Virus record (IMG/VR): IMGVR_UViG_3300028534_000017
Span: 8,284 to 72,283 of that record
Length of the DNA stretch: 64,000 nt
From: a virus
Reading direction: 5' to 3' (one strand)
Below, in pieces: positions 1 to 64,000 of this stretch. A program made the position numbers and the translations under genes. The notes beneath the pieces were generated by a model. It saw only the letters and a program-made list of their open reading frames with translations. It had not been told where the DNA came from and did not search any database. How positions within the stretch are numbered: position 1 is the stretch's first letter; each line of letters begins with the position of its first letter.

Positions 1-407
1 TTAAGAATTTGACCACCCGTTTTTTTAATTTCCAAATCTTCATAAAAAGTTCCTTCCATCCAAATTTTAGCCAAAGCGTAAAATTTTTTCGTATTAAAAA
101 ATCCTCTTGTTGCTATAACTTCTGATTTAAAATCCATAAAATTCCATTTTGGATCAATATTTGCTCGTTCTTTTAAAATAGTATCAAAAACATTTCTGTA
201 TTTAATATTACAATCTTTTGCCACTTTTTGAGAATAATCGACAGTTCTATGCATATCATCATATTTATTAAAAGGAACTTTAAAATAATTATAGGATGAA
301 TCCGTATCTGCATAAAGCAGATTAGGATGTTTTTCAATAGTACTAATAAAATCTATTTTAAAAATATCTTCATGGTGTTTGGCTACCTGTACCGCGTTAT
401 CTTCCAT
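1..407 (-). CDS. polB: Family B DNA polymerase, C-terminal polypeptide (runs off the window's left edge)
   Basis: Hand translation from ATG at 407 (RBS AAGGA) gives MEDNAV...LLYADTDSSY...NTKKFYAL. YADTDS (motif C) is at 297-314, followed by a KKxY motif. Not in the ORF track because it has no stop in the window. Confidence 0.85.
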   Translation of the reverse strand, partial: MEDNAVQVAKHHEDIFKIDFISTIEKHPNLLYADTDSSYNYFKVPFNKYDDMHRTVDYSQKVAKDCNIKYRNVFDTILKERANIDPKWNFMDFKSEVIATRGFFNTKKFYALAKIWMEGTFYEDLEIKKTGGQIL

Positions 408-424
408 ATGTATCCTTTAATTAG

Positions 425-838
425 CTAATAATTTTTAAATAAAAAATATATTTCGGGTATTAAATATATATCTATCTTATATTTACTAGCTATTTCCTTT
501 TCGGGAATACCTTTTAAAAAATCGTAATAAATATTTAAAGCTATTTTTACTGTATCTTGTCCTGGATCAATACTGTCTAAAATTTTTTGAACCTCATTAA
601 ACGTCATCTTTACCCCAACCGATAAATCAATTAGATCTTTATATGACACCCAGAATGAAAATCCATCATCCATTTCAATAAGTACGTTGTTTGTACAGAA
701 ATTTAAATTTTTATAATTTTCTTTTATTTTTCCAGTTTTACCTAAGTACGAAGGAATTTTTTCATTAATACCAACATTAGTATATTTTAGTCGATATAAT
801 TTTATTCGGCAATCTTTTTTTATTCTCTGTATAATCAT
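425..838 (-). CDS. Hypothetical protein, possible C-terminal HTH-like segment
   Basis: 137-aa ORF with RBS; GIPEKEIASKYKI resembles a helix-turn-helix. Confidence 0.5.
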   Translation of the reverse strand: MIIQRIKKDCRIKLYRLKYTNVGINEKIPSYLGKTGKIKENYKNLNFCTNNVLIEMDDGFSFWVSYKDLIDLSVGVKMTFNEVQKILDSIDPGQDTVKIALNIYYDFLKGIPEKEIASKYKIDIYLIPEIYFLFKNY

Positions 839-859
839 ATTTCCTCCTTTATAATTTAT

Positions 860-1210
860 TTATGTATCAAATTTTATTTTTAATTTTTTATCGATAATAC
901 GCATGTTATTAGAATTATCTTTTAATAAACTATTCCAATAATTAGCCATTTTTATAATTTTTTTTACGTTTGGATGTTTACCTATTAAAAAAGAAGATAA
1001 TGGCCAATGTTCTGGAGCAACTTTTTCAAAAAAATCAAATGGTCCCAACTTAGGATTTCTATATTGTGGTTTAAAGTTATCCCAACCTTGATTACCAGGA
1101 AGCATTCTTTTTATCCAATCATCCGGATTTAAATCAAATTGTTCGAGTATTTTAAAAAATAAAACTACTTTTATATTACTCGATCTTATATTTATATCAT
1201 CATTAAACAT
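860..1210 (-). CDS. Hypothetical protein with KLKIKF tail
   Basis: 116 aa, ends KKLKIKFDT. Confidence 0.6.
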   Translation of the reverse strand: MFNDDINIRSSNIKVVLFFKILEQFDLNPDDWIKRMLPGNQGWDNFKPQYRNPKLGPFDFFEKVAPEHWPLSSFLIGKHPNVKKIIKMANYWNSLLKDNSNNMRIIDKKLKIKFDT

Positions 1211-1218
1211 ATTCTATC

Positions 1219-2124
1219 CTAAATATTAAAATAATTTCGTTTAAGAAATTTTAGAAAAGCTTCTAAGTATTCTATTTGTAATTTTTCTCCTCTTGGAGAA
1301 CCACCAATGCTTTTATGACCACCAGCTTTCTTACCAAAAAACGCCTGTAATGGTTCAATAACTCCATTCGGTCCGAAATATTTTTTAGATAATTCTTCAT
1401 TTTGACAAGCCAATGTAATACTATTACTACCAGTATTATACTGTAATATCATATCGTACTCTAAACCATTATTTAAATAACGATCGGTTACAGAAGTATT
1501 ACTAATATAAGTTACTAGTATTTTTGGAATGCTTAGTTCTAATTCGGTAATGTTCTTTAAAAAATCGTTTTCGTTAATTCCCTGTAAAAGATATTTTTTA
1601 ATATCTTCTGGAACATCAAGAATAATATAATCTCTAATACGAAGTATTAATTTATGAATATCCTTCGATAAACTATTTAAATTAATTTTCCAAAAATTAA
1701 TTAAACTCGTAACTGCTAAAAGTTTAATATGATTTGGATTGTCATAATTAAGTACTTCGTTTTTAAATTTATAAAATCCATTTCTATCTAAATATCCAAC
1801 TAACTCACTAAAATTTCTAGCAGTCTCTGTGTTTTTTAAATAACCACCTGCCCACATAATACCAAACACTGTATCTAAATCAACATGACTAATTATAAAA
1901 TTATTGTATTTATAATTAACCGGAGAATAATCATCAGGTATTAATATAGTACTTGCTGATTTATTATTCGATAGTTTTCCATGATGGAGCAGTTCCAGAA
2001 CTGCTCCATCTTTTTTCCCAAAATAATCATCACCATATTCGGTTTCTACTGCTACAACATCGGTCATGGTTTTAGAAAGTTTTACGGCATGTTCATACGT
2101 TGTTCCTAATTTTACTTCAATCAT
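1219..2124 (-). CDS. DHH-like phosphoesterase
   Basis: ISHVDLD, LHHG and C-terminal GGHKSIGG (DHHA1-like) motifs. Confidence 0.6.
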   Translation of the reverse strand: MIEVKLGTTYEHAVKLSKTMTDVVAVETEYGDDYFGKKDGAVLELLHHGKLSNNKSASTILIPDDYSPVNYKYNNFIISHVDLDTVFGIMWAGGYLKNTETARNFSELVGYLDRNGFYKFKNEVLNYDNPNHIKLLAVTSLINFWKINLNSLSKDIHKLILRIRDYIILDVPEDIKKYLLQGINENDFLKNITELELSIPKILVTYISNTSVTDRYLNNGLEYDMILQYNTGSNSITLACQNEELSKKYFGPNGVIEPLQAFFGKKAGGHKSIGGSPRGEKLQIEYLEAFLKFLKRNYFNI

Positions 2125-2158
2125 GAAATCTCCTTTATTTAACTTAAGCTACTTTATT

Positions 2159-3367
2159 TTAATCATTCTGACCATCTTGATTCTCTAAATAATCAAAGAT
2201 TTTAAAATCCTCTTTTTTTAAAGTAATATTTTCCGGAAGATGATCTAAAATTTCCGGATAGATTAGAAATGCTCCATTAATAAAATCAAAGATTTTATTT
2301 TTGAATTCATCGTTTTTGATAAATGCCTCTAGAATCTCCTTTGAAAATTCTAAATTTTCAGCAGATTCGTAATCTTTAGATTCAAATACTTCTAATTCAA
2401 ATGCCTCCGGTACTTCATCTACTACCATATTTTCAGTATTTCGCGCATTTTCATTTTTTACTTTGAGGTCCACTCTTTTGAAATCTTCTGGAAATAAACG
2501 AATTTTCACGATGTTTGTGTTTTGAACAGTTTCTCCATCTTCATTTTGTACTTCAATCGTAATTTTTTTAAGGAATACATAATCTCCAAAAGCTTGATAA
2601 GAATCAAAATCAAACACGACGTCGGCAAAAGTCTGATTTTTGTAAATTAAATCATAACTTCTTTCGTATTTAATAGTAATACTTTTATAAGCGAACGCAA
2701 TTTTTACAAGACCAACTATAATATTAATCAATGCTTGTTTATTATCCTTAAAACTTTTAAGAAGAATACTCGCATTGTTTTTATCGATGACATAAAAGAA
2801 GTTTTTAATCTCGGTGATATCCTGTTGAATATTTAAAAGGTATTTTTGAGCCTTAAAAATACTCATGTACGAATCGCCGGAAATTTTAGCCGGTTGAACC
2901 TTAGCTGTAAGTAAGTTGTTAACCATAATCGAATCGCGTGGTGGTTTAATATGATTAATATTAATGCATTTAACCATCTCTAAAATTCTTGGAGTAAGTT
3001 CTCCAAATGGTCTTAGGTATTGGCCCATCTCTAGGATTTTTGCTTTACCTCTTTCTCGATTCTGAAACAGCGATTTTGTATCATCATAAGTATAGATATC
3101 TCTTTCAAAATCCTTAATCTTATTGATGATATCTTCTTCAGAAATATTTAATTGTTGTGGAGCAGAGTAATCTCTATCTCTGTAAGCAGCATCTTCTTCT
3201 TGTGCATCATCTTCTCTTGTTAAACTTCTATCTGAATCAGTTAGACTAGTTCTAATCGCTGGTCTTGATTCTTCATTAGTGGTTCGAATAAGGCGTTGTC
3301 CAATATTGATTTCCGCTTCGTTTACTGGTACTTCTCTCGTTTCGTTTTCTGTTGTTATTGTAGACAT
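2159..3367 (-). CDS. Hypothetical protein (402 aa) downstream of a bipartite promoter
   Basis: Long ORF with RBS AAGGAG; no recognised motif. Confidence 0.6.
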   Translation of the reverse strand: MSTITTENETREVPVNEAEINIGQRLIRTTNEESRPAIRTSLTDSDRSLTREDDAQEEDAAYRDRDYSAPQQLNISEEDIINKIKDFERDIYTYDDTKSLFQNRERGKAKILEMGQYLRPFGELTPRILEMVKCININHIKPPRDSIMVNNLLTAKVQPAKISGDSYMSIFKAQKYLLNIQQDITEIKNFFYVIDKNNASILLKSFKDNKQALINIIVGLVKIAFAYKSITIKYERSYDLIYKNQTFADVVFDFDSYQAFGDYVFLKKITIEVQNEDGETVQNTNIVKIRLFPEDFKRVDLKVKNENARNTENMVVDEVPEAFELEVFESKDYESAENLEFSKEILEAFIKNDEFKNKIFDFINGAFLIYPEILDHLPENITLKKEDFKIFDYLENQDGQND

Positions 3368-3425
3368 TATATATGTCTCCTTTTTGTAATTTAATTTTTA
3401 TTTTTTACTAAAAATAAAGAAAAAT

Positions 3426-3455
3426 GATAAATATAAACCGCAGTTTATATTTATC
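3426..3455. promoter_or_regulatory. Perfect 13-bp hairpin immediately downstream of the promoter
   Basis: GATAAATATAAAC-CGCA-GTTTATATTTATC. Confidence 0.6.
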
Positions 3456-3461
3456 TGATAT

Positions 3462-3496
3462 TAAGATATCTATACAATCATGTCCTTATTTTAAAG
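3462..3496 (-). promoter_or_regulatory. Bipartite phage promoter candidate, copy 1
   Basis: CTTTAAAATAA-N10-GTATAGATATCTTA; same spacing as copies at 26221, 34624 and 54232. Confidence 0.7.
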
Positions 3497-3507
3497 ACAA
3501 GATTAGT

Positions 3508-3525
3508 AAAGGGCTTCGGCCCTTT
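3508..3525 (-). terminator. Intrinsic terminator after the beta C-terminal gene
   Basis: AAAGGGC-TTCG-GCCCTTT hairpin overlapping the stop codon. Confidence 0.8.
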
Positions 3526-5551
3526 ACACAAATTCCATACCAATTATTTTTAAAGCAGTGTTAATAGTTTTCTTAGTAACACTTTGGTATTTTTGCTTCA
3601 TATTGTATTTACCATCTTTAATAATTTTCATTAAAAAAGTTTCCTTATCTTCTTGGGAATCAGATTTAAAAGTATACAACTCTTTTAACACAGCATTATT
3701 ATGTCTGTGTGATAATAATGATGCCGTACTTTGCCAACTTAAATGTTGACCACCTTCTACTTTTCTACCTTTGGCTGGTTGTCCAGTAGTTTTACTATAA
3801 TTATTAGCAAATGACACTGCGTTATATTTTGAGTTACTGGTATGATACAATTTGATTAAATAATTTTCGCCGTATTGTAGATTAGCAGTGGTTTCATAAT
3901 AACTTTTAATATCATTCTTTCTAAAAATAGTGTTTTCTAAATTTAAGAAAACTCTTAAATAAGTAGTAAATGCTCCAGTAAAAGTAACATCTTTTTTAGA
4001 AGTTAAATTAATATTAAATGTCGCCTCATACTTATTCATTTTTTTCATAAATTTATAATAAGGAATATTAGCAAAATTACTAAAAAATAAATATAAACCA
4101 TTTTTATCAATATCCTTAAGTACTGGACTAATAGTTTCATTATTTGATAATAAATTCATTACCGTATTATAATATTCTGGATCGGTATCCTTAAGAAAAA
4201 GTTCTGCTACCAAACGAAGCTTTTCTATTCTTAAAGCATTATCAGATTTTTCGATATCTCTAATAATTTTGCTTAGATTTAATTCGTAAATGCTTCCCCA
4301 GTTATTACGACCAAAGATACCAAGAGAGTTAAAAACAACATCAAATGGTTTTCCAGTGTCTGGATTTTTAGGCATAAGTTCATCGGGAACTATTAAAGCA
4401 ACCGTTCCTTTACCAGCATAGAGATTACTAAATTTATCACCTTTAGTTGTTCCAGTGGTATATGAAATATCGAGTTCCACTATATAATCTAAGAATTCTG
4501 GATCGGTATTATAACGCATTCCAAATTCTTCGATCATCATTTTACTTGGATTTTTCATTTGAAAGTATTGTGATTCTATATTCCCAACATATTCCTCAAC
4601 ATCTTCTTCTTTTAAACCAAGTGATCTAAATTTTAACCGAAGACTTTCGATATCTTTAAGTTGGATATTATAATAATATTCCAACTCTGTTATAAGTTCG
4701 GAAGTATAAAAATACTCTTTTCTTTTTTCATCGAATGATTTATCGGTCAATTTATGAACTTTAATTCTCTCAACTTTTCCATTTTTAATACCTTCTATAC
4801 CTTTAGTATAATATTTGGATTCTGTGCTCTCATCGATATTGATTAATTCGGTTAAGAAGAAATCTTCCATATCTATATTATAATATGTAGCAATTTTATC
4901 AGTATCATCTAAAGTTTCACCAAGTAATGGAAAATAGGATTCGCTTTTTTTATTTTTAATAAATTTCATAAATTTTGTAATTGGTATGAAAATCTTTTCG
5001 CTGTATTCTATTTCGGTTTTTTTAGCAAAGCTTTCCGAAATTGCTATAGCATCATCGGCATTAAAGCCGAAGAAAGTACTAAATAAAATATCAGCTCTGT
5101 AACCAACCCTTGGTAATTGGGTCTCTGGAATATAATTGCTATAATCAAAAAGAACATCGTTCTTTTTGAAAGACGTTCCTTCAGTTACACAATATTTTAA
5201 AGAAAGACTATTATTAATTAATTTTTTATACATTGGAATATGTTTTAATTCCATATTCTTTTTAGTAGTATAATAAATAATAAGTAATTCATCTTTTCTA
5301 AAAATAACTATTCCATCGTCTTCGGCTATTTCTTGATAAGGCGATTGAACGGTAGTTAAATCTTTATAGTTTTTATCTATAATAAACGGAGTTTCCGTTT
5401 TTTTCGAAATAACTAGTTGCCCCATTTGCTTATTTTCCATATTTAATCTAGACGCATCAACACTGGATGCGAATGGACAAAATACTTCAACTGCCGGACT
5501 AAATAAAACTACATTTTTATCATCTTGGTTAATATTGCTCACAATACTCAT
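3524..5551 (-). CDS. rpoB: RNA polymerase beta-like subunit, C-terminal half (RNAP set 1, probably non-virion)
   Basis: PFASSVDASRLNMENKQMGQ, GDKFSNLYAGKG, DVVFNSLGIFGRNN and GQPAKGRKVEGGQ match conserved beta regions. Confidence 0.9.
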   Translation of the reverse strand: MSIVSNINQDDKNVVLFSPAVEVFCPFASSVDASRLNMENKQMGQLVISKKTETPFIIDKNYKDLTTVQSPYQEIAEDDGIVIFRKDELLIIYYTTKKNMELKHIPMYKKLINNSLSLKYCVTEGTSFKKNDVLFDYSNYIPETQLPRVGYRADILFSTFFGFNADDAIAISESFAKKTEIEYSEKIFIPITKFMKFIKNKKSESYFPLLGETLDDTDKIATYYNIDMEDFFLTELINIDESTESKYYTKGIEGIKNGKVERIKVHKLTDKSFDEKRKEYFYTSELITELEYYYNIQLKDIESLRLKFRSLGLKEEDVEEYVGNIESQYFQMKNPSKMMIEEFGMRYNTDPEFLDYIVELDISYTTGTTKGDKFSNLYAGKGTVALIVPDELMPKNPDTGKPFDVVFNSLGIFGRNNWGSIYELNLSKIIRDIEKSDNALRIEKLRLVAELFLKDTDPEYYNTVMNLLSNNETISPVLKDIDKNGLYLFFSNFANIPYYKFMKKMNKYEATFNINLTSKKDVTFTGAFTTYLRVFLNLENTIFRKNDIKSYYETTANLQYGENYLIKLYHTSNSKYNAVSFANNYSKTTGQPAKGRKVEGGQHLSWQSTASLLSHRHNNAVLKELYTFKSDSQEDKETFLMKIIKDGKYNMKQKYQSVTKKTINTALKIIGMEFV

Positions 5552-5563
5552 TTATGTTCCTTA

Positions 5564-7132
5564 TTATGTATTACTGTCGTTATGGAATAAGTTTTTTTCA
5601 AATACAGCCTTTCTCAAATCTTCTTTTAAGTTATGAATTAATTTAAAAGAATTTCTAGAACGCATAATTTTATTTAAATCATCCGCTTGGTCTTTATCAC
5701 CCCTGAATGCAATAAAGCGCGGATGCATTAAACTATAATGTTCATTTTTATCCGATTTAGTAATATCATTAGCTTCACCTTCACAAATAATATTTAGGTA
5801 TTTTTCTTGATTTTCCCAAATCTCTTTTTTAAGATCTTTATCGATTCCAGATAAATTAGTCTTAACTAAACCATCACTAGATTCGCAAACTAATGCTCCT
5901 AAAGTATCTTTTCTTTTACCTTCTTCAAAACCAACTACTTTTAAATCAAAATCAAAAATATTTTTAAATTTGATACAATTTGTAGAGTGTCCGGTCTCAA
6001 AATTAGCATAACCTACTTTGAATATAACTCCTTCTTTTCCAGCTTTCAGTTGCTGTTTAAAAAAACCAATAATATCTTCTACATTTTCTTTAGAGATAAA
6101 AATAGTTTCTATTAACTGAATTAATTCCCCACCTACCATTTCTTGAAAAGCAGTAAGAGCACTTTTTAATTTGGAGAATCTTCCTAAGTTATTCGGTTGA
6201 TTATTAAAATCTTTATTTACCGTTAAATCCCACACAGTATAGCGAATTTTTTCTCGCATTTCTCTATCGGAAATACCAAATACCTTTTTAAATTCGGCTT
6301 TATATTTTTTAGCCTCTTTTGAATCCTCTTTTTCTTTTAAAGCTAAAGTTGTTAAAGCTTTAAAAATACCATTAGCTTCCAAACGGTTTGGATAACCTTC
6401 AATAGTTAATTCTCCGTGAAGAGTTACTATATCTTTTTTATCGATATATCTATGTTTTTCCAAAAAGATTCTAAAATCTCTCACTTGTTTAAGGATTTTT
6501 TTATCTTGGAATATAATTTCTTTTAATCGTCTGCTTATAAATTGTCCGGTACTAAGGTTAGCAAATGCGAATAATCCATCCGCTTTCTCCTGAACTAATC
6601 CAATTATTGCTCCTTCTTCAACATGTGTTAAACTAACGTGTTGCTGAACTCTTTCTATCAGATCAATGAATCCATTAAATCCTACGGCTCCCATATAATC
6701 GGCCGTTGGAATACATTTTGGAATAACTTGATTAATTAAACGAACACCCAATCCGATATCTAAATCTCTATCGAGAATCATTTTAAGAAATAGTTTTGTA
6801 TCTTGATTACAAGAGTCGTGTAATTGTATTAACGCTTTTTTCCCAGCATTTCCACGCAATTTTTTAATTAAAAATAGATCTTCTATTTTATCTAATAAAG
6901 TACCTAAATCATTTACGGGTACTTTAAAATAATCATCCATTATTGATAACTCTTCTTCTTTTGGATAAGTAATATTAAAAATAATATATGGACTATAGAC
7001 GTATTGGAAAAATCTAATAATATTTTTTTTATCTAATTTATACAATTGGAGTAAAATAATTTTTTTTTGAGTAGTTCTAGAATTATTTTTAATATTATCC
7101 AATAATTTTATAATATGTTTTGTATTTGTCAT
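5564..7132 (-). CDS. lig: ATP-dependent DNA ligase
   Basis: QEKADG (motif I), EGVIFK, CIKFK, HPRFIAFRGDK. Confidence 0.92.
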   Translation of the reverse strand: MTNTKHIIKLLDNIKNNSRTTQKKIILLQLYKLDKKNIIRFFQYVYSPYIIFNITYPKEEELSIMDDYFKVPVNDLGTLLDKIEDLFLIKKLRGNAGKKALIQLHDSCNQDTKLFLKMILDRDLDIGLGVRLINQVIPKCIPTADYMGAVGFNGFIDLIERVQQHVSLTHVEEGAIIGLVQEKADGLFAFANLSTGQFISRRLKEIIFQDKKILKQVRDFRIFLEKHRYIDKKDIVTLHGELTIEGYPNRLEANGIFKALTTLALKEKEDSKEAKKYKAEFKKVFGISDREMREKIRYTVWDLTVNKDFNNQPNNLGRFSKLKSALTAFQEMVGGELIQLIETIFISKENVEDIIGFFKQQLKAGKEGVIFKVGYANFETGHSTNCIKFKNIFDFDLKVVGFEEGKRKDTLGALVCESSDGLVKTNLSGIDKDLKKEIWENQEKYLNIICEGEANDITKSDKNEHYSLMHPRFIAFRGDKDQADDLNKIMRSRNSFKLIHNLKEDLRKAVFEKNLFHNDSNT

Positions 7133-7170
7133 ATTGATCCTTTTTTATTTATTTATCTAATCCAAAAGGA

Positions 7171-7566
7171 TTAGAAATTTGGTACGGTTGGGATATCCAA
7201 ATTATTTACCGGTTCCGGTACTCCCATTTGTGGTTGTTGAGTACTTGGTTGATTCGTCGGAATCTGTTCAGATGGTACAACAGCATTTTCCAATTGAATA
7301 TCGTTTACCGTTAATTGAAACTCTGTAACACCATTATATGTATTTTGAGCAAATACTCCAACTAATCCAATAGTTTTACCTTTTAAATTTTCTGGACCAA
7401 AATCTTTAATCTTAGATACTATATCCGATTTAAAAACTAAAAATTTATATGTTTGAAAATTTCCAGTTTCATCAGGTAATCTAATGTATCCTACAGAGTA
7501 CTCTTTATTTTGCTTAGATATATTTAAATAACATGCTGTTATTTCTCCAGTATATAATTGATTCAT
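7171..7566 (-). CDS. OB-fold single-stranded DNA-binding protein (start reassigned to MNQLY)
   Basis: OB-like beta pattern (GKTIGLVG...FQLTVNDIQ) and a Pro/Gln-rich tail ending DIPTVPNF; RBS AAGGAG precedes ATG at 7566. Confidence 0.6.
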   Translation of the reverse strand: MNQLYTGEITACYLNISKQNKEYSVGYIRLPDETGNFQTYKFLVFKSDIVSKIKDFGPENLKGKTIGLVGVFAQNTYNGVTEFQLTVNDIQLENAVVPSEQIPTNQPSTQQPQMGVPEPVNNLDIPTVPNF

Positions 7567-7567
7567 T

Positions 7568-7999
7568 CTATCTCCTTTTACTTTTTTTAAATTTTTCTTC
7601 ATCTAATATTATTTGGATTTCACTAAGATATCCTATTTTTTTTATATTTCTTTGGATATTATCCTCATGTATATAAATTTCTTCAAATAACTGACAAGTT
7701 TGTTTTATAACATGTTCTTTGTACCATTTGATCTTAGCTTGCATATCTAAATAACTCAATTGTATTTTTTCAAATACCTTTATTACTTTTTCCTCATCCT
7801 CCGGATCTGGAATATTAGCTTCGGCTAATGTAAAATCTAGATAAATATCTTTCGAATCATCCGATAAATGTATTAGATAATCTTCCGCACACATATAACG
7901 TTCGGTTTGATCTAAAGGTTCTTTTGGATCAAACAATTTAAAATCTAAAAAAATATTTATCTTTTCCCTAGTACTTTGAAAAATATCTAACTTATTCAT
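7568..7999 (-). CDS. Hypothetical protein
   Basis: 143-aa ORF in operon context. Confidence 0.55.
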   Translation of the reverse strand: MNKLDIFQSTREKINIFLDFKLFDPKEPLDQTERYMCAEDYLIHLSDDSKDIYLDFTLAEANIPDPEDEEKVIKVFEKIQLSYLDMQAKIKWYKEHVIKQTCQLFEEIYIHEDNIQRNIKKIGYLSEIQIILDEEKFKKSKRR

Positions 8000-8564
8000 T
8001 AAGTTTCCTATTCAATTTCATAGTATATTTAAATAATGCTATATCATTATCAATATTTGGATCAATAATAAGAAAACCCTTTTTAAAGAAATTTCTATCT
8101 AAAGTTTCTATATTCTGACTCAAATAATCAGATATTATGGTACCAGGATAAGTATTAATATAAATAAGTACATCATGATTATTTAAAAGACATTCGAAAT
8201 CTTTTAAAACGTATTGTTTTAAATTTTCATAATCCTCCTTTTGATATTTTAATAATAAATAAGTTGGAATATTTTTATAAACCTGGATATAATTTAATAA
8301 AATATTATAATTTTCTAAAGCTTTCATATTTCGTTTATAAAATATAAACGAAACTATCCCAGCAAGAATATCAAAAATACCCAAATAAAACATAATGTTT
8401 GTATCGGCAGTGGCTGATATTATTATACCAATAATAATTAAATAAGCAGCTATTCCATAATTTACTACTGGACTTATCATAAACTTAAAAAATTTTTCTT
8501 TAAAATTTTTCTTTTCCATTTTAGTGTTTTCAATCATCCTGATTCCTTTATAATATTTTCCCAA
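7992..8564 (-). CDS. Membrane protein with two TM segments
   Basis: Hydrophobic YGIAAYLIIIGIIIS and FYLGIFDILAGIVSFIFY. Confidence 0.55.
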   Translation of the reverse strand: MGKYYKGIRMIENTKMEKKNFKEKFFKFMISPVVNYGIAAYLIIIGIIISATADTNIMFYLGIFDILAGIVSFIFYKRNMKALENYNILLNYIQVYKNIPTYLLLKYQKEDYENLKQYVLKDFECLLNNHDVLIYINTYPGTIISDYLSQNIETLDRNFFKKGFLIIDPNIDNDIALFKYTMKLNRKLNE

Positions 8565-9750
8565 ATAAATTAACTTTTGTAGTACTAGTAAGTACTAAAT
8601 TTAATGCTGTTTTATCAGCTGAAACCGAAATTGGACAAATCTTTCCAAACGTTTTTGGATGATTCTCTGTCCAAGATTTTGGTAAACGACCATCTGTAAT
8701 AATACTAATATCTTGAGATACTTTATGTATTAATGAAGATGGATACGGAAGACTTAAATCATATAAGTTACCTCGGTGGAGATTCTTATTAAAACCTTTG
8801 GTCATAATACTATTTTTATTCATACTTGCCAAAAAGTTTTGATTTGCTTTGTCAATCGCTCCATAAAGAAGTCTTACATAAATTTCGAAAACTGGTCTAA
8901 CCAAATATTCTAAAAGAACTATTCTTCTGTTATCTGGATCTGCCATATCGATTGGAGTTTCATTTATATACAACTCGATAATTTTTTTAAAGATTTCTGG
9001 AAGTGTTCGCACTCCATAATAATTATCAAAAACATCTCTGTAGTATTCAAGCATTAAAAAGTTATCAAAGAAATTGGTTATAGTTCCTTCCTTTTCAAAT
9101 AACTCGTAAAAAAAATCCGTTTTATGAAAACCAAAGAAATCAATAACTTTCTTTAATTCTTCTTTTGTGAATCTAAATGGATTCTCCCCAGTTTTTTTAT
9201 GGATTAATCCATGTTCTGCTAAATATTCTAAATACTCTTCATCTTTATTAAAAAATATTTTTAAGAATAAAAGCATATCTATTTTTTTATTTTTAAATTG
9301 AATTATCTTTTCATCATTAAAAATAAATGTAAAGTTATAAACTGGATTAATATTAGCAAATATTTTTTGCTCTTTATCCGATTCGACATCTATTCTATCA
9401 ATAGGAGCCTTCTCTAAAAATAATAATGGAACATAAACCATATTATTTAAAATAAAGAAATTATCCTTTATTAACTTTGGTACAAAAACCTCAATTTTAT
9501 TATCAAACTCTTTATATCTTTGAGTAATAATATAGTTATCCATAAATGAATTATCTTTATTTATATACCCTGGTTGAACATCTTCTTTGGTTAAGGTAAA
9601 ATTATAATCTGGATTTAATTCATGAATTTTTGAAAATAGATCTATTAAAATTACTTCTAATTTGCCCAAATCATGTTTTCTGAATTCCTTAATTAATAAC
9701 TCGTCGTTATCCTCTCTATTATCATATTTACTAAAACTTACTAAGTTCAT
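8548..9750 (-). CDS. rpoB: RNA polymerase beta-like subunit, N-terminal half (set 1)
   Basis: VPKLIKDNFFILNN (FIING-like) and HPKTFGKICPISVS (HxSxxGRICP-like). Confidence 0.85.
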   Translation of the reverse strand: MNLVSFSKYDNREDNDELLIKEFRKHDLGKLEVILIDLFSKIHELNPDYNFTLTKEDVQPGYINKDNSFMDNYIITQRYKEFDNKIEVFVPKLIKDNFFILNNMVYVPLLFLEKAPIDRIDVESDKEQKIFANINPVYNFTFIFNDEKIIQFKNKKIDMLLFLKIFFNKDEEYLEYLAEHGLIHKKTGENPFRFTKEELKKVIDFFGFHKTDFFYELFEKEGTITNFFDNFLMLEYYRDVFDNYYGVRTLPEIFKKIIELYINETPIDMADPDNRRIVLLEYLVRPVFEIYVRLLYGAIDKANQNFLASMNKNSIMTKGFNKNLHRGNLYDLSLPYPSSLIHKVSQDISIITDGRLPKSWTENHPKTFGKICPISVSADKTALNLVLTSTTKVNLFGKIL

Positions 9751-9887
9751 TAATTCTCCTCATCGTTTTCATCTGGATTAAAATTCTTATCCAGAATTCT
9801 TCTTCCTACTCTAACAATATATTCTTCTAAATCTTTTCTCCATGCATATACAATTAATGCAAGTATTCCTACGCCAGCTACATCCAT
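9750..9887 (-). CDS. Small membrane peptide, 45 aa (not in ORF track)
   Basis: MDVAGVGILALIVYAWRKD...; RBS GAAGGAG lies in the upstream FEGD tail; stop overlaps the beta start. Confidence 0.55.
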   Translation of the reverse strand: MDVAGVGILALIVYAWRKDLEEYIVRVGRRILDKNFNPDENDEEN

Positions 9888-9980
9888 TTAATCTCCTTCG
9901 AATTTTACTAAAATATCTTTTGGTTTATCTTCAGCTTCTTCAAATCTTCCTTCTTTTAAAAAAAGTTCTATTTCCTCCAT
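9888..9980 (-). CDS. 30-aa ORF with KIKFE-type tail, possibly the frameshifted 3' part of an ORF starting at 10078
   Basis: MEEIELFLKEGRFEEAEDKPKDILVKFEGD. Confidence 0.45.
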   Translation of the reverse strand: MEEIELFLKEGRFEEAEDKPKDILVKFEGD

Positions 9981-10074
9981 TAAAGATAATTCTTTTTTTC
10001 TCGTTTAGAAAATAATTTTTTTAAAGAATTTGAACCGTAATAACTCTCACCTAAGTATTGATTATTTAAATAAC

Positions 10075-10401
10075 TCATTTTATATCCTCATTTTCATCAA
10101 ATTTAATACCTGGTGAAATCATTTCTTTAATTGAAGTTGGTTTTTTAATGATATCCCAACTTCTAAAAGTTAACGATTTTTCATAATATGTTGTCTTAAT
10201 AGATGTATCTATATTATCTATATTCCAAGTATTATTATAATTCCAAGTATTATTATACATATTCGAAATATTATTATTTATTCGGTCATTTAATAGTTCC
10301 ATTATCTGTTTAGTCAATGTCGGATCAATATTATTTAAATTATTTAATTCGTCGAGTGTTGAAAAATTCCAAAAATCATCATTCATTGGAATCTCCTTCA
10401 A
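10075..10401 (-). CDS. Hypothetical protein (Asn-rich)
   Basis: 108-aa ORF, short internal repeat YNNTWNYNNTWN. Confidence 0.5.
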   Translation of the reverse strand: MKEIPMNDDFWNFSTLDELNNLNNIDPTLTKQIMELLNDRINNNISNMYNNTWNYNNTWNIDNIDTSIKTTYYEKSLTFRSWDIIKKPTSIKEMISPGIKFDENEDIK

Positions 10402-10720
10402 AATTAATTTTTAATTTTTCAGGTTTTTTTTGTTTATCGAATAATAAATTTTCAGGTATTTTAAGAGTTATTGCTATCTCCTGACGTAAATTAGTCATTT
10501 CCATGTCATCTAAAATTATCTCCTTTGGTCTTAAGCCATTAATCCCATAGATTGAATTATTGGTACCTCTAGGAGTATCGACACTCATACCAACTCCCAC
10601 ACCATACCGACTATTTACCATCATCTTTCTTAAAACATCATGGTTATCCAAATCTAAAATATTCATCCATTTGGCATATATACTTGAACTTCCTATGGTA
10701 TCTATTTGATCATCATTCAT
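10379..10720 (-). CDS. Hypothetical protein with KLKINFE tail
   Basis: Ends PEKLKINFEGDSNE. Confidence 0.55.
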   Translation of the reverse strand: MNDDQIDTIGSSSIYAKWMNILDLDNHDVLRKMMVNSRYGVGVGMSVDTPRGTNNSIYGINGLRPKEIILDDMEMTNLRQEIAITLKIPENLLFDKQKKPEKLKINFEGDSNE

Positions 10721-11647
10721 TTAATTTCCTTTTAGTTTTTTAATTGCCTCCAACGAGTCTAGTTTAGTTTTATCTTTAATAGTTAAAACTTTTTCTGGTT
10801 GTTTAAATTTATATAAATACTGATCGATCACAGATTCCATATGTTCGTTATTTACGCAACTTCTACATGGACCAAGTACCTGACTAATATCCACTTTCAT
10901 ACTATTCATACTCTCCATATTTTCTATAGAAATTTCCGCTAGATCTATAATAGTACTACAAGTATCATATTCTCCAAAAACCACTTTACCATCTTCTTTG
11001 ATCATCGGTTTACAAAAACTAGCCATGCTGTGAGTTTTAACATAGTCGATAGCTTTAAATAACTCTCCATCATGTTCACTTAATGAATTATACATATTGA
11101 AACATGATGGGCTTTTTCGCTGAGCAATAAAAGAAACTTCTTTTATTTTGTCAATATTTTTTAAAGCTCTACCAACTGGAATTATTCCATGATCTAAAGT
11201 TTCGCATAAAACCATACGACGTTCTATTTCATCACCATACTTCTTTTTAATTTTAGTGAACTTTTTATTTAAGAACTTAACTCTTTCATCATGATCTTTA
11301 TAAATTCCTTTTACCGATGTAAGTTGAATTAAAAGATTTGGATATTTTTGCATAAGTTTTAAAACTTTTTTTAATTGATCCTTATTATAAAAACCTTTTC
11401 CATTTGTAATAATAGTAATTGGTCGTGGACTAAAAGTTTTTAGAACTTTTTTAAGAATTTTAATAAATTCTGGATGTTCTGTTGGTTCACCACCACTTAA
11501 TTGAATAGTAGTAGTAAGTGGGGCAAGTTCCGCAAATCTAATCATTTTATCTATAACTTCCATAGATGCATGTTTACCTTTAGTAGTACTATCATGCATG
11601 CAGTGCATACAACCCATATCACAATAATTTGTAATTTTAAATACCAT
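10721..11647 (-). CDS. Radical SAM protein with Cys-containing (twitch/SPASM-like) C-terminus
   Basis: CDMGCMHC (CxxxCxxC), SGGEPTEHP, and later Cys cluster FCKP...DTC...PCRSC. Confidence 0.85.
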   Translation of the reverse strand: MVFKITNYCDMGCMHCMHDSTTKGKHASMEVIDKMIRFAELAPLTTTIQLSGGEPTEHPEFIKILKKVLKTFSPRPITIITNGKGFYNKDQLKKVLKLMQKYPNLLIQLTSVKGIYKDHDERVKFLNKKFTKIKKKYGDEIERRMVLCETLDHGIIPVGRALKNIDKIKEVSFIAQRKSPSCFNMYNSLSEHDGELFKAIDYVKTHSMASFCKPMIKEDGKVVFGEYDTCSTIIDLAEISIENMESMNSMKVDISQVLGPCRSCVNNEHMESVIDQYLYKFKQPEKVLTIKDKTKLDSLEAIKKLKGN

Positions 11648-11755
11648 TATCTCTCCTTTAGGTATTATATATTAATCGAAATTAATCGAAATTGATTTTT
11701 AATTTTTTGGCTTATTTTTTAAAAACTATTTGACCATTGTTGTACAATACGTTTT

Positions 11756-12109
11756 CTATTTTTTCCATTCTTGCTCTCCTTCAAAAATTATTCTTATTTT
11801 AGGAATATTTTTATCGATTTTGGATTTTTTAAATTCTATTTTATCGACCAAACATAATGATGCCCAAAGCAGATGTATATTTTCTAACTCACGTGCACTC
11901 TCTTTACCAAGATTAAGAAAATCCCGGTCCCAAACTACAAACGAATCAAAAAAACTTACAAGCATATTCCATTTTTTAACTTGTTTAAAAATATCTTCCC
12001 ATGTATCCATAGGCGAAAAATAACTATGTAAGACAACAATCTTTCTTAATTTTTCCTTATCTGAAAATTTTTGTTCTATAAAATCCATAAAATAAGCGAC
12101 TTCTTTCAT
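11756..12109 (-). CDS. Trp-containing paralog family protein with IxFE tail
   Basis: Similar to 12110..12448 (YFMDF); ends PKIRIIFEGEQEWKK. Confidence 0.6.
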   Translation of the reverse strand: MKEVAYFMDFIEQKFSDKEKLRKIVVLHSYFSPMDTWEDIFKQVKKWNMLVSFFDSFVVWDRDFLNLGKESARELENIHLLWASLCLVDKIEFKKSKIDKNIPKIRIIFEGEQEWKK

Positions 12110-12448
12110 TTACTCTCCCTCGAAATTGATTTTTAATTTTTTTATTTCAATATCTTTGAATACTATTGGTATATTTTTAGAGTTCGCATCGTGTACTATT
12201 CTTTTCCAATCAATATGAATACGTTCTAAATCCATTCGCGAATCGAATAATAATCGCCGATACTCATTTGCCCAATTAATAAGATAATTGAAAATATATC
12301 CAATATTGTTATCTCGCATGGATTTATTAAAACATTGTTCTAAAGACAGATTTTGAAATCCTGTGTTTTTTCTAAATATGCTTAGTAATGTTTCTATATC
12401 TGTGAATTCCTTTTCCACGAAATCCATAAAATATACCTTCTCTCTCAT
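12110..12448 (-). CDS. Trp-containing paralog family protein with KLKINFE tail
   Basis: Ends KKLKINFEGE. Confidence 0.6.
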   Translation of the reverse strand: MREKVYFMDFVEKEFTDIETLLSIFRKNTGFQNLSLEQCFNKSMRDNNIGYIFNYLINWANEYRRLLFDSRMDLERIHIDWKRIVHDANSKNIPIVFKDIEIKKLKINFEGE

Positions 12449-12474
12449 ATATATTCCTTTTTAAATTTAAAGAA

Positions 12475-12510
12475 AACTATTCATAGTAATACTATGAATA
12501 GTTAACTATT
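12475..12510. repeat. AACTAT/ATAGTT-family palindrome
   Basis: AACTATTCATAGT-AAT-ACTATGAATAGTT followed by AACTATT; intergenic, after the beta' gene. Confidence 0.7.
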
Positions 12511-12528
12511 GATAAAAACTATTGAAAA

Positions 12529-14550
12529 TTAATAATACATTTCCAATAGCTCATTATACATATGTCCAGTTCCTTCGTTACCAGCATTTTCATTTTTATA
12601 AACATTAGCAATCGCTCTATTACTAAAGTTATAAAAGATTGATAATTTTGGATCTAATTTTTCAATAATATTTTTTAGAGCTATTTGAATAACCGCTGGT
12701 TTATCTGAGTACTTACAGATATTATCATCTTCATCATAAAAAATAAGACTAAGAATCATTTCAAAATAAACACTAAGTAAATCATTTTGAGTTATTACTT
12801 CTACTAACGAATTATAAATTTCATTAGGAGCTATAAATTTATCATCCTTTCTATTTTTATCAATCAGAGATACGATACTAGTAAGAATTTTTACCGAATC
12901 ATCATTATATGGTAAATTAATTACCTTTAATGACATTATCGAATCTTTTACCGTAATATCTAAATCGGAATCATTATACTTAGTAAATAAATACTCTGTA
13001 ATGGTTTCGAGATTTTCTTCGGACGATTCTATTATTGTTTCATCTGGTTTAGCAATAATTTTAGAATCTTTTAAAATATCCAAAACTTTATAATCCAGTT
13101 CCGTAATAAAAGCTCCGCCGAAGTGATGCGCTCTAAGAACAGATTGAATAATACCCTCTGCAATATAACTACCAAGACTTGCTCCAACATGTTTGGAAGT
13201 AGGAGTTTTTTTACCAAAACATTTTTTACATATACCAAACGTTGGTACTTGACATTTTTGAGGACTATACATTCTCCAAGTTTTTCCAACCATATCATCA
13301 AAAAATAATTTCCAATCTTCGTTGGTTGTTTCAATATCTAAATAAAAATCTTCTTTAGTTTCCTCATTAATAAACCAGCGATGATTCACGGATTTAAGAT
13401 GATCTTTACTATGTATTTCTATATCAATTGTCTTACGTTCATCTATTGGAACGTTAGCTTGACAATCCTCTATATCTTCTTCAAAATGTAAAATACCAGT
13501 ACTGAAGAAAAATTTTCTCTGTAGTTCTCCACCTCTAGGAATACTATCTTGTCTCTGCATAAGTGCTAATCTTGCACTATCTCCGGTTTCGTAATATTCC
13601 TTTTGAGTTAAACCATCGAGTAATGAATGTTCAATATTTCTTGGAATAGCTTTACCATAGATATTGGTAGGAATTCCCGTATTACTTGCCGCTTTTAATA
13701 ATTGGACCGATTTTAATCTAGCTCCGGAATCGGATACCCTATGTAAAATATTATCGGGATTCTTTTTAACCTCAGGTCCAACATAATCCTCAAATAATAC
13801 CATATTCTGATGGAATGCTAGGTATGGTTCATTTTGAATAAGATTCTTTTTGTACTCTGTAATTTCTTCGGAATTTACAGCGAAGTCGTTTAAATCAAAA
13901 CTAGGATTACAATAATCAATCGTAGTACCAACTTCCATTAAAAATTTATCCAATTCATGTCCAAGATTCCACAATTCATTTGCTCTATTGTTCGCTTTTA
14001 AATCTTTATAAAATCTCCACATTAACTTAGTAAGATTTTTTTTATTTAGAATTTCAAACTGATGATATATTGTAAAATCATTAGATGTTTCGTCCCAATT
14101 AATAGGATGCAAACATCGGTTAATTAGCCAATCGGCTAAAGTAAGGGTTCTATCTAAATTTTCGATAGATATTACCAAATTATTTTTTTTAATAATATCA
14201 AAATCTATAAATTTTTCTCTAAGTTCCGCGAAGTCTTTTACAGTTATTTCTATATCACTTAATAATAAAGCATTTTCTCCAAACTCGTTATTAAGATCAA
14301 AATTTATGTTTTCATATGCTCTTTTAGTATACATATAACTAGCATAAATAGCTTCATGTTCAAAATCAAACAATAATGAATCCCTTTGTTCAAATTCAAT
14401 ATTATTATTTACAAACATATGTGTGAAATCGTGTTTCGCTTCTTCGGAATGTAACGCAGCAGCTATGACGTTGTCACCATCATAGTCATGATTATGAAGT
14501 ACAGAAGTTAAGTTAGATAACTCCATTACTCTATTTTTTCGTATTTCCAT
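12529..14550 (-). CDS. rpoC: RNA polymerase beta'-like subunit, C-terminal catalytic half (set 1); start reassigned to MEIRKN
   Basis: NHDYDGD (NADFDGD equivalent) near the N-terminus; SGARLK, LLDGLTQKEYY, GGELQRK, SPQKC...ICKKCFG and GIIQSVLRAHHFGG. Confidence 0.92.
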   Translation of the reverse strand: MEIRKNRVMELSNLTSVLHNHDYDGDNVIAAALHSEEAKHDFTHMFVNNNIEFEQRDSLLFDFEHEAIYASYMYTKRAYENINFDLNNEFGENALLLSDIEITVKDFAELREKFIDFDIIKKNNLVISIENLDRTLTLADWLINRCLHPINWDETSNDFTIYHQFEILNKKNLTKLMWRFYKDLKANNRANELWNLGHELDKFLMEVGTTIDYCNPSFDLNDFAVNSEEITEYKKNLIQNEPYLAFHQNMVLFEDYVGPEVKKNPDNILHRVSDSGARLKSVQLLKAASNTGIPTNIYGKAIPRNIEHSLLDGLTQKEYYETGDSARLALMQRQDSIPRGGELQRKFFFSTGILHFEEDIEDCQANVPIDERKTIDIEIHSKDHLKSVNHRWFINEETKEDFYLDIETTNEDWKLFFDDMVGKTWRMYSPQKCQVPTFGICKKCFGKKTPTSKHVGASLGSYIAEGIIQSVLRAHHFGGAFITELDYKVLDILKDSKIIAKPDETIIESSEENLETITEYLFTKYNDSDLDITVKDSIMSLKVINLPYNDDSVKILTSIVSLIDKNRKDDKFIAPNEIYNSLVEVITQNDLLSVYFEMILSLIFYDEDDNICKYSDKPAVIQIALKNIIEKLDPKLSIFYNFSNRAIANVYKNENAGNEGTGHMYNELLEMYY

Positions 14551-16040
14551 TAATTTTCCTTTGTCCAAATATATTTGAGATGTCCAGCATCAAACATTTT
14601 TCGATAACCAGTTTTCAGAACAATTTCTTCCTCCGTTAAATCGTCAGAATAATTTTCTTTAAATTCTTCTAGATTTTTTAATTTATGTTTTTGAAACTGA
14701 CTTCTATGTATCGGTTTAGTACGCCATTTAGTAATTTTATAATAATAATACGAAGGATTGGTAATTTCTATAAATCTAAAACCTAATTTAGAGTATATAT
14801 TATTTTTTGAAAATACCCATCTTCTATTACCATACGAAATTACACTTGAAGGATTATAATTTCTAATAAAATATTTAAATAATTTACTAGCGCCACCGAT
14901 AATTTGAATATTGAGTTTAGAACAAAACCTAATTAATTCATATTCGTATTCCTTATTGAATCTTGGTTTCCCAAAAGTCATCATTGCTAATAATTCATCT
15001 TCGCTATATAATCCTAATTTAATTTTAGAATATGAAAAACCCTGCAAATGATTTTCATTTAGAAAACTTCTTGCTATATGTGATGGAACTAACCTTACCT
15101 TTAATTTTCTAGCATAATATCTTTTTTCATAACTACCAAATTTGGCATTTATCTTCGACTGCCAAATACCAGGAATATGATTTATTTCATCTTCATTTAT
15201 TTGAAATAAATGAATATCTTTTTTTTCGGCTTCGTTAACTTTTATAAAATGCCGATCTCTGTAAAATTCTTTTGGATGTTTAGTATGATTAACTTGACCA
15301 TAACTATGCCAATAAATACCATTTACTTCTATAGCAAACTTATATTCTGGAATATAAAAATCCAATTCCGTTTTATTATCTAAAACTTTTCTAGTACCTG
15401 TAAAAATATTAAAATTTTTTACTAATAAATCATTGGTATTATCTAATAAATATTTAACTTTCTTTTCCGTTTCCGGAATTTTATATTGAGTTTTAACACT
15501 TATTTTAAATTTTCTAAGATATTTTTGCACTATTTGCTTAGATATTTTTAAACGATTTTGAACTTCTAAATAATCGATTATATATTCGCCATCCTTTTCT
15601 ACTATAAATTCTTTTATAAATAATTCCTTATCTAATAAATACTTTGCATTTTCTCCATAAAGTTTTCTTAATTTAGTCTCGGTTTGTTTATATCTACTTG
15701 CATCGGAGAACTTTTCTTTTCCAATATTCGATAAATACGAACTTCCTTTTTTACAAGATAAACTACAGAAACTTCCAGGACGAGAATTAGCCAAATTTAC
15801 CATATTATTACAATTATTTCCTTTACATTGTAAATTATCTTTAGTATATTTATTTAAATAAAATGAAACTTTCGACCGAATATCAGTTTTTATATTTTGA
15901 ATTTCATTTAATTTTGCGTCGATAAAATAGTTTTCTATAATTTCTCTTTCTTCGGAAAGAATATTTTTTAATAAATGCGAATTTAATATTCCACGTTTAT
16001 CAAAATATTTTTCGAAAGTATATTTCCTAGGTTCGCTCAC
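14550..16040 (-). mobile_element. Free-standing Hef-like (PD-(D/E)XK) homing endonuclease
   Basis: ELDFYIPEYKFAIEVNGIYWHS; C-terminal FLNENHLQG...ELIRFCSK...GGASKLF domain; N-terminal Cys module. Confidence 0.8.
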
Positions 16041-16055
16041 GTACTCTCCTTTATA

Positions 16056-16427
16056 TTATCTCATCGCTTTTCTACAATTACTGGAACAATATCTCTCTGG
16101 AATATTATGTTTGACCCAAACTAAATTTTCACATATTTTATTATTACATTGCAAATCGCTTAACGAGTATTCAAAAAAATAACATATACATTTTAATTGA
16201 AAGAGATCATTGTATATACTATTAAATATTTTATCATCTAGCCAACCAATATTTTCATCCCAATATAATTTAATTTCTTGTACTAAATCACAATCATTTT
16301 TAATTAATTTTAAATATCGTGGAACAAAATCCCCATTACGATCTGTAAATTTAATAAAATTTTCTAATTTATCATCAGGTATTGAATCTAATAATTTTTT
16401 TTTATTATGATTTATATTGTTAATCAT
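16056..16427 (-). CDS. Stand-alone Cys/Zn module resembling the N-terminus of the neighbouring endonucleases
   Basis: QCNNKICENLV...RYCSSNCRK vs QCKGNNCNNMV...SFCSLSCKK in 14550..16040. Confidence 0.5.
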   Translation of the reverse strand: MINNINHNKKKLLDSIPDDKLENFIKFTDRNGDFVPRYLKLIKNDCDLVQEIKLYWDENIGWLDDKIFNSIYNDLFQLKCICYFFEYSLSDLQCNNKICENLVWVKHNIPERYCSSNCRKAMR

Positions 16428-16896
16428 TTTGTTGTTTTACCGCCTTTAATAAAATATCTTTATATTTATTAGCTAATTGGCTTTTCTCGGTATCTGGATT
16501 AATTCCTGAATCTGGATGGTATAACTTCTGAACTTCTTTCCATCTGCGTTTTATTTCATATTTTGTAACTTCTTCTATTTCATAAAAATCATAAAATTCC
16601 ATAGCAGGGTTAATTTCATCCCTAATTTCATTTTGTTTTTCTTTAGCTTTTTGCTCTATATAATCTATAATTCGATTATATAATTTATTTCCGAAAATAA
16701 ACCAAAATGGTTTATTTTCTCTAGCTAATTCAAAGGTTTGGTAATTTAAAATATGGTTAACTATTTTATACATTCCATAAAAAAGAATACTGAAAATAGT
16801 TATCAATACGAATAAAATAGTTAAAGATACTGTCCAAAAATAAATAACTGGTAATATAAAACTCCACAAAACGAATTTTTTTATCCCTTTAACCAT
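16420..16896 (-). CDS. Membrane-anchored J-domain (DnaJ-like) protein
   Basis: N-terminal hydrophobic segment; EIKRRWKEVQKLYHPD contains the J-domain HPD motif. Confidence 0.8.
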   Translation of the reverse strand: MVKGIKKFVLWSFILPVIYFWTVSLTILFVLITIFSILFYGMYKIVNHILNYQTFELARENKPFWFIFGNKLYNRIIDYIEQKAKEKQNEIRDEINPAMEFYDFYEIEEVTKYEIKRRWKEVQKLYHPDSGINPDTEKSQLANKYKDILLKAVKQQND

Positions 16897-16897
16897 A

Positions 16898-17146
16898 TTA
16901 AGCTCTTATACTCACTCTAACGAAATGATTATTATATTCCTCGGGAATATTAAATAATTCTCTTCCGTAACTTGTTATATCAACATCATTAAAAGTAACA
17001 ATATTGTTTATAATATTGCTACCTCGTCGGAACGTATCAAATACCTTTTTATCATTTAAATATAAATGATCCGATTTTAATTCAAGATTTTCTCGAATAC
17101 TAAATGGAAATTCCTTTCCATCTATCACATATATTGCTTCAGTCAT
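16898..17146 (-). CDS. Hypothetical protein
   Basis: 82-aa ORF with RBS. Confidence 0.5.
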   Translation of the reverse strand: MTEAIYVIDGKEFPFSIRENLELKSDHLYLNDKKVFDTFRRGSNIINNIVTFNDVDITSYGRELFNIPEEYNNHFVRVSIRA

Positions 17147-17156
17147 GTTATTTCCT

Positions 17157-17354
17157 TTATTTAACCATTTCTATATCAGATATTAATTTATCTAATGCGT
17201 CTCGAAGTTCTTTCGCTTTTTTTAAATCTAAATAAATATCATAACTAGAATCATCCAAATTTGCTTCAAGTGATTCTATATTTGGATATTCGCATTCCTC
17301 TAAACAAGGATTTACTTTGGTCGAACTAATTTTTTCTAAAACGATAATTTTCAT
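17157..17354 (-). CDS. Hypothetical protein (start reassigned to MKIIVLE)
   Basis: RBS GAGGAGG upstream of ATG at 17354. Confidence 0.5.
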   Translation of the reverse strand: MKIIVLEKISSTKVNPCLEECEYPNIESLEANLDDSSYDIYLDLKKAKELRDALDKLISDIEMVK

Positions 17355-18925
17355 TCTTCCTCCTCTTTTATCCATTCGTATTTTAAATTTCCACAATTAT
17401 AAATTTTTCTATAACCATTTTCAAGCATAATTTGTTTTTCGGTTTTAGAATCTTTATAATTTGGTAAATGTTTTAATTTTGACTTAATAAATTTCGATCT
17501 AGTAAACAATTCTCCATTTTTAGTATAACTATAACTAGGTAAAGATTCTCCTATAAAAGTAAAACCCAAAGTCAGATATAAATTTTTATTTGAATATGCT
17601 ATTCTTTTATTCGCATATGATAAAATACTTTTTGGTCGATAATTTTTAATAAAATACTTAAATAATTTACTAGCTCCTCCAACCACAGAAGTATTTAAAA
17701 TATTACAGAATCTTATTAATTCATATTCGTATGTTTTATCGTACCTTGGAGTGCTAAAAGTCATTAAACTGACCAAAGTATCTTTATGATATAAACCCAG
17801 TTTTATTTTACCGGGAGTACTTCCCTGCAAATGATTATTTTCTAAAAATAATTTAGAATCTTTAGAAGATACCTCTTTAACGATCAACTTTCTAGCGTAG
17901 TACGATTTGATATTTTTTCCAAGTTTATTCCGAATAATACTTTTCCAAATATCTTTCTTTTGTATCCATTCATTTTCAAAAATATGTAATAAATTGAAAT
18001 TTTTTTCTTCCATCACTTGAGTTTTTTCTAAATGTTTAAATTTATATTTATATTCTTGATCAATTTTACTTAAACCAAAACTATGCCAATACAAACCATT
18101 ATATTCTATAGCTAAATTATATTCCGGTATTAAAATATCAATTTCTTTACCTATTAATGATTTATCATTTTCAATAGTTTCTATATTTAAACTATTAATG
18201 AATGAATTTACTTCCTTTTCTCCTTCGGAATATTTAAGATTTTTTATTTGATATTCTATACCAAGCTTTCGGAATTGTTTGTATGGTAAAGTTTCGGAAC
18301 AATTAAAATATTCTCTAAACAATTTCCATTTAATTTTTTTATTTTTATCTAAAAAATTTTTTATAAGAAAATCCCTATTATAAAATAATTCCTTATTTTG
18401 TCGATGACCAAGAATTATATTATTAATTCTTTTCTTTCTTAGTAAAATATTTTCTTCTTCTAAAATTATTCGATTTTTAAAATTATCCTTTCCTGGACGA
18501 TTGTCCCAAGAACCATATTTTTCAATAATTGTTTTTTTACGTTTTTCCAATCTTTTTTCCGCGTTTTCTTTTTCCCGAGTAGATGAATTTTTTTTATTTT
18601 TTGGATCAGTATTAAAACATTTTAAATTACAATATCTTTTAACATATGGTCCGTGATTTGGATTAGCTTTTTCTATTTTAAATTTTAATTCTTTAAAACA
18701 TGTTTCGCATAAAGGTTTTTGGTTATAATCATTTTTTATACACCACAATAAATCCCCAAACGATATAGATTCTTTATTTGGAATATTATTTAAATAAGTA
18801 TAGATATCCCTTATCAAATCCACATCCTTCTTTAAAGTAAAACTATTTAATTTTTCATTACCATTTTTATCAAAGAATTGAAATTTAGATATTTTTTTAA
18901 GAAGTTCTTCCTTCGTTAAACTCAT
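17351..18925 (-). mobile_element. Free-standing Hef-like homing endonuclease
   Basis: EIDILIPEYNLAIEYNGLYWHS, FLENNHLQG and GGASKLF; paralog of 14550..16040; overlaps the 3' end of the beta' N gene. Confidence 0.8.
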
Positions 18926-20435
18926 CTATTTTATCCTTGTATATTTTCTGAATTGCTAATTTCATATTTCTTTCAAAAACTTTTCCCATCATTGATCCAG
19001 TTTTTATAAGATTCTTAACATATTCCGGGGCTTTCTGCATAGCTTCGAAATATAATAATCTTTCATCTGCAGAAAGATTATCTAATTCTGGCATTTCTAT
19101 AATTTCATTTGGAGAATCCCCGTATGCTCTTGCTAACATATAACCAGACATACTCCATTTATATAAATTAGGTTGTCTTTCAACGATCATTTTAAAATCG
19201 GAAATATAATTTTTAAGAAAATCCGTTAAATCATCTTCTGGTATAGCTATTTCAAAGTTTTTATCAAAACTATCATATACATACTGAATATATTCAACTA
19301 TACTGAACAATTTAACTTCTCCTTCTTTTTCTATAATTTCAATTTCATTTTCTTCGTATTTAAGAAATAAGTATCTGAGTAGTTCTGGTAAAAATAACTT
19401 TTTAACGCTTTCTTCCGGAAGACCAATTTGATAAGGTTTTAGAACTGGATTAGGAACAATTACCGCCCTTTGTGAAAACTCGATTGTTTTACCAGTTAAA
19501 GATTCCCTAACATAATTTTTGGTTTTTTGAAAATTAAATTGTAATATCTCGTCATAAATCGCGTTAACCGATTCCTGATATTTATATACAGTATTTCCAA
19601 AAAAATCGGAATTAGCATTATAAAGATTATCCATAATACTAGTGCCTCTAGAAATATTTTTAAGTATTTCTATATAAGCTTTAGAAATTGGATGTGGAAT
19701 AATTTTAACATTTGAAATTTTAATAACTTGTCTTGAACCAGGAGGTGTTACTAAAATATAATTTATAAAAATATGTTTAATATATTTATAATTAATTTTA
19801 TCTGTAATTAAATGTCTAAATCTATAACGTTCCTCTAATCCTTCATCTTCCTGTACAGGATGTTCCAATACTTCTCCGGTTTCATCATCTATTGTAAAGT
19901 ACTCTGTTTTTAAATCATCTTTAAGAAAATTAAATAATAATCTTAATGAATTGATATCAAATACTGGAAAATCGGTTAAACAATTACCTATTTCCTTTTC
20001 CGATATTTTTGAAGTCCGTAATAATTTTTCTTTACTAAGACTATAAAAATAAGGATTCTCCTTATTTGCATTATATTGAAATTTATTTAATAGATTTTTT
20101 ATCGCATTAAATCCAAAAACTTCTTGTAACGCATTTTTAAAATCTGGATTTATAATATATATACCTTCGGGTAATAATATTTTAGCGAATTGTGAATTAC
20201 GTTTATCGCTTAATCCACATTCAACTTCACAAAGATCACAAACTTCTCCCGCATTAATTCTTCCAAATAATTTTTCACATTGGCATTTATAATTTTTCAA
20301 TGGTCCAAATATCTGTTCGGAATATAATGAATCCTTGCTAAAGATGTTATGTTTGTTACTTGTGTATATTGCTGGATTGGTTACCTCAGGTAATTCATCC
20401 ACTCTCTCGTACTCTTTAAAATTTAATGTGATCAT
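18897..20435 (-). CDS. rpoC: RNA polymerase beta'-like subunit, N-terminal half (set 1)
   Basis: LYSEQIFGPLKNYKCQC...CDLC (Zn site), RESLTGKTIEFSQRAVI and ERQPNLY (NRAPTLH equivalent). Confidence 0.9.
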   Translation of the reverse strand: MITLNFKEYERVDELPEVTNPAIYTSNKHNIFSKDSLYSEQIFGPLKNYKCQCEKLFGRINAGEVCDLCEVECGLSDKRNSQFAKILLPEGIYIINPDFKNALQEVFGFNAIKNLLNKFQYNANKENPYFYSLSKEKLLRTSKISEKEIGNCLTDFPVFDINSLRLLFNFLKDDLKTEYFTIDDETGEVLEHPVQEDEGLEERYRFRHLITDKINYKYIKHIFINYILVTPPGSRQVIKISNVKIIPHPISKAYIEILKNISRGTSIMDNLYNANSDFFGNTVYKYQESVNAIYDEILQFNFQKTKNYVRESLTGKTIEFSQRAVIVPNPVLKPYQIGLPEESVKKLFLPELLRYLFLKYEENEIEIIEKEGEVKLFSIVEYIQYVYDSFDKNFEIAIPEDDLTDFLKNYISDFKMIVERQPNLYKWSMSGYMLARAYGDSPNEIIEMPELDNLSADERLLYFEAMQKAPEYVKNLIKTGSMMGKVFERNMKLAIQKIYKDKIDEFNEGRTS

Positions 20436-20502
20436 TCTTTTCCTTTGAAAATTTGACTGTATTTATTATATCTATATAAACTAAAATACTATCCTTAGTT
20501 TA

Positions 20503-20529
20503 TTAATCGTCGAATACTAATCTTACCAT
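20503..20529 (-). CDS. Candidate 8-aa micropeptide MVRLVFDD
   Basis: AAGG RBS 6 nt upstream, double TAA stop; sequence matches the family tail motif. Confidence 0.3.
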   Translation of the reverse strand: MVRLVFDD

Positions 20530-20538
20530 AATAAACCT

Positions 20539-21315
20539 TTAATCGAAATTAACATTTAATTTAAATGTTTTTACTGTAAATTCTCGTTCGTTTAATCGTT
20601 TACCATTAATCCAATATTGGGATTTTTTGGTTTTATATGTATATACGAACGCTGGTCCATCTTCGCGATGCAATTTACCATTTACCCAATATTGCAAATA
20701 TCCCATATATTTGCATTCTACCGCTGGTCCATCCATTCGATGAAATTTTCCATTAATAGCCCAGATTTTACAATATCTTTTTGAAATACTTGCTGGTCCA
20801 TCTTCTCTATGTAAAAATTTTTTATACTCTTGGATTAAATCATTTTTAAATCGTTTTTTTGCTGATGGGGATATTAATATAGCGACTCGTCTTATATTAG
20901 ATAAACTATTCCAATCTATCTTAAAAAAATAAATTTTTGTATGAGTATAAAATATCCAATCGTTTCTAGGAACTGGTCTAAGTTTAAAAAGTATTCGGAG
21001 TACTTTAAAAAAATGAATATATTTAAAGGCAGAAGATGGTTTATAAAATATTGGAAATATTCCATATTTAAAATATTTATAATATATATATAATGGATAT
21101 AACTTAAAAAAATCTATTACATATATAAAAGATAATTTAAATAATTGAAAAATTTTTTTAAAGGTTTTATAAAAAGTTGGAAAATACTTATATATTGATT
21201 TCCATTTTAAAGTATCCTCTAGTAACGGTTCTTCTAACATTTCATCTATATTTGATTGACTAGTTTGTCCACGTTCTCCAACTGGTCCTCTGATGTGTCC
21301 ATCAATTTCGATCAT
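20539..21315 (-). CDS. Protein with LHRxDGPA (MORN-like) repeats
   Basis: LHREDGPA, FHRMDGPA and LHREDGPA repeats; ends KLNVNFD. Confidence 0.7.
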   Translation of the reverse strand: MIEIDGHIRGPVGERGQTSQSNIDEMLEEPLLEDTLKWKSIYKYFPTFYKTFKKIFQLFKLSFIYVIDFFKLYPLYIYYKYFKYGIFPIFYKPSSAFKYIHFFKVLRILFKLRPVPRNDWIFYTHTKIYFFKIDWNSLSNIRRVAILISPSAKKRFKNDLIQEYKKFLHREDGPASISKRYCKIWAINGKFHRMDGPAVECKYMGYLQYWVNGKLHREDGPAFVYTYKTKKSQYWINGKRLNEREFTVKTFKLNVNFD

Positions 21316-21316
21316 A

Positions 21317-21718
21317 TTATCTACCGGTTTGAATAAGATATTTTAAAGCAGCTGATATATGTTTACAGTATTTTTTACGACAATCTGGATTCGTATTTTC
21401 AGGCGGGGCGTCTACAAATCCTTCTGGTATAAATAAAGAACCTTCTTGATTTAAACAATAAGCTCGTCTAAAAATAAAATCATGACAGCTACAATATACT
21501 CGTACTTCGGTATCTGGAGTAATTACTGGAACACCGTTTCTACCTTCTATCTTAACTGTATATAATTGTGGTCCACCATACTTCTTTTTCATAGTAGTAC
21601 TATTACTTTTTATAATTAGCTGTTTACTTTCTTGATCAAAATTTCGAGATTTTATAAGTTTAATAACTTGCATATTATGATCTACATTCCCAGACATTAA
21701 TTCATGCGCTTTTAACAT
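21317..21718 (-). CDS. SWIM zinc-finger protein
   Basis: YCSCHDF...CKHISA (CxC...CxH). Confidence 0.75.
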   Translation of the reverse strand: MLKAHELMSGNVDHNMQVIKLIKSRNFDQESKQLIIKSNSTTMKKKYGGPQLYTVKIEGRNGVPVITPDTEVRVYCSCHDFIFRRAYCLNQEGSLFIPEGFVDAPPENTNPDCRKKYCKHISAALKYLIQTGR

Positions 21719-21948
21719 TCTTCTTCCTTTTTCTTTTTTCCATATAAACAACCCATATCCATTCTTAAACAGACGTGATCGTATCCAAATAATTCTCTAG
21801 ACCAATAACAATCCATACTTGATCCATCCTCCTCGGTTCCGTATTTACATTCTTGACGTAAAATTATTTCATTTCCTTTTACTGGTTCTGAAACTGGTTC
21901 TGGATTAGGTTTAATTTTTTTAAGATTTTCCCTCATTCCAGTATTCAT
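21712..21948 (-). CDS. Small Cys-rich hypothetical protein
   Basis: 78 aa with several Cys residues. Confidence 0.45.
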   Translation of the reverse strand: MNTGMRENLKKIKPNPEPVSEPVKGNEIILRQECKYGTEEDGSSMDCYWSRELFGYDHVCLRMDMGCLYGKKKKEEEC

Positions 21949-21995
21949 TAAAAATTGAATTATTATCTATTTTCATACTTTTACCAAACGTTCTT

Positions 21996-22391
21996 TTATT
22001 CCTCCCAATTATCTAATAATTCCTTTTCGGAATACACCACACCTAAAGTTTTAAAATAAGCTTGGGCATTATGAGTATTTCCATTTTCATCAATTACGGA
22101 AAGAGGTTTTCTTTGATACATCGATGTTTCAAAAGTATCCAATTTATTTAATTTTGTATGGTGAAATACCCAAATTTCCCCTTTAATAAATTTACCATGA
22201 TCTTCTTTATCTAAAAGATATGGGAATTTTATTCCGTACTTACTATCATTTGGTATCATTGGATATTTCTTACTAGTCATAGCCTTACCAAGAAAAGTAC
22301 CATTCTTAGCAGCTAATTCATTATTAGAAAATCCCTTTTTTAAGGTACCATATATAAATATTTTTACTAAGCCCATTTTAATTTCCTTCAA
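21996..22391 (-). CDS. Gamma-glutamylcyclotransferase (AIG2-like)
   Basis: IFIYGTLKKGFSNN, PYL, GEIW, LDTFE. Confidence 0.85.
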   Translation of the reverse strand: MKEIKMGLVKIFIYGTLKKGFSNNELAAKNGTFLGKAMTSKKYPMIPNDSKYGIKFPYLLDKEDHGKFIKGEIWVFHHTKLNKLDTFETSMYQRKPLSVIDENGNTHNAQAYFKTLGVVYSEKELLDNWEE

Positions 22392-23208
22392 AAATTTCTA
22401 AATCTGATTCTTCTGTAAAAAAATTAGATATCTTTTTAGGTATAAATTTTAATTGTTCGCAAGAACAATTAAAATATTTTAAACCAAACTCTTCGCCAAA
22501 TGGATTTATATTTCTAGAATGTGTATGTCCATGAAAATTAAATTTTATATTGGAGTATTCATTTACTACATGAATTAACTTATCAATTCTTGGATTTATT
22601 TTTTCATTTTTACCTCGTCTAGAAACTTCTTTCTCATATTCTGAAATTGGATAATGACTAAAAATAGAATTATTCATAATCAAAGCACTGAATAAATTAT
22701 CGTTATCTTCTCCAGGTACTTCTCGCATTATTATTTTACCATTTTTTAAAAATAGAATTTCAACTAATCCTCTAATTACAGTAAAATTTGGATAAGAATT
22801 TAAACCACTTCTATCATGATTACCAAGAATTAAAATTTTATTTCCATTTAATTTTGGAATAATTTCCTGAATTCCTTTCCAAGCAAAATCTCCCAAACAT
22901 ATAATAAGATCGTTCTCTTCAATCACTTCATTCCATTTTTTAATTAACATTTCATTATGAAAAATTACCAAATCCTTAGAAATGATTTCTAATCTTTTAT
23001 ATGTTTTTCCTGTATCCTGATACTCGGAGTATTGGAAATCTTTTATTACTTTAATAAACTTTTCTGGAAGTTCTGGATGTTCAAGAACTAAATCTAATCT
23101 AGATTTTTCAAAAAGTAAAACCCGATCATGAAAAAAATGAGTATCTGATATTATACGAGTACTTCCATTAATCTTTTTTAAAATTTCAAGATCTTTTCTT
23201 TCTAGCAT
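22378..23208 (-). CDS. Calcineurin-like metallophosphoesterase
   Basis: SDTHFFH, LGDF, GNHD, SHYP and HGHTH motifs. Confidence 0.88.
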   Translation of the reverse strand: MLERKDLEILKKINGSTRIISDTHFFHDRVLLFEKSRLDLVLEHPELPEKFIKVIKDFQYSEYQDTGKTYKRLEIISKDLVIFHNEMLIKKWNEVIEENDLIICLGDFAWKGIQEIIPKLNGNKILILGNHDRSGLNSYPNFTVIRGLVEILFLKNGKIIMREVPGEDNDNLFSALIMNNSIFSHYPISEYEKEVSRRGKNEKINPRIDKLIHVVNEYSNIKFNFHGHTHSRNINPFGEEFGLKYFNCSCEQLKFIPKKISNFFTEESDLEIFEGN

Positions 23209-23209
23209 T

Positions 23210-23944
23210 TTAATCCTCCGATTTGACTAAATGGTTATCTGGATGTTTCTCCATTGTTAATTTTTTAATAACTTCCGGAATTATACATTTAATATTGTCG
23301 ATTTTTTTATATTTTTTATTAACCGATTTCGTATCTTTTGATAATTTGTCAATCCATCCTGTAATTTGACCAGCTCCGGATCCAGTAGTATTACAAACAC
23401 ATTTTTTAGAAGTAATATAATATTTATATTTTTTAGTAAATACTAATTTCATATTCTCTTTTGGTTGAATAAAAATATTTATGTCTACATTTTCACCCAT
23501 TGGAGAATATAAACTAGTTAAAAAATTGTATAGATATCCCTCTTTATTTCCAGTACCAATTCCAGTTCGAACTGGATTAAGCTCAGTATACTTATAAAAA
23601 ACTTTATCTTTTTTATCAAACAATAGATAAAATTCTCTATTATTACCAAATACTTTTACAATAATATTTTTATATTTTTCTTGAATATTAAGAATATTAT
23701 CCGAATATCTTTTCATTTTTTTCTTAAAGTTTTCCATTGGGTCCAAATGTTCTTCAAAACATTCTTCTGGAAATCCCATTCGTAAAAATTCCATCATTTC
23801 CGATTCGGACACAACACTTTCATTAATTTTTAAATAATTATTAAAATATTTTTGTCCATCGAAAACAACTTCGTCAAATTTTAATAAACCATCTTTTACT
23901 TCTCTTGGTAAAGTAAAACTATATCTTTTTTCTACGTTTTCCAT
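23210..23944 (-). CDS. Hypothetical protein
   Basis: 244-aa ORF. Confidence 0.55.
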   Translation of the reverse strand: MENVEKRYSFTLPREVKDGLLKFDEVVFDGQKYFNNYLKINESVVSESEMMEFLRMGFPEECFEEHLDPMENFKKKMKRYSDNILNIQEKYKNIIVKVFGNNREFYLLFDKKDKVFYKYTELNPVRTGIGTGNKEGYLYNFLTSLYSPMGENVDINIFIQPKENMKLVFTKKYKYYITSKKCVCNTTGSGAGQITGWIDKLSKDTKSVNKKYKKIDNIKCIIPEVIKKLTMEKHPDNHLVKSED

Positions 23945-23964
23945 TTCTTTTTCCTTTAATTTAT

Positions 23965-24309
23965 TTAATTATGAAATTGAATTTCAATTTTATGAATATT
24001 TTTCTTTTTTGGATACAATGTTCCAAAAGAAACCTTAACTGGCAAATTTTCTAAAGATTGACAATAATTATACCAGGTATTATTTATACCTTCCCAAATA
24101 CTTCCACCCATTATGCTTTCACTCCAAGTGAAAGCATAATTAACATATTCCTCCACTTCTACTTCGGTGTATGGAGTTAAACTAACTAAATCTTTTACAT
24201 TAGTCGAAGTATATGTATTTATAAAATCCTGAACTATTTCCGGTGGATAATTATTCCGTAACCATTCCATAAATTCTATTTTCATTTTATTCCTTTCTAA
24301 ATTATTCAA
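23965..24309 (-). CDS. Trp-rich paralog family protein
   Basis: FTWSESIMGGSIWEGINNTW core; ends KIEIQFHN. Confidence 0.6.
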   Translation of the reverse strand: MNNLERNKMKIEFMEWLRNNYPPEIVQDFINTYTSTNVKDLVSLTPYTEVEVEEYVNYAFTWSESIMGGSIWEGINNTWYNYCQSLENLPVKVSFGTLYPKKKNIHKIEIQFHN

Positions 24310-24325
24310 TAACTATCTATACCAC

Positions 24326-24541
24326 GTACCATGAATAGTTAACTATTAATAGTTATTTATTTTTAAAATCTCTAGCTAACAGATTTTAAAATAAACTTAA
24401 AATCAAAAAGCAAGTCCCCTATTTACCGGTGATATCAATGTTTGAAAAATTAACTATTTCTTAAATTCTCGTCTCAGAAAATTTTTGTCTTTTTGAAATA
24501 ACTGGCTGTCTATAGATAGTTGACACTATGAATAGTTATTT
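24326..24541. repeat. 216-bp repeat, inverted copy of 36499..36714
   Basis: Manual alignment shows identity except a ~10-nt central block and one substitution. Confidence 0.9.
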
Positions 24542-24878
24542 ACTCAAACTTAATTTTAAGTTTTTGTCTTTTTTTTAAATAATTAAAATCTATATAAACA
24601 TTATTTATATGTATATTATTATTATAAACGAATTCGCTCCAATCTGAATCGATTTTTGAAAATGAATAATTAACTGTTAACTCAGCATGATGCCAAATAA
24701 AAAGTTTATCTATAACAGAAGAAATATGATGGAGACCTTTTATATTAGAATCAACTGGCATAACTTTTTCAAAAAATCCTAACTGTTTTATATTAAAAGA
24801 ATATTGTAATTCTTTTAATATATCTTCTTCTTTGAAATTATAATTATTAACTAACCATTCTATTAAATTTATTCTCAT
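24540..24878 (-). CDS. Trp-rich paralog (diverged third copy of a tandem triplet)
   Basis: Starts MRINLIEWLVNNY; ends KLKIKFE. Confidence 0.7.
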   Translation of the reverse strand: MRINLIEWLVNNYNFKEEDILKELQYSFNIKQLGFFEKVMPVDSNIKGLHHISSVIDKLFIWHHAELTVNYSFSKIDSDWSEFVYNNNIHINNVYIDFNYLKKRQKLKIKFE

Positions 24879-25235
24879 TTAATCTCCTTCGAATTTTATT
24901 TTTAACTTTTCTTTTTTAAAAAAATTAAAATCGTAATAAACATCATTTATATCAAGATAATTAAGATCACAGAACTTTCTCCAATCAGCATCGATGTATA
25001 GAAAACGAAATGGTTCTTTAGTTCCTAACCCTTTTCTACTATCGGCATGTTGCCAAATAAATAATCTGTCTATACTTCCCTGAACTCTTCCTAAATCATG
25101 TATAGCAGATAATTCTTTTTTATCGTAATATTTACCAAGATTTTTATTATTAAAAGAATACTGTAATTCTGATTTTAAAACATCTCGATCCATATAATAA
25201 TTATTAACTAACCATTCTATTAAATTTATTCTCAT
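24879..25235 (-). CDS. Trp-rich paralog (tandem duplicate)
   Basis: Near-identical to 25236..25592; 357-bp period. Confidence 0.75.
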   Translation of the reverse strand: MRINLIEWLVNNYYMDRDVLKSELQYSFNNKNLGKYYDKKELSAIHDLGRVQGSIDRLFIWQHADSRKGLGTKEPFRFLYIDADWRKFCDLNYLDINDVYYDFNFFKKEKLKIKFEGD

Positions 25236-25592
25236 TTAATCTCCTTCGAATTTTATTTTTAACGTTTCTTTTTTAAAAAAATTAAAATCGTAATAAACAT
25301 CGGATATATCAAGATAATTAAGATCACAGAACTTTCTCCAATCATCATCTATGTATAGAAAATAAATTGCTCCTTTAGTTCCTAACCCTTCTGCCTGATT
25401 AGCGTGTTGCCAAATAAATAATCTGTTAATACTTTCCTTGACTCTTCTTAAACCATGTATAGCAGATAATTCTTTTTTATCATAATATTCGCCAAGATTT
25501 TTATTATTAAAAGAATACTGTAATTCTGATTTTAAAACATCTCGATTCATATAATAATTATTAACTAACCATTCTATTAAATTTATTCTCAT
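25236..25592 (-). CDS. Trp-rich paralog (tandem duplicate)
   Basis: Near-identical to 24879..25235; ends LKIKFEGD. Confidence 0.75.
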   Translation of the reverse strand: MRINLIEWLVNNYYMNRDVLKSELQYSFNNKNLGEYYDKKELSAIHGLRRVKESINRLFIWQHANQAEGLGTKGAIYFLYIDDDWRKFCDLNYLDISDVYYDFNFFKKETLKIKFEGD

Positions 25593-25967
25593 TTAATCTC
25601 CTTCGAACTTAATTTCAATTTTTTTCAAATTATTTATCGAACGATCGATAAATATTTTTTTTACTTTATATTCTGGTCGACCTTTAAATTTTTCAATATT
25701 AAATAAAAAAGCATTCCATCTACTGTCTATAAAACGCCAGTATTCGTGTCCCTGCGGAGTTTCATGCCAAATAGCATGTAAAAGTATATATTGATTTGGA
25801 TTTACAGTTTCCCTATATAGTCTTTCTTTTCTAGTTAATGATAATAAAGAAATGTTATATAAAAAATTTTCCCGAACTGATTGATAATTAACCACTCTTT
25901 TAGAAAATTCATCTAACCATTCTAAAAAACAAATTTCTTCATTTAAATATGGTTTTTTAAAATTCAT
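25593..25967 (-). CDS. Trp-rich paralog family protein
   Basis: IWHETPQGHEYWRFIDSRW core; ends KIEIKFEGD. Confidence 0.65.
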   Translation of the reverse strand: MNFKKPYLNEEICFLEWLDEFSKRVVNYQSVRENFLYNISLLSLTRKERLYRETVNPNQYILLHAIWHETPQGHEYWRFIDSRWNAFLFNIEKFKGRPEYKVKKIFIDRSINNLKKIEIKFEGD

Positions 25968-26002
25968 TTATTTTTCCTTTTTTAATTTAAGTAAGTATAA
26001 AA

Positions 26003-26215
26003 TGGTCCCGCGCCTTGCTTCGAGGTAGTAAGCCAAGTAGTACTAAGTATCAATCCCATTACCAATCTATTGTATATCTTGCTTTACGCTGGTACAATCC
26101 CTTGTACCAATATACTATTGATAATGTATTAATCCTAATACCACCTGCCATACTGCTCTATGCCTGACCGGTAACCCGATATAATAAGCTTCTTTCATCT
26201 TATTGTATCTTTTCT
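26003..26215 (-). ncRNA. Candidate small RNA or structured leader
   Basis: Visibly GC-enriched, no long ORF, directly downstream of promoter copy 2; contains hairpin TGGTACAA-GGGA-TTGTACCA. Confidence 0.35.
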
Positions 26216-26220
26216 GATTA

Positions 26221-26255
26221 TAAGATATCTATACATATGTATAGTTATTTTAAAG
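26221..26255 (-). promoter_or_regulatory. Bipartite phage promoter candidate, copy 2
   Basis: CTTTAAAATAA-CTATACATAT-GTATAGATATCTTA. Confidence 0.7.
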
Positions 26256-26271
26256 TAAAATTACGCCTAAA

Positions 26272-26595
26272 TTACTCAAAATTTATCTTAAGTTTTTCTC
26301 GGTTTATTTCCTCTCTTTTATAAAAAAGTATCTGAGTACTATCTTCTAAATTAGATACCATATTTTCCCATTTATGTGATAAACCATGCCAATCAGTTGT
26401 ATGCCTATTAGGTACTCTTGAAAATGAAAAAGCATTTAAAATCCAAAGAATTGGATGATTTTTAGACATGTAATCGGATAATGAACTATAATTGGTCTGA
26501 CTTTGATCCATATGATCGACAAACCAATCGATATTTATATTTTTATCATTTAAAAATTCTTCTAGACTATAATATTTCATTTTACTTCCAATCAA
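26272..26595 (-). CDS. Trp-rich paralog family protein
   Basis: YSLEEFLN shared with 26806..27150; ends KLKINFE. Confidence 0.6.
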   Translation of the reverse strand: MIGSKMKYYSLEEFLNDKNINIDWFVDHMDQSQTNYSSLSDYMSKNHPILWILNAFSFSRVPNRHTTDWHGLSHKWENMVSNLEDSTQILFYKREEINREKLKINFE

Positions 26596-26805
26596 ATAAT
26601 CTTGCTAAAACTTTTTCATGTGATCCATTGATCATTGCTTCATCTCTCCATACTGGCCTGTATGTGTGTCTATTTTGGCTTACCAATTTTAAATAAACTT
26701 CTGGTTTATTTTTTCAATATCTTTGATAATATTTTCAAACGATTCCTCAACCATATCTATACTTCCAACCACTTTTTTCTTTAACATAACTTTTTCCTTT
26801 TTTAT

Positions 26806-27150
26806 TTATTCGAACTTAATTTCGATATTTCTTATTTTTTTTAAATTATAGAATGTTATCTTGCAATCTTCATTTAGTGCATATTTGCAAAATTCTCTCC
26901 ACTCGTTATCCAAATATTCCCAAATGCTATATGAATAATCATTTGTATTGATATCCAATTTTTCAGCATTATGTTCCGACCATAAAAATGCTTTTACAAT
27001 CCATTCATTTGGTAAAAATTGTTTTTCGAATTGTTTTACAGAAAAAACATTTTGAGTTAATTCAAAATATTGGGAATTATCCATAAGTGATACAAATGTC
27101 TTTATATCCAATGCTTTTTCATTTAAAAACTCCTCTAGTGAATATACCAT
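26806..27150 (-). CDS. Trp-rich paralog family protein
   Basis: AFLWSE...IWEYLDNEW core; ends NIEIKFE. Confidence 0.6.
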   Translation of the reverse strand: MVYSLEEFLNEKALDIKTFVSLMDNSQYFELTQNVFSVKQFEKQFLPNEWIVKAFLWSEHNAEKLDINTNDYSYSIWEYLDNEWREFCKYALNEDCKITFYNLKKIRNIEIKFE

Positions 27151-27153
27151 TAT

Positions 27154-27360
27154 TTATCCTTTAAATATATATTGATCTATATTATAAAATATAAACGCCC
27201 CAATAATAGAAACTATTACTAAATCAATATATTCTTTATATTTTCCAAACTTTTTAGTCAACCCATATTTATTTATAATAACCAATGGTATCATCATTAC
27301 AAATGCGCTAAATATCCATCTACTTAAATAAATACCAAACTGTTCCGTCAAAAAACACAT
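27154..27360 (-). CDS. Small two-TM membrane protein
   Basis: Two hydrophobic stretches. Confidence 0.5.
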   Translation of the reverse strand: MCFLTEQFGIYLSRWIFSAFVMMIPLVIINKYGLTKKFGKYKEYIDLVIVSIIGAFIFYNIDQYIFKG

Positions 27361-27771
27361 TCATTCTCCTTCGAATTTTATTTTAATTTTTTCTAAGTTT
27401 TTTACATTTTTTTTATAACTTTTTAGAATTATTTTTTCTGGTTTATAATTTCCAATCAATTCTCTCCAAGAAGCATATAAACTTTCTAAATACTTTAGGT
27501 AATCAGTTTCTATTAAATTTAAACCATCTTTAAAAGAATCATTAAAAAATCTACTTGGGTTATACAATCTTCTTTCTCTAGCTATTTCAAAAAAATCTTC
27601 TATTTTGACGTAATCAATCTTTGCAAAAAATCCTTTTTCATCTGAATCAGCTATATAAAAGTTTAAAAATTTTCTGGTATTTAATTCAGGATAAACATCT
27701 ATAAAATCTTCAAAACTTAATACTCCATTTTCAACAATTTTTATAAAATCAATATAACCATTATGATTCAT
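27361..27771 (-). CDS. Hypothetical protein with KIKIKFE tail
   Basis: Ends LEKIKIKFEGE. Confidence 0.6.
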   Translation of the reverse strand: MNHNGYIDFIKIVENGVLSFEDFIDVYPELNTRKFLNFYIADSDEKGFFAKIDYVKIEDFFEIARERRLYNPSRFFNDSFKDGLNLIETDYLKYLESLYASWRELIGNYKPEKIILKSYKKNVKNLEKIKIKFEGE

Positions 27772-27788
27772 ATTACCTCTTTTTAAAC

Positions 27789-27820
27789 GACAAGAAAGGC
27801 TTCCGGAACTTATTCCGGAA
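27789..27820 (-). terminator. Hairpin plus TTTCTTGTC at the clamp-loader stop
   Basis: TTCCGGAA-TAAG-TTCCGGAA then GCCTTTCTTGTC. Confidence 0.5.
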
Positions 27821-28850
27821 TACCACCCTTACGTTGATAAATATTTAATAAAAGTTTTCCAATAGTGCTTACTAAATGTAAGTTTGGAAACTTTTTATTA
27901 TCTATATCTTGATAGTTCTTTATGATAACGTTTTTGATATCTATACTAAAATTTTCATCTAGTAACATATTAAAAATATAATCGTAATCTAAATTAAGAT
28001 CACTTTTTGTTGTATCGAGAACTGCTTTGTAGTACTGAGCAAATTGTGGATCATTATCCACATTTTCTAGAATTTTAGCAAGATTTTCTTTTGGCTGTGC
28101 TTCGGCATATCCAATAAGATATTTTAATAAATCGAAAATATAATCCTCGTGGTTACTAGAACTTTCTAATTCTCCAATATTCATAAGCACTTTATCTTTA
28201 ACATTTATTTCGATATTATTAAGAAGAACTCTTAACCCTTTTTGAATATGTTTATTTACAAATTCCCAAACATAATCTCTGTTATACTGAACTTCTTCTT
28301 TATCAAGAACTCCAATAATATAATAAAAAGCCTGTTCTGCTTGGATTTCCTTAAAGTTTAACTGCATATTGAAACGAGTTCTTAACGCAGGATCTAATTT
28401 ATGGGGATGATTGGTATTTGCTATAAATGAAACATATCCTTGATATTTTTCCATAAGTCCATCTTTAAGCATATTCTGAGCTTGTGGACTTAATTTATCG
28501 GCTTCCTCAATAAGAACAATCTTTTGATTACTTCTACCAGGTTTAGAAACTAACCAAGCTTTTAATTCCTCTACTGCGTCTACACCTTTACCAAGTCTAT
28601 GAAAATCTTTTGGTTCTTTAATAATACTTTTAACAAGTACATCTGCAAGACTCGACTTACCAAAACCACCAGGACCATAACTCAATACATTACCAGGAAT
28701 AAATTGATTATTAACAGCAGTGGAAAACATTGCTTTAATATCTTCCGGTTTTGCTGGACTACCATTTAAAGTATTTGGAAATACTAATTCCTCTATCGTA
28801 GTTGGTTTATATTTCATAAACCAAGCTCTATTATCAACCATATCAGCCAT
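27810..28850 (-). CDS. Sliding-clamp loader AAA+ subunit (RFC/gp44-like)
   Basis: WFMKYKPTTIEEL, GPGGFGKS (Walker A), LIEEADKLSPQAQ and LRTRF (SRC-like). Confidence 0.9.
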   Translation of the reverse strand: MADMVDNRAWFMKYKPTTIEELVFPNTLNGSPAKPEDIKAMFSTAVNNQFIPGNVLSYGPGGFGKSSLADVLVKSIIKEPKDFHRLGKGVDAVEELKAWLVSKPGRSNQKIVLIEEADKLSPQAQNMLKDGLMEKYQGYVSFIANTNHPHKLDPALRTRFNMQLNFKEIQAEQAFYYIIGVLDKEEVQYNRDYVWEFVNKHIQKGLRVLLNNIEINVKDKVLMNIGELESSSNHEDYIFDLLKYLIGYAEAQPKENLAKILENVDNDPQFAQYYKAVLDTTKSDLNLDYDYIFNMLLDENFSIDIKNVIIKNYQDIDNKKFPNLHLVSTIGKLLLNIYQRKGGIPE

Positions 28851-29052
28851 GTGCGTAACCTCCTGTATTATCAGCGCTGTTCCAATAAGCTTTATCGGAA
28901 TTGCTTTTTTGAATTGTAATTTTTAACCAAAAGAAAAAATACTCAATTTTATCTGAATCTTCTAAACGACCAATCCAAATATCAAGATATTTAATCTTAT
29001 TGGAAAAAACTGCTCTAACCTGCTCTTTAAATGAATATCTAATTTGAAACAT
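28843..29052 (-). CDS. Hypothetical protein
   Basis: 69-aa ORF with RBS. Confidence 0.45.
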   Translation of the reverse strand: MFQIRYSFKEQVRAVFSNKIKYLDIWIGRLEDSDKIEYFFFWLKITIQKSNSDKAYWNSADNTGGYAHG

Positions 29053-29127
29053 TATATATCCTTAAATAGTTTTTTGAAATGGTTGGCGTAACCATTACAT
29101 ATCTAATTTCATTGTCCACGGTACCTC

Positions 29128-29619
29128 CTATTTATATAACTTTTCTTTTGCTATATCATATAAAGAAACTTCACCAAGTTCTTTAATCACTTTAACTCCA
29201 GGAATTTCATTTAAAAGTTCTTTATCTTTTAACTGTCTTTCTGTTTCAGCTTCGGTACTATAAAAAATAACCTCTTTTCCCCTTTTAGGAATAAGTTTTA
29301 TTTGCTCTATATAAAGTTTACGGTCATTTATTTTTGGAAGTTTAGCATAAATAAACATCTTAAATTCATATAAACGATCCCAAGATTCTAAAGCATTTAA
29401 GGCATCGGCTTTATCAATGAACTCATTTTCTTTTACAGGTTTACCATAAAATTTAGAAAGAGTTTTATAATAACGATCACCTTCATGAGAATTTACCTTC
29501 GTAATTTTATATTTATCAAAATACCAAACTACTTTATGAAAATAATCTTTTGCTTTAATTTTATCAAACTTTTTTACTTTACATAGAAAACGGATTTCTT
29601 TATTTAGATTTTTAGACAT
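29128..29619 (-). CDS. Hypothetical protein
   Basis: 163-aa ORF with RBS AAGGA. Confidence 0.55.
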   Translation of the reverse strand: MSKNLNKEIRFLCKVKKFDKIKAKDYFHKVVWYFDKYKITKVNSHEGDRYYKTLSKFYGKPVKENEFIDKADALNALESWDRLYEFKMFIYAKLPKINDRKLYIEQIKLIPKRGKEVIFYSTEAETERQLKDKELLNEIPGVKVIKELGEVSLYDIAKEKLYK

Positions 29620-29634
29620 TTTTTTCCTTTAGAT

Positions 29635-29892
29635 TTATATATTTTGATAACGATTAATTATTTTTTTTAATCTCTTTTTAACCATTTTACAGGCAACTGT
29701 TGGATCATCATCAGTACTAGCAATAATATCAAAATGTGAATCTGGTACCATTTTTAAGGCACACGTCCAAGCATTACCTTTAAGTTTTAAAGATACGCTA
29801 CGAACCGAACCAATATTCTCTTCACATAATTGTTGGATACGTACTAGACGATCTTCATTTGTTTTTGTAGTCTTTTTGCTTTCTTTGTGCAT
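29635..29892 (-). CDS. Hypothetical protein
   Basis: 85-aa ORF. Confidence 0.5.
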   Translation of the reverse strand: MHKESKKTTKTNEDRLVRIQQLCEENIGSVRSVSLKLKGNAWTCALKMVPDSHFDIIASTDDDPTVACKMVKKRLKKIINRYQNI

Positions 29893-30266
29893 TATTCTTC
29901 CTTTTTAAAAATATTTTTTAATTTATTCCCAAGATAATCATTCCATTCATCGATAGTGTTTTCGGCAGCCGTTTCCAAATCTTTTATCGTATCTAATGTT
30001 AAATCATCCTTTGCTAATTTAAGATCAACTATTTTATCCGTCATATCTTTAGTATCTCTTTCCAAATCATCTAATCCCAGATCCTCTAAAAAATCTTCTG
30101 GTATCATCAGACAATCCTTATCAATCATAGAAATCTTATCTTCGAACTGTTCTTTTTCTTCCGAACTAAATTCAAAATCATCCATAAAATTATCCCAAGC
30201 GCCTTCATTAGAATGTACTAACTTAGCAAACATTATTGCCATATTTACAAATTCTATATTATTCAT
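29892..30266 (-). CDS. Acidic hypothetical protein
   Basis: 124 aa, Asp/Glu-rich. Confidence 0.55.
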   Translation of the reverse strand: MNNIEFVNMAIMFAKLVHSNEGAWDNFMDDFEFSSEEKEQFEDKISMIDKDCLMIPEDFLEDLGLDDLERDTKDMTDKIVDLKLAKDDLTLDTIKDLETAAENTIDEWNDYLGNKLKNIFKKEE

Positions 30267-30274
30267 ATTTTTCC

Positions 30275-30673
30275 TTATTTTGAATAAACTTTTGGTTCTT
30301 CTTGAAAAGATATTTCAAGTATATGAAATTCACCATTATCCCAACCATCACAATTTTCTAAATATTGATCGACTTCCTCATTTATATAAAAAAGTTTTTG
30401 GTTATTTCCATCTTTGACTAAATAATTTTCAACTTCATTTAAATGATCCTCCATTGAGGAACCATTTGTATATTGAAAACGATTTTGCCCAGCAATATAC
30501 ATACCAAGAACGGAAGCATTATATATTTCATTAAGTTTATCTTTAATTTCTGAAATGGTTTCTTCTTTAAAATCTGGGAAATATCCAATGGCTTTTAAAA
30601 AAGCATGAAACGTCATACCAAAATCATTATCTCCAAAACTAATTCCAATTTTGGTTATTTTTAATTTACTCAT
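30275..30673 (-). CDS. Hypothetical protein
   Basis: 132-aa ORF with RBS. Confidence 0.55.
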   Translation of the reverse strand: MSKLKITKIGISFGDNDFGMTFHAFLKAIGYFPDFKEETISEIKDKLNEIYNASVLGMYIAGQNRFQYTNGSSMEDHLNEVENYLVKDGNNQKLFYINEEVDQYLENCDGWDNGEFHILEISFQEEPKVYSK

Positions 30674-30681
30674 TTTTTTCC

Positions 30682-32121
30682 TTATATTAATCTGCTTAAA
30701 TTTTGATGTACCGCTTCTTTACGAAGTAAACAACTACCACATTCCCCACATGCTTCTCCATTAACCGGATAATAACAACTAAAAGAAATATCAAGCAATT
30801 CAAGAAGGGTATCTTCTCCAAATTCTTCTTTAAATTCTTTTAGCATGTTAATTTTAGTACGATTGATATACGGACTTAATAATTTAACATTACTGAATCT
30901 TTTACCGCCGTACTCTAACATATTCTCAGTATGTTCTAACCAAGCAATGTTATTATCACCATACACCTGTCCATCACTAAGATTTAATCCAAGTCCAATC
31001 ATAATTAAATAATCCTCTGGATAAGCTTCGATATAATCAAATTCTCTTTGAGATTGAGATACCAAAATTTGAGACATTAAAGTATTTCTAAATGGAACGT
31101 AAGCCAAGGTATCTTCTGCTTCGGCTTTATCCCCAACAGCATCTTTATTCAATAATTTAGATTTTTCTCCAGCTACTTCGGAAATATTATTTATAATTCC
31201 AGAAATATTTTCAGAATATAAATCAATATTTAAATCTCTAAAAATATTTTTATCTTTAAGATATTTTAGAAATTTTTTAGCAGCTATCATTTCTTCCGAT
31301 TCGGCATTACAACCATATTCAAAATAGGTTAATTCTGTTTCAATATTATAAGAAGTTAACTTATCCAATTTCTTTTCTAAATCAGAAAATATTTTATAAG
31401 TATTCAAAACAGAATCCATTCCACCACTAAAAGCTATTTTAAGACTGATTGTTTTATCTTTAAGAAATTTCTTCTTTGGTAACATAGCTAAATTTCTACC
31501 ACGTTTTGTAAAAATATTAGTAGTACTATACGTTTTAATACCTTTATAATATCCTTCGTATTTTCCCATACCTTTATCAACCATTTTAACTTTTAACGTT
31601 TTTCGATCAATTTCAATATAGCTGAACAAACCTTCTAATTTTTTAAAGGAATTTTTATTTAAGAAATTAAATATTTCTGTATCTACTGTTAAGTGAATAT
31701 CAGGATTTTTAGTTAATTCTTTAAATAATTCTTTATCATTCGAAATAGTTCCATGAACAAAAAAAGTTTTATTCAAATTTTTATTAATATATGGGCTTAT
31801 ATTAACTCTACCTGCTTCCATTTCCGGACGTTGTCGACTAAATAAACCAAGAATTATTTTAGAAGGATTTTTCAAATCTAAAATACTTTTTAAATCGGTC
31901 TGAACTTTTTCGCAAATTTCTCTAAATGAGTCTCCGCGATATTCAAAACATCTATTATCAATATCATTAATAAGTATTAATACACTGTATCCTTCATCAG
32001 AACCTATATAACCACCTTTAATACTTAAAAGTTTTTTAAACTTTTTTAAACTACTAATATCTTTTTTAAAATAATCAATTTTATCCTGAGTTTCGTATTC
32101 TCTTACTATAATCTGGCACAT
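30682..32121 (-). CDS. queC: Class II glutamine amidotransferase-QueC fusion (Gat-QueC)
   Basis: N-terminal M-Cys, HGTISN and VDTE; then AFSGGMDS, YVPFRN and CYYP...CGECGSC (Zn site). Confidence 0.85.
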   Translation of the reverse strand: MCQIIVREYETQDKIDYFKKDISSLKKFKKLLSIKGGYIGSDEGYSVLILINDIDNRCFEYRGDSFREICEKVQTDLKSILDLKNPSKIILGLFSRQRPEMEAGRVNISPYINKNLNKTFFVHGTISNDKELFKELTKNPDIHLTVDTEIFNFLNKNSFKKLEGLFSYIEIDRKTLKVKMVDKGMGKYEGYYKGIKTYSTTNIFTKRGRNLAMLPKKKFLKDKTISLKIAFSGGMDSVLNTYKIFSDLEKKLDKLTSYNIETELTYFEYGCNAESEEMIAAKKFLKYLKDKNIFRDLNIDLYSENISGIINNISEVAGEKSKLLNKDAVGDKAEAEDTLAYVPFRNTLMSQILVSQSQREFDYIEAYPEDYLIMIGLGLNLSDGQVYGDNNIAWLEHTENMLEYGGKRFSNVKLLSPYINRTKINMLKEFKEEFGEDTLLELLDISFSCYYPVNGEACGECGSCLLRKEAVHQNLSRLI

Positions 32122-32130
32122 TTTTTTCCT

Positions 32131-32436
32131 TTATAATTCTATTGTTCTAAATTTATCCGTATCCCAAACAGTAAATCTAACCGGATAACTTACGGCCATT
32201 GTAACATGCGTCATCATTCTAGGACTAACGAAATCAAAAGTTACTTTATCATTTCCATCCCAAATATTTTCAATAAGTGGTCTTAATGTATCCTCTGGAC
32301 TTTTACCCAAATCTGGTAATTCAATTTTCATCCAATTTTCATCTTCTCTAAACTCAGTAATAAGATTATTGAGTTTTTGATATAAATGAGCTTTTTCCGC
32401 TTCGAGATTATTCTCAAAATATATTTCGAATATCAT
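32131..32436 (-). CDS. Hypothetical protein
   Basis: 101-aa ORF. Confidence 0.5.
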   Translation of the reverse strand: MIFEIYFENNLEAEKAHLYQKLNNLITEFREDENWMKIELPDLGKSPEDTLRPLIENIWDGNDKVTFDFVSPRMMTHVTMAVSYPVRFTVWDTDKFRTIEL

Positions 32437-32455
32437 TTATTTCCTTTTAATTATT

Positions 32456-32632
32456 TTATTTTAAATTTTTTGTTGCTAAATATTCTATTAGATACTTAGC
32501 GTAGTCTACCAATAGTTTATTTCCGAAAAATAAAAAAGATTCTTTTTTTTCTTCAATTGCCAAATTATATTTAGCAACTAAAATATCAAAATCTTTTTTA
32601 CTTATTTCATTTTCTACTGATTTTAATGGCAT
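32456..32632 (-). CDS. Small hypothetical protein, 58 aa (not in ORF track)
   Basis: MPLKSVENE...FLFFGNKLLVDYAKYLIEYLATKNLK fills the intergenic gap. Confidence 0.5.
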   Translation of the reverse strand: MPLKSVENEISKKDFDILVAKYNLAIEEKKESFLFFGNKLLVDYAKYLIEYLATKNLK

Positions 32633-32883
32633 GTTTTTACTTTCGAAATAATTAATTTTTGATTATTTATTTCATATGTTTTATTTTCAAAAACCTGAAC
32701 CAAATTACCAGTTCTTCCGTGAGTATATTTTTGCCAAACGTAACCATCGATGCAATAAATCGAAATATACGAATCCGAAGAAAGTATTGATAAATTAAAG
32801 ACATTTGTTTTTTTAGAGCTTATTTCTCTTACTTCTGCAAATAATGAGGTTATTAATAAACTCAATATTACTATTTTTTTCAT
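32623..32883 (-). CDS. Secreted small protein with signal peptide
   Basis: MKKIVILSLLITSLFA signal peptide; two Cys. Confidence 0.6.
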   Translation of the reverse strand: MKKIVILSLLITSLFAEVREISSKKTNVFNLSILSSDSYISIYCIDGYVWQKYTHGRTGNLVQVFENKTYEINNQKLIISKVKTCH

Positions 32884-32899
32884 TTATTTCCTTTATAAT

Positions 32900-33208
32900 T
32901 TAAGAAGCGAATGCTTCTACTAATGTTTTATCAAGCATTTTAGCTTCATAACCAAAATCAAAATTTAAACCTAAACATTCACATACCGAAATAAAATTAT
33001 TTCCAAATGGAACTTTATCACTTAAATCAATTAACATTTCTTTTAAATCCACTGGTTCTATTTCTTTTATATGGTCAACTCCATTATAAAAATCAAGAGT
33101 AATATAAAAAATATTTTTTATTCTATTAAAAGAAGAATACCAATATCTTCCTTTAATATGTTTTAAATCTTTTAAAGTTAATTCATCAATAGTCATATTA
33201 ACCTCCAA
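32900..33208 (-). CDS. Hypothetical protein
   Basis: 102-aa ORF. Confidence 0.5.
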   Translation of the reverse strand: MEVNMTIDELTLKDLKHIKGRYWYSSFNRIKNIFYITLDFYNGVDHIKEIEPVDLKEMLIDLSDKVPFGNNFISVCECLGLNFDFGYEAKMLDKTLVEAFAS

Positions 33209-33440
33209 AAATTTCAGCTAGTCTATAATTTTGGGCTCGTTCAAAGGTTTCGAAAAAAATAAAACCTTTCTTCTTTAAAATCTTTTTTTCTTTTTTATTT
33301 TTTACTTCACGAACATATCCAAGATTAATAAAACCATGATTGTTTGGATCGAGAGCGTTAGCATCTCCTATATAAAACCTTTTTTTAATAATTTTATCTG
33401 GTTTAATAACTAATCCATTTTTAGTAAATTTAGTTTTCAT
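33198..33440 (-). CDS. Hypothetical protein
   Basis: 80-aa ORF overlapping its neighbours. Confidence 0.5.
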   Translation of the reverse strand: MKTKFTKNGLVIKPDKIIKKRFYIGDANALDPNNHGFINLGYVREVKNKKEKKILKKKGFIFFETFERAQNYRLAEIFGG

Positions 33441-34420
33441 AATTCTTTCGCTTCTGAATTTCCCGATAAGAATGTACCAAGAAGATTTAAATCTCCTTTA
33501 AAACTACAGGCGTTTCTATGTCCACCACCACCATAAACTTTAGCAATTGTAGAAACATCTTGTAAATTATCCGCACTACGAAGACTAAAAACTACTTCAC
33601 CAGTTTTCAAAATAAAATACATACATGCTGGTTTTTGATATTTAAGACAAATGTCATTTCCAATTTCGGAAATGTTTTCAGTCGCGTTAAGCATAAGTAC
33701 TTCTACTCCTGTATTTAAATCACCGAACCAAACAGATTTTAATTTATCTAATTTAATTTTAGATCTAACCATTGAATCAGTTTTTTCTATTAAAATTTCT
33801 CCAATTTTAATAATCTCTTTCAATTCTGTATATTGACAGACTGTTAGAAAAGCACTTATTTCCAAATTTTCATTTTTGGTATATAATCCCATTTTATATA
33901 ATTTTCTCTTTTGTCTATCGATGGCCATTTTAAAACCTTCTGAAAATTCTTTTGATTGAGAAAGTTTCCATTCCCAAAGATCACGATCTTGAATATATTG
34001 AATAATTTCAATAGGAATTACATCATCTATATCTATATTTTCCAATTCCATTTGTACGTGTTCCCAAGTTAACATTGCTCCAGATTTAGACATATCAAAA
34101 ATAAGATCTAAATTTTTAATATCTTCTAAACCTTGTAAATCTGCTTCTGATGTTTTATGATGATCTATGATCATAATATTTTCAAACCAATCGCAAACCT
34201 CTAAAATTTGAGCCTTATCTAAACTAAAATCTAAAAAGACTAAGTTCACGCATTTCTTTTCATCTTCTGTAAGATTTTTCATGAACTCTTCTTTAGCTGG
34301 TTCACCATGTTGAATAGCCTTAAAAACCATATCAACTCCAAGTTTCTCTAACATACTATAAGAAGCTACGGCCCCAAGACCATCCATACAATTTTTATGA
34401 TATACTACTAATGTTTTCAT
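33437..34420 (-). CDS. DHH/DHHA1 phosphoesterase (NrnB-like oligoribonuclease)
   Basis: YHKNCMDG, FLDF, IDHH, QDRDLW, FSLRS and GGGHRNAC. Confidence 0.88.
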   Translation of the reverse strand: MKTLVVYHKNCMDGLGAVASYSMLEKLGVDMVFKAIQHGEPAKEEFMKNLTEDEKKCVNLVFLDFSLDKAQILEVCDWFENIMIIDHHKTSEADLQGLEDIKNLDLIFDMSKSGAMLTWEHVQMELENIDIDDVIPIEIIQYIQDRDLWEWKLSQSKEFSEGFKMAIDRQKRKLYKMGLYTKNENLEISAFLTVCQYTELKEIIKIGEILIEKTDSMVRSKIKLDKLKSVWFGDLNTGVEVLMLNATENISEIGNDICLKYQKPACMYFILKTGEVVFSLRSADNLQDVSTIAKVYGGGGHRNACSFKGDLNLLGTFLSGNSEAKEL

Positions 34421-34442
34421 ATTTTTCCTTTTTAATTTAAAT

Positions 34443-34472
34443 AAAAAAAAGAAGGGAAATTATATTCCCTTC
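34443..34472 (-). terminator. Intrinsic terminator closing a short transcription unit
   Basis: GAAGGGAA-N6-TTCCCTTC followed by T8 on the - strand. Confidence 0.75.
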
Positions 34473-34476
34473 TCAA

Positions 34477-34509
34477 CTAACAGTTTCCTGGAGATACATC
34501 ACATCCCAT
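34477..34509 (-). CDS. Candidate 10-aa micropeptide MGCDVSPGNC
   Basis: RBS AAAGAGGAG 7 nt upstream; lies between promoter copy 3 and a terminator. Confidence 0.4.
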   Translation of the reverse strand: MGCDVSPGNC

Positions 34510-34562
34510 TTTGGAACTCCTCTTTAATTTTATTCTGGGTTTATCTTTTCATTCCCAGTAGC

Positions 34563-34616
34563 GACAGGAAAACTCGAAGATAAAAATAAATACAATTTCG
34601 GTATTTATTTATCTTC
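34563..34616 (-). terminator. Long hairpin plus TTTTCCTGTC
   Basis: GAAGATAAATAAATAC-CGAAATT-GTATTTATTTTTATCTTC then GAGTTTTCCTGTC. Confidence 0.45.
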
Positions 34617-34623
34617 TTGATTA

Positions 34624-34658
34624 TAAGATATCTATACTTAGTAATAGTTATTTTAAAG
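34624..34658 (-). promoter_or_regulatory. Bipartite phage promoter candidate, copy 3
   Basis: CTTTAAAATAA-CTATTACTAA-GTATAGATATCTTA. Confidence 0.7.
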
Positions 34659-34683
34659 TACTTAAAAGTAATTTAAAATAATT

Positions 34684-36444
34684 TTATTCTGGGATTGGTA
34701 CTATTTTAGATACTTTTAAAACAATTTTAGTATTTCCTCGGAACGTTTCTAATTCTGGTTTAAAATGAATATAAATAATATCTCCTTTTTTAGGAGTATA
34801 TTCGTGGAAGAAATTAAGAGCTTTAAAAGACAATATATTATTTTCATCTACAATAGTCATACTTAAATGGTTCTTTTGTTTACCAATTTCAGTACTTGTT
34901 TTAACAATTGCTTTAGTTACGAAATTGGGCTTATAAAAATAATGCCCATAAGGTTCAAATTTATCTAAGGTATGTATTAAATCTTCATTAATATTTTTAA
35001 GATCGATATAACCAGTAGCTTTTTTATCACTCATAAATTGATTATCTGGAATCTTTTTAAATTCTTCCTGTACTGTTAAAAAGAACTCTTCCAAATCATC
35101 GGCTTTTACTCCAAGACCAAGAGCTTGTTTATGTCCACCAACATGCGTTAAGAATTTAAGAATATGTTCTTTACGGAATTGACCTAAGATATCTATAGTT
35201 CCAACACTTCTTCCTGAACCACTATATGAGGTTTTTTCTTCATTAAGGTTAAGTACAATACATGGAACTTTATATTTATCCGATAATCTTCCGGCAACAA
35301 TTCCCAAAAGACCTTTGGCTTCTTGGTTAAATTGGCCAGGAATCATAATTAATTTATAACCGTTCTTTTTAGTAGGCATATAATCCTTGAATCTGTACTC
35401 AACATAATCTAATAATTTCTGTTGTTTTTCTTTACGTAAATCATTAATTTGGCTAATATAATCCCACCACTGTTTGGAAAATTCCTCAGTTTCTTGAACT
35501 AAAAAGTTACATGCATCATTAGCAGATGTTAGTCTATTACAAGCATTTAATAATGGACTAAAACCAAAGCCAATATCTTCAGCAACTCCTTTAACTATTT
35601 CTCCATCTATTCCTTTTTCTTTTAGGAAAGTTTTAAAAAATTGATCTCGAACATTTAAGTACTTGCCATTATTAAAGAAGTCTTTTACTAAGTATCGGCT
35701 AATACCTTGATTTAATTTCATTACATCCGAAATAGTAGTAATTGCTAAACCTGGTAAAAAATCTTCGTATAAACCTTTTCCAGCAATTGGTAATTTGTAA
35801 GTTTCTGCTAAAGCTTGGAACATATAATAAAGAACTACCGTTCCAGAAATATTCATATCTTTTTTACCGAACTCACAATCAGTTTGACAAGGATCTATAA
35901 CAGCTACTCTAGATTCTTCTTCTGGTTTATTAGATTGCCAAAGTGGCCAACAATCCTCATACGATGGAGTATGGTGATCGTTAATGATTACATTAGCTCC
36001 GGCTCTTAAAGCATATTCGGTTGCTTCTTTAGCAGTAATTCCATTATCCGTTGTAATAAATAAATCTCCTTCTTGGACATTTCGTTCAGATACATGTATT
36101 GGTAAAAATCCATAACCATCAGCTCTTTTAGTTAATACTAATTCAATATTTTGATAATTAAAATGCTTTGAAAAAAATCTATAAGTTAAATAATATGTAA
36201 ACATTCCATCCGCGTCGCAATCATGAATAAAGAATATTTTTTTACCTTGAGACATCGTATTTACCATTAAATCAATACCCTTTTTCATATCTTTAAAATC
36301 CCAATGGGAAAAATTAAAGAATTCTTCTTCTGAGTTTATTTGAGGATAATTATCTAATTTAGATTGTAGAATTTTTTCTATTTCTTCAAAAGTTTCGAAT
36401 CTTGGTAAATTATTTATTTTTTCTATTTCGTTTAATTCGTTCAT
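34684..36444 (-). CDS. recJ: RecJ single-stranded DNA exonuclease
   Basis: HDCDADG, RADGYG, ITTDNGI, INDHH, TISDVMKL, PLLNACNRL, SGSGRS, GGHKQALG and EPYG. Confidence 0.92.
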   Translation of the reverse strand: MNELNEIEKINNLPRFETFEEIEKILQSKLDNYPQINSEEEFFNFSHWDFKDMKKGIDLMVNTMSQGKKIFFIHDCDADGMFTYYLTYRFFSKHFNYQNIELVLTKRADGYGFLPIHVSERNVQEGDLFITTDNGITAKEATEYALRAGANVIINDHHTPSYEDCWPLWQSNKPEEESRVAVIDPCQTDCEFGKKDMNISGTVVLYYMFQALAETYKLPIAGKGLYEDFLPGLAITTISDVMKLNQGISRYLVKDFFNNGKYLNVRDQFFKTFLKEKGIDGEIVKGVAEDIGFGFSPLLNACNRLTSANDACNFLVQETEEFSKQWWDYISQINDLRKEKQQKLLDYVEYRFKDYMPTKKNGYKLIMIPGQFNQEAKGLLGIVAGRLSDKYKVPCIVLNLNEEKTSYSGSGRSVGTIDILGQFRKEHILKFLTHVGGHKQALGLGVKADDLEEFFLTVQEEFKKIPDNQFMSDKKATGYIDLKNINEDLIHTLDKFEPYGHYFYKPNFVTKAIVKTSTEIGKQKNHLSMTIVDENNILSFKALNFFHEYTPKKGDIIYIHFKPELETFRGNTKIVLKVSKIVPIPE

Positions 36445-36498
36445 ATTTTTTTCCTAATTTATTTTAATAGTAATAATATCTATGGAACTATAACAACG

Positions 36499-36714
36499 AA
36501 ATAACTATTCATAGTGTCAACTATCTATAGACGGCCAGTTATTTCAAAAAGACAAAAATTTTTAAAAGTTAAAATTTAAGAAATAGTTAATTTTTCAAAC
36601 ATTGATATCACCGGTAAATAGGGGACTTGCTTTTTGATTTTAAGTTTATTTTAAAATCTGTTAGCTAGAGATTTTAAAAATAAATAACTATTAATAGTTA
36701 ACTATTCATGGTAC
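36499..36714. repeat. 216-bp repeat at the strand-switch point, inverted copy of 24326..24541
   Basis: Manual alignment. Confidence 0.9.
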
Positions 36715-36813
36715 ATACTATTAATAGTTATTAATATTTTTTCAATTCCCAAAATTAAAGTCTAAATTATTAAAAATTAACTAAATAATATTAAAAATAT
36801 AAAGGAAATATCT

Positions 36814-39800
36814 ATGCCAAAATCAAAAATTAAAATAAATTTTGAGAATGAAAAAGATGGTAAATTAAGATTTTATGAAAAATTTAGCGAGAGTGGAGAA
36901 TTATTAGAGTATGCTTTTATTACTCCAGGTAACGATGATATTCAATATTATACTCAGGATCAAGATATAAAAACTTTTCCAAAATCTCAACTGAATAGTT
37001 TTATTATTGGATTATATAATAACATTTCAGATGAAAAAACAAAATATGATAGAGTAGATAAGAAAAATAAAACAAGTGTTGTTTATTTTAGTCTTCGTAT
37101 GTTTGCTAGTAATTTTCCTTTAGTTCTTTTATTATTTATTCATAAAGGTATTCTTGGAACCTTAAGATACTATGGATTAAAATATTCTAAAAGTAAAACC
37201 AAAGATAGAACAGCTTTTTTAAGCGTTCGTATAAAACAGGGAAATGAACCAGGTTTTTTAAATATATTTACCAATTCTTTATTTGATGAGTACTTAGTAA
37301 ACGGTATTCGTAAAGAAGCTACCAGACTATTCCCATCCGGCGAACATATGGTTTCGGATAAAGATTTAGATAATCCTAAAACTATGGAAAAATATTTTAG
37401 TAAGTATTATTCTTTAAATAAGTACCTGAATCTCAAAAACTCTAAAACGAATTTTATAGATATTACTACTAAGAAGGTTCTTGCTTCTAAAGGTGACCCA
37501 AGCGAGTTCATGGAAGTATTTGGTAAGTTCATGCCTGATAAACTTATCAATGGTAAAATAGAGGATATATCAGATCTAAGCAATTTAAGAATCCGTATGT
37601 CCGAAAGTATTACCCATCTTGCTTATAAAGTACTTCAACAAGGTATCGGATTCATGAAAAATAATAAAGGACAATATAATATTAAATTAGATATTGATCC
37701 AAATTTTATTTCAAAAGAATTGCAAGCAAGTGGTATGTTACAGTACTCTCAAAATATCAATCCTTTAGCGGAATTAACTCTCAGTAATAAAATTACAAAA
37801 ACTGGTGTTGGAAATCCAAGAAAAGAACAGATCAGCATGCAAAGACGTGATTTAAATAAATCATATTTTGGAACTATTTCTCCAAGTACTACTAATGAGT
37901 ACGGCGGAATTGGACTTAATCAAACTCTTAGTAATAAAGCTATTATTAAAGATAGATTTGGAAATATTTTAGTTCGTCCTTTTGATAATGATATTAATGG
38001 TTTGGATTTACTTAGTGCCACGGATAGTCTTAGCCCATTCTTTGAGTACGATGATACAACTAGACGTATTATGGGTAACCAGCAGGTTTCTCAATTCACC
38101 CAGATAGAATCTCCAGATGAACCTTTGGTACAAACTGGTATGGAAGCTATTATACCACATCTAGTTTCAGATAGATTTGCTATCAAAGCTAAGGAAGATG
38201 GCAAAGTAGTTCGTTTAGATCACGAAATGGAATTAAAATATAAATCCGGTTCAAAGGATTATTTTAATTTAGATGATGTAATGTCTAGAACTTCACGTGG
38301 GGTTTACTTACCACTTAAATTAACCCCTTTAGTTAAAAATGGTGAAAAAGTTAGAAAAGGTCAAGTACTTGCTACAACTTCTTCTTTAAAAACTGGTAAG
38401 TTAGCAGTTGGTAAAAATCTAGTAATCGCTTTAATGTCTTATCGTGGTATGAATTATGAAGATGGTTGGGCAGTTTCAGAAAGTATTGGTAAAAAATTTA
38501 AAAATACTTTATTAAAACGCATTTTGATTCCTATTGATAGAGAATCAAATATTTTAGAATATAAAATAAAAGTTGGTCAAGAAACTAAACCAGGAGACAT
38601 ATTAATAGAATATTCTAGTACTAAAGGTAATGAATCCGTTGAAGCCTTAGTTCAATCAGCTACTGAAGGAATGGATGGAGAAGCTACGGATGGTTTTGAT
38701 GTAAGTATTGGACGTAACTTTCATCAAGGTAATATTAGATATAATTCACCAGGTGGAAAAATTAAAACAGTTAATATTTTAATTAATTCTCAACATATTG
38801 ATTCTAAATTACTTACCGAATGGAAATTACTTAATAAAGAATTACAGAAAAAAATTAAAAATTGTAAAGAATTATTAGATCCAGTAAAACAAATGGATTG
38901 TCAAGATCAAATAAATAATCTTAAATCTGCGGTAGTCGGTGGACATAAATTAAATAATGATGTATTTGATGGAACAATTATAGAAATGTATATAGAATAT
39001 CCAAACCCTATTCAAAATGGTTCTAAATTTACATTACTTGGAAGTTCTGGAGGTAAAGGAACTGTTCAATATATGATTCCAGAAGGAAAGGAACCAGTAG
39101 CAGAAAAAACTGGATTAAAAATTGAATTCTTACCAACCCCTATTTCAAATATATCTCGTAAAAATATTTCAGTAGTTCTTAGTATGTACACTGGAAAAAT
39201 ATCGTATTTCTTAAATAAAAAATTAAAAGAACTTATAGAAAGTTCTAGATTAAAAGAAGCGGAAAAATTATTATTAGAAACGTTATATTTCCTCGATAAA
39301 ACTAAAGATAAAGAATTGATTGGATATGTAAAAGAATTTTTTACTAAACCAACTAAAGAAATTATTGCTATGGTAAAACAGTCCGATCCTTTACAAAAAC
39401 CAGCTTTTCCAATATTAGTAACGCCATTTAAAAATAAATTACTTATGGAAGATATTAAAAAAGCAGCCGCTTTTTTAAAAATACCATTAAACGAAAAAGT
39501 AATTATTAACGAAGAAGATGGGACGGTTTCGGAAAGAGAAGTACCGGTAGGTATTGCACCAATTGCGTTATTAGAACATATTCCTCAATTTATGGCTAAT
39601 GTTCGTGGTTCTGTAAATATTAAAAAATCTGCTATGACTGGGCAGGGACGTTCTGGTACTAAAGAAGGTAATGGAGCAGTTCGTATTGGTTTATACGATA
39701 TGTTTGGTTTAAGTTATAGAAAAAGTACTGCTCTTTTAAAAGAAATGCACTTTATGAAATCAGATAATGCCGCAGCTACTAATAAATTAAATAATAGTAT

Positions 39801-39927
39801 TCTAAGAACTGGTAAAGTTCCTAGTCAAGATGAATTAGAATTAGATGAAGAAACAGAAAAATTATCTAAAGCTAAAAAACTTATAGAAACGTATTTTTAC
39901 GGTGCTATGTTAAAACCAAACTTATAA
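36814..39927 (+). CDS. rpoB: RNA polymerase beta-like subunit, unsplit (RNAP set 2, probably virion-packaged)
   Basis: FGTISPSTTNEYGGIGL, PFFEYDDTTRRIMGNQQ, GKNLVIALMSYRGMNYEDG, GSKFT...GGKG and GAVRIGLYD. Confidence 0.92.
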   Translation: MPKSKIKINFENEKDGKLRFYEKFSESGELLEYAFITPGNDDIQYYTQDQDIKTFPKSQLNSFIIGLYNNISDEKTKYDRVDKKNKTSVVYFSLRMFASNFPLVLLLFIHKGILGTLRYYGLKYSKSKTKDRTAFLSVRIKQGNEPGFLNIFTNSLFDEYLVNGIRKEATRLFPSGEHMVSDKDLDNPKTMEKYFSKYYSLNKYLNLKNSKTNFIDITTKKVLASKGDPSEFMEVFGKFMPDKLINGKIEDISDLSNLRIRMSESITHLAYKVLQQGIGFMKNNKGQYNIKLDIDPNFISKELQASGMLQYSQNINPLAELTLSNKITKTGVGNPRKEQISMQRRDLNKSYFGTISPSTTNEYGGIGLNQTLSNKAIIKDRFGNILVRPFDNDINGLDLLSATDSLSPFFEYDDTTRRIMGNQQVSQFTQIESPDEPLVQTGMEAIIPHLVSDRFAIKAKEDGKVVRLDHEMELKYKSGSKDYFNLDDVMSRTSRGVYLPLKLTPLVKNGEKVRKGQVLATTSSLKTGKLAVGKNLVIALMSYRGMNYEDGWAVSESIGKKFKNTLLKRILIPIDRESNILEYKIKVGQETKPGDILIEYSSTKGNESVEALVQSATEGMDGEATDGFDVSIGRNFHQGNIRYNSPGGKIKTVNILINSQHIDSKLLTEWKLLNKELQKKIKNCKELLDPVKQMDCQDQINNLKSAVVGGHKLNNDVFDGTIIEMYIEYPNPIQNGSKFTLLGSSGGKGTVQYMIPEGKEPVAEKTGLKIEFLPTPISNISRKNISVVLSMYTGKISYFLNKKLKELIESSRLKEAEKLLLETLYFLDKTKDKELIGYVKEFFTKPTKEIIAMVKQSDPLQKPAFPILVTPFKNKLLMEDIKKAAAFLKIPLNEKVIINEEDGTVSEREVPVGIAPIALLEHIPQFMANVRGSVNIKKSAMTGQGRSGTKEGNGAVRIGLYDMFGLSYRKSTALLKEMHFMKSDNAAATNKLNNSILRTGKVPSQDELELDEETEKLSKAKKLIETYFYGAMLKPNL

Positions 39928-39943
39928 AAATTAAAGGAAGATA

Positions 39944-40288
39944 ATGTATACAAATGACGAGTTAGTATTTATGTTAAAAATGGTCAATAAAGAAGATATT
40001 TTAGATTTAGATAAATACAACGATAGAAGTTTAGAAGAAGAGTTAGAAACAGTATTCGAATTAAATTACGGCAGTGATTATATAAATAATAAAATTAATT
40101 CTAAAAAAGAAAAATTTAGATTAAAAAGAATATCATTTTCTAAATTACAAAAATATTCTTTAGAAAAGCCAAATTTAGATATTATTCCATTAATGGAAAG
40201 AAAGAGTTTAGAAACTCTTTCTAGAGAAAATATGTTAAATGAATCAAAACGACGTACAAAGGCTTTCCATGAAAGTAAATATAAATAA
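39944..40288 (+). CDS. Hypothetical protein
   Basis: 114-aa ORF with RBS AAGGA. Confidence 0.5.
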   Translation: MYTNDELVFMLKMVNKEDILDLDKYNDRSLEEELETVFELNYGSDYINNKINSKKEKFRLKRISFSKLQKYSLEKPNLDIIPLMERKSLETLSRENMLNESKRRTKAFHESKYK

Positions 40289-40700
40289 AAAAGAGATTAC
40301 CGAACTTCTCGAAAGTTCCGGTTTTATGGTAGGTGTTAATAAAGGATTTCATGAAAGTCCTTTACCGACATTTGCTGTAAAAAGTTATAGCGATTTAGGA
40401 ACTTTAAAATCAAAATACCGAAAAGATGATACAGCAATTGCTCAAGATCTTGGATTACGTATGGGAACGCAAGCCTTAACTAAATTAACTCTTGGTGGAT
40501 TAGTTTATGGAGCGGCGCGCGGTGCCCAACATATTGCTCAAGATAATGGTATTGATATGGATATAGATAGTGATAGTTCTAAACTAGCGGCAGCTATTCC
40601 AGCAGTTGCTAGTGCTTGGTATGTATCAGATAAGGCAAATAAATATTTACCAAAATTACATAAAAATATAATTGGTGAAAAAGATAGTATATATAAATAA
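40269..40700 (+). CDS. Gly/Ala-rich protein with INKxE..LLE N-terminus (start reassigned to MKVNINKK)
   Basis: LTLGGLVYGAARGA hydrophobic segment; N-terminal motif shared with 41332, 42040 and 54331. Confidence 0.5.
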   Translation: MKVNINKKEITELLESSGFMVGVNKGFHESPLPTFAVKSYSDLGTLKSKYRKDDTAIAQDLGLRMGTQALTKLTLGGLVYGAARGAQHIAQDNGIDMDIDSDSSKLAAAIPAVASAWYVSDKANKYLPKLHKNIIGEKDSIYK

Positions 40701-40730
40701 TATATAAATAATATATAAATAAGGAAAATT

Positions 40731-41327
40731 ATGGCACAGCTTATATTAAATAAAAAGGATTTTTTAAATTATGTTAATAATCTAAAAAATCCTAATGCTC
40801 AAGGAAACGCTCTTGGACTAACTCTTGGAACTACTATAGCTGGTGGTACTATTGGAGCATTAACTGGCGAAGTACTTGGTAATCCTTTTGGTGGGGCTGC
40901 TGTTGGAGCAGCTCTTGGTGGGGCTGCTGGAGCATATAAATCTAAAAAATATTTTACAGAAGCTTCTAAAGTTTTTAAAATATCCCGTAAACTTGTAGAA
41001 GCGGCAGATAAACAAAATAAAAGATTAGGTAAAGATCATCCAACAACTATTAAAAATAAAGAAAAATTTAAAGAAATATTTTCTAAAAAATCAACCGAAC
41101 CAAAAACAGTATTAACAGAAGCTTCCGAAAGTAAACCAGAAAAGTCTCAGAATGTACCATGTAAAGGTATTAAAGAAAAGAAAGGGTTTAGTTGTAAAGA
41201 AGAACTATTTCGAGGTAAACCAACAGGAAAGTTCTTTATAACTACACATAGAGCTCGTTCTAAAAGTTATGATAGTTTTGATAAGATACCTCAATCTATA
41301 ATTAATTTTATAGACAGTACTGGATGA
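40731..41327 (+). CDS. Glycine-zipper protein
   Basis: GLTLGTTIAGGTIGALTG...GGAAVGAALGGAAGA. Confidence 0.6.
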   Translation: MAQLILNKKDFLNYVNNLKNPNAQGNALGLTLGTTIAGGTIGALTGEVLGNPFGGAAVGAALGGAAGAYKSKKYFTEASKVFKISRKLVEAADKQNKRLGKDHPTTIKNKEKFKEIFSKKSTEPKTVLTEASESKPEKSQNVPCKGIKEKKGFSCKEELFRGKPTGKFFITTHRARSKSYDSFDKIPQSIINFIDSTG

Positions 41328-41331
41328 GAAG

Positions 41332-42030
41332 ATGACTTTAAATATAAATAAAGAAGTGCTTTTAGAAGAAGTTTCTAAAATACAAAATAAAGATGATATA
41401 GCTTATCATTATAGTAATAAAAAATTTCCAGAAATAAAGACTCGAGAAATGCTCGGAATGGAATTACCAGAACAAGCTACCCCTGATTCAAATTATAATA
41501 AAACCGTTTCTTTAGTACCTGCTCCATTATCACCAGAAATTATTAAAAAATATAGACAAACTGGTTTTAAAGCTTGGGGTAATTCTGGAGATCCAATATA
41601 TGAATATAAAATAAGTATTTCTAAAAATAAAAACGCTTTCGTTAAAAATATTAAATTTACCAGCGTTGAAGAACAAACGAAATATGAAAAGAATAATAAT
41701 TGGGATAGATTTTTTAAAGATCGTGGGATAGATACTAAAAAAATTTTAAAAGATGATGATTACTGGGATAAAAATCAGGATAAGTATTTTAAAATTAAAA
41801 AAGAATATAAATCAAATATGTATAATTATTTAGAAAGGGTACTTCCAAAAGTTACTCCAGATAATTATAAAAAATTAGATTGGATTAAAAAAATTAAAGA
41901 TAGATGGAATTGGTATTTAGAATATAATTTAAAACATGGTTCAAAAAGTCAATATGCAACTTATATTCCACATATACATACTGAAATTAAAGCCCCTTTA
42001 AAAATAGAATCGGTTAAAAAAATAATATAA
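41332..42030 (+). CDS. Hypothetical protein with MTLNINKEVLLE N-terminus
   Basis: First 12 aa identical to 42040..42537. Confidence 0.6.
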   Translation: MTLNINKEVLLEEVSKIQNKDDIAYHYSNKKFPEIKTREMLGMELPEQATPDSNYNKTVSLVPAPLSPEIIKKYRQTGFKAWGNSGDPIYEYKISISKNKNAFVKNIKFTSVEEQTKYEKNNNWDRFFKDRGIDTKKILKDDDYWDKNQDKYFKIKKEYKSNMYNYLERVLPKVTPDNYKKLDWIKKIKDRWNWYLEYNLKHGSKSQYATYIPHIHTEIKAPLKIESVKKII

Positions 42031-42039
42031 GGAGATTAA

Positions 42040-42537
42040 ATGACACTAAATATAAATAAAGAAGTACTTTTAGAGGATATTGAATTTGCCACGGTAACCG
42101 ATTTGCCAAAAGTACAGAATATATTTAAAAAAAGATTTGGTACTAATATTCCTAATAAAAAATATAAAGAAGCTATTAATAATAAAACGTTAATAATTTC
42201 AAAAAATAAAAATAATATCGATGGTTTTACTAGATTTAATATTTATTCAAAAGCTAAAGCTTCTAAAGAATTAGATAATTATTTAAAAGAAATACCTTCT
42301 TTAAGAAATAAAAATATTTTATTTATTGGGGATACAGCTGTAAATAAATCAAATAATGGTATCGGTGGTAATTTAAGAAAAGAAATCGAAAGTATTGCTA
42401 AAAAAGAAAAAGCTAATATAATAACAATACCTTGGAATGATAAGGTTGAGAAATGGAATATTAAAAATGGTTTTAAAATAATCCATTCTAGTAATAAAAA
42501 ATTACCAAGTTCGGTAGCAATCAAGGAGATTAAATGA
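42040..42537 (+). CDS. GNAT-fold acetyltransferase-like protein with MTLNINKEVLLE N-terminus
   Basis: DTAVNKSNNGIGGNL (acetyl-CoA loop-like), KWNIKNGF. Confidence 0.6.
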   Translation: MTLNINKEVLLEDIEFATVTDLPKVQNIFKKRFGTNIPNKKYKEAINNKTLIISKNKNNIDGFTRFNIYSKAKASKELDNYLKEIPSLRNKNILFIGDTAVNKSNNGIGGNLRKEIESIAKKEKANIITIPWNDKVEKWNIKNGFKIIHSSNKKLPSSVAIKEIK

Positions 42538-42950
42538 ATAAAGATAAATTAAAAGTTCTGGTAGTGGATGATTCTAAAACGATGCTTAGAATTATTACAA
42601 ATTCTTTAATTCGTATAGGTATCCCAAAAGAAAATATTGATACCGCTTTAGATGGTATAGAGGCTTGGGATCTTTTACAAAATCCTCATTTAGATTTAAT
42701 AGCCGGAGAAGAAGTTCAGTATGATATTATAATGACGGATTGGAATATGCCAAATAGAAATGGTTTAGAATTAGTAAAATTAATTCGTAAAGCCGATCAA
42801 TACAAAGATACTCCAATTATTATGATAACTACAGAAGGTGGTAAAACTTCTGTAATACAAGCTCTTAAAGCAGGAGTTAATAACTATATAATCAAACCAT
42901 TTACCCCACATGTTCTTCAGGAAAAACTTAAAGCAATTTTAGGAAAATAA
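42534..42950 (+). CDS. cheY: CheY chemotaxis response regulator
   Basis: VVDDS, TDWNMP (phosphoacceptor Asp), ITTEGGK, ALKAGVNNYIIKPFTP; tail typical of Campylobacterota CheY. Confidence 0.9.
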   Translation: MNKDKLKVLVVDDSKTMLRIITNSLIRIGIPKENIDTALDGIEAWDLLQNPHLDLIAGEEVQYDIIMTDWNMPNRNGLELVKLIRKADQYKDTPIIMITTEGGKTSVIQALKAGVNNYIIKPFTPHVLQEKLKAILGK

Positions 42951-42984
42951 CCTATAAAAATATAGAAAATATAAGGAAATAAAC

Positions 42985-43818
42985 ATGATAATATTATTTT
43001 TAGGAAAAGCCGGTTCCGGTAAAACTCCAGCAGCGAAAGCAATGGAAAAATACTGGAAAGATTCGTTCGTTATAGATGGAGACGAATTAAGAGCCGAAAC
43101 GAACAATAGTGATATTAGTTACTTAGGAAGAGAAGCAAATATGCATCTTGGATTAAGTAGAGCAAGACGATTAAGTGATTTGGGATTTACGGTATTCGTA
43201 GCAATGCAAGCACCAATTAAAGAAATACGCCAACAATATTTAAATGAATACGATATTTGTGTAATTATGAAAAATTCTGGATTAAATCAAAAAGAAAAAG
43301 ATGGATATAATAAAAATTTTAATCCAGATTATTCCGATATAGATAATTATTATAATATAGAAAATTTTTCTGCTGCGGAATTTAGTGAAAAATTTATACC
43401 AAAAGTTCTAGTACCTGCCAGATTCCAAGGTTTTCATAAAGGACATAAAGTGGTACTGGAAGAAGCAAAACGAATTAGTCCAGATATTACGATCGCTTTA
43501 CGAACCGATGATGGAGATATTATAGACTTGGATAAAAATATCGAATTATTAAAATCTAGAAATTATAAAGTAATTAAAACACCATCTATAAACGAAGATT
43601 GGTCTTATTTATCAAAAGAATATGATTACTTAGTACAAGGTAATCCAATGGTAATTAAAAAATTTAATTTAGATAAAATTAAATTAAAATTTATACCAAG
43701 ATATGGTACAGTAAGTGGAACAGATATTAGAAATAATTTAGAAAATAATCATAATAATATTGATACGGACGTTAAAGAATTAATAAAAACTAGTTTAAAA
43801 TCATCTAAAAAGATTTAA
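42985..43818 (+). CDS. APS-kinase-like P-loop domain fused to a HIGH-type cytidylyltransferase-like domain
   Basis: GKAGSGKT, IDGDELR; RFQGFHKGH; SGTDIR. Confidence 0.75.
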   Translation: MIILFLGKAGSGKTPAAKAMEKYWKDSFVIDGDELRAETNNSDISYLGREANMHLGLSRARRLSDLGFTVFVAMQAPIKEIRQQYLNEYDICVIMKNSGLNQKEKDGYNKNFNPDYSDIDNYYNIENFSAAEFSEKFIPKVLVPARFQGFHKGHKVVLEEAKRISPDITIALRTDDGDIIDLDKNIELLKSRNYKVIKTPSINEDWSYLSKEYDYLVQGNPMVIKKFNLDKIKLKFIPRYGTVSGTDIRNNLENNHNNIDTDVKELIKTSLKSSKKI

Positions 43819-43820
43819 AA

Positions 43821-44015
43821 ATGTTAATAATAAAATCGATTCTGTATAGATTAATAAGAATTTTATTATTATTATTAACAAGTTTTTTAATTTTGGGTAA
43901 TATTGAGACAGCATTTAGTATATCTATTATAGATGCGGTAATTGCCACAATATATTATTATTATTTCGATAAATTTTGGAAACGTATTGAATTTAAATTA
44001 TTAAAAAGGAAATAA
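43821..44015 (+). CDS. DUF2061-like small membrane protein
   Basis: KSILYRLI...YYYYFDKFWKRI pattern. Confidence 0.55.
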   Translation: MLIIKSILYRLIRILLLLLTSFLILGNIETAFSISIIDAVIATIYYYYFDKFWKRIEFKLLKRK

Positions 44016-44230
44016 AATGAATAAATTAATTAATTTATTCATAAAATATCCAAATACGTATTATAATCTAGAATTAGAATTAAATAAAATGGAAAAAATA
44101 AAAAATAAAATAGCTTTTCGGGAATATAAATATAGAAATTAAGATTAAGATATGTTGAAATATATTGGAAAATTCAACCGCTGTTAAAGAAAGAAACTGT
44201 CGTTGTAATTGGGAAATAAACTAGCTTCTA

Positions 44231-44264
44231 TCGGGAAGTATATTTAACCAAATATACTTCCCGA
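44231..44264. repeat. Perfect 15-bp inverted repeat
   Basis: TCGGGAAGTATATTT-AACC-AAATATACTTCCCGA. Confidence 0.8.
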
Positions 44265-44306
44265 AGAACAAGCAATAAATATAATTAAACAGAAAATGGA
44301 AATAAA

Positions 44307-44969
44307 ATGGAAAATCAAGAAATAAAAAAATTAAATCCAGAATTTGAAAAAAATGAAATTATAGATTATGTTAAAGATATTAAATTAATTTATATGAAAT
44401 CCAAAGATATCAAGGTACTTAAAGAAAGAATTTGGAAACAGCAAAATAAAATTTGTCCTATTCTTGGAATAGAAATTCCGTTAGATAAGGCAGTTCTTGA
44501 TCATAAACATAAATTAAAATCAGAACTTCCTGGACCTAATAAAGGTACCATTAGAACATTTTTAGATTTTAGAGCGAACGCTTTAGCTGGTAAAATGGAA
44601 AATGCTTTCAAAAGATACTTTGGTTCGGATGAATCTAAACATCCAATATCTTTACCAGAATTTTTAAGAAACACTGCCGATTATTTAGAGAATGGAGATT
44701 ATGTGGAAACGTACGATAATACTGACGTTTACTATATTCACCCAAATGAAGTACCTAAACGTATTAAGTTAAAAAAATCGGAGCAGAATAAAATTAATAA
44801 ATATTATTTAGAATTATATCCTCGTAGAAAAAAGATACCTAAATTTACTTATTTGAATGATGAAGTACAAAGAATTTTAGATGATATTAAAGATTTAGAA
44901 ATTGATAAGACTTTGGCTAAAGCTGAAAGACAGAGACAAAGAAAAACAAAAAACGAAAAAAAATTTTAA
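44307..44969 (+). CDS. Endonuclease VII-like (T4 gp49 family) nuclease
   Basis: QQNKICPIL...VLDHKH...GTIRTFL...AN..GKME. Confidence 0.75.
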   Translation: MENQEIKKLNPEFEKNEIIDYVKDIKLIYMKSKDIKVLKERIWKQQNKICPILGIEIPLDKAVLDHKHKLKSELPGPNKGTIRTFLDFRANALAGKMENAFKRYFGSDESKHPISLPEFLRNTADYLENGDYVETYDNTDVYYIHPNEVPKRIKLKKSEQNKINKYYLELYPRRKKIPKFTYLNDEVQRILDDIKDLEIDKTLAKAERQRQRKTKNEKKF

Positions 44970-45091
44970 ATGTAAAAATACCGGAGATATTACACATAGA
45001 TGAAGGAATAGGATGAAATTAAAAATAAAACTTGGGCTTATAGATGCAAAACCAGAGCATTAGGCAATCCCTAAATATTTAAGGAATTAAT

Positions 45092-45202
45092 ATGAGTCTT
45101 AATACAAAAATTATAATAGTGGTCGCGATAAGTGCTTTCGTTGTACTTGGAGCTTATTTAGATGGAACACCTTTAATAGATATTCCAAATTTATTTAATT
45201 AA
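45092..45202 (+). CDS. Small membrane peptide, 36 aa (not in ORF track)
   Basis: MSLNTKIIIVVAISAFVVLGAYL...; RBS AAGGA. Confidence 0.45.
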   Translation: MSLNTKIIIVVAISAFVVLGAYLDGTPLIDIPNLFN

Positions 45203-45392
45203 AAGGAAAGGTATGAAATTTTAAGGAAAACTAATTAGCAAAGATAACCAAATATTGATTATCAATGCAAAATCTTTTGATATATGGGGAAGCCGAAAAA
45301 AAATTCTAGAATTATTCTAGAACGGGTATTTAGAATATCATTCTTATGAGTTAACTCATATAAATACAATAAATTATAAATAAGGAATCAAA

Positions 45393-45836
45393 ATGACATT
45401 TCCATTTTTAGGGGATATTATTAAAACAGGTGGTGATTTAATTAAATCTTATTTTCCACCAGATTTAAGTCCAGAACAGAAAGCTCAGTTGGAGGCCGGT
45501 ATTCAAGAGTACCAGTTAAAAATGCAAGATTCTTTACAAAAATACAATACCGAAATTATTAAACAACAGGGAAATATAGTTAAAGCAGAAGCTCAAAGCG
45601 AATCGTGGATAGCTAGAAATTGGCGTCCAATTACTATGCTTACCTTCGTTTTTATTATAGCTAATAATTATATTATTTATCCATATTTATCTTTATTTGG
45701 TATTCCATCGACTGCTTTAAATATCCCACCAGATATGTGGGAACTTTTAAAAATAGGATTAGGTGGATATGTCGTGGGTAGATCGGTAGAAAAAGCTGTA
45801 AAAAATTATACATTGACAAAAACTTTAAATAGTTAA
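45393..45836 (+). CDS. 3-TM holin (GTA-holin family)
   Basis: AEAQSESWIARNWRP...GLGGYVVGRSVEK. Confidence 0.85.
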   Translation: MTFPFLGDIIKTGGDLIKSYFPPDLSPEQKAQLEAGIQEYQLKMQDSLQKYNTEIIKQQGNIVKAEAQSESWIARNWRPITMLTFVFIIANNYIIYPYLSLFGIPSTALNIPPDMWELLKIGLGGYVVGRSVEKAVKNYTLTKTLNS

Positions 45837-45855
45837 TTAAAATTAAAGGATTGAA

Positions 45856-46539
45856 ATGATAAAAATATTAATAGGATTATTAATTATAACAGCTGCCCTT
45901 ATGGCTGAAGTTTATGATCAAATAATTCCAGAAACAAACGAACACCCTTATAAAATTTTTTATAATTATAATTATAAGGAACCAGTTAAAGTACAGTACA
46001 AAACATCCAGCGAAACAGTATATCAATTGAATATTATTAAACGACCAGGTTTTAAATCTGATAAAAATATTCCAAGGGAGTATCGTTCTTATACTTCGGA
46101 TTATACAGGTACTGGGTATGATAGAGGACATATGGCACCAGACGCATTATTTGATTATAACCAAACTGTTTTAAATAATGTTTATCTTATGTCGAATATT
46201 ACTCCACAGTTACCAAATCTTAATAGAAAAGTTTGGAAGCGCTTAGAATTTTATATAAGATATCAAACTATGATAAATGATTCGTTAAAAATAGAAAATT
46301 ATATTTTCTTTGAAGCACCTATTAAAAGAATAGGAAGCCATAAAATAGCAGTACCTGCTAAATTTTTAAAGGTTATTCATTTTCCAAAAGAATCGAAACG
46401 AATAACAGAATGTTATTTATTTATAAATAAAGAATCCGAATTATTAAATAGAGATCCTATGGATTACAGAATTAGTAATAAGTTATGTAATTTTTATAGA
46501 AATACTTTGCATAAAAATCAAAAACAATTTAAAAAATAA
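45856..46539 (+). CDS. Secreted DNA/RNA non-specific endonuclease (NucA/EndoG family)
   Basis: Signal peptide MIKILIGLLIITAALMA; YDRGHMAP; SNITPQ...NRKVW. Confidence 0.9.
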   Translation: MIKILIGLLIITAALMAEVYDQIIPETNEHPYKIFYNYNYKEPVKVQYKTSSETVYQLNIIKRPGFKSDKNIPREYRSYTSDYTGTGYDRGHMAPDALFDYNQTVLNNVYLMSNITPQLPNLNRKVWKRLEFYIRYQTMINDSLKIENYIFFEAPIKRIGSHKIAVPAKFLKVIHFPKESKRITECYLFINKESELLNRDPMDYRISNKLCNFYRNTLHKNQKQFKK

Positions 46540-46548
46540 AGGTAAAAT

Positions 46549-47076
46549 ATGACTGATATTAAGAAAGAATTAAACATTAGGGATGTTATTAAATACAACG
46601 AGGCTTTAACTATAAAATTATCAAAAAATTTTATGTTAAGTGAATTTCTTTATAGTGGCACTGCTCTTAGAAAAAATATTGATAATGATATGCCTAGAGA
46701 ATATTTACCAAGAATTCAATATTTGGTAGATACTATTATTCAGCCAGTTCGCGACGAATTTGGCCCAATTAAAATAAATTCTGGTTATAGAAGCGTTGAA
46801 TTATGTAAAGCTATTGGAAGTAACGAGCACAGCAATCATGCTTATGGATTAGCTGCGGATATCGAACCATATAATAAAAAAACTAAATTGATAGATGTAT
46901 TGGAATTTATTTATAATAATTGCGAATATAAAGAATTGATTGGTGAATATTTTCCAACTGGTTGGGTACATGTTGCGGCACAAGATGGTAATAATAAAAA
47001 AGAATTAAAATTAAAAGATAAATATCATAATTATACTAGAGTCGATTTAGAAACTATAAAAGAATCTGTAGCTTAA
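46549..47076 (+). CDS. Peptidase M15A endolysin
   Basis: LSKNFMLSEF, INSGYRS, SNHAYGLAADI and WVHVA. Confidence 0.88.
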   Translation: MTDIKKELNIRDVIKYNEALTIKLSKNFMLSEFLYSGTALRKNIDNDMPREYLPRIQYLVDTIIQPVRDEFGPIKINSGYRSVELCKAIGSNEHSNHAYGLAADIEPYNKKTKLIDVLEFIYNNCEYKELIGEYFPTGWVHVAAQDGNNKKELKLKDKYHNYTRVDLETIKESVA

Positions 47077-47130
47077 TGTATTAAAGTATAGATATAGTTA
47101 ATGATTAGACAAGAAAATTAAGGAACAATT

Positions 47131-47865
47131 ATGATATTTTACTCAAATACAGACGCGTCTGATAATAATTTGCCGTCTCAAGAATATCTTCCTACCTTGG
47201 AGGATATTTTATCAGAAAGTAAATTTTTATTAGACACAGATATTAAAAATTTTAATTATTATTTATTTGAAGGGGATATGGAAAAATTACAACCAGATGA
47301 GTTTGAATTTGCTTCTAATGAATTACTAGAAAAACATATTAACGAAGTGAATGAAAATTATTTAAATATAGATATAGATTATTTAACTCATAAAAACGAT
47401 TACGAAAAAAAGATATTTCTTAAAAAATTTATATTATTTTTTATGCAGATATTACCATACGAAATTTTAAAACCAATTCTTAAAGATAAAGATTCTTTAA
47501 GTACTTTAAATCCGAGTGATTCATTAGTACTAGAAGATACTTTTGATACACCAACCGAAACTATTTTATATAGAATACTCGATTATGATAATGATAATAT
47601 TTATAAAATAAAAGATTTACTTTTAGAACAATTGGATAAAAAAATTAAAAAGATGAACAACTTTATCAATATAATAGATGAAGTTATGGAACTAAGTAAG
47701 AAAAATACTTTAGAAGATTCAAGAGACGTATTTGAAGATCATGTCAATACTCAAAATAATTATTATCGGATTTATAAATCTGTTATTCAAAATACAGATT
47801 TAGAAAAACTCGTGAATTTATTTAGAAAATATATTGAAAAAGATTATTTAAATTTAATAAATTAA
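47131..47865 (+). CDS. Hypothetical protein
   Basis: 244-aa ORF. Confidence 0.55.
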   Translation: MIFYSNTDASDNNLPSQEYLPTLEDILSESKFLLDTDIKNFNYYLFEGDMEKLQPDEFEFASNELLEKHINEVNENYLNIDIDYLTHKNDYEKKIFLKKFILFFMQILPYEILKPILKDKDSLSTLNPSDSLVLEDTFDTPTETILYRILDYDNDNIYKIKDLLLEQLDKKIKKMNNFINIIDEVMELSKKNTLEDSRDVFEDHVNTQNNYYRIYKSVIQNTDLEKLVNLFRKYIEKDYLNLIN

Positions 47866-47879
47866 TTAAAGGAATTGTT

Positions 47880-48371
47880 ATGAAAATAACTTTAAAGGAC
47901 ACTAATACTTTAGTACAAGAAGCTAAAGGAACGACTACTGGCATAGATGATAGATTAGAAAATTTTTTTAGAACTTATGGTGGTAAAACAATTATACCAA
48001 CGGATTTTAAAGTTTATCAATACTATGATAAAAATGGAAATGTTTATCAACAATTTTCATTTGATTTTTTTCCAGAAAATATGATGTACACTAATATAAC
48101 TATTCCAGATAGTTGGTTAACCTCGTATGATCTGGAAGAAAATATCGATATTATTTTTTGTAAAGCATGTGCTTATAAAGCCAATATTAATCAACTTTAT
48201 CCATTTAGAGATGGTAAAGTAGTTACTAAAGATGATCAAGGTACTGATGATGTTACGGACGATACATATTCAGACGTTTATCAAAAAACTTACAAATATT
48301 TTTTAGATAATGAGTTGGATCTTTTATGCCCAATATGTTTTTCTAAGAATTCATTTGCTAATGTTCAATAA
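47880..48371 (+). CDS. Hypothetical protein with two CxxC pairs
   Basis: CKAC...CPIC. Confidence 0.55.
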   Translation: MKITLKDTNTLVQEAKGTTTGIDDRLENFFRTYGGKTIIPTDFKVYQYYDKNGNVYQQFSFDFFPENMMYTNITIPDSWLTSYDLEENIDIIFCKACAYKANINQLYPFRDGKVVTKDDQGTDDVTDDTYSDVYQKTYKYFLDNELDLLCPICFSKNSFANVQ

Positions 48372-48376
48372 CAATA

Positions 48377-48410
48377 AATTCGGAGATTAATTTCTCCGAA
48401 TTTTCCTGTC
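48377..48410 (+). terminator. Hairpin plus TTTTCCTGTC
   Basis: AATTCGGAGA-TTAATT-TCTCCGAATT then TTCCTGTC. Confidence 0.7.
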
Positions 48411-48572
48411 TTTAAATAAAGGAACCTATAAAGAAGTATAAACAAAAGAAAATAGGTAAATAATAACTAATTAGCTGCTAGTAGACATACAGCTTAATAG
48501 ATATATTATAGATATATTAATGAATAATATAATAGATGCAAAATACACTAAATAAACGAAAAGGAAACAAAA

Positions 48573-49787
48573 ATGTCTTTTAAAAAAGTCATAAGTACAG
48601 AAACAATTAACAGAGTACATGAAACTAAAAATATAACTCAAGAAATTATTGGCACGAGTATTCACGAAGTACCAATACAATATAGAATTCTAAGTAAGAA
48701 TGATTTCGGAATTCATAAGAATAGAATTAACTTAGGTATCTTTAATAAAAAAACCGATTTTAGAATTTCCGAGAAAGAATCTGCAATCGTTCTTAATAAA
48801 GAAACGTTGGAATTGCAAGCACCAACGATTCCAGAAATACAAAGTACCCCTGATAATTATTTTTTATTTTGGAAGTATTCGTTTCAAAAAAGAAATAATG
48901 AAATTTTAGTTATTAAGGATAAAAATAATAATAAAGAATTTCAAATTAATCTTACATATTCTTTCGCTAAAGAAATTATTACCCATTTACTTTATTCGGA
49001 TGGATCATTTCAACTTTCTAAAAATTTTACGGAAACTGAAAAAATATTTATAAATAATTTTATTATTTTTAAAAATAATAAAATTAGTTTTAACAAAGGT
49101 ATTCTAGTAAATTCAAATTATAAATTTTTATTAGGTTTAACAGAGTTATTTAAAAATTCTGGAATTATACCAGGAAATATTAATTTATATAGTGTTGGTT
49201 TAATTTTTAATCTTTTAGAAGCTAGTTACAGTATTCGTAAAAAGGATGAAAATTTTATAGTAAGATATAAGTTCAGTTCGTACTTATATAAGTTATTAAT
49301 AAAAGATAATGAATTAGATATTTTGGAAGACTTACAATTTAAATTCAGAAATTTAAAATATTTTATAGTAAATGGTCAAATTAAAACTAAGTACTTAAAA
49401 TTTTATAATGATATAAAAGATATTAGAAGTATGGAAAATAATTTAGATCCAGTTGGTATAAATTCTGGAGAAATTGAATTAATTCCATGTACTGATATAG
49501 TATTTGAAAAAGTTAAAGTAAATCAGGATAATTTAAAAATGGTTGATTTAGTTATGGAAAATGACAATGCTCATAATTTTTATTTAGATGGATTGCCATT
49601 ATTAAAAAATAGTGATGGAGATATCCTTGCAGCTATGGCGCTGTTTTCTAAAGAAGCGGCTAAAGAAGCCTCTGAAAATTTTAGCGCTAGTAATAAAACG
49701 AAATTTGTAAATCCAGCCAATTTAAATATCCAGAACTGGGGTGTGAAAACAGATAGCCAATTAGGGTTATATAACGCTACAAAATAG
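48573..49787 (+). CDS. rpoC: Split-intein C-fragment (aa 1-346, with LAGLIDADG-like domain) fused to a 58-aa RNAP beta' C-extein carrying the rest of the catalytic motif
   Basis: Blocks F/G VDLVMENDNAHNFYLDGLPLLKN|S with Asn at 49608-49610 and Ser at 49611; HLLYSDGS; extein SDGDILAAMALFSKEA...DSQLGLYNAT matches beta' after NADFDGD. Confidence 0.85.
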   Translation: MSFKKVISTETINRVHETKNITQEIIGTSIHEVPIQYRILSKNDFGIHKNRINLGIFNKKTDFRISEKESAIVLNKETLELQAPTIPEIQSTPDNYFLFWKYSFQKRNNEILVIKDKNNNKEFQINLTYSFAKEIITHLLYSDGSFQLSKNFTETEKIFINNFIIFKNNKISFNKGILVNSNYKFLLGLTELFKNSGIIPGNINLYSVGLIFNLLEASYSIRKKDENFIVRYKFSSYLYKLLIKDNELDILEDLQFKFRNLKYFIVNGQIKTKYLKFYNDIKDIRSMENNLDPVGINSGEIELIPCTDIVFEKVKVNQDNLKMVDLVMENDNAHNFYLDGLPLLKNSDGDILAAMALFSKEAAKEASENFSASNKTKFVNPANLNIQNWGVKTDSQLGLYNATK

Positions 49788-49796
49788 GATAATAGT

Positions 49797-50684
49797 ATGG
49801 CTTTAAATACTAAAATATTTATAGAACGTTCTATAAACAAACATGGAAATAAATACGACTATTCAAGATCGGTATATAAAACTTCATCTACCCCAATAGA
49901 AATTATATGCCCAGAACATGGAGAATTTTTGCAAAAGCCAGATTATCATATGAATGGTTCTGGTTGTCCTAGATGTAATAAATGGAAAATTAATACGCAA
50001 AAAGAAATTATAAATCGGTTTTTAAAAATTCATGGAAATAAATACGATTATTCAAAAGTTAAATATCTTAAAACTAATTTAGATGTAGAAATCGTTTGTC
50101 CGAAACATGGGAGTTTTTTTCAACAACCATTGGGACATTTTCGTGGTCAAGGATGTCCAAAATGCTATAATGAAAAATCACGAAGAAATCAAAGCGACGT
50201 TATAGAAGATTTTAAAAAGGTTCATGGAGATAAATATGATTATTCAAAAGTTAAATATTTTAATTCTAAAAATAAAATTGAAATAATTTGTTCTAAACAT
50301 GGATCATTTTTTCAATTACCTGATATACATAAACAAGGTTCAGGTTGTCCAAAATGTAAAAATTCACTTGGTGAAAATAAAATAAGAAATTATTTAGAAG
50401 AAAATAATATAGAATATATTCAAGAAAAAACTTTTAAAGATTGTAAATTTAAAAAAGTTTTGCCATTTGATTTTTATTTACCAGAATTAAATACCGTAAT
50501 CGAATTTGACGGAGAACAGCATTTTAAAAAGGTGGACCATTTCGGTGGAGAAAAATCTTTTAAAATTACTCAAACAAGAGATTTTATAAAAAATAAATAT
50601 TGTAAAAATAACAATATAGAACTTATAAGAATACCATACTATTACTTTAATAATATAGAAGAATTCTTAGAATACAAATTATAG
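49797..50684 (+). mobile_element. Free-standing endonuclease with CPxHG zinc repeats and PD-(D/E)XK (DUF559/Vsr-like) domain
   Basis: Repeated KYDYSKV..EIICPKHGSFFQ..H..G.GCPKC; FDFYLPELNTVIEFDGEQHF. Confidence 0.8.
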
Positions 50685-50716
50685 ATATAAATATTAATAA
50701 GATAAGGAAAACAATA

Positions 50717-53700
50717 ATGCAATCTGCACCTCAAAATAATCAAGAAATAGACTTTACACAAATTATGAACGAACAGGATATCATAACTTACTGGAATAAA
50801 ATATTTAAAGTTAATGATTTTAAAGAAGATGAAACAGCTAGAATAGTTTTTCAAGCTAAAGTTAAACAAGAGATTCGTGGAAAATATGAAAATATAAAAG
50901 ATTTTGAAATTACAGATAACGTTCAATTAAAGAACCCAAATGATTTAATAAACTATTTAAAAAATAAAATAGTTTCTTTACCTCATCATGATTGTGGTAT
51001 TTCGATAAGTACCGGAATTTTTGAATACGATCCAAAAAACCTTAATGAAAAAGGTAATGTAAAAGCTCCAAGTATTAATACTTTTAAAAAATTAAATACT
51101 ATCGTACTTGATATAGATGCGCATATTAAAGGAACTAAAGAAAGATTTCGTGTTTATTCTTTAGAAGAAAATTATCAAAAGATGGTAATTATTAGAAGTT
51201 ATTTAGAATTATTTTCTTTATTAAAAGGACATGGTTTTGAATCAGTAATTCCTTCTTTTAGTATGGTAACTGGTGGAGGAATTCAAATAGCTTTTGATTT
51301 TGACCAAGATTTATATGCTGGAGATGCGAAGCTAATTTTTAATAGACTCGGTGATATTCTTGGTAAGAAAACTTTTGGAGTTCTTGTTAAAGATATTATG
51401 GGTAACTTCTCTGAAATTATTATGGACTTTGATGCATCGTTCAAAGATATTTCCCATACTCAGCGGTTATGTGGAATTGTTCACCAAAAATATGGAAACA
51501 TTCCAACATTCTGTACTATTGGAACTACCGGAGTATTTGATTTTTTTAATCCGGAATTATTAAAAGAAGAATTTACTAAATTAATAACTGAAATAGATAG
51601 TGAAATTTTAGCTAGTGGATATACTGATATCCAAAAGAAAAGTTATGAAGATTATTACATTGGTATTATTAAAAGCTTTCAAAAGCTTAGTGAAAGTACT
51701 CAATCTTTAATGTTCCCAAAAGATGTTTTAGCTGAAGATGCGAGAATTGATTTGGCTCAAAATAAAAATAATTTAAATATTTTAAATACTAATCCTCTTG
51801 AGTACGAGTTAGTACAAAATCTCAAACAAAAAATTCAAGATGGTTTATTTAATTTAGCAGTTCTGTTCCCAGATGTCAATTTTGAGGATCATGGTAGTTA
51901 TTGGAAAATTAATTGTTTATTTCATGAAGAGACTAAACCAAGTATGGCAATTTATAAGAACTCTTTAAAATTTGAAGATTTCCACGATAATCAATCTTAT
52001 AGCATAGTTGAAGCTTTTATGAAAGTTCATGAACTTAATAAAGGCGACGCAATTAATAAAATTGCAGATTTAGCTGGAATTAAATTCAAGAAAACGGATA
52101 GAAAAGAATTTGAAAAAATGGAAATGGAAGAACTTATTGAAGTTCTTATTGATAAAATTAATCAGGAGGATTATGTTTACTATAGATTAGCTAATAAAAC
52201 TAGAACTTGTATTATTAGACATATTGATTCGGGAGAAATTTATTCATTCGATGGTATGGTAATGTTAGCTAATCATGTTCTTAGTAATCAATTAAATGTT
52301 ACCGATGTTGATTTCGAATTTCAAAAAGAATTTGCTAGAGCATTCGAAAGAAAAATTCTTATAGAAGCTTTTGAAGAATTTCAACCTGGTAAACCAACAG
52401 TATTTCAGAGAAATTTTATTAAATTTGTAAATCTTTGGGTACCAAGTAAAAATTATGAAAAAGCCCATTCAAGAAATGATGAGCTTAAAGAAGAATTCCC
52501 GGAACAAATGGAACTATCAGATACTATTATTATGCTTAAGGAAAAAACTCCTTGGACGTATAAGTATATTCTTCAATTAGTACAGAGAGGTGACTTAGGG
52601 TGGTTTATTAACTGGTTAACAGCTACTGCCAATCATTATGTGCTTCCTACTATTCCAGTTTTCTTTGGGGTTCCTGGAGCTGGTAAAAACTTATTCGTAA
52701 GTACTATTTTAGAATGGTATATAAATTCAGAGTTTACTAAAATTCTTAGTACTGATAGACTTATGTCAAATTTTAATAGTATTTTAGAAAGTTGTTCTTT
52801 AATGGTTCTAGATGAAGGAGATTTCAGTACTCAAAAAAGTAACGATGCATTAAAACTTATTACTGGTTCAGATAAACTTTTAATAGAGAAAAAGGGAGTC
52901 GATACCCAATCAAAAACTAAGAAGTTAAATATAATGATGTTTAGTAATGGTCAGGTTCCGGCAAGACACCCAAGTTCAGATAGACGTATGGTTTATTTTA
53001 ATTCTGAAATTACTTTATTAGAATTAACGGAATCTCTTGGAGTAAGCATAGAACAATTCGTGAGTAATGTTAAAGAAGAATTGGAATTATTTTGGGCAAT
53101 TGTTTTAAATAATAAATTAGATAAACCAAAAGCTATGACAAATCTTAAAAATGCTACTTTTTATACCCAAATTTTAAAAATGCATCCATTTGGAGAATTA
53201 GTGCTTTTAATGTTAAAAGGCGAATGGAAAGATATTGGATTACAACTTAATGAAAACGTATCTGATCCATTAATGATGAAAAATAATCTCGAATTACTCG
53301 AACAGATTAAATTACAATTTTCTAAAAGTGGAAGTATTTCTTTAACCCTTATTAATAGATATTTACAAAGTCTTAATTTTAAAGTAAGTACAAGTGTTCA
53401 AAGATTCTTAGCTAATAATAATTTAGAATTTTTTGGAATAAGTATCGAAATAAAAGATAACGAAGTTGTTTTAGTTATTAATAAAAAGAAACTTGAATCT
53501 TCATTAAGCTCTTCTAATATTATTTTAGAAGAGATTCCAGAAATTACTAAAAAAATCAAAAGAGTTCAGACTAAAATTAAAAAAATGAATCCTTTAGATA
53601 CTTTAAACGTTGAAGAGAATTTAATAGCTGAAGAAGAAGTTCACTACAAAGAAGAGAAAAATAATTTATCTTCTTTAAATCAACTCCCACAGCAGCAAAA

Positions 53701-53737
53701 TATACCAGAACCTCCAAAATTAAAAACTATAAATTAA
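50717..53737 (+). CDS. Primase-helicase (primase-polymerase N-terminus, Zn-finger-like middle, SF3/D5-like helicase)
   Basis: VLDIDAH, TGGGIQ, CLFHEETKPS, GVPGAGKN (Walker A), MVLDE (Walker B). Confidence 0.82.
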   Translation: MQSAPQNNQEIDFTQIMNEQDIITYWNKIFKVNDFKEDETARIVFQAKVKQEIRGKYENIKDFEITDNVQLKNPNDLINYLKNKIVSLPHHDCGISISTGIFEYDPKNLNEKGNVKAPSINTFKKLNTIVLDIDAHIKGTKERFRVYSLEENYQKMVIIRSYLELFSLLKGHGFESVIPSFSMVTGGGIQIAFDFDQDLYAGDAKLIFNRLGDILGKKTFGVLVKDIMGNFSEIIMDFDASFKDISHTQRLCGIVHQKYGNIPTFCTIGTTGVFDFFNPELLKEEFTKLITEIDSEILASGYTDIQKKSYEDYYIGIIKSFQKLSESTQSLMFPKDVLAEDARIDLAQNKNNLNILNTNPLEYELVQNLKQKIQDGLFNLAVLFPDVNFEDHGSYWKINCLFHEETKPSMAIYKNSLKFEDFHDNQSYSIVEAFMKVHELNKGDAINKIADLAGIKFKKTDRKEFEKMEMEELIEVLIDKINQEDYVYYRLANKTRTCIIRHIDSGEIYSFDGMVMLANHVLSNQLNVTDVDFEFQKEFARAFERKILIEAFEEFQPGKPTVFQRNFIKFVNLWVPSKNYEKAHSRNDELKEEFPEQMELSDTIIMLKEKTPWTYKYILQLVQRGDLGWFINWLTATANHYVLPTIPVFFGVPGAGKNLFVSTILEWYINSEFTKILSTDRLMSNFNSILESCSLMVLDEGDFSTQKSNDALKLITGSDKLLIEKKGVDTQSKTKKLNIMMFSNGQVPARHPSSDRRMVYFNSEITLLELTESLGVSIEQFVSNVKEELELFWAIVLNNKLDKPKAMTNLKNATFYTQILKMHPFGELVLLMLKGEWKDIGLQLNENVSDPLMMKNNLELLEQIKLQFSKSGSISLTLINRYLQSLNFKVSTSVQRFLANNNLEFFGISIEIKDNEVVLVINKKKLESSLSSSNIILEEIPEITKKIKRVQTKIKKMNPLDTLNVEENLIAEEEVHYKEEKNNLSSLNQLPQQQNIPEPPKLKTIN

Positions 53738-53769
53738 TAAGCGAATAATTTAGAAAACTATTAATAATT

Positions 53770-53806
53770 AACTATTCATGGTAGTACCATGAATAGTTTT
53801 CCTGTC
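53770..53806 (+). terminator. AACTAT-family hairpin plus TTCCTGTC after primase-helicase
   Basis: AACTATTCATGGTA-G-TACCATGAATAGTT then TTCCTGTC. Confidence 0.6.
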
Positions 53807-53875
53807 GTTAATTTTTAGAACGTTCTAAAAATTAATATATTTTGTCGAGAGAAATAAAAGGATATATCTATCCTT

Positions 53876-54127
53876 TTATTTCTTATCTCCTTTTTTACGA
53901 GGAATATAATCATATTCCTCCTCCATTTTTTTATAACACTTAACGATTTCCTCTCGAAAATAATTAATTTTTGCGAAAAGTACATTTCGAGCCTCTTTTT
54001 TATAAGCTGCTCTAATACCTGCTATTAACTCAGTTTCTAAGGCTTTATTAAAAGCCTCCAATTGTTTGCTTAATTCCATTAATCCTTTACCATCGTACGG
54101 ATTTACAAATTTTTCTTTTTCAGCCAT
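53876..54127 (-). CDS. Hypothetical protein; lone antisense gene with its own promoter
   Basis: 83 aa; promoter copy 4 upstream. Confidence 0.6.
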   Translation of the reverse strand: MAEKEKFVNPYDGKGLMELSKQLEAFNKALETELIAGIRAAYKKEARNVLFAKINYFREEIVKCYKKMEEEYDYIPRKKGDKK

Positions 54128-54231
54128 TTGAATCTTTCTTCTCCATTATCGGAGGTATTAAATAATCCAGCGTTAGGATTATGCTATAAAAAATAAACTA
54201 CTCTTGCGAATAGTTAACCTTTTACTGTTTA

Positions 54232-54266
54232 TAAGATATCTATATAATAAGTAACTTATTTTAAAG
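54232..54266 (-). promoter_or_regulatory. Bipartite phage promoter candidate, copy 4
   Basis: CTTTAAAATAA-GTTACTTATT-ATATAGATATCTTA. Confidence 0.7.
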
Positions 54267-54330
54267 TCTTTTATACAAGCAAATTTTAATTAAAAGAACT
54301 AATCATTATATAAAATCAAAAGAGATTAAA

Positions 54331-55119
54331 ATGAAATTTGAGATAAATAAAGAATTATTGTTAGAGGATTATATGCAATATATGATGGATCATTGGTCAA
54401 ATAATGATTCTATAAATGACGTTAATTTTGAAAAAGTTAAAGCGGCTGCACAACCAATAGATAATAATATTCAAGATGAAAGAATAATCGACGAATTTAA
54501 ACCACCTAAAGTTGGTTCAAATATATTGAAACCAGTTTTTCCAAAATTTGACGATCCGGAACATACTTCTTTAAGAATGCTCAGAAGTTTTTCAAAAGGT
54601 CATAATTTAGATTACAAAACTTCGGTTATTAATGCTCATAATTATATGGATGAATTACACCATCAGGAGAATGATTGGAAAGTTCATGGTACTAATGGAA
54701 ATCCTAAAGATTCTATAGAAGGCGCTTATCAAACGAGTAACGCTGCTAGGAACACCGACGTCAATCGTTTTAGAACTGGTTATAAAATGGATGCGGTGAC
54801 CCCTTATCTAACTAAAGAGAATGTTCCTCCAGTTGCAGATATGGATTTACAACAACAGACTGCTATGACTATAGCTGGTTTAAGCCAACACGGAAATTCA
54901 AAAAATCATTTACAACATTTTGCTAATATGCTTCGGGGTGATAAACAGGCAGGTTATGAAATGTATTTAACAGATCATCATACTAAACCGGACGTCGCCA
55001 CTATTAATAGATGGGATGGTATATATGGTAAATATAATATAGATAGAACGATGAAAATACTAGATAAAAGATTTTCAAATGAACCAAATTATTTAAAAGA
55101 ACTACATAAATATAAATAA
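54331..55119 (+). CDS. Hypothetical protein with MKFEINKELLLE N-terminus
   Basis: 262 aa; shared N-terminal motif. Confidence 0.6.
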   Translation: MKFEINKELLLEDYMQYMMDHWSNNDSINDVNFEKVKAAAQPIDNNIQDERIIDEFKPPKVGSNILKPVFPKFDDPEHTSLRMLRSFSKGHNLDYKTSVINAHNYMDELHHQENDWKVHGTNGNPKDSIEGAYQTSNAARNTDVNRFRTGYKMDAVTPYLTKENVPPVADMDLQQQTAMTIAGLSQHGNSKNHLQHFANMLRGDKQAGYEMYLTDHHTKPDVATINRWDGIYGKYNIDRTMKILDKRFSNEPNYLKELHKYK

Positions 55120-55137
55120 ACAAAAGGAAACAATCCA

Positions 55138-56580
55138 ATGCCAATAAAATTATTAAACGTTGAGAAATTTATTAATTCTCCAGAATCTGGTCCAAAATCA
55201 ACAAGACCGATAAAAACAGCTAAAACTTTCACAAGAAATCAAAATAATGAACTAGTCCCTAATTCTGGAAGTTTTTATGATCCAAGTATTTTTGGTTTTA
55301 GTTCAAGAGAAATTTTTGATCAATTCGCTTATATAAAATTAGAGGAACCAGTTCTCCACCCATTCGTATACAAAAATATAGGTTCTCTTGGAGGACTATT
55401 TAATAAATGTGTTAACAAAGCAATTAAATGTAATATTGTTAATGGCGTACTGGAAGATGCTAATGCTTCCAAAGGTTCTTCTGGAGGAAATGGGGTTAGT
55501 TTCCTTATTAATAACTGGAATAAGATTAACTTTAATAAATACCGAAATGATAAAAATAAAGACTTTGTTGATTTATTACAGCAAGATAAAAAATTAATTA
55601 TTATAGATAAGATACCAGTAATTCCAATAGGATATAGAAATTATTCTAATAAACATGGAATGGTAGAAGAGGATGAAATTACAGATATTTATAAAAAAAT
55701 AGTAAATATTAATGAAAGTAAAGATTGGGTAAAAGAATTAGATCAAGTGGAACAAAATGACTTTGAACAAGTAATTCAAAGTATTTATAAAAATACTTCT
55801 AAAAAAGAATATGTTCAAAGATATATTCAAGCTCTTTATGAATATTTTTTAGATAAATTAAATTCTAAAGATGGATTCTTTAATGCTTCTTTATTTGGTA
55901 AACGTGTTGATAATGTTGCTAGATATGTTGCAAACGCTCAACCGGATATTCCGGCAGATAGTGCCGCTTTTCCTTGGCAAGGTCTTTTAATAATGTTTGA
56001 TGTTTTTGTAATAGCTTATTTAAATAAACCAGAGTACGAGAAAGTTTCTAAACAATTAGGAATGAAAGAATTACTTATAGATGATATTGGAAAACAATTA
56101 GAATATATTTATAGAAATACAGAAGAGTATTTAAAAACTTATCCACATCATGAAGAATTATGGATTCAATTACTTACAGATATATTTAATGATAATCCAG
56201 AAATTAGAGTAATTACTAAAAGGGATCCGGGATGGACTCCAGTATCTTGGTGGGCATTTAAACCATTAATATTAACTGGAGTACAGTATCAACTTATAGT
56301 ACCTAGTTTAATTTATGCTCCAATCGGTGGTGATAGTTTCTCTAGTAATTATATTATTAAAGATGATTTATCCGAAGCTGCTCAAAATAATATTATTTTG
56401 GAAAATGATGATTTTATAGTATCGTTACCAAATAATACTGAAAATAAGGTACAAAAAATATATAATAGTTTTTCATTAGTACAAAATTTAAAAATGAATT
56501 CGTCGGAAATAATTAATGAAAATATATCAGAAGATGATTTCGAAGCGTTTATGGCAACTGCTGGGATTAGGAGAATATAA
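55138..56580 (+). CDS. rpoC: RNAP beta' N-terminal part (aa 1-399) plus split-intein N-fragment (aa 400-480), set 2
   Basis: GSFYDPSIFG, IKLEEPVLHP, KIPVIPIGYR, LFGKRVD, KRDPGW..WAFKP; catalytic motif breaks at APIGGD|SFSSNYII (Ser codon 56335). Confidence 0.85.
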   Translation: MPIKLLNVEKFINSPESGPKSTRPIKTAKTFTRNQNNELVPNSGSFYDPSIFGFSSREIFDQFAYIKLEEPVLHPFVYKNIGSLGGLFNKCVNKAIKCNIVNGVLEDANASKGSSGGNGVSFLINNWNKINFNKYRNDKNKDFVDLLQQDKKLIIIDKIPVIPIGYRNYSNKHGMVEEDEITDIYKKIVNINESKDWVKELDQVEQNDFEQVIQSIYKNTSKKEYVQRYIQALYEYFLDKLNSKDGFFNASLFGKRVDNVARYVANAQPDIPADSAAFPWQGLLIMFDVFVIAYLNKPEYEKVSKQLGMKELLIDDIGKQLEYIYRNTEEYLKTYPHHEELWIQLLTDIFNDNPEIRVITKRDPGWTPVSWWAFKPLILTGVQYQLIVPSLIYAPIGGDSFSSNYIIKDDLSEAAQNNIILENDDFIVSLPNNTENKVQKIYNSFSLVQNLKMNSSEIINENISEDDFEAFMATAGIRRI

Positions 56581-57743
56581 TGGCAATTAATATAGAAAAT
56601 AGTACAAGACTTTATAACTCTAAAATAATTATACCAAATGCTTTTAGACCACCAGAATGGTTTTTTAAAACTAAAGATATTTTTAGAAAAGAAATTTTAG
56701 AAAGTATTAAAAAAAATGGATTCTTAGATAAAGAATTAGTACGTAAAATGCTTAACGAAGTTCTTGAAAATAAAGTTAAAATAAAATTTCCTTTAAATGA
56801 TATAAATGTAAAAAAATTATATGCCGATATGTATGATATTTTTGAAGACGATGTTTTTATTTGGAAATATCAATTAATTTATGAAATTGGTTTCTTTTTA
56901 AGTACTTTAAAACCCAGTTCCTTCTCTCCGGAGAGTATGATACTCCCAGAAGAATTTAAAAAAGAAAAAGAACGTATTAGATTACAGTATGAAAATTCTC
57001 CTAAAAAAGAAAAAGATATTATTAAAGCTAATAAAGAATTAGATAATCTTGCTGAAAAAGTTATGGAATATTTTCGTAAGAATAATATATCTGTGGCTGA
57101 CTTAATCGATTCTGGTTCAAAAGGATCAGTTGATGATATTAGAAAACTTCTTCTTGGTGTTGGTTTAAGTATCAATGCTAAGGGAGAAATTAATGATGTT
57201 ATTCTTAAAGCCCATTCAGAAGGATTAGATAAAACACAATTCTTTAATTATAGTTCTCAAGGTATTGTATCACTGTATTCTAAATCAATGAATACGGCTA
57301 AACCTGGATATTTAATACGTCAACTTTATACTATTATGGAAACATTGAACTTATCTAAATTAAATGACTGTGGTACTAAAAAATATTTTGAATTTAAAAT
57401 ACCAAAAGGTAAAGATGGTAAAAAAATCTTATTTAATCTTAAAGGTAGGGTTCTTGATACAGGTGATATTATAGATCACGAAGATGAAAGTTATTTAGGT
57501 AAAAAAGTTAAATTAAGAAGCCCTCTTTATTGTCAAGCAAGAGATGGTATATGTAAAACTTGTTATAATCCTAAAGCAGTTGAAGAATTAAAAATGGTTC
57601 CAGGAAGTAAAGTTGGTCAAATGTCTGTAGCATCGTTGGCGGAAAGCTTAGTTAATTTGACGCTTAAGGCCAGTCATGTCGGATTATCTTTAGATACAGA
57701 AGAAATAGATCTTACGAAAGATGTGGAACTTTTTTGTAAATAA
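56580..57743 (+). CDS. rpoC: RNAP beta' C-terminal part (set 2)
   Basis: SGSKG, SEGL, TAKPGYLIRQL, DCGT, LRSPLYC..ICKTCY and SLAESLVNLTLKASHVG. Confidence 0.9.
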   Translation: MAINIENSTRLYNSKIIIPNAFRPPEWFFKTKDIFRKEILESIKKNGFLDKELVRKMLNEVLENKVKIKFPLNDINVKKLYADMYDIFEDDVFIWKYQLIYEIGFFLSTLKPSSFSPESMILPEEFKKEKERIRLQYENSPKKEKDIIKANKELDNLAEKVMEYFRKNNISVADLIDSGSKGSVDDIRKLLLGVGLSINAKGEINDVILKAHSEGLDKTQFFNYSSQGIVSLYSKSMNTAKPGYLIRQLYTIMETLNLSKLNDCGTKKYFEFKIPKGKDGKKILFNLKGRVLDTGDIIDHEDESYLGKKVKLRSPLYCQARDGICKTCYNPKAVEELKMVPGSKVGQMSVASLAESLVNLTLKASHVGLSLDTEEIDLTKDVELFCK

Positions 57744-57818
57744 ATTAAAACTTTAAATACAAGTAAAACCATACCTAACAAATTAAAATAAATAAACCAT
57801 TAAACAAGGAAATCGCAA

Positions 57819-58079
57819 ATGAAAAAAATTGAATTAGAAAAAGCTCTTGCCGCTAAATTAGAAGTAAGTAATAAAGAAGCCGAGAGAATTCTAGAAGCTG
57901 TTGTTAATACTGTAGTAGCTGGTGTTAAAGAGACTGGTGAAGTTCCATTCGGAAAAATCGGTAAGTTCAAATACGTAGACGTTAAAGAACGTTCTGGTGA
58001 AATGAACGGCGTAAAATGGACCAAACCAGCTCATAAAACAATTAAATTTAGTTTATCTAAATTTGGTAAAGAACTTTAA
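57819..58079 (+). CDS. hup: HU/IHF-family DNA-binding protein
   Basis: ELEKALAAK...GKIGKFK...KERSG...KPAHKTIKF. Confidence 0.9.
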   Translation: MKKIELEKALAAKLEVSNKEAERILEAVVNTVVAGVKETGEVPFGKIGKFKYVDVKERSGEMNGVKWTKPAHKTIKFSLSKFGKEL

Positions 58080-58080
58080 T

Positions 58081-58111
58081 AAATGAGGCTTCGGCCTCAT
58101 TTATTCCTGTC
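58081..58111 (+). terminator. Intrinsic terminator plus TTCCTGTC
   Basis: AAATGAGGC-TTCG-GCCTCATTT then ATTCCTGTC. Confidence 0.8.
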
Positions 58112-58145
58112 GTTATATAATAGTATAAAAATATTTAAAACATGA

Positions 58146-58270
58146 TAACTATTAATAGTTAACTATTAATAGTTATCTCTAAAATAGATAATATAGATAA
58201 CTATACGGGATAACTATTAATAGTTAACTATCGATACGCGTACTATATATAGTTAACTATTAATAGTTAT
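58146..58270. repeat. Dense array of nested TAACTAT/ATAGTTA palindromes
   Basis: 30-bp perfect palindrome TAACTATTAATAGTTAACTATTAATAGTTA at 58146-58175, plus further copies to 58270. Confidence 0.85.
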
Positions 58271-58318
58271 TAGATATTTATAGTTCATATAGATATTTTT
58301 ATAATTAAGGAAAAAATT

Positions 58319-59410
58319 ATGGGTAAAAAATTAACGCAAGAAGAAATTATAAAACGATTTGAAGAAGTTCATGGTGATAAATACGATTATTCAAAAGTTA
58401 ATTATATTAATTCCGGAACTAAAGTAAATATAATTTGTCCAGAACATGGAGAGTTTTTACAAACCCCAAGTAATCATTTGAAATATAATTGTCCAAAATG
58501 TTCTAATTTAAAAAAATCAATAGAAAGTCATATAAAAGATTTTAAAAAAATTCATGGAGATAAATACGATTACAGTAAAGTCCAATATATAAATACTATG
58601 ACTAAGGTAGAAATAATATGTCCCAAACATGGAAGTTTTTTTCAAACCCCTATGTCTCACAAATCTGGAAATGGTTGTCCAAAATGTTCTAAAGAAAAAC
58701 AATCTGGAAAATTATCTAATTTTTTAAAAACTTTGTCGAAAGAACATTTCGACAAATATGATTATAGTAAAGTTAATTATACAAATAGATTTAAAAAAAT
58801 AGAAGTAATTTGTAAAAAATGTAATAAATCATTTTGGTGTATACCAAATAATCATTTGAAAAATAATTCGGAAAATACATTTTGTCCAAATTGTTATATT
58901 AATAAAAATACATATACTAAAGATAAAATTATCTCCGATTTTAAAAAAATTCATGGAGATAAATACGATTATAGTAAAGTCCAATATATAAATACTATGA
59001 CTAAAGTAGAAATAATATGTCCAGAACATGGGAGTTTTTTTCAAAGACCAAATGATCATCGCAATGCCGTTGGTTGTCCAAAATGTGCTCAAGAAAATTC
59101 TGAATCAAAAGGTGAAAGAAAAGTCCGAGAATTTCTAGAAGAAAATAATATCAAATATTCCCAAGAGGTTAACCTCTTTAATAATTACCGATTTGATTTT
59201 TATCTAGAAGATTTAAATACTGTTATTGAGTACGATGGAAAACAACATTTCGAACCAGTAGATTATTTCGGTGGATTAGAAGGATTCTTAAAGACTCAAG
59301 AACGGGATAAAATTAAAACAGAGTATTGTTTAGAGAATAATATAAGAATAATTCGAATAGCATATTTTGAAGAAGTTGAAGAAGTTCTCGAAGGAATTCT
59401 AAATGTCTAA
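58319..59410 (+). mobile_element. CPxHG-repeat PD-(D/E)XK endonuclease
   Basis: Repeats plus FDFYLEDLNTVIEYDGKQHF. Confidence 0.8.
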
Positions 59411-60317
59411 AAAATTAACCCAAGAAGAAGTTATAAAAAGATTTAAAGAAGTTCATGGAAATAAATATGATTACAGTAAAGTTATTTATAAAAAATCAAA
59501 AGAAAAGGTAAATATAATTTGCTCAGAACATGGAGAGTTTTTACAAACACCAAATAATCATTTAAGTGGGTATGGTTGTTCTAAATGTGCAGGTAATTTA
59601 AAATTAACCCTCGATGAGGTTATATCCGATTTTAAAAAAATTCATGGTAATAAATACGATTACGGTAAAGTTAATTATAAAAATAATATGTCTAAGGTAG
59701 AAATAATATGTCCAGAACATGGAAGTTTTTTTCAAACGCCATCCGATCATAAATCCGGACAAGGATGTCTAAAATGCTATAATAAGCGAAGGAAAAATCA
59801 AAAACAAAAAATGAAATTAAGTTCTTTAGAATATACAAATAATTTTGATATTATTCATAATAATAAATACGATTATAGTAAAATAAATTATACTCATTCC
59901 CATTCAGAAATAGAAATAGTATGTCCAGAACATGGAAGTTTTTTTCAAAAACCATACATTCATAAAAGTGGACATGGTTGTCCAAAATGTTCTGAATCAA
60001 AAGGTGAAAGAAAAGTCCGAGAATTTCTAGAAGAAAATAATATCAAATATTCCCAAGAGGTTAAACTATTCGATAATTATAGATTTGATTTTTATCTAGA
60101 AGATTTAAATACTGTTATTGAGTACGATGGAAAACAACATTTCGAACCAGTAGATTATTTCGGTGGATTAGAAGGATTCTTAAAGACTCAAGAACGGGAT
60201 AAAATTAAAACAGAGTATTGTTTAGAGAATAATATAAGAATAATTCGAATAGCATATTTTGAAGAAGTTGAAGAAGTTTTAAAACCTTTAATAACTGGTA
60301 GTCGTGAGCTAGTTTAA
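59403..60317 (+). mobile_element. CPxHG-repeat PD-(D/E)XK endonuclease (tandem paralog)
   Basis: Nuclease domain 59991-60278 nearly identical to 59099-59386. Confidence 0.8.
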
Positions 60318-60360
60318 AGATAACTAAAGATAAAAATAAAGATAAAAATAAAGGTTAAAT

Positions 60361-62364
60361 ATGAATTTAGATATAAAAGATATTGTAATTAACAATAAAG
60401 ATATCATTATGGAGACAAAGGATATAAATTTAGCCGATCAAAATCTTATGGCAAAATATGCTAGTCCAAATGCTCCAACGGTTATGAGAAGACAAGAGCA
60501 AAATAAAGAATGGAGAATGAGAGAGTACTTAAAATGTAAAATGAGCGCTCTTTACTTCATTAAGAATTATATTCGGGTTCAGGTACCTGGGGGTATTATT
60601 AAAGTAGGTGAAGCTGATGAATGGTTAAGAACTCCAAAATATTCGCATTTTATTAAACTTATTCAAGAAGTTGATAATATTGCTATGATGGCATCTAGAC
60701 AACATTATAAAACAACTACTGTGGCACAGTACTTATTATGGGTTCTTTTATTTCATCCGAAAGTAAAAGTAGAATTTCTAACTCTAAAACAAAAATCTGC
60801 TTTAGATTTCGTAGAACGTATGTACAGCATGTTATCGATGTTACCAAAATGGTTGGAAGTTCCTAAAAGTAATAAAGGAGAAAAACAAACCTATTTAGAA
60901 TTAGCGAATGGTTCTAGATTAAATTCAAACTACGTATCTGGTGCTATTAATCCCGATACAGTGGGTCGTGGTATGACAGCTCCGGTAATCTACATAGATG
61001 AGGCTGCTTTCATCCCACATATGGATATAGTTTGGGGTTCTTTACAACCAGTTGTTTCGAAAGCGAGAGTACTAGCTAAACAGAATAACTTTCCTACAAA
61101 TGTTATTATGACAACTACACCAAATGGTTCTAATGGTAACTTCTTTTACGACCTTTGGCAAAATTCTTGGGATTATTCTGAAATATGGGATGAAGAAAAA
61201 AATAGACCTATTCCAGATAACGAAAAGGTTCTTAATAGTTCGGATCATAGAAATAACTTTGCCAAATTAGAATTACATTGGTCCGAGACTGGTAAAGATG
61301 AAGAATGGTATAAAAAACAACAAAAAGAACTTAACTTTAATATGAGAAGGGTTAACCAAGAGCTTAACCTCGTTTTCTTAGGTTCTAATAATGCGGTGTT
61401 TCCAGATGAGGTACTAGAACATTTTAAACCAGTAACTCCAAAATTTCAATTAGATTTGGCATATGGTGAAAAAATGGATGTATTCGAAGATCTTGATCCT
61501 AATAAATTATATTTAATGGGTGTAGATAATGCTGCTAGTACTGCGGCTAAATCGGATTTTAGTACAATGGTTTTAACAGATGCTGAAACAGGTAGACAAG
61601 TTGCAGAATACAGAGGAAAATTTAATGTTATTAAAAGATATGCAGCTGTAGTTAAATCTGCTATTTTACAATTACAATTGGTTTGTGGATTAACTCCTAA
61701 AACCCTTAGTGTAATTATAGAGCGAAATAGTTTTGGTATTGGTATTATCGAAGAGATATTATTTTCAGAAGCTCCAGATAAAATTAAATTTGAATTTGAA
61801 GAGTTCTTACATTTTACTAAGACTAAAAGTACTGGTGATAGAGTTCCAGGCATTATGACTAATAAAACAAATCGTGAACAGATGTTCAATCTTTTATTAA
61901 GTGCTTTAAATACTGATCCAGCGTTAGCACAAGGTAAATATTTACAAAATGAATTAAGAACACTTGAGCAAAAAACTAATGGTAGATTTGAAGCTAGTTC
62001 TGGTCAACACGATGATATGATTATGGCATTTAATTTCACGCTTTGGTTAAGACATGAAATGATTCAAGAAGGGGATTTACTTACAGAAGATACCCCAGAA
62101 GGATTAAAAATAACTCAAGGTGAAATTAATTCGTATTTAAATGTTACTTTTAGTACTATGGAACATGACTTTAAAAATGAAGCTAAACTTATTAACAAAC
62201 AAAAAAGTTTTGAAAATATACAGGAAGTGGGGAATCACTTTACGGATAAAGATGAAGAAAAACAAAGAAGAAGAGAAATTCTAAAAGAATTCGAAATTCC
62301 TGGTTTTACTTCGATAACCGATGACGATGATGAATATTATATGGAAGATTATAAAATCTTTTAG
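60361..62364 (+). CDS. terL: Terminase large subunit
   Basis: ASRQHYKTT, VIYIDEAAFI, TTTPNG, GVDNA and HDDMIMA. Confidence 0.9.
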   Translation: MNLDIKDIVINNKDIIMETKDINLADQNLMAKYASPNAPTVMRRQEQNKEWRMREYLKCKMSALYFIKNYIRVQVPGGIIKVGEADEWLRTPKYSHFIKLIQEVDNIAMMASRQHYKTTTVAQYLLWVLLFHPKVKVEFLTLKQKSALDFVERMYSMLSMLPKWLEVPKSNKGEKQTYLELANGSRLNSNYVSGAINPDTVGRGMTAPVIYIDEAAFIPHMDIVWGSLQPVVSKARVLAKQNNFPTNVIMTTTPNGSNGNFFYDLWQNSWDYSEIWDEEKNRPIPDNEKVLNSSDHRNNFAKLELHWSETGKDEEWYKKQQKELNFNMRRVNQELNLVFLGSNNAVFPDEVLEHFKPVTPKFQLDLAYGEKMDVFEDLDPNKLYLMGVDNAASTAAKSDFSTMVLTDAETGRQVAEYRGKFNVIKRYAAVVKSAILQLQLVCGLTPKTLSVIIERNSFGIGIIEEILFSEAPDKIKFEFEEFLHFTKTKSTGDRVPGIMTNKTNREQMFNLLLSALNTDPALAQGKYLQNELRTLEQKTNGRFEASSGQHDDMIMAFNFTLWLRHEMIQEGDLLTEDTPEGLKITQGEINSYLNVTFSTMEHDFKNEAKLINKQKSFENIQEVGNHFTDKDEEKQRRREILKEFEIPGFTSITDDDDEYYMEDYKIF

Positions 62365-62403
62365 AAAGATATTATAGATATATTAATTACTAAAGGATTA
62401 TAA

Positions 62404-64000
62404 ATGGCGGTAACACAAGAAGAATTTATAAAATTATCGAAAAAAAATCATTCTGATAAATACGATTATTCAAAAGTTAATTATATTAATAAAAATACTA
62501 AAGTAGAAATTATCTGTCCAGTACATGGTAGTTTTTTCGTAACTCCAAATAATCATTTAAAAATTTCAACTAGAACGGGAGAATCGATGGGTGGTTGTCA
62601 AATTTGCTCTAAAAAAAAATTATTAACTCAAGAAGAAATTATAAAAAGATTTGAAGAAGTTCATGGTGATAAATATATTTATAAAAATGTTAATTATATT
62701 AATAAGAATACTAAAGTAGAAATAATATGTCCAAAACATGGAAGTTTTTTTCAAACTCCGATCGATCATTCTTCTGGACATGGTTGTCCTAAATGTGCTC
62801 ATTCTAAAAAATTTCTAGGAAATATAGAAATATTGAAAAGATTTTATAGTATTTATGGAAATAAATACATGTACGATTTACCAGAAAATGCAGATACTGG
62901 AACTAAAATAAAAATAACTTGCCCAGAGCATGGTGAATTTATTACTACAGTTGGAGAGCATTTTAAACATGGTTGTAAAAAATGTGCAGGTACCTTTTTA
63001 AAAACTACGGAAGAAGCAGTTAAAGATTTCAAAAAAGTTCACTCCGATAAATATGATTATTCGAAAGTTAATTATATTAATGCTATGGAAAAAGTAGAAA
63101 TAATATGTCCAAAACATGGTAGTTTTTTTCAAAGTCCAAACAATCATTTAAGTTCTGGTCATGGTTGTCCAAAATGTACTAGTACTCGTTCCAAAGCGGA
63201 GGAAGAAATTTACGAATTTATAAAAGATAAACACCCAGATTTAGAAGTTCTTCAAAATCATAAAATAGGTAGAATGGAACTCGATATTTATATTCCAGAA
63301 TTAAATTTTGCTATAGAATATAATGGAGTGTATTGGCATTCTTATATGCATTCTAATAAAGCAACTTCTAAAAATCAAACAAACGTTTATTATAATAAGA
63401 AAAGACATTTGGATAAATTCCAAAATTGTACTACTTTAGGAATTCATTTATTTCAAATTAACGAGTTAGAATTTTTAAATCCAATTAAAAAAGATATTTG
63501 GTTAAGTAAAATACTTTTAAAACTTGGAAAAATTCCTAATAAAATTCCAGGTAGAAAATGTATTATAAAAGAGGTTCCAAAAAAAGAATCTAGAGACTTT
63601 CAAGAACTTAATCATTTACAAGGATCTATAAATTCGCAGAAACATTATGGTTTATATTATCAGGATGAATTGGTTCAGATATTTACTTTAGGAGCTTCTA
63701 GATATAATAAAAATTTTGATTATGAAATTCATAGAATATGTACTAAAAAATTTACCATAGTACATGGTGGAGTTTCTAAACTTTATAAACATGTTTTAAA
63801 AGAATTAAATAATCCAAAAATTATAACATATGCTAATAGACGTTGGAGCGCTTTAAATGATTCTAATCTTTATAAACAATTAGGATTAGAATACATTAAT
63901 GAAAGTTCTCCAAATTTCAATGTTATAGATTTAAAAACTAATAAAACCTATCCAAGAAATACTTTTCAAAAACATAAATTGGAAAAAATTCCTGGTTTCG
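62404..64000 (+). mobile_element. Hybrid endonuclease: CPxHG repeats plus Hef-like nuclease and C-terminal domain (runs off the window's right edge)
   Basis: Hand translation: MAVTQEEF...CPVHGSFF...ELDIYIPELNFAIEYNGVYWHS...NHLQG...GGVSKL. Confidence 0.78.

Follow-up and report, generated by a model that had tools for sequence, protein, structure and literature searches.

Many small proteins encoded in the window (the whole stretch of phage DNA analysed here, 64,000 nucleotides) end with the same short peptide, and selection acts on this tail peptide and not on the DNA. The consensus K-[LI]-[KNE]-I-[KN]-F-[ED], drawn from 57 distinct tails, mostly follows a Lys-rich stretch. The hydrophobic residues (L/I, I and F) alternate with charged ones, which corresponds to the pattern of an amphipathic beta-strand. 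The tail stays fixed while the rest of each carrier protein changes at three to four times the average rate of the genome. We give about an even chance to what we consider the best explanation, in which the tail is a short linear motif that most likely serves as a strand-type docking or co-assembly handle. The features are the following (window coordinates).

860..1210, minus strand: member of a Trp-rich helical family, tail KLKIKFDT; body recognised without the tail, at E 0.0026 if the profile excludes its own subgroup and at E ≤3e-13 if it excludes other subgroups.
9750..9887, minus strand: conserved 45-aa transmembrane (TM) protein that follows immediately on the second tail cluster (context).
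9888..10078, minus strand: small carrier, tail DILVKFEGD on a second body type; an A7 run at ~9993-9999 contains a frameshift.
10075..10386, minus strand: third body type, degenerate tail GIKFDENEDIK, a marginal carrier; the L051 ortholog ends with the canonical KLKLKFEGEE.
10379..10720, minus strand: tail KLKINFEGDSNE on a fourth body type; the next gene, whose start overlaps, uses its GGAGAT.
11756..12109, minus strand: Trp-rich family member of the YFMDF subgroup, tail KIRIIFEGEQEWKK; body homology found without the tail by leave-one-subgroup-out profile.
12110..12448, minus strand: Trp-rich family member of the YFMDF subgroup, tail KLKINFEGE; E 1e-8 without the tail, own subgroup left out.
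20539..21315, minus strand: 258-aa protein, tail KLNVNFD; its N-terminal part is hydrophobic and it has HREDGPA (MORN-variant-like) repeats.
22378..23208, minus strand: metallophosphoesterase ending LEIFEGN, marginal, one residue short of the motif.
23965..27771, minus strand: array of eight Trp-rich family members, all tailed, with regulatory spacers between; leave-one-subgroup-out E 5e-10 to 7e-3.
Array tails, minus strand, first half: 23965 KIEIQFHN, 24540 KLKIKFE, 24879 KLKIKFEGD, 25236 TLKIKFEGD.
Array tails, minus strand, second half: 25593 KIEIKFEGD, 26272 KLKINFE, 26806 NIEIKFE, 27361 KIKIKFEGE.
27154..27360, minus strand: conserved 68-aa two-TM protein in the array; its start overlaps the stop of the tailed gene 27361 (context).
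27810..28850, minus strand: clamp-loader ATPase (phrog_168 at 6e-30, and PF00004, PF13177), immediately upstream of the array (context).
36826..36846, plus strand: KIKINFE, residues 5-11 of the RNA polymerase (RNAP) beta subunit (gene 36814-39927), judged unrelated to the tails.

A first-pass annotation had proposed that about 15 proteins with partly unrelated bodies share this C-terminal tail. All 14 tails that it listed were found on the minus strand, each at its stop-proximal coordinate, and the motif is enriched at C-termini. Searching the 130-kb record (46% complete) with the pattern [LIV][KENRQ][IV]xF[EDH] gave 18 matches in 170 ORFs, 13 of them at most seven residues from the C-terminus. 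About 0.17 near-C-terminal matches were expected (0.16 from composition-preserving shuffles, 0.18 from the internal match rate; binomial P ~2e-20). The sister phage G001 has seven C-terminal matches against ~0.2 expected, and the same pattern found no tail in the complete and equally AT-rich relatives G002 (33% GC) and G004 (27% GC). A lysine precedes the motif in 43 of the 57 tails, even though this position (−1) lies outside the search pattern. From 0 to 8 residues may trail the motif, and 16 tails stop right at E/D. Four more metagenomic phage contigs encode the same tail, both on Trp-rich family members and on other bodies; in L058, five HREDGPA-repeat proteins end with KLNINFN, KLVINFN or IKIKFE.

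The tails had also been linked to the RNAP beta subunit, whose N-terminus reads MPKSKIKINFEN. The motif-bearing start is indeed present, but its connection with the tail system is not supported, because KIKINFENEK is kept in relatives without tailed proteins and ~0.15 N-terminal matches are expected by chance in the proteome, where one is seen. The N-terminal strand of the subunit runs on into its own conserved segment, NEK..L.FYEK. The phage, large and uncultured, originates from a hydrothermal vent and has two multisubunit RNA polymerases.

Eleven of the 14 carriers in the window belong to one diverged paralog family, the Trp-rich helical family, whose homology is detectable with the tails removed (leave-one-subgroup-out profiles on tail-trimmed sequences, 170-protein database; E 5e-10 to 7e-3). 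Much of the count therefore reflects descent, with far fewer independent events than the number of tailed proteins suggested. The annotated unrelatedness of part of the bodies was confirmed. No homology to the family was detected for the tail-trimmed bodies of genes 10379, 20539 and 9888 (for 10379, E 3.7 and an hhalign probability of 1.6%). At least four unrelated body types carry the tail in the window and at least seven across the clade; seven tail-trimmed types were mutually unrelated (hhalign probability ≤3%). The tail of gene 9888 closes a 30-aa ORF, the C-terminal half of a 63-aa gene split by a one-nucleotide frameshift; its G001 ortholog has 53 aa and the tail KLDVKFEGD, its L051 ortholog 67 aa and the tail PKIKFEGD.

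The Trp-rich helical domain appears to be a new, unnamed protein domain. It had no significant Pfam or PHROG family and no PDB sequence match, and the structure searches (Foldseek against PDB, BFVD and AFDB; Atlas; VIA-align) returned nothing above noise (best Z 3.1). The domain is single in these phages and forms tandem repeats in larger proteins elsewhere. AlphaFold2, run on a 36-sequence alignment, predicted a confident body (pLDDT 80.5, pTM 0.71) and an unstructured tail (pLDDT ~50 or less). In this model the tail looks like a flexible extension, separate from the body. The monomer model leaves room for packing of the strand in cis or in a homo-oligomer.

We regard as unlikely the alternative without a common reader, in which the strand completes the fold or homo-oligomer of the Trp-rich (and HREDGPA-repeat) family as its last element and was spread by 3'-end shuffling. 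The unrelated carriers would then have received the tail as a passenger, by recombination at the conserved junction made of the tail codons, the Shine-Dalgarno, TAA and ATG. The membership of 11 of the 14 carriers in a single family is in line with this, as are the tandem copies abutting exactly at FEGD-TAA-ATG, the copy number (11 in this phage, 6 in G001) and a similar upstream strand, x-I-x-F, in the family members. This alternative accounts poorly for the tiny carriers of 53-74 aa, in which the tail is nearly the sole conserved segment in three genomes, and for the presence of the same residues, including the K at position −1, on seven unrelated body types. The tail is moreover unpacked in the AlphaFold2 model, and such a tail is absent from multi-repeat proteins and from distant family members, which fold all the same. 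A role of the tail codons as a microhomology for gene shuffling, suggested earlier, is compatible with the change in copy number but does not hold as the cause of the sequence conservation.

The level at which selection acts was deduced from codons and orthologs. Within the tails, codon choice for K, L, I, E and D follows that of the genome and the synonymous variation is real, indicating no extra constraint on the DNA. A test for T4-type, PeSL-like DNA cassettes found no nucleotide conservation beyond the need of the peptide, with a single excess, the Phe codon TTC, used in 15 of 23 tails, whereas elsewhere its share in the same codon context is 20% (P 4e-6). The carriers are 31-64% identical (median 39%) to their G001 orthologs, whereas the median for the remaining orthologs is 81% (Mann-Whitney P 1.4e-6); the protein at 860, for instance, is 39% identical and its neighbours 89-90%. 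In the ortholog pairs, 40 of 49 core tail residues are kept. The first-pass annotation had read the synonymous variation as a sign of peptide-level selection, and the genome-like codon usage together with the retention of tails between diverged orthologs bears this out.

The G[DE] extension (GGAGAT or GGAGAA) occurs almost only where the next ATG lies 0-5 nt past the stop, and thus represents the Shine-Dalgarno of the next gene, as had been proposed. Six genes of the genome end with EG[DEN], all of them after F. Together with the TTC excess, these observations would agree with a selected object that is nucleic acid, an A/T-rich stretch followed by GGAG acting in translational coupling, as an enhancer or as a recombination microhomology, with the peptide as a by-product. 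We consider this highly improbable: the K, L, I, E and D codons change freely between synonyms, tails are retained without a following gene (24540, 26272, 20539), and also where 100-300 nt of spacer follow or where the spacer brings its own Shine-Dalgarno, and the reading frame and amino-acid pattern are kept across orthologs with saturated synonymous sites.

We propose that the docking handle would work by adding the tail as a strand to one common partner, or by joining the tagged proteins together. The bodies would be swapped and diversified while staying plugged into the same place. The putative carriers of such a handle have very fast-evolving bodies (the Trp-rich helical family, the HREDGPA-repeat family and several tiny singletons), from which the tail would protrude as a flexible extension. 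We infer both that the tail binds and that a single reader is involved; no binding partner of the tail was found. The 0 to 8 residues after the motif suggest that the putative reader recognises the strand and not a free C-terminal carboxylate.

The tail could also be a sorting signal, K-[LI]-x-I-x-F-[ED], read by one phage or host receptor that gathers at least seven unrelated accessory types at one site; we hold this to be somewhat unlikely. To our knowledge, no linear address signal of such kind has been described for large phages. In nucleus-forming phages, a search for such signals came up empty (PMC11087766). The site might be the inside of the capsid, the membrane, or a factory for replication or transcription. 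Membrane sorting might involve the small conserved TM proteins that lie within both clusters; one of them, the 68-aa two-TM protein (27154..27360), is 91% identical in G001 and has the same position in L058 and L059. The address would remain fixed while the bodies are freely swapped in an arms race.

Two specific versions of the docking handle were considered. In the first, the tail would be a cargo or packaging signal loading variable proteins into the capsid for co-injection. The T4 internal-protein loci and encapsulin cargo show the pattern of a constant peptide on variable or unrelated proteins, and here a C-terminal peptide follows a flexible linker on unrelated, hypervariable small proteins. 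As in encapsulin cargo-loading peptides, about 7-10 C-terminal residues are conserved behind a flexible linker on unrelated carriers. Unlike encapsulin cargo, no tailed gene adjoins a shell or capsid gene in the gene neighbourhood, the motif is different, and packaging is only putative here. The neighbours encode RNAP subunits, a ligase, a radical SAM enzyme, the clamp loader, a QueC-like protein, a RecJ/DHH protein and a phosphoesterase. Genes for replication, transcription and nucleotide metabolism surround the carriers, not head genes. With the T4 internal proteins the tailed proteins have in common a constant terminal peptide, small size and loci that are hyperplastic between related phages. 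The T4 capsid-targeting sequence is N-terminal and cleaved after Glu by the prohead protease; the tail differs from it in being C-terminal and in ending directly at E/D in 16 of 57 cases, and does not fit the [IL]-x-E protease site. We consider packaging quite unlikely.

In the second version, the tail would be a sliding-clamp-binding peptide, bringing accessory proteins to the replication fork or competing for the clamp. The hydrophobic spacing L-x-I-x-F fits QLxLxL, the hexapeptide with which bacterial proteins bind the clamp. The motif lies close to the terminus, behind a flexible linker, and the main array begins right after the clamp-loader gene, here and in L058. Only this spacing fits the consensus with Gln first (QL[SD]LF / QLxLxL), however: in 43 of 57 tails the residue at the first position is K, Gln is not among the residues seen there, and the DNA ligase is without the motif. 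Searches of the 46%-complete record found neither a clamp (PF02916, PF00712, PF00705) nor PolB (PF00136). Clamp binding appears very unlikely.

Docking tails are known from other phages. In T4, the tails of gp43, gp33 and gp55 bind the gp45 clamp, and in T7 the acidic tails of gp2.5 and gp4 bind the polymerase. The present tail resembles them: it is a near-terminal peptide on a flexible linker, it recurs on proteins of the same phage that are otherwise unrelated, and replication genes are nearby. It differs in being basic and hydrophobic with a beta-strand pattern, whereas the T4 and T7 tails are acidic or helical, and in its carriers, which are many hypervariable, functionally unassigned proteins instead of core enzymes. 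The N-terminal extensions of chaperone-usher pilins act in donor-strand complementation. Like such donor-strand or beta-augmentation handles, the tail is a strand of alternating hydrophobic residues, unstructured alone, that in trans would fill a groove or the edge of a sheet; the likeness is one of pattern, and no acceptor fold was identified here.

Large phages have many small, fast-evolving genes without known function, and the tail would mark which of these orphan genes act together. The tail peptide, with and without an F-to-A change, is a ready bait for the putative common partner, and if it is an address tag, it would provide a portable targeting sequence for this phage group. A genome-wide concerted change of the tails, as a co-evolving reader would predict, was not seen among the four genomes compared. 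In the distant contig L060, two diverged Trp-rich family members share another tail, KILKQKKL in one and KILKLKKI in the other, a hint that versions of the tail are specific to lineages.

The 14 tails listed in the first-pass annotation (carriers are named here by their minus-strand coordinate) were all located where it had placed them. The pattern [LIV][KENRQ][IV]xF[EDH] was found 18 times in 170 ORFs, and 13 of these matches lay at seven residues or less from the C-terminus, compared to 0.16 in shuffled proteins and 0.18 expected from the internal match rate (P = 2e-20). In the sister phage G001 (167 kb), seven C-terminal tails were counted against approximately 0.2 expected. The source virus record is a single contig of 130,160 bp with 26% GC and an estimated completeness of 46%, and the window covers its bases 8284-72283. 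AT-rich composition does not explain the enrichment, because the complete relatives G002 (281 kb, 33% GC) and G004 (272 kb, 27% GC) each showed no C-terminal match. The observation is confirmed and robust, and the interpretation first attached to it is partly supported. Over 57 distinct tails the consensus was K at position -1 (43/57), L (36) or I (20), K/N/E, I (45), K/N, F, and E (37) or D (14). The motif was followed by nothing in 16 tails, by GD in 14, by GE in five, or by other residues, up to eight. ORF 9888-10078 (minus strand) encodes 30 aa as it stands, with a 1-nt frameshift in an A7 run at approximately 9993-9999. Reading through one unknown base there restores a 63-aa protein matching orthologs of 53 aa in G001 and 67 aa in the related contig L051. 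The frameshift may stem from an assembly error, mark a pseudogene or reflect slippage.

As initially proposed, the G[DE] ending is the Shine-Dalgarno of the next gene: the extension was present where the next start was immediate (TAA-ATG, TGA-ATG) or overlapping.

G[DE] extension and position of the next gene
G[DE] present, next start immediate or overlapping: 9888, 10379, 12110, 24879, 25236, 25593, 27361
G[DE] absent, no gene after, or a spacer that carries its own GGAG: 860, 20539, 23965, 24540, 26272, 26806

The sole exception in the window was 11756, which keeps GGAGAG without a directly following gene; its L051 ortholog does have one. The same rule held in G001 and in the related contig L058, except for G001 39071 (FEGN, with no gene next to it). 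The six EG[DEN] endings in this genome all came after F, and G004 possesses three EGE endings without F.

The carrier bodies had been described as partly unrelated, which was true only outside a large family of Trp-rich helical proteins. Profile searches with trimmed tails linked 23965, 24540, 24879, 25236, 25593, 26272 and 26806. Leave-one-subgroup-out profiles of tail-trimmed sequences, run against a 170-protein database, recovered 12110 (E = 1e-8), the RINLIEWL group (3e-8 to 1e-6), 25593 (5e-10) and 860 (0.0026), as well as 27361 (4e-6 to 7e-3), which was never part of any profile. Since this homology is that of bodies without tails, 11 of the 14 window carriers form one family. From the N-terminus, its members show a helix with F-[LM]-[ED]-[WF]-L, the motif A-F-x-W, a helix with I-x-x-x-W and a short strand of the form x-I-x-F, with the tail last. 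A hydrophobic-x-F element upstream, considered as common to all carriers, was dropped, being missing from some and having a background of 22%. The family body gave no match above noise in Pfam, PHROG, PDB or structural searches, and an Atlas feature search with a distant member returned none. Among 1.84 billion representatives the family profile retrieved 37 proteins, approximately 27 of which are 100-125 aa long with the same tail. The body domain (A-F-x-W-x-x-T-x-E-G-x-x-F-W-x-x-I-x-x-x-W) occurs without the tail as 2-5 tandem repeats in the metagenomic proteins P0013, P0017, P0027, P0031 and P0032 (173-515 aa), and is an unnamed domain without a Pfam match. Distant members also lack the tail, as do the copies in G002 and G004, whether single or double; the tail is an addition that was made in one clade.

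Four related metagenomic contigs fetched via family members, L051 (46 kb), L052 (91 kb), L058 (204 kb) and L059, kept the gene order and provided further carriers. Seven tail-trimmed body types showed no relation by profile-profile comparison (probability ≤3%), and to this extent the original description stood.

Body types carrying the tail
Type 1: Trp-rich family
Type 2: MORN-variant-like proteins with HREDGPA repeats, represented by 20539 here and by five proteins of L058 with the endings KLNINFN, KLVINFN or IKIKFE
Type 3: 10379 type
Type 4: 10075 type, degenerate here (GIKFDENEDIK), canonical in L051 (KLKLKFEGEE)
Type 5: 9888 type
Type 6: a 74-aa protein in L051
Type 7: a 63-aa protein in G001

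Shuffling of gene 3' ends could also have spread a family signature over several bodies, a rival reading that fits less of the data. The 10379 type (10379-10720, minus strand; G001 26521-26928; L051 11905-12222) is hypervariable and carries KKM[ILM][LV]NS[RT]YG..G[IV]G, which resembles motif B of family-B DNA polymerases (Kx3NSxYG). Kinship to the PolB of the relatives was not retained, the similarity being confined to the motif (3.4 bits).

Selection on the peptide, as initially proposed, was borne out. The tail codons for K, L, I, E and D match genome usage, and the tails persist at genes with long downstream spacers (24540, 26272 and 20539); a nucleic-acid element as the selected object, for which the Shine-Dalgarno overlap could be invoked, fits less of the data. 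Tail carriers of this phage were 31-64% identical to their G001 orthologs (median 39%), compared to medians of 81% for the remaining 116 orthologs and 78% for other proteins of ≤140 aa (Mann-Whitney P = 1.4e-6 for carriers against other orthologs), and 40 of 49 core tail residues were identical over seven ortholog pairs. The conserved part is the peptide, and the bodies are among the fastest-changing genes. Divergence from G001 well beyond the genome average (26-34% identity) was also seen for other genes, at 7992-8564 (minus strand), at 54331-55119 (plus strand) and, past the window end in the same numbering, in a paralog cluster at 98268-103060. For the single recent duplicate pair, dN/dS was 0.56 over the whole length and 0.80 for the middle third, values that do not prove positive selection. 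The tail Phe of the window and G001 was encoded by TTC in 15 of 23 cases, compared to 20% before GA- codons elsewhere (P = 4e-6, with shared ancestry left uncorrected); accuracy selection, shared ancestry or the TTCGAA context may account for this. Across G000, G001, L051 and L058 the tail showed no concerted change at the genome scale. The only hint came from the 1.5-kb contig L060, in which two adjacent diverged family members (201-971) share another C-terminal tail, EIKILKQKKL / PKILKLKKI, that may represent the tag in a lineage-specific form.

The motif also stands at the start of the RNA polymerase beta subunit, as first noted; a link of this N-terminus to the tails was not supported.

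36814-39927, plus strand: multisubunit RNA polymerase beta-like protein, approximately 25% identical to versions from Staphylococcus, Listeria, Yersinia and Fusobacterium jumbo phages and 97% identical to that of G001

Its N-terminal KIKINFENEK is conserved in orthologs, including those of tail-less genomes (MYRINFENEK in G002, FYIDFHNEK in G004), and this strand leads on to a conserved ..L.FYEK segment absent from the tails. One N-terminal match in 170 proteins compares with approximately 0.15 expected by chance. The resemblance is treated as a coincidence or at most a convergence; mimicry is conceivable, but has nothing in its support.

An AlphaFold2 model built on a 36-sequence alignment (pLDDT 80.5, pTM 0.71; a run with 10 sequences reached only 49 and was not used for the structural reading) contained five helices and two short strands (residues 8-10 and 88-90), and the tail (residues 96-107) was unstructured, with a pLDDT of approximately 50 or less. 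We propose that the tail would act as a strand-type docking or co-assembly handle, the best fit to the sequences and the model. In favor of such a handle are the alternation of residues, the flexible linkage of the tail, the conservation of its sequence on unrelated bodies and the varying number of residues after it; the same features speak against recognition of a free C-terminal carboxylate in a fixed register. The docking tails of T4 and T7, encapsulin cargo peptides and the T4 capsid-targeting sequence follow the same logic, but differ in sequence, terminus or context. In nucleus-forming phages, linear import signals were sought and none was found (PMC11087766). Possible roles of the proposed handle are loading into the capsid, binding to a clamp, tethering to the membrane via the small TM proteins, or action as a degron. 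Phyletic filtering for a possible hub (kept in G001, missing from the tail-less G002 and G004) left 33 candidates, too many to use. Neither a clamp nor PolB was found in this partial record (46% complete), the complete relatives possess a divergent PolB, and the 244-aa neighbor protein at 23210-23944 was not recognizable as a clamp.

Up to 36444 the window genes are on the minus strand, and those from 36814 onwards are on the plus strand.

27810-28850: clamp-loader gene, after which the main tail array comes, here and in L058
27154-27360, minus strand: conserved 68-aa protein with two TM segments, inside the main array in every genome seen
9750-9887, minus strand: 45-aa protein with one TM segment, highly conserved like the 68-aa protein
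24310-24541 and 36445-36813: inverted repeat of approximately 216 bp
14550-16040 and 17351-18925, minus strand: HNH homing-endonuclease paralogs, between RNA polymerase subunit genes

The second tail cluster is flanked by a radical SAM gene on one side and by the 45-aa TM protein plus a 400-aa protein (97% conserved) on the other. Both small membrane genes come directly after a tailed gene, whose stop codon abuts or overlaps their start, and their position was constant in every related contig examined, while the surrounding tailed genes vary. The inverted repeat is 73-82% identical to three tandem copies in L058 (11492-12452), in the spacer splitting the array of that relative, and is therefore regarded as a conserved regulatory element of the array. 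The HNH gene at 17351-18925 has no same-site counterpart in G001, its best match there (38% identical) being elsewhere in the genome, which suggests recent mobility.

Follow-up and report, generated by a model that had tools for sequence, protein, structure and literature searches.

A naturally split intein probably joins two order-permuted gene products at the catalytic loop of a phage RNA polymerase beta' subunit

Results

A large phage, uncultured and known from hydrothermal-vent metagenomes, carries an RNA polymerase (RNAP) beta' subunit that, judging from sequence comparison and structure prediction, is probably made from three genes, with the first two pieces joined post-translationally by a naturally split intein. 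Separate genes in swapped order encode the halves of the Mg-binding loop, and therefore the active site most likely forms only after the proteins are joined. This is essentially what the first-pass annotation had proposed, namely a split intein at the catalytic D-x-D-G-D with its halves on distant, order-permuted genes, and the predicted fold and docking, residue conservation and gene order all support it. The DNA analyzed here (the window) is a stretch of 64,000 nucleotides from a metagenomic viral contig with an estimated completeness of 46%. The source is a jumbo-type phage with two beta' subunits, which we denote set 1 and set 2. The set-1 beta' is encoded on the minus strand and has an intact DYDGD motif; the intein interrupts set 2, in which the genes for beta and for the C-terminal part of beta' are intact. 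The best matches of set 2, AR9 g145 and g264, weakly suggest the label 'virion RNAP'.

Two genes encode the halves of the Mg-binding loop

The gene at 55138..56580 (plus strand) encodes a 480-aa protein, P0002, that reads ...LIYAPIGGD(399)|S(400)FSSNYII.... It parallels beta' up to the GGD and continues into an 81-aa tail starting with Ser, a divergence that had been noted before and that translation places exactly between the codons of D399 (56332-56334) and S400 (56335-56337). The N-extein (55138..56334, plus strand; aa 1-399, ending ...APIGGD) was assigned on the basis of matches to phrog_2986 (1e-28) and, in phmmer searches, to bacterial beta' chains, along with GGD conservation and translation; D399 is equivalent to the first Asp of NADFDGD. 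The tail, or IntN (56335..56580, plus strand; aa 400-480 and the stop codon), is delineated by conservation of S400, the predicted interface and dN/dS; it begins with Ser400-Phe and consists of a structured core (approximately aa 400-454) and a subclade-specific extension (455-480). G397-G398-D399-S400 is invariant in the 31 aligned beta' N homologues, F401 is nearly so, and GGDS followed by a tail of 44-90 aa is present in all 37 members of the beta' N family. Abutting this gene, and following it in all related loci, is the gene for the third piece of the set-2 beta' (56580..57743, plus strand; 387 aa), which matches Pfam Rpb1_5 (8.7e-7) and Rpb1_4 as well as phrog_2962 (6.5e-22).

The other half of the loop is encoded at 48573..49787 (plus strand). 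The 404-aa product, P0001, comprises a 346-aa intein part and a 58-aa C-terminal part and reads ...MVDLVMENDNAHNFYLDGLPLLKN(346)|S(347)DGDILAAMALFSKEA...QLGLYNATK, with N346 encoded at 49608-49610 and S347 at 49611-49613 as verified by translation. The intein part, IntC (48573..49610, plus strand), is supported by its AlphaFold2 (AF2) model, Foldseek and VIA comparisons and invariant residues; it ends in block F (...VDLVME...HNF) and block G (...LLKN346), and D325, N335 and N346 are invariant among its homologues. The C-extein (49611..49787, plus strand; S347...K404 and the stop codon, from S-D-G-D to ...GLYNATK) is equivalent to beta' 461-514 in the E. coli numbering, an assignment based on profile-to-PDB alignment, conservation and translation. 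Positions 2-58 of its profile align with beta' 462-514 in the solved structures of about 35 distinct beta' chains, with individual E-values of only 0.27-1 yet an identical register every time; thus, D348 falls at D462 and D350 at D464. The earlier reading of this open reading frame as intein blocks F/G running into beta' sequence is thereby borne out. All 83 aligned homologues have N346-S347-D348-G349-D350 unchanged, N|SDGD is found in 85 of 86, and a profile search of the whole library retrieved 74 representatives, almost all of them IntC-extein proteins of 380-466 aa.

Joining the exteins of P0002 and P0001 produces D-S-D-G-D, whereas D-x-D-G-D is found in neither reading frame alone, in agreement with the original observation. 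Distant intein-free beta' relatives contain the corresponding sequence, ...GGFNADFDGDAMALFHP...GLYMITK, in a single piece.

IntC adopts an intein fold and is predicted to dock with IntN

The AF2 model of IntC (pLDDT 85.8) retrieved the PhoVMA, TliVMA, PI-PfuI and PI-SceI inteins in Foldseek (E 2.6e-5, probability 1.0), and the top PDB matches are inteins without exception. In VIA comparisons, the model matches PI-SceI with Z 11.7, that is, the fold of an endonuclease-bearing intein. IntC lacks the first Hint strands: residue 1 of the model falls at residue 12-48 when solved inteins are aligned with it, and coincides with the start of the C-fragment in Cat (6dsl_B), an atypically split intein; this agrees with the suggested atypical split near the N-terminus. 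With the break early in the Hint fold, IntN is short and IntC long, which makes the split atypical. An intein-profile search, as had been proposed, gave no match of Pfam Intein_splicing to P0001, but its relatives P0010 and P0065 match under the cut-off of that model, with residue 21 of P0065 aligning to position 25 of the IntC model.

The remainder of the Hint fold in IntC (aa 1-125 and approximately 291-346) flanks a LAGLIDADG-like domain with a homing-endonuclease fold (48948..49442, plus strand; approximately aa 126-290) that was detected with VIA: residues 125-255 match I-DmoI with Z 4.3-4.7, and the whole-length matches of IntC to PI-SceI and PI-PfuI cover 256-281 aligned residues. The earlier description of the intein as endonuclease-retaining accordingly holds for the fold but not for the active site: no Pfam LAGLIDADG model matches P0001, and the acidic residues of the LAGLIDADG motif lack conservation even among close relatives. 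This domain is probably catalytically degenerate.

Structure prediction for the two fragments, another check that had been proposed, docked IntN onto IntC with an ipSAE of 0.90, compared to 0.00 for the best control; this mark was attained by 58 of the 80 solved complexes and by 2 of 110 mismatched pairs. The score may in part stem from solved split inteins that the model has memorized. Three runs had at least 71% of contacts in common, with a partner pLDDT of at least 67. In the predicted complex, residues 397-454 of P0002 face IntC, and the interface comprises, among others, residues 397-409 of P0002 and residues 60-70, 320-326 and 338-347 of P0001.

Splice-site residues and the extent of the reaction

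S400, D325, N346 and S347 are invariant across the homologues. The intein is cysteine-less, both of its nucleophiles being Ser (S400 and S347), and the penultimate residue of IntC is Lys, as previously described; the Lys is variable across the family. A block-B-like region is indeed located in the C-fragment, but it is non-canonical: in our alignment, the usual T-x-x-H corresponds to S66-E-K-E69 in P0001, and His occupies this position in only some relatives, whereas H31 and S70 are invariant. The second His of block F is not conserved either. Three usual helper residues are therefore absent, with the block B His, the penultimate His and the second block F His missing or variable. Furthermore, Ser is a less reactive nucleophile than Cys, which counts against splicing.

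These deviations, along with the predicted docking, are compatible with a scenario in which the intein halves bind but splicing remains incomplete, the intein acting as a non-covalent docking module or undergoing a single cleavage (for example, cyclization of Asn346 that frees the 58-aa piece), such that beta' stays in three polypeptides. The set-1 beta' is itself naturally split, non-covalently, about 20 residues upstream of its DYDGD catalytic motif, so beta' tolerates breaks near this motif, which counts against trans-splicing. Nevertheless, we consider this scenario unlikely. Mere docking would not need invariant splice residues, yet Ser400, Asp325, Asn346 and Ser347 do not vary in alignments of 31-83 sequences, whose identity to the proteins of the window goes down to 29% (IntC) or approximately 40% (beta' N). 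Moreover, judging from established RNAP structures, some 430 extra residues in the buried Mg-binding loop would hardly fit the active center.

Additional evidence against binding alone comes from relatives. The suggested search for contiguous alleles yielded, besides the distant intein-free genes, four more distant beta' genes with a contiguous intein at exactly the same site, of which P0173, P0174 and P0175 read GGD|C...N|SDGD and P0176 has GGD|T; P0173, P0175 and P0176 are mini-inteins whereas P0174 contains a Pfam LAGLIDADG_3 domain. These inteins sit at the same point of homologous phage beta' N genes as the split form (GGD|...N|SDGD) and have its block B pattern, S-E-x-x-S; with this same non-canonical block B they must splice to yield a working loop. 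They differ in being a single polypeptide, in mostly having Cys1 and in genome context, and once the exteins are removed, the sequence similarity between split and contiguous inteins is weak, so that any common descent of the two forms is tentative. Returning to trans-splicing, we infer that the chemistry is completed in vivo and that the roles of the absent block B and penultimate His residues are taken by others.

Under this scheme, the gene at 55138..56580 would yield beta'(1-399)-IntN(81 aa) and the gene at 48573..49787 IntC(346 aa)-beta'(58 aa). IntN would contribute the first Hint strands (block A and the N2 region) that IntC lacks, and for this reason the two fragments are proposed to associate. 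Ser400 would then attack the D399-S400 bond, the N-extein would be transferred to Ser347, and Asn346 would cyclize, releasing a 457-aa beta' N polypeptide with a contiguous Mg-binding G-G-D-S-D-G-D that could assemble with beta' C (56580..57743) and the beta subunit.

Gene order, transcription and selection

The IntC gene lies 5.3 kb upstream of the beta' N gene on the same strand; between them are a DUF723-type gene (49797..50684), a primase-helicase gene (50717..53737), a small minus-strand open reading frame and another reading frame (54331..55119). The first of these, a free-standing homing endonuclease gene on the plus strand directly 3' of the IntC/C-extein gene, was identified through DUF723 matches in a 93%-identical locus (L002) and is missing from the same place in another locus (L004), so it is a neighbor rather than a conserved component of the split-intein system. 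The region is rich in homing endonuclease genes.

The order IntC, beta' N-IntN, beta' C on one strand recurs in 10 related loci from independent assemblies and holds down to approximately 32% identity; in genome G003 the order is the same with the halves 13 kb apart. A consensus scan found 11 terminator-like sites compared to 2.6 expected, including a hairpin before the IntC gene (48376..48403, plus strand); this hairpin and those at 53849-53920 tentatively suggest that the IntC and beta' N genes belong to different transcription units. Joining may also act as a timing switch, as had been conjectured, but the hairpins point to no more than separate transcription.

Misassembly had been named as an explanation that would undo the split-intein reading. 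That misassembly produced the permuted order, or that joining occurs at the RNA level through a trans-spliced intron, appears extremely improbable, even though the window comes from a partial metagenomic contig and no single Logan unitig spans the whole 9.5 kb. Contigs from JGI, NCBI and IMG/VR, which derive from different samples and are 32-94% identical, show this order as well, and unitigs of run X1, which may be the source sample, tile 49057-57800 with zero differences. As to introns, the group I and group II models gave no match, the intein frame runs uninterrupted into the extein, and an invariant N|S junction is not needed at an intron boundary.

Alternatively, set 2 could be a decaying, non-functional remnant of a rearranged cis-intein gene, with set 1 doing the work. 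The intact DYDGD beta' on the minus strand and the many homing endonuclease genes nearby fit such decay, which we nonetheless regard as very unlikely: full-length reading frames in this arrangement persist in more than 80 lineages, the splice residues are invariant, and the beta and beta' C genes of set 2 are intact. Purifying selection acts on the intein parts, with dN/dS of 0.01-0.26 for the Hint parts, 0.08-0.19 for the IntN core and, against close relatives, 0.10-0.26 for the LAGLIDADG-like domain; the exteins are also well below 1. An intact set-2 beta' elsewhere had also been named as a finding that would speak against the split-intein reading, but among near-complete related genomes a spare set-2 beta' N was found neither in G002 (100% complete) nor in G003 (97% complete), each of which has a single copy.

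Comparison with known split inteins

Our literature search found no paper describing an RNAP catalytic-loop split intein of this kind. Among the closest analogs are the atypical split inteins AceL-TerL, with an IntN of 25 aa, and Cat (PDB 6dsl), an engineered consensus. Both combine a short N-fragment with a long C-fragment and, like the intein described here, originate in phage or metagenomic genes. AceL-TerL has been called a rare natural case of an atypical split intein (PMC11766414). The present family differs in its longer IntN (44-90 aa compared to approximately 25), in an IntC that reaches 346 aa because, unlike in AceL-TerL and Cat, a LAGLIDADG-fold domain is retained, and in the RNAP beta' host, the catalytic Asp triad site, the two Ser nucleophiles and a block B without His.

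The location and order of split-intein halves are unconstrained. Cyanobacterial DnaE and Nanoarchaeum PolB similarly derive a polymerase catalytic subunit from two distant genes by trans-splicing; their inteins are canonical, with an IntN of approximately 100-120 aa, an IntC of approximately 35 aa, Cys nucleophiles and no endonuclease domain, and, in contrast to the present case, reside in DNA polymerases of cells. In the fractured genes, essential phage or metagenomic genes are also broken within an intein with homing endonuclease genes close by; there, the halves are adjacent, with the N-half first, the break coincides with the canonical endonuclease-insertion point, and a free-standing homing endonuclease gene separates the two (Dassa et al., 2009; PMC2677866). 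Here, by contrast, the C-half comes first, the halves are 3-13 kb apart with a primase-helicase gene between them, the break falls early in the Hint fold, IntC itself still harbors the endonuclease-like domain, and conservation does not extend to the neighboring DUF723 gene. Finally, the phage-borne cysteine-less split intein of Aes123 PolB1 (PDB 9hth; PMC11923092) has a canonical split site, a DNA polymerase host and no endonuclease-fold domain, but shares the replacement of Cys by Ser at the catalytic positions and matches our model structurally with Z 10.6.

Reconstruction of the beta' catalytic motif from two genes

Two plus-strand ORFs, P0002 (55138..56580, 480 aa) and P0001 (48573..49787, 404 aa), jointly encode the Asp triad of a multisubunit RNAP (set 2), which is absent from P0001 alone and from P0002 alone. 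P0002 is related to N-terminal beta' families of phages (phrog_2986, 1e-28) and to bacterial beta' chains, and the set-2 beta' pieces taken together, including the C-terminal piece P0003 (56580..57743), match phrog_2986, phrog_2962 and Rpb1 domains 1, 4 and 5, as a jumbo-phage-type beta' split into N and C genes. The beta gene of set 2 is located at 36814..39927. In the alignment of the P0002 family (31 sequences), G397-G398-D399-S400 is invariant, and in all 37 family members D399 is followed by a tail of 44-90 aa, which starts with S-F in 33 of them. P0001 ends in ...VDLVMENDNAHNFYLDGLPLLKN|SDGDIL...GLYNATK, and distant beta' relatives without an intein contain ...GGFNADFDGDAMALFHP...GLYMITK as a single piece. 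A profile of the last 58 residues of P0001 aligns over its whole length with ~35 distinct solved beta' chains, at positions 462-514 in E. coli numbering and in one register throughout, with individual E-values of only 0.27-1. Given the constant register, the three Asp residues of N-A-D-F-D-G-D correspond, in order, to D399 of P0002 and to D348 and D350 of P0001, with S347 at the Phe position. Joining D399 to S347 yields G-G-D-S-D-G-D, aligned with N-A-D-F-D-G-D of beta', in a product of 457 aa. The first-pass annotation, which had described the two ORFs, their junctions and the restoration of the motif on joining, was right in all details that could be checked.

The window, with a G+C content of ~26%, corresponds to positions 8284-72283 of a viral contig in IMG/VR that is 130 kb long and, according to CheckV, 46% complete. 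Like AR9/PBS1-type and phiKZ-type jumbo phages, the contig carries two multisubunit RNAP gene sets, and these phages provide the best tblastn matches of the beta' pieces, at ~27% identity, so that the cultured relatives are very distant. A tblastn search with P0001 against 50,697 phage records produced zero matches, and accordingly no cultured relative is known. The best AR9 matches of P0002 and P0003 are g145 and g264 (27-28% identity, E-values of 1e-10 and 3e-6), which are annotated as virion RNAP subunits; this pairwise resemblance faintly hints that set 2 might be a virion-type RNAP, as originally claimed. Several studies of hydrothermal vents and epibionts contain near-identical DNA in their metagenome runs.

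Intein fold and position of the split

The intein nature of P0001 is recognized by fold comparison only and not by sequence profiles. Pfam and PHROGs searches linked P0001 to no intein, LAGLIDADG or RNAP family (a match to OCIA was spurious). The intein-profile search that the first-pass annotation suggested as a check failed for P0001: the Pfam Intein_splicing model (PF14890) matched neither this protein nor any other part of the contig, and the relatives P0010 and P0065 reached 24.7 and 26.8 bits, below the cut-off of 35.8. Among PDB sequences, nothing real was found by phmmer with P0001 or with the IntC-family profile (a match to ITPase was spurious), and phmmer with one contiguous mini-intein retrieved no intein, only spurious matches to the leptin receptor. 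The best structural matches of the AlphaFold (AF2) model of P0001, built from 83 homologues (pLDDT 85.8, pTM 0.80), are exclusively inteins, namely PhoVMA, TliVMA, PI-PfuI and PI-SceI in Foldseek (E-values of 2.6e-5 to 9e-4, probability 1.0), and, in VIA, PI-SceI (Z 11.7, 264 residues aligned) along with mini-inteins and split inteins (Z 9-11), the range of Z 9-11.7 covering PI-SceI, PI-PfuI, NpuDnaE and Ssp DnaE. Thus, the N-terminal 346 residues of P0001 are predicted to adopt the Hint fold of a class-1-type intein part (hereafter IntC; the tail of P0002, aa 400-480, is denoted IntN).

In structural alignments, residue 1 of the P0001 model pairs with a position between residues 12 and 48 of solved inteins, which implies that P0001 lacks the strands with which the Hint fold begins; its counterpart in the atypically split 'Cat' intein is the residue at which the C-fragment starts. 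The sub-threshold match of P0065 to the Intein_splicing model starts at residue 21, that is, at position 25 of the 155 positions of the model. The split point was placed using structural alignment and Pfam coordinates instead of MAFFT, whose placement on one-piece (cis-) inteins is ambiguous towards the N-terminus. IntC contains block B, N4, the endonuclease-like domain and blocks F and G, and the conserved core of IntN comprises ~45 aa. The split precedes block B and the site of endonuclease insertion by a wide margin, so that the earlier description of the intein as atypically split is borne out by both the short IntN core and the start of IntC. The lengths of the IntN tail and of the IntC N-terminal part show no clear covariation.

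The complex suggested for modeling at first pass was predicted by folding P0001(1-362) together with P0002(385-480), along with three controls. Docking is predicted, with an ipSAE of 0.90 for the IntN/IntC pair vs 0.00 in the best of the three controls; this mark is attained by 58 of 80 solved complexes and by 2 of 110 mismatched pairs. Contacts agree by at least 71% among three runs, with a partner pLDDT of at least 67. The predicted interface on the P0002 side spans residues 397-454: the strand starting with S400 pairs with residues 60-70 of P0001 (the block B strand), and the N-junction lies beside residues 320-326 (block F) and 338-347 (block G and C-junction), the predicted contacts having the geometry of the Hint active site. 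The modeling supports association of IntN and IntC, as predicted by a model that may remember solved split inteins. A C-terminal extension of the IntN tail (P0002 aa 455-480, 56500..56577; ...DDFEAFMATAGIRRI), located outside the predicted interface, is retained as xFExxM..GI[KR][KR][IL] in one subclade only and is missing in short-tailed relatives.

Conservation of the gene arrangement

Homologues of P0001 number 86 among 5.8 billion proteins, nearly all of them 390-458 aa long with full-length coverage, and when 1.84 billion representatives were searched exhaustively with a profile, 74 matches with the P0001 architecture were obtained. The two intein parts are encoded 5.3 kb apart, in the P0001 and P0002 ORFs; each is attached to a single extein, and neither makes up a whole intein. 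The order IntC gene, beta' N-IntN gene, beta' C gene, on one strand, is found in 10 related loci from JGI, NCBI and IMG/VR assemblies, where IntC is 32-94% identical to P0001 and the gap between the IntC and beta' N-IntN genes is 3-7 kb (13 kb in a 272-kb relative). Two relatives that are 100% and 97% complete encode exactly one set-2 beta' N each and no contiguous copy. A misassembly or a spare intact beta' gene, both named at first pass as possible refutations, were looked for; given the same order across assemblies and the single beta' N in near-complete relatives, both are excluded within the limits of metagenomic data. No Logan unitig is long enough to cover the whole locus, and the unitigs represent neutral evidence; apparent 'joints' in Logan were discarded as noise caused by 20-26-nt anchors in AT-rich sequence. 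Joining of the two parts by splicing at the RNA level was also considered and dropped because no Rfam group I or group II intron model matches the window, either at the gathering threshold or at E<=1.

Contiguous inteins at the same beta' site

Profile search revealed four longer proteins in which beta' N is encoded contiguously, with an intein inserted at precisely this point. Three of these, P0173 (604 aa), P0175 (632 aa) and P0176 (616 aa), contain mini-inteins of 179-205 aa, and the intein of P0174 (915 aa) is 488 aa long and includes a bona fide LAGLIDADG_3 domain of Pfam; the junctions read GGD|C...N|SDGD in P0173, P0174 and P0175, and GGD|T in P0176. Given the four cis-inteins at the identical point, the GGD|SDGD site in phage beta' is a genuine intein homing site. 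The contiguous GGDSDGD allele that had been proposed as a check among relatives was not found in the family in an intein-free form, the only intein-free beta' sequences being distant ones with NADFDGD; the contiguous inteins at the identical site provide a stronger answer than an empty allele. Comparison of HMMs of the intein parts alone, with the exteins removed, to the cis-inteins detected weak similarity, which was weakly significant only for P0176, and we therefore claim the same site, and not common descent, for the split and cis forms. The same-site contiguous inteins constitute a system for studying the splitting of inteins and the drift of the halves through the genome. The cis-intein of P0176 starts with GGD|TFKG..., with a Thr at position 1 that is unusual compared to Cys or Ser.

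Splice-site residues and predicted mechanism

Ser400 (position 1), Asp325 (block F), Asn346 and Ser347 (+1) are invariant, the first over 31 aligned homologues and the other three over 83, and N|SDGD followed by a C-extein of ~58 aa is present in 85 of the 86 P0001 homologues. The canonical T-x-x-H of block B is absent: on the basis of the strand order in the model, the contacts in the complex and our own alignment with the cis forms, the respective segment of P0001 is F-R-I-S66-E-K-E69-S70. The usual position of the block B His is taken by Glu in P0001 and by E, K, D, N, S or H across the family, with His in some relatives; the penultimate residue is Lys345, not His, and K, H, A, S, P, C, E or D in the family. 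Given the absence of both residues, the intein can be classified as class-1-like, minus the two usual His helpers. Inteins lacking either His can splice, so the missing residues lower the confidence in the intein reading but do not overturn it. The S-E-x-x-S form of block B is common to the cis-inteins at the same beta' site, and given that these inteins occupy a loop that is inoperable while interrupted, this chemistry is argued to be competent. Two other residues in the N-terminal Hint part of IntC, His31 (48663..48665) and Ser70 (48780..48782), are invariant and may provide an alternative activation of the N-terminal junction. Lacking the canonical His of block B, the family provides a test case for such activation.

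It appears quite likely that IntN and IntC bring the two precursors together and that the standard Ser/Ser/Asn splicing route would follow, releasing a beta' N of 457 aa with an intact Asp triad and with ...APIGGDSDGDILAAMALFSK across the junction, which beta' C (56580..57743) would then join non-covalently, as in other jumbo phages. The main rival scenario, whereby the halves associate without full splicing or undergo cleavage only, would fit the missing His residues as well as the organization of set 1, the other RNAP of the same phage, in which beta' is split into two genes only ~20 residues ahead of its own DYDGD; given, however, that all four splice-junction residues are invariant and that ~430 foreign residues would sit at the active centre, we regard this scenario as improbable. 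The set-1 beta' genes are on the minus strand, the first one (20435..18897, 512 aa) ending with ...SMSGYMLARA and a ~75-aa tail, and the second one (14568..12529, 679 aa) starting ~25 residues before the intact DYDGD, with two large homing-endonuclease-like ORFs (18925..17351 and 16040..14550) in between; in the related genome G003 the halves are adjacent, without these ORFs. Interruption of set-1 beta' by introns was rejected because no Rfam intron model matches the region 12529..20435, and this subunit appears to be split non-covalently just ahead of the catalytic motif, with endonuclease genes in the gap.

Relation to known split inteins

Protein ligation relies mainly on split inteins, which are rare in nature; atypical splits and cysteine-less split inteins of natural origin are rarer still and sought after. 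All three (Aes123 PolB1 being a cysteine-less case) are established, as are distant, unordered intein halves (DnaE, Nanoarchaeum PolB). The present family is large and diverse, with ~85 IntC and 37 IntN sequences forming matching pairs, and offers Ser/Ser nucleophiles, an early split, an apparently retained endonuclease-fold domain and an origin in hydrothermal-vent phages. The atypical split of AceL-TerL, with an IntN of 25 aa, has been called rare (PMC11766414), and fractured genes are already established (PMC2677866). Full-text search of the literature found no description of any intein in a phage multisubunit RNAP or at the NADFDGD motif, nor of a natural split intein with an endonuclease-fold domain in a long C-fragment. 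The predicted protein-splicing step is placed within the Mg-binding Asp triad of a multisubunit RNAP, which, should splicing proceed as predicted, would necessarily remain inactive until the products of two separate genes come together; our literature search found no paper on a phage RNAP of this kind.

Possible transcription units

Terminator-like hairpins are more numerous than expected (11 observed vs 2.6), and those at 48376..48403, 53849..53920 and 58078..58105 bracket the IntC/endonuclease/primase-helicase block and the beta' N/beta' C/HU block. The first two of these hairpins are suggestive of transcription of the IntC gene together with the primase-helicase gene, separately from the beta' N/beta' C unit. 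If IntC and the 58-aa catalytic-loop piece belong to a different unit than beta' N-IntN and beta' C, trans-splicing could be a putative regulatory gate, a possibility that we consider rather unlikely. If such a gate exists, the assembly of a competent (virion-type) RNAP would require either an overlap of the two transcription programmes or conditions that activate the His-poor, Ser-dependent intein, and protein splicing would switch viral transcription in a temporal or conditional manner.

LAGLIDADG-like domain and free-standing endonuclease genes

In the model, residues ~126-290 of P0001 appear to form a LAGLIDADG-like domain (Z 4.3-4.7 with I-DmoI over residues 125-255), with long alignments to PI-SceI and PI-PfuI and without a Pfam LAGLIDADG match. 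The first LAGLIDADG-like motif (HLLYSDGSF) is unique to P0001, and a relative with 86% identity already lacks it; in the second one, FLLGLTELF (consensus FLLGILEGY), Phe or Tyr takes the position of the catalytic acid, so that P0001 lacks the two motifs with conserved catalytic acids that define a LAGLIDADG endonuclease. The dN/dS of the domain is 0.10-0.26, indicative of purifying selection; given that the domain is degenerate yet under such selection, its role is probably structural. The intein had been termed endonuclease-retaining, which appears to hold for the fold, whereas the activity, judging by the degenerate motifs, has probably been lost. Genes of a free-standing homing endonuclease family, with DUF723 repeats and a C-terminal nuclease, are strewn between essential genes (49797..50684, 58319..59410, 59403..60317 and 62404..63999), and a related locus that is 93% identical contains additional DUF723-type copies around beta' C and terL.
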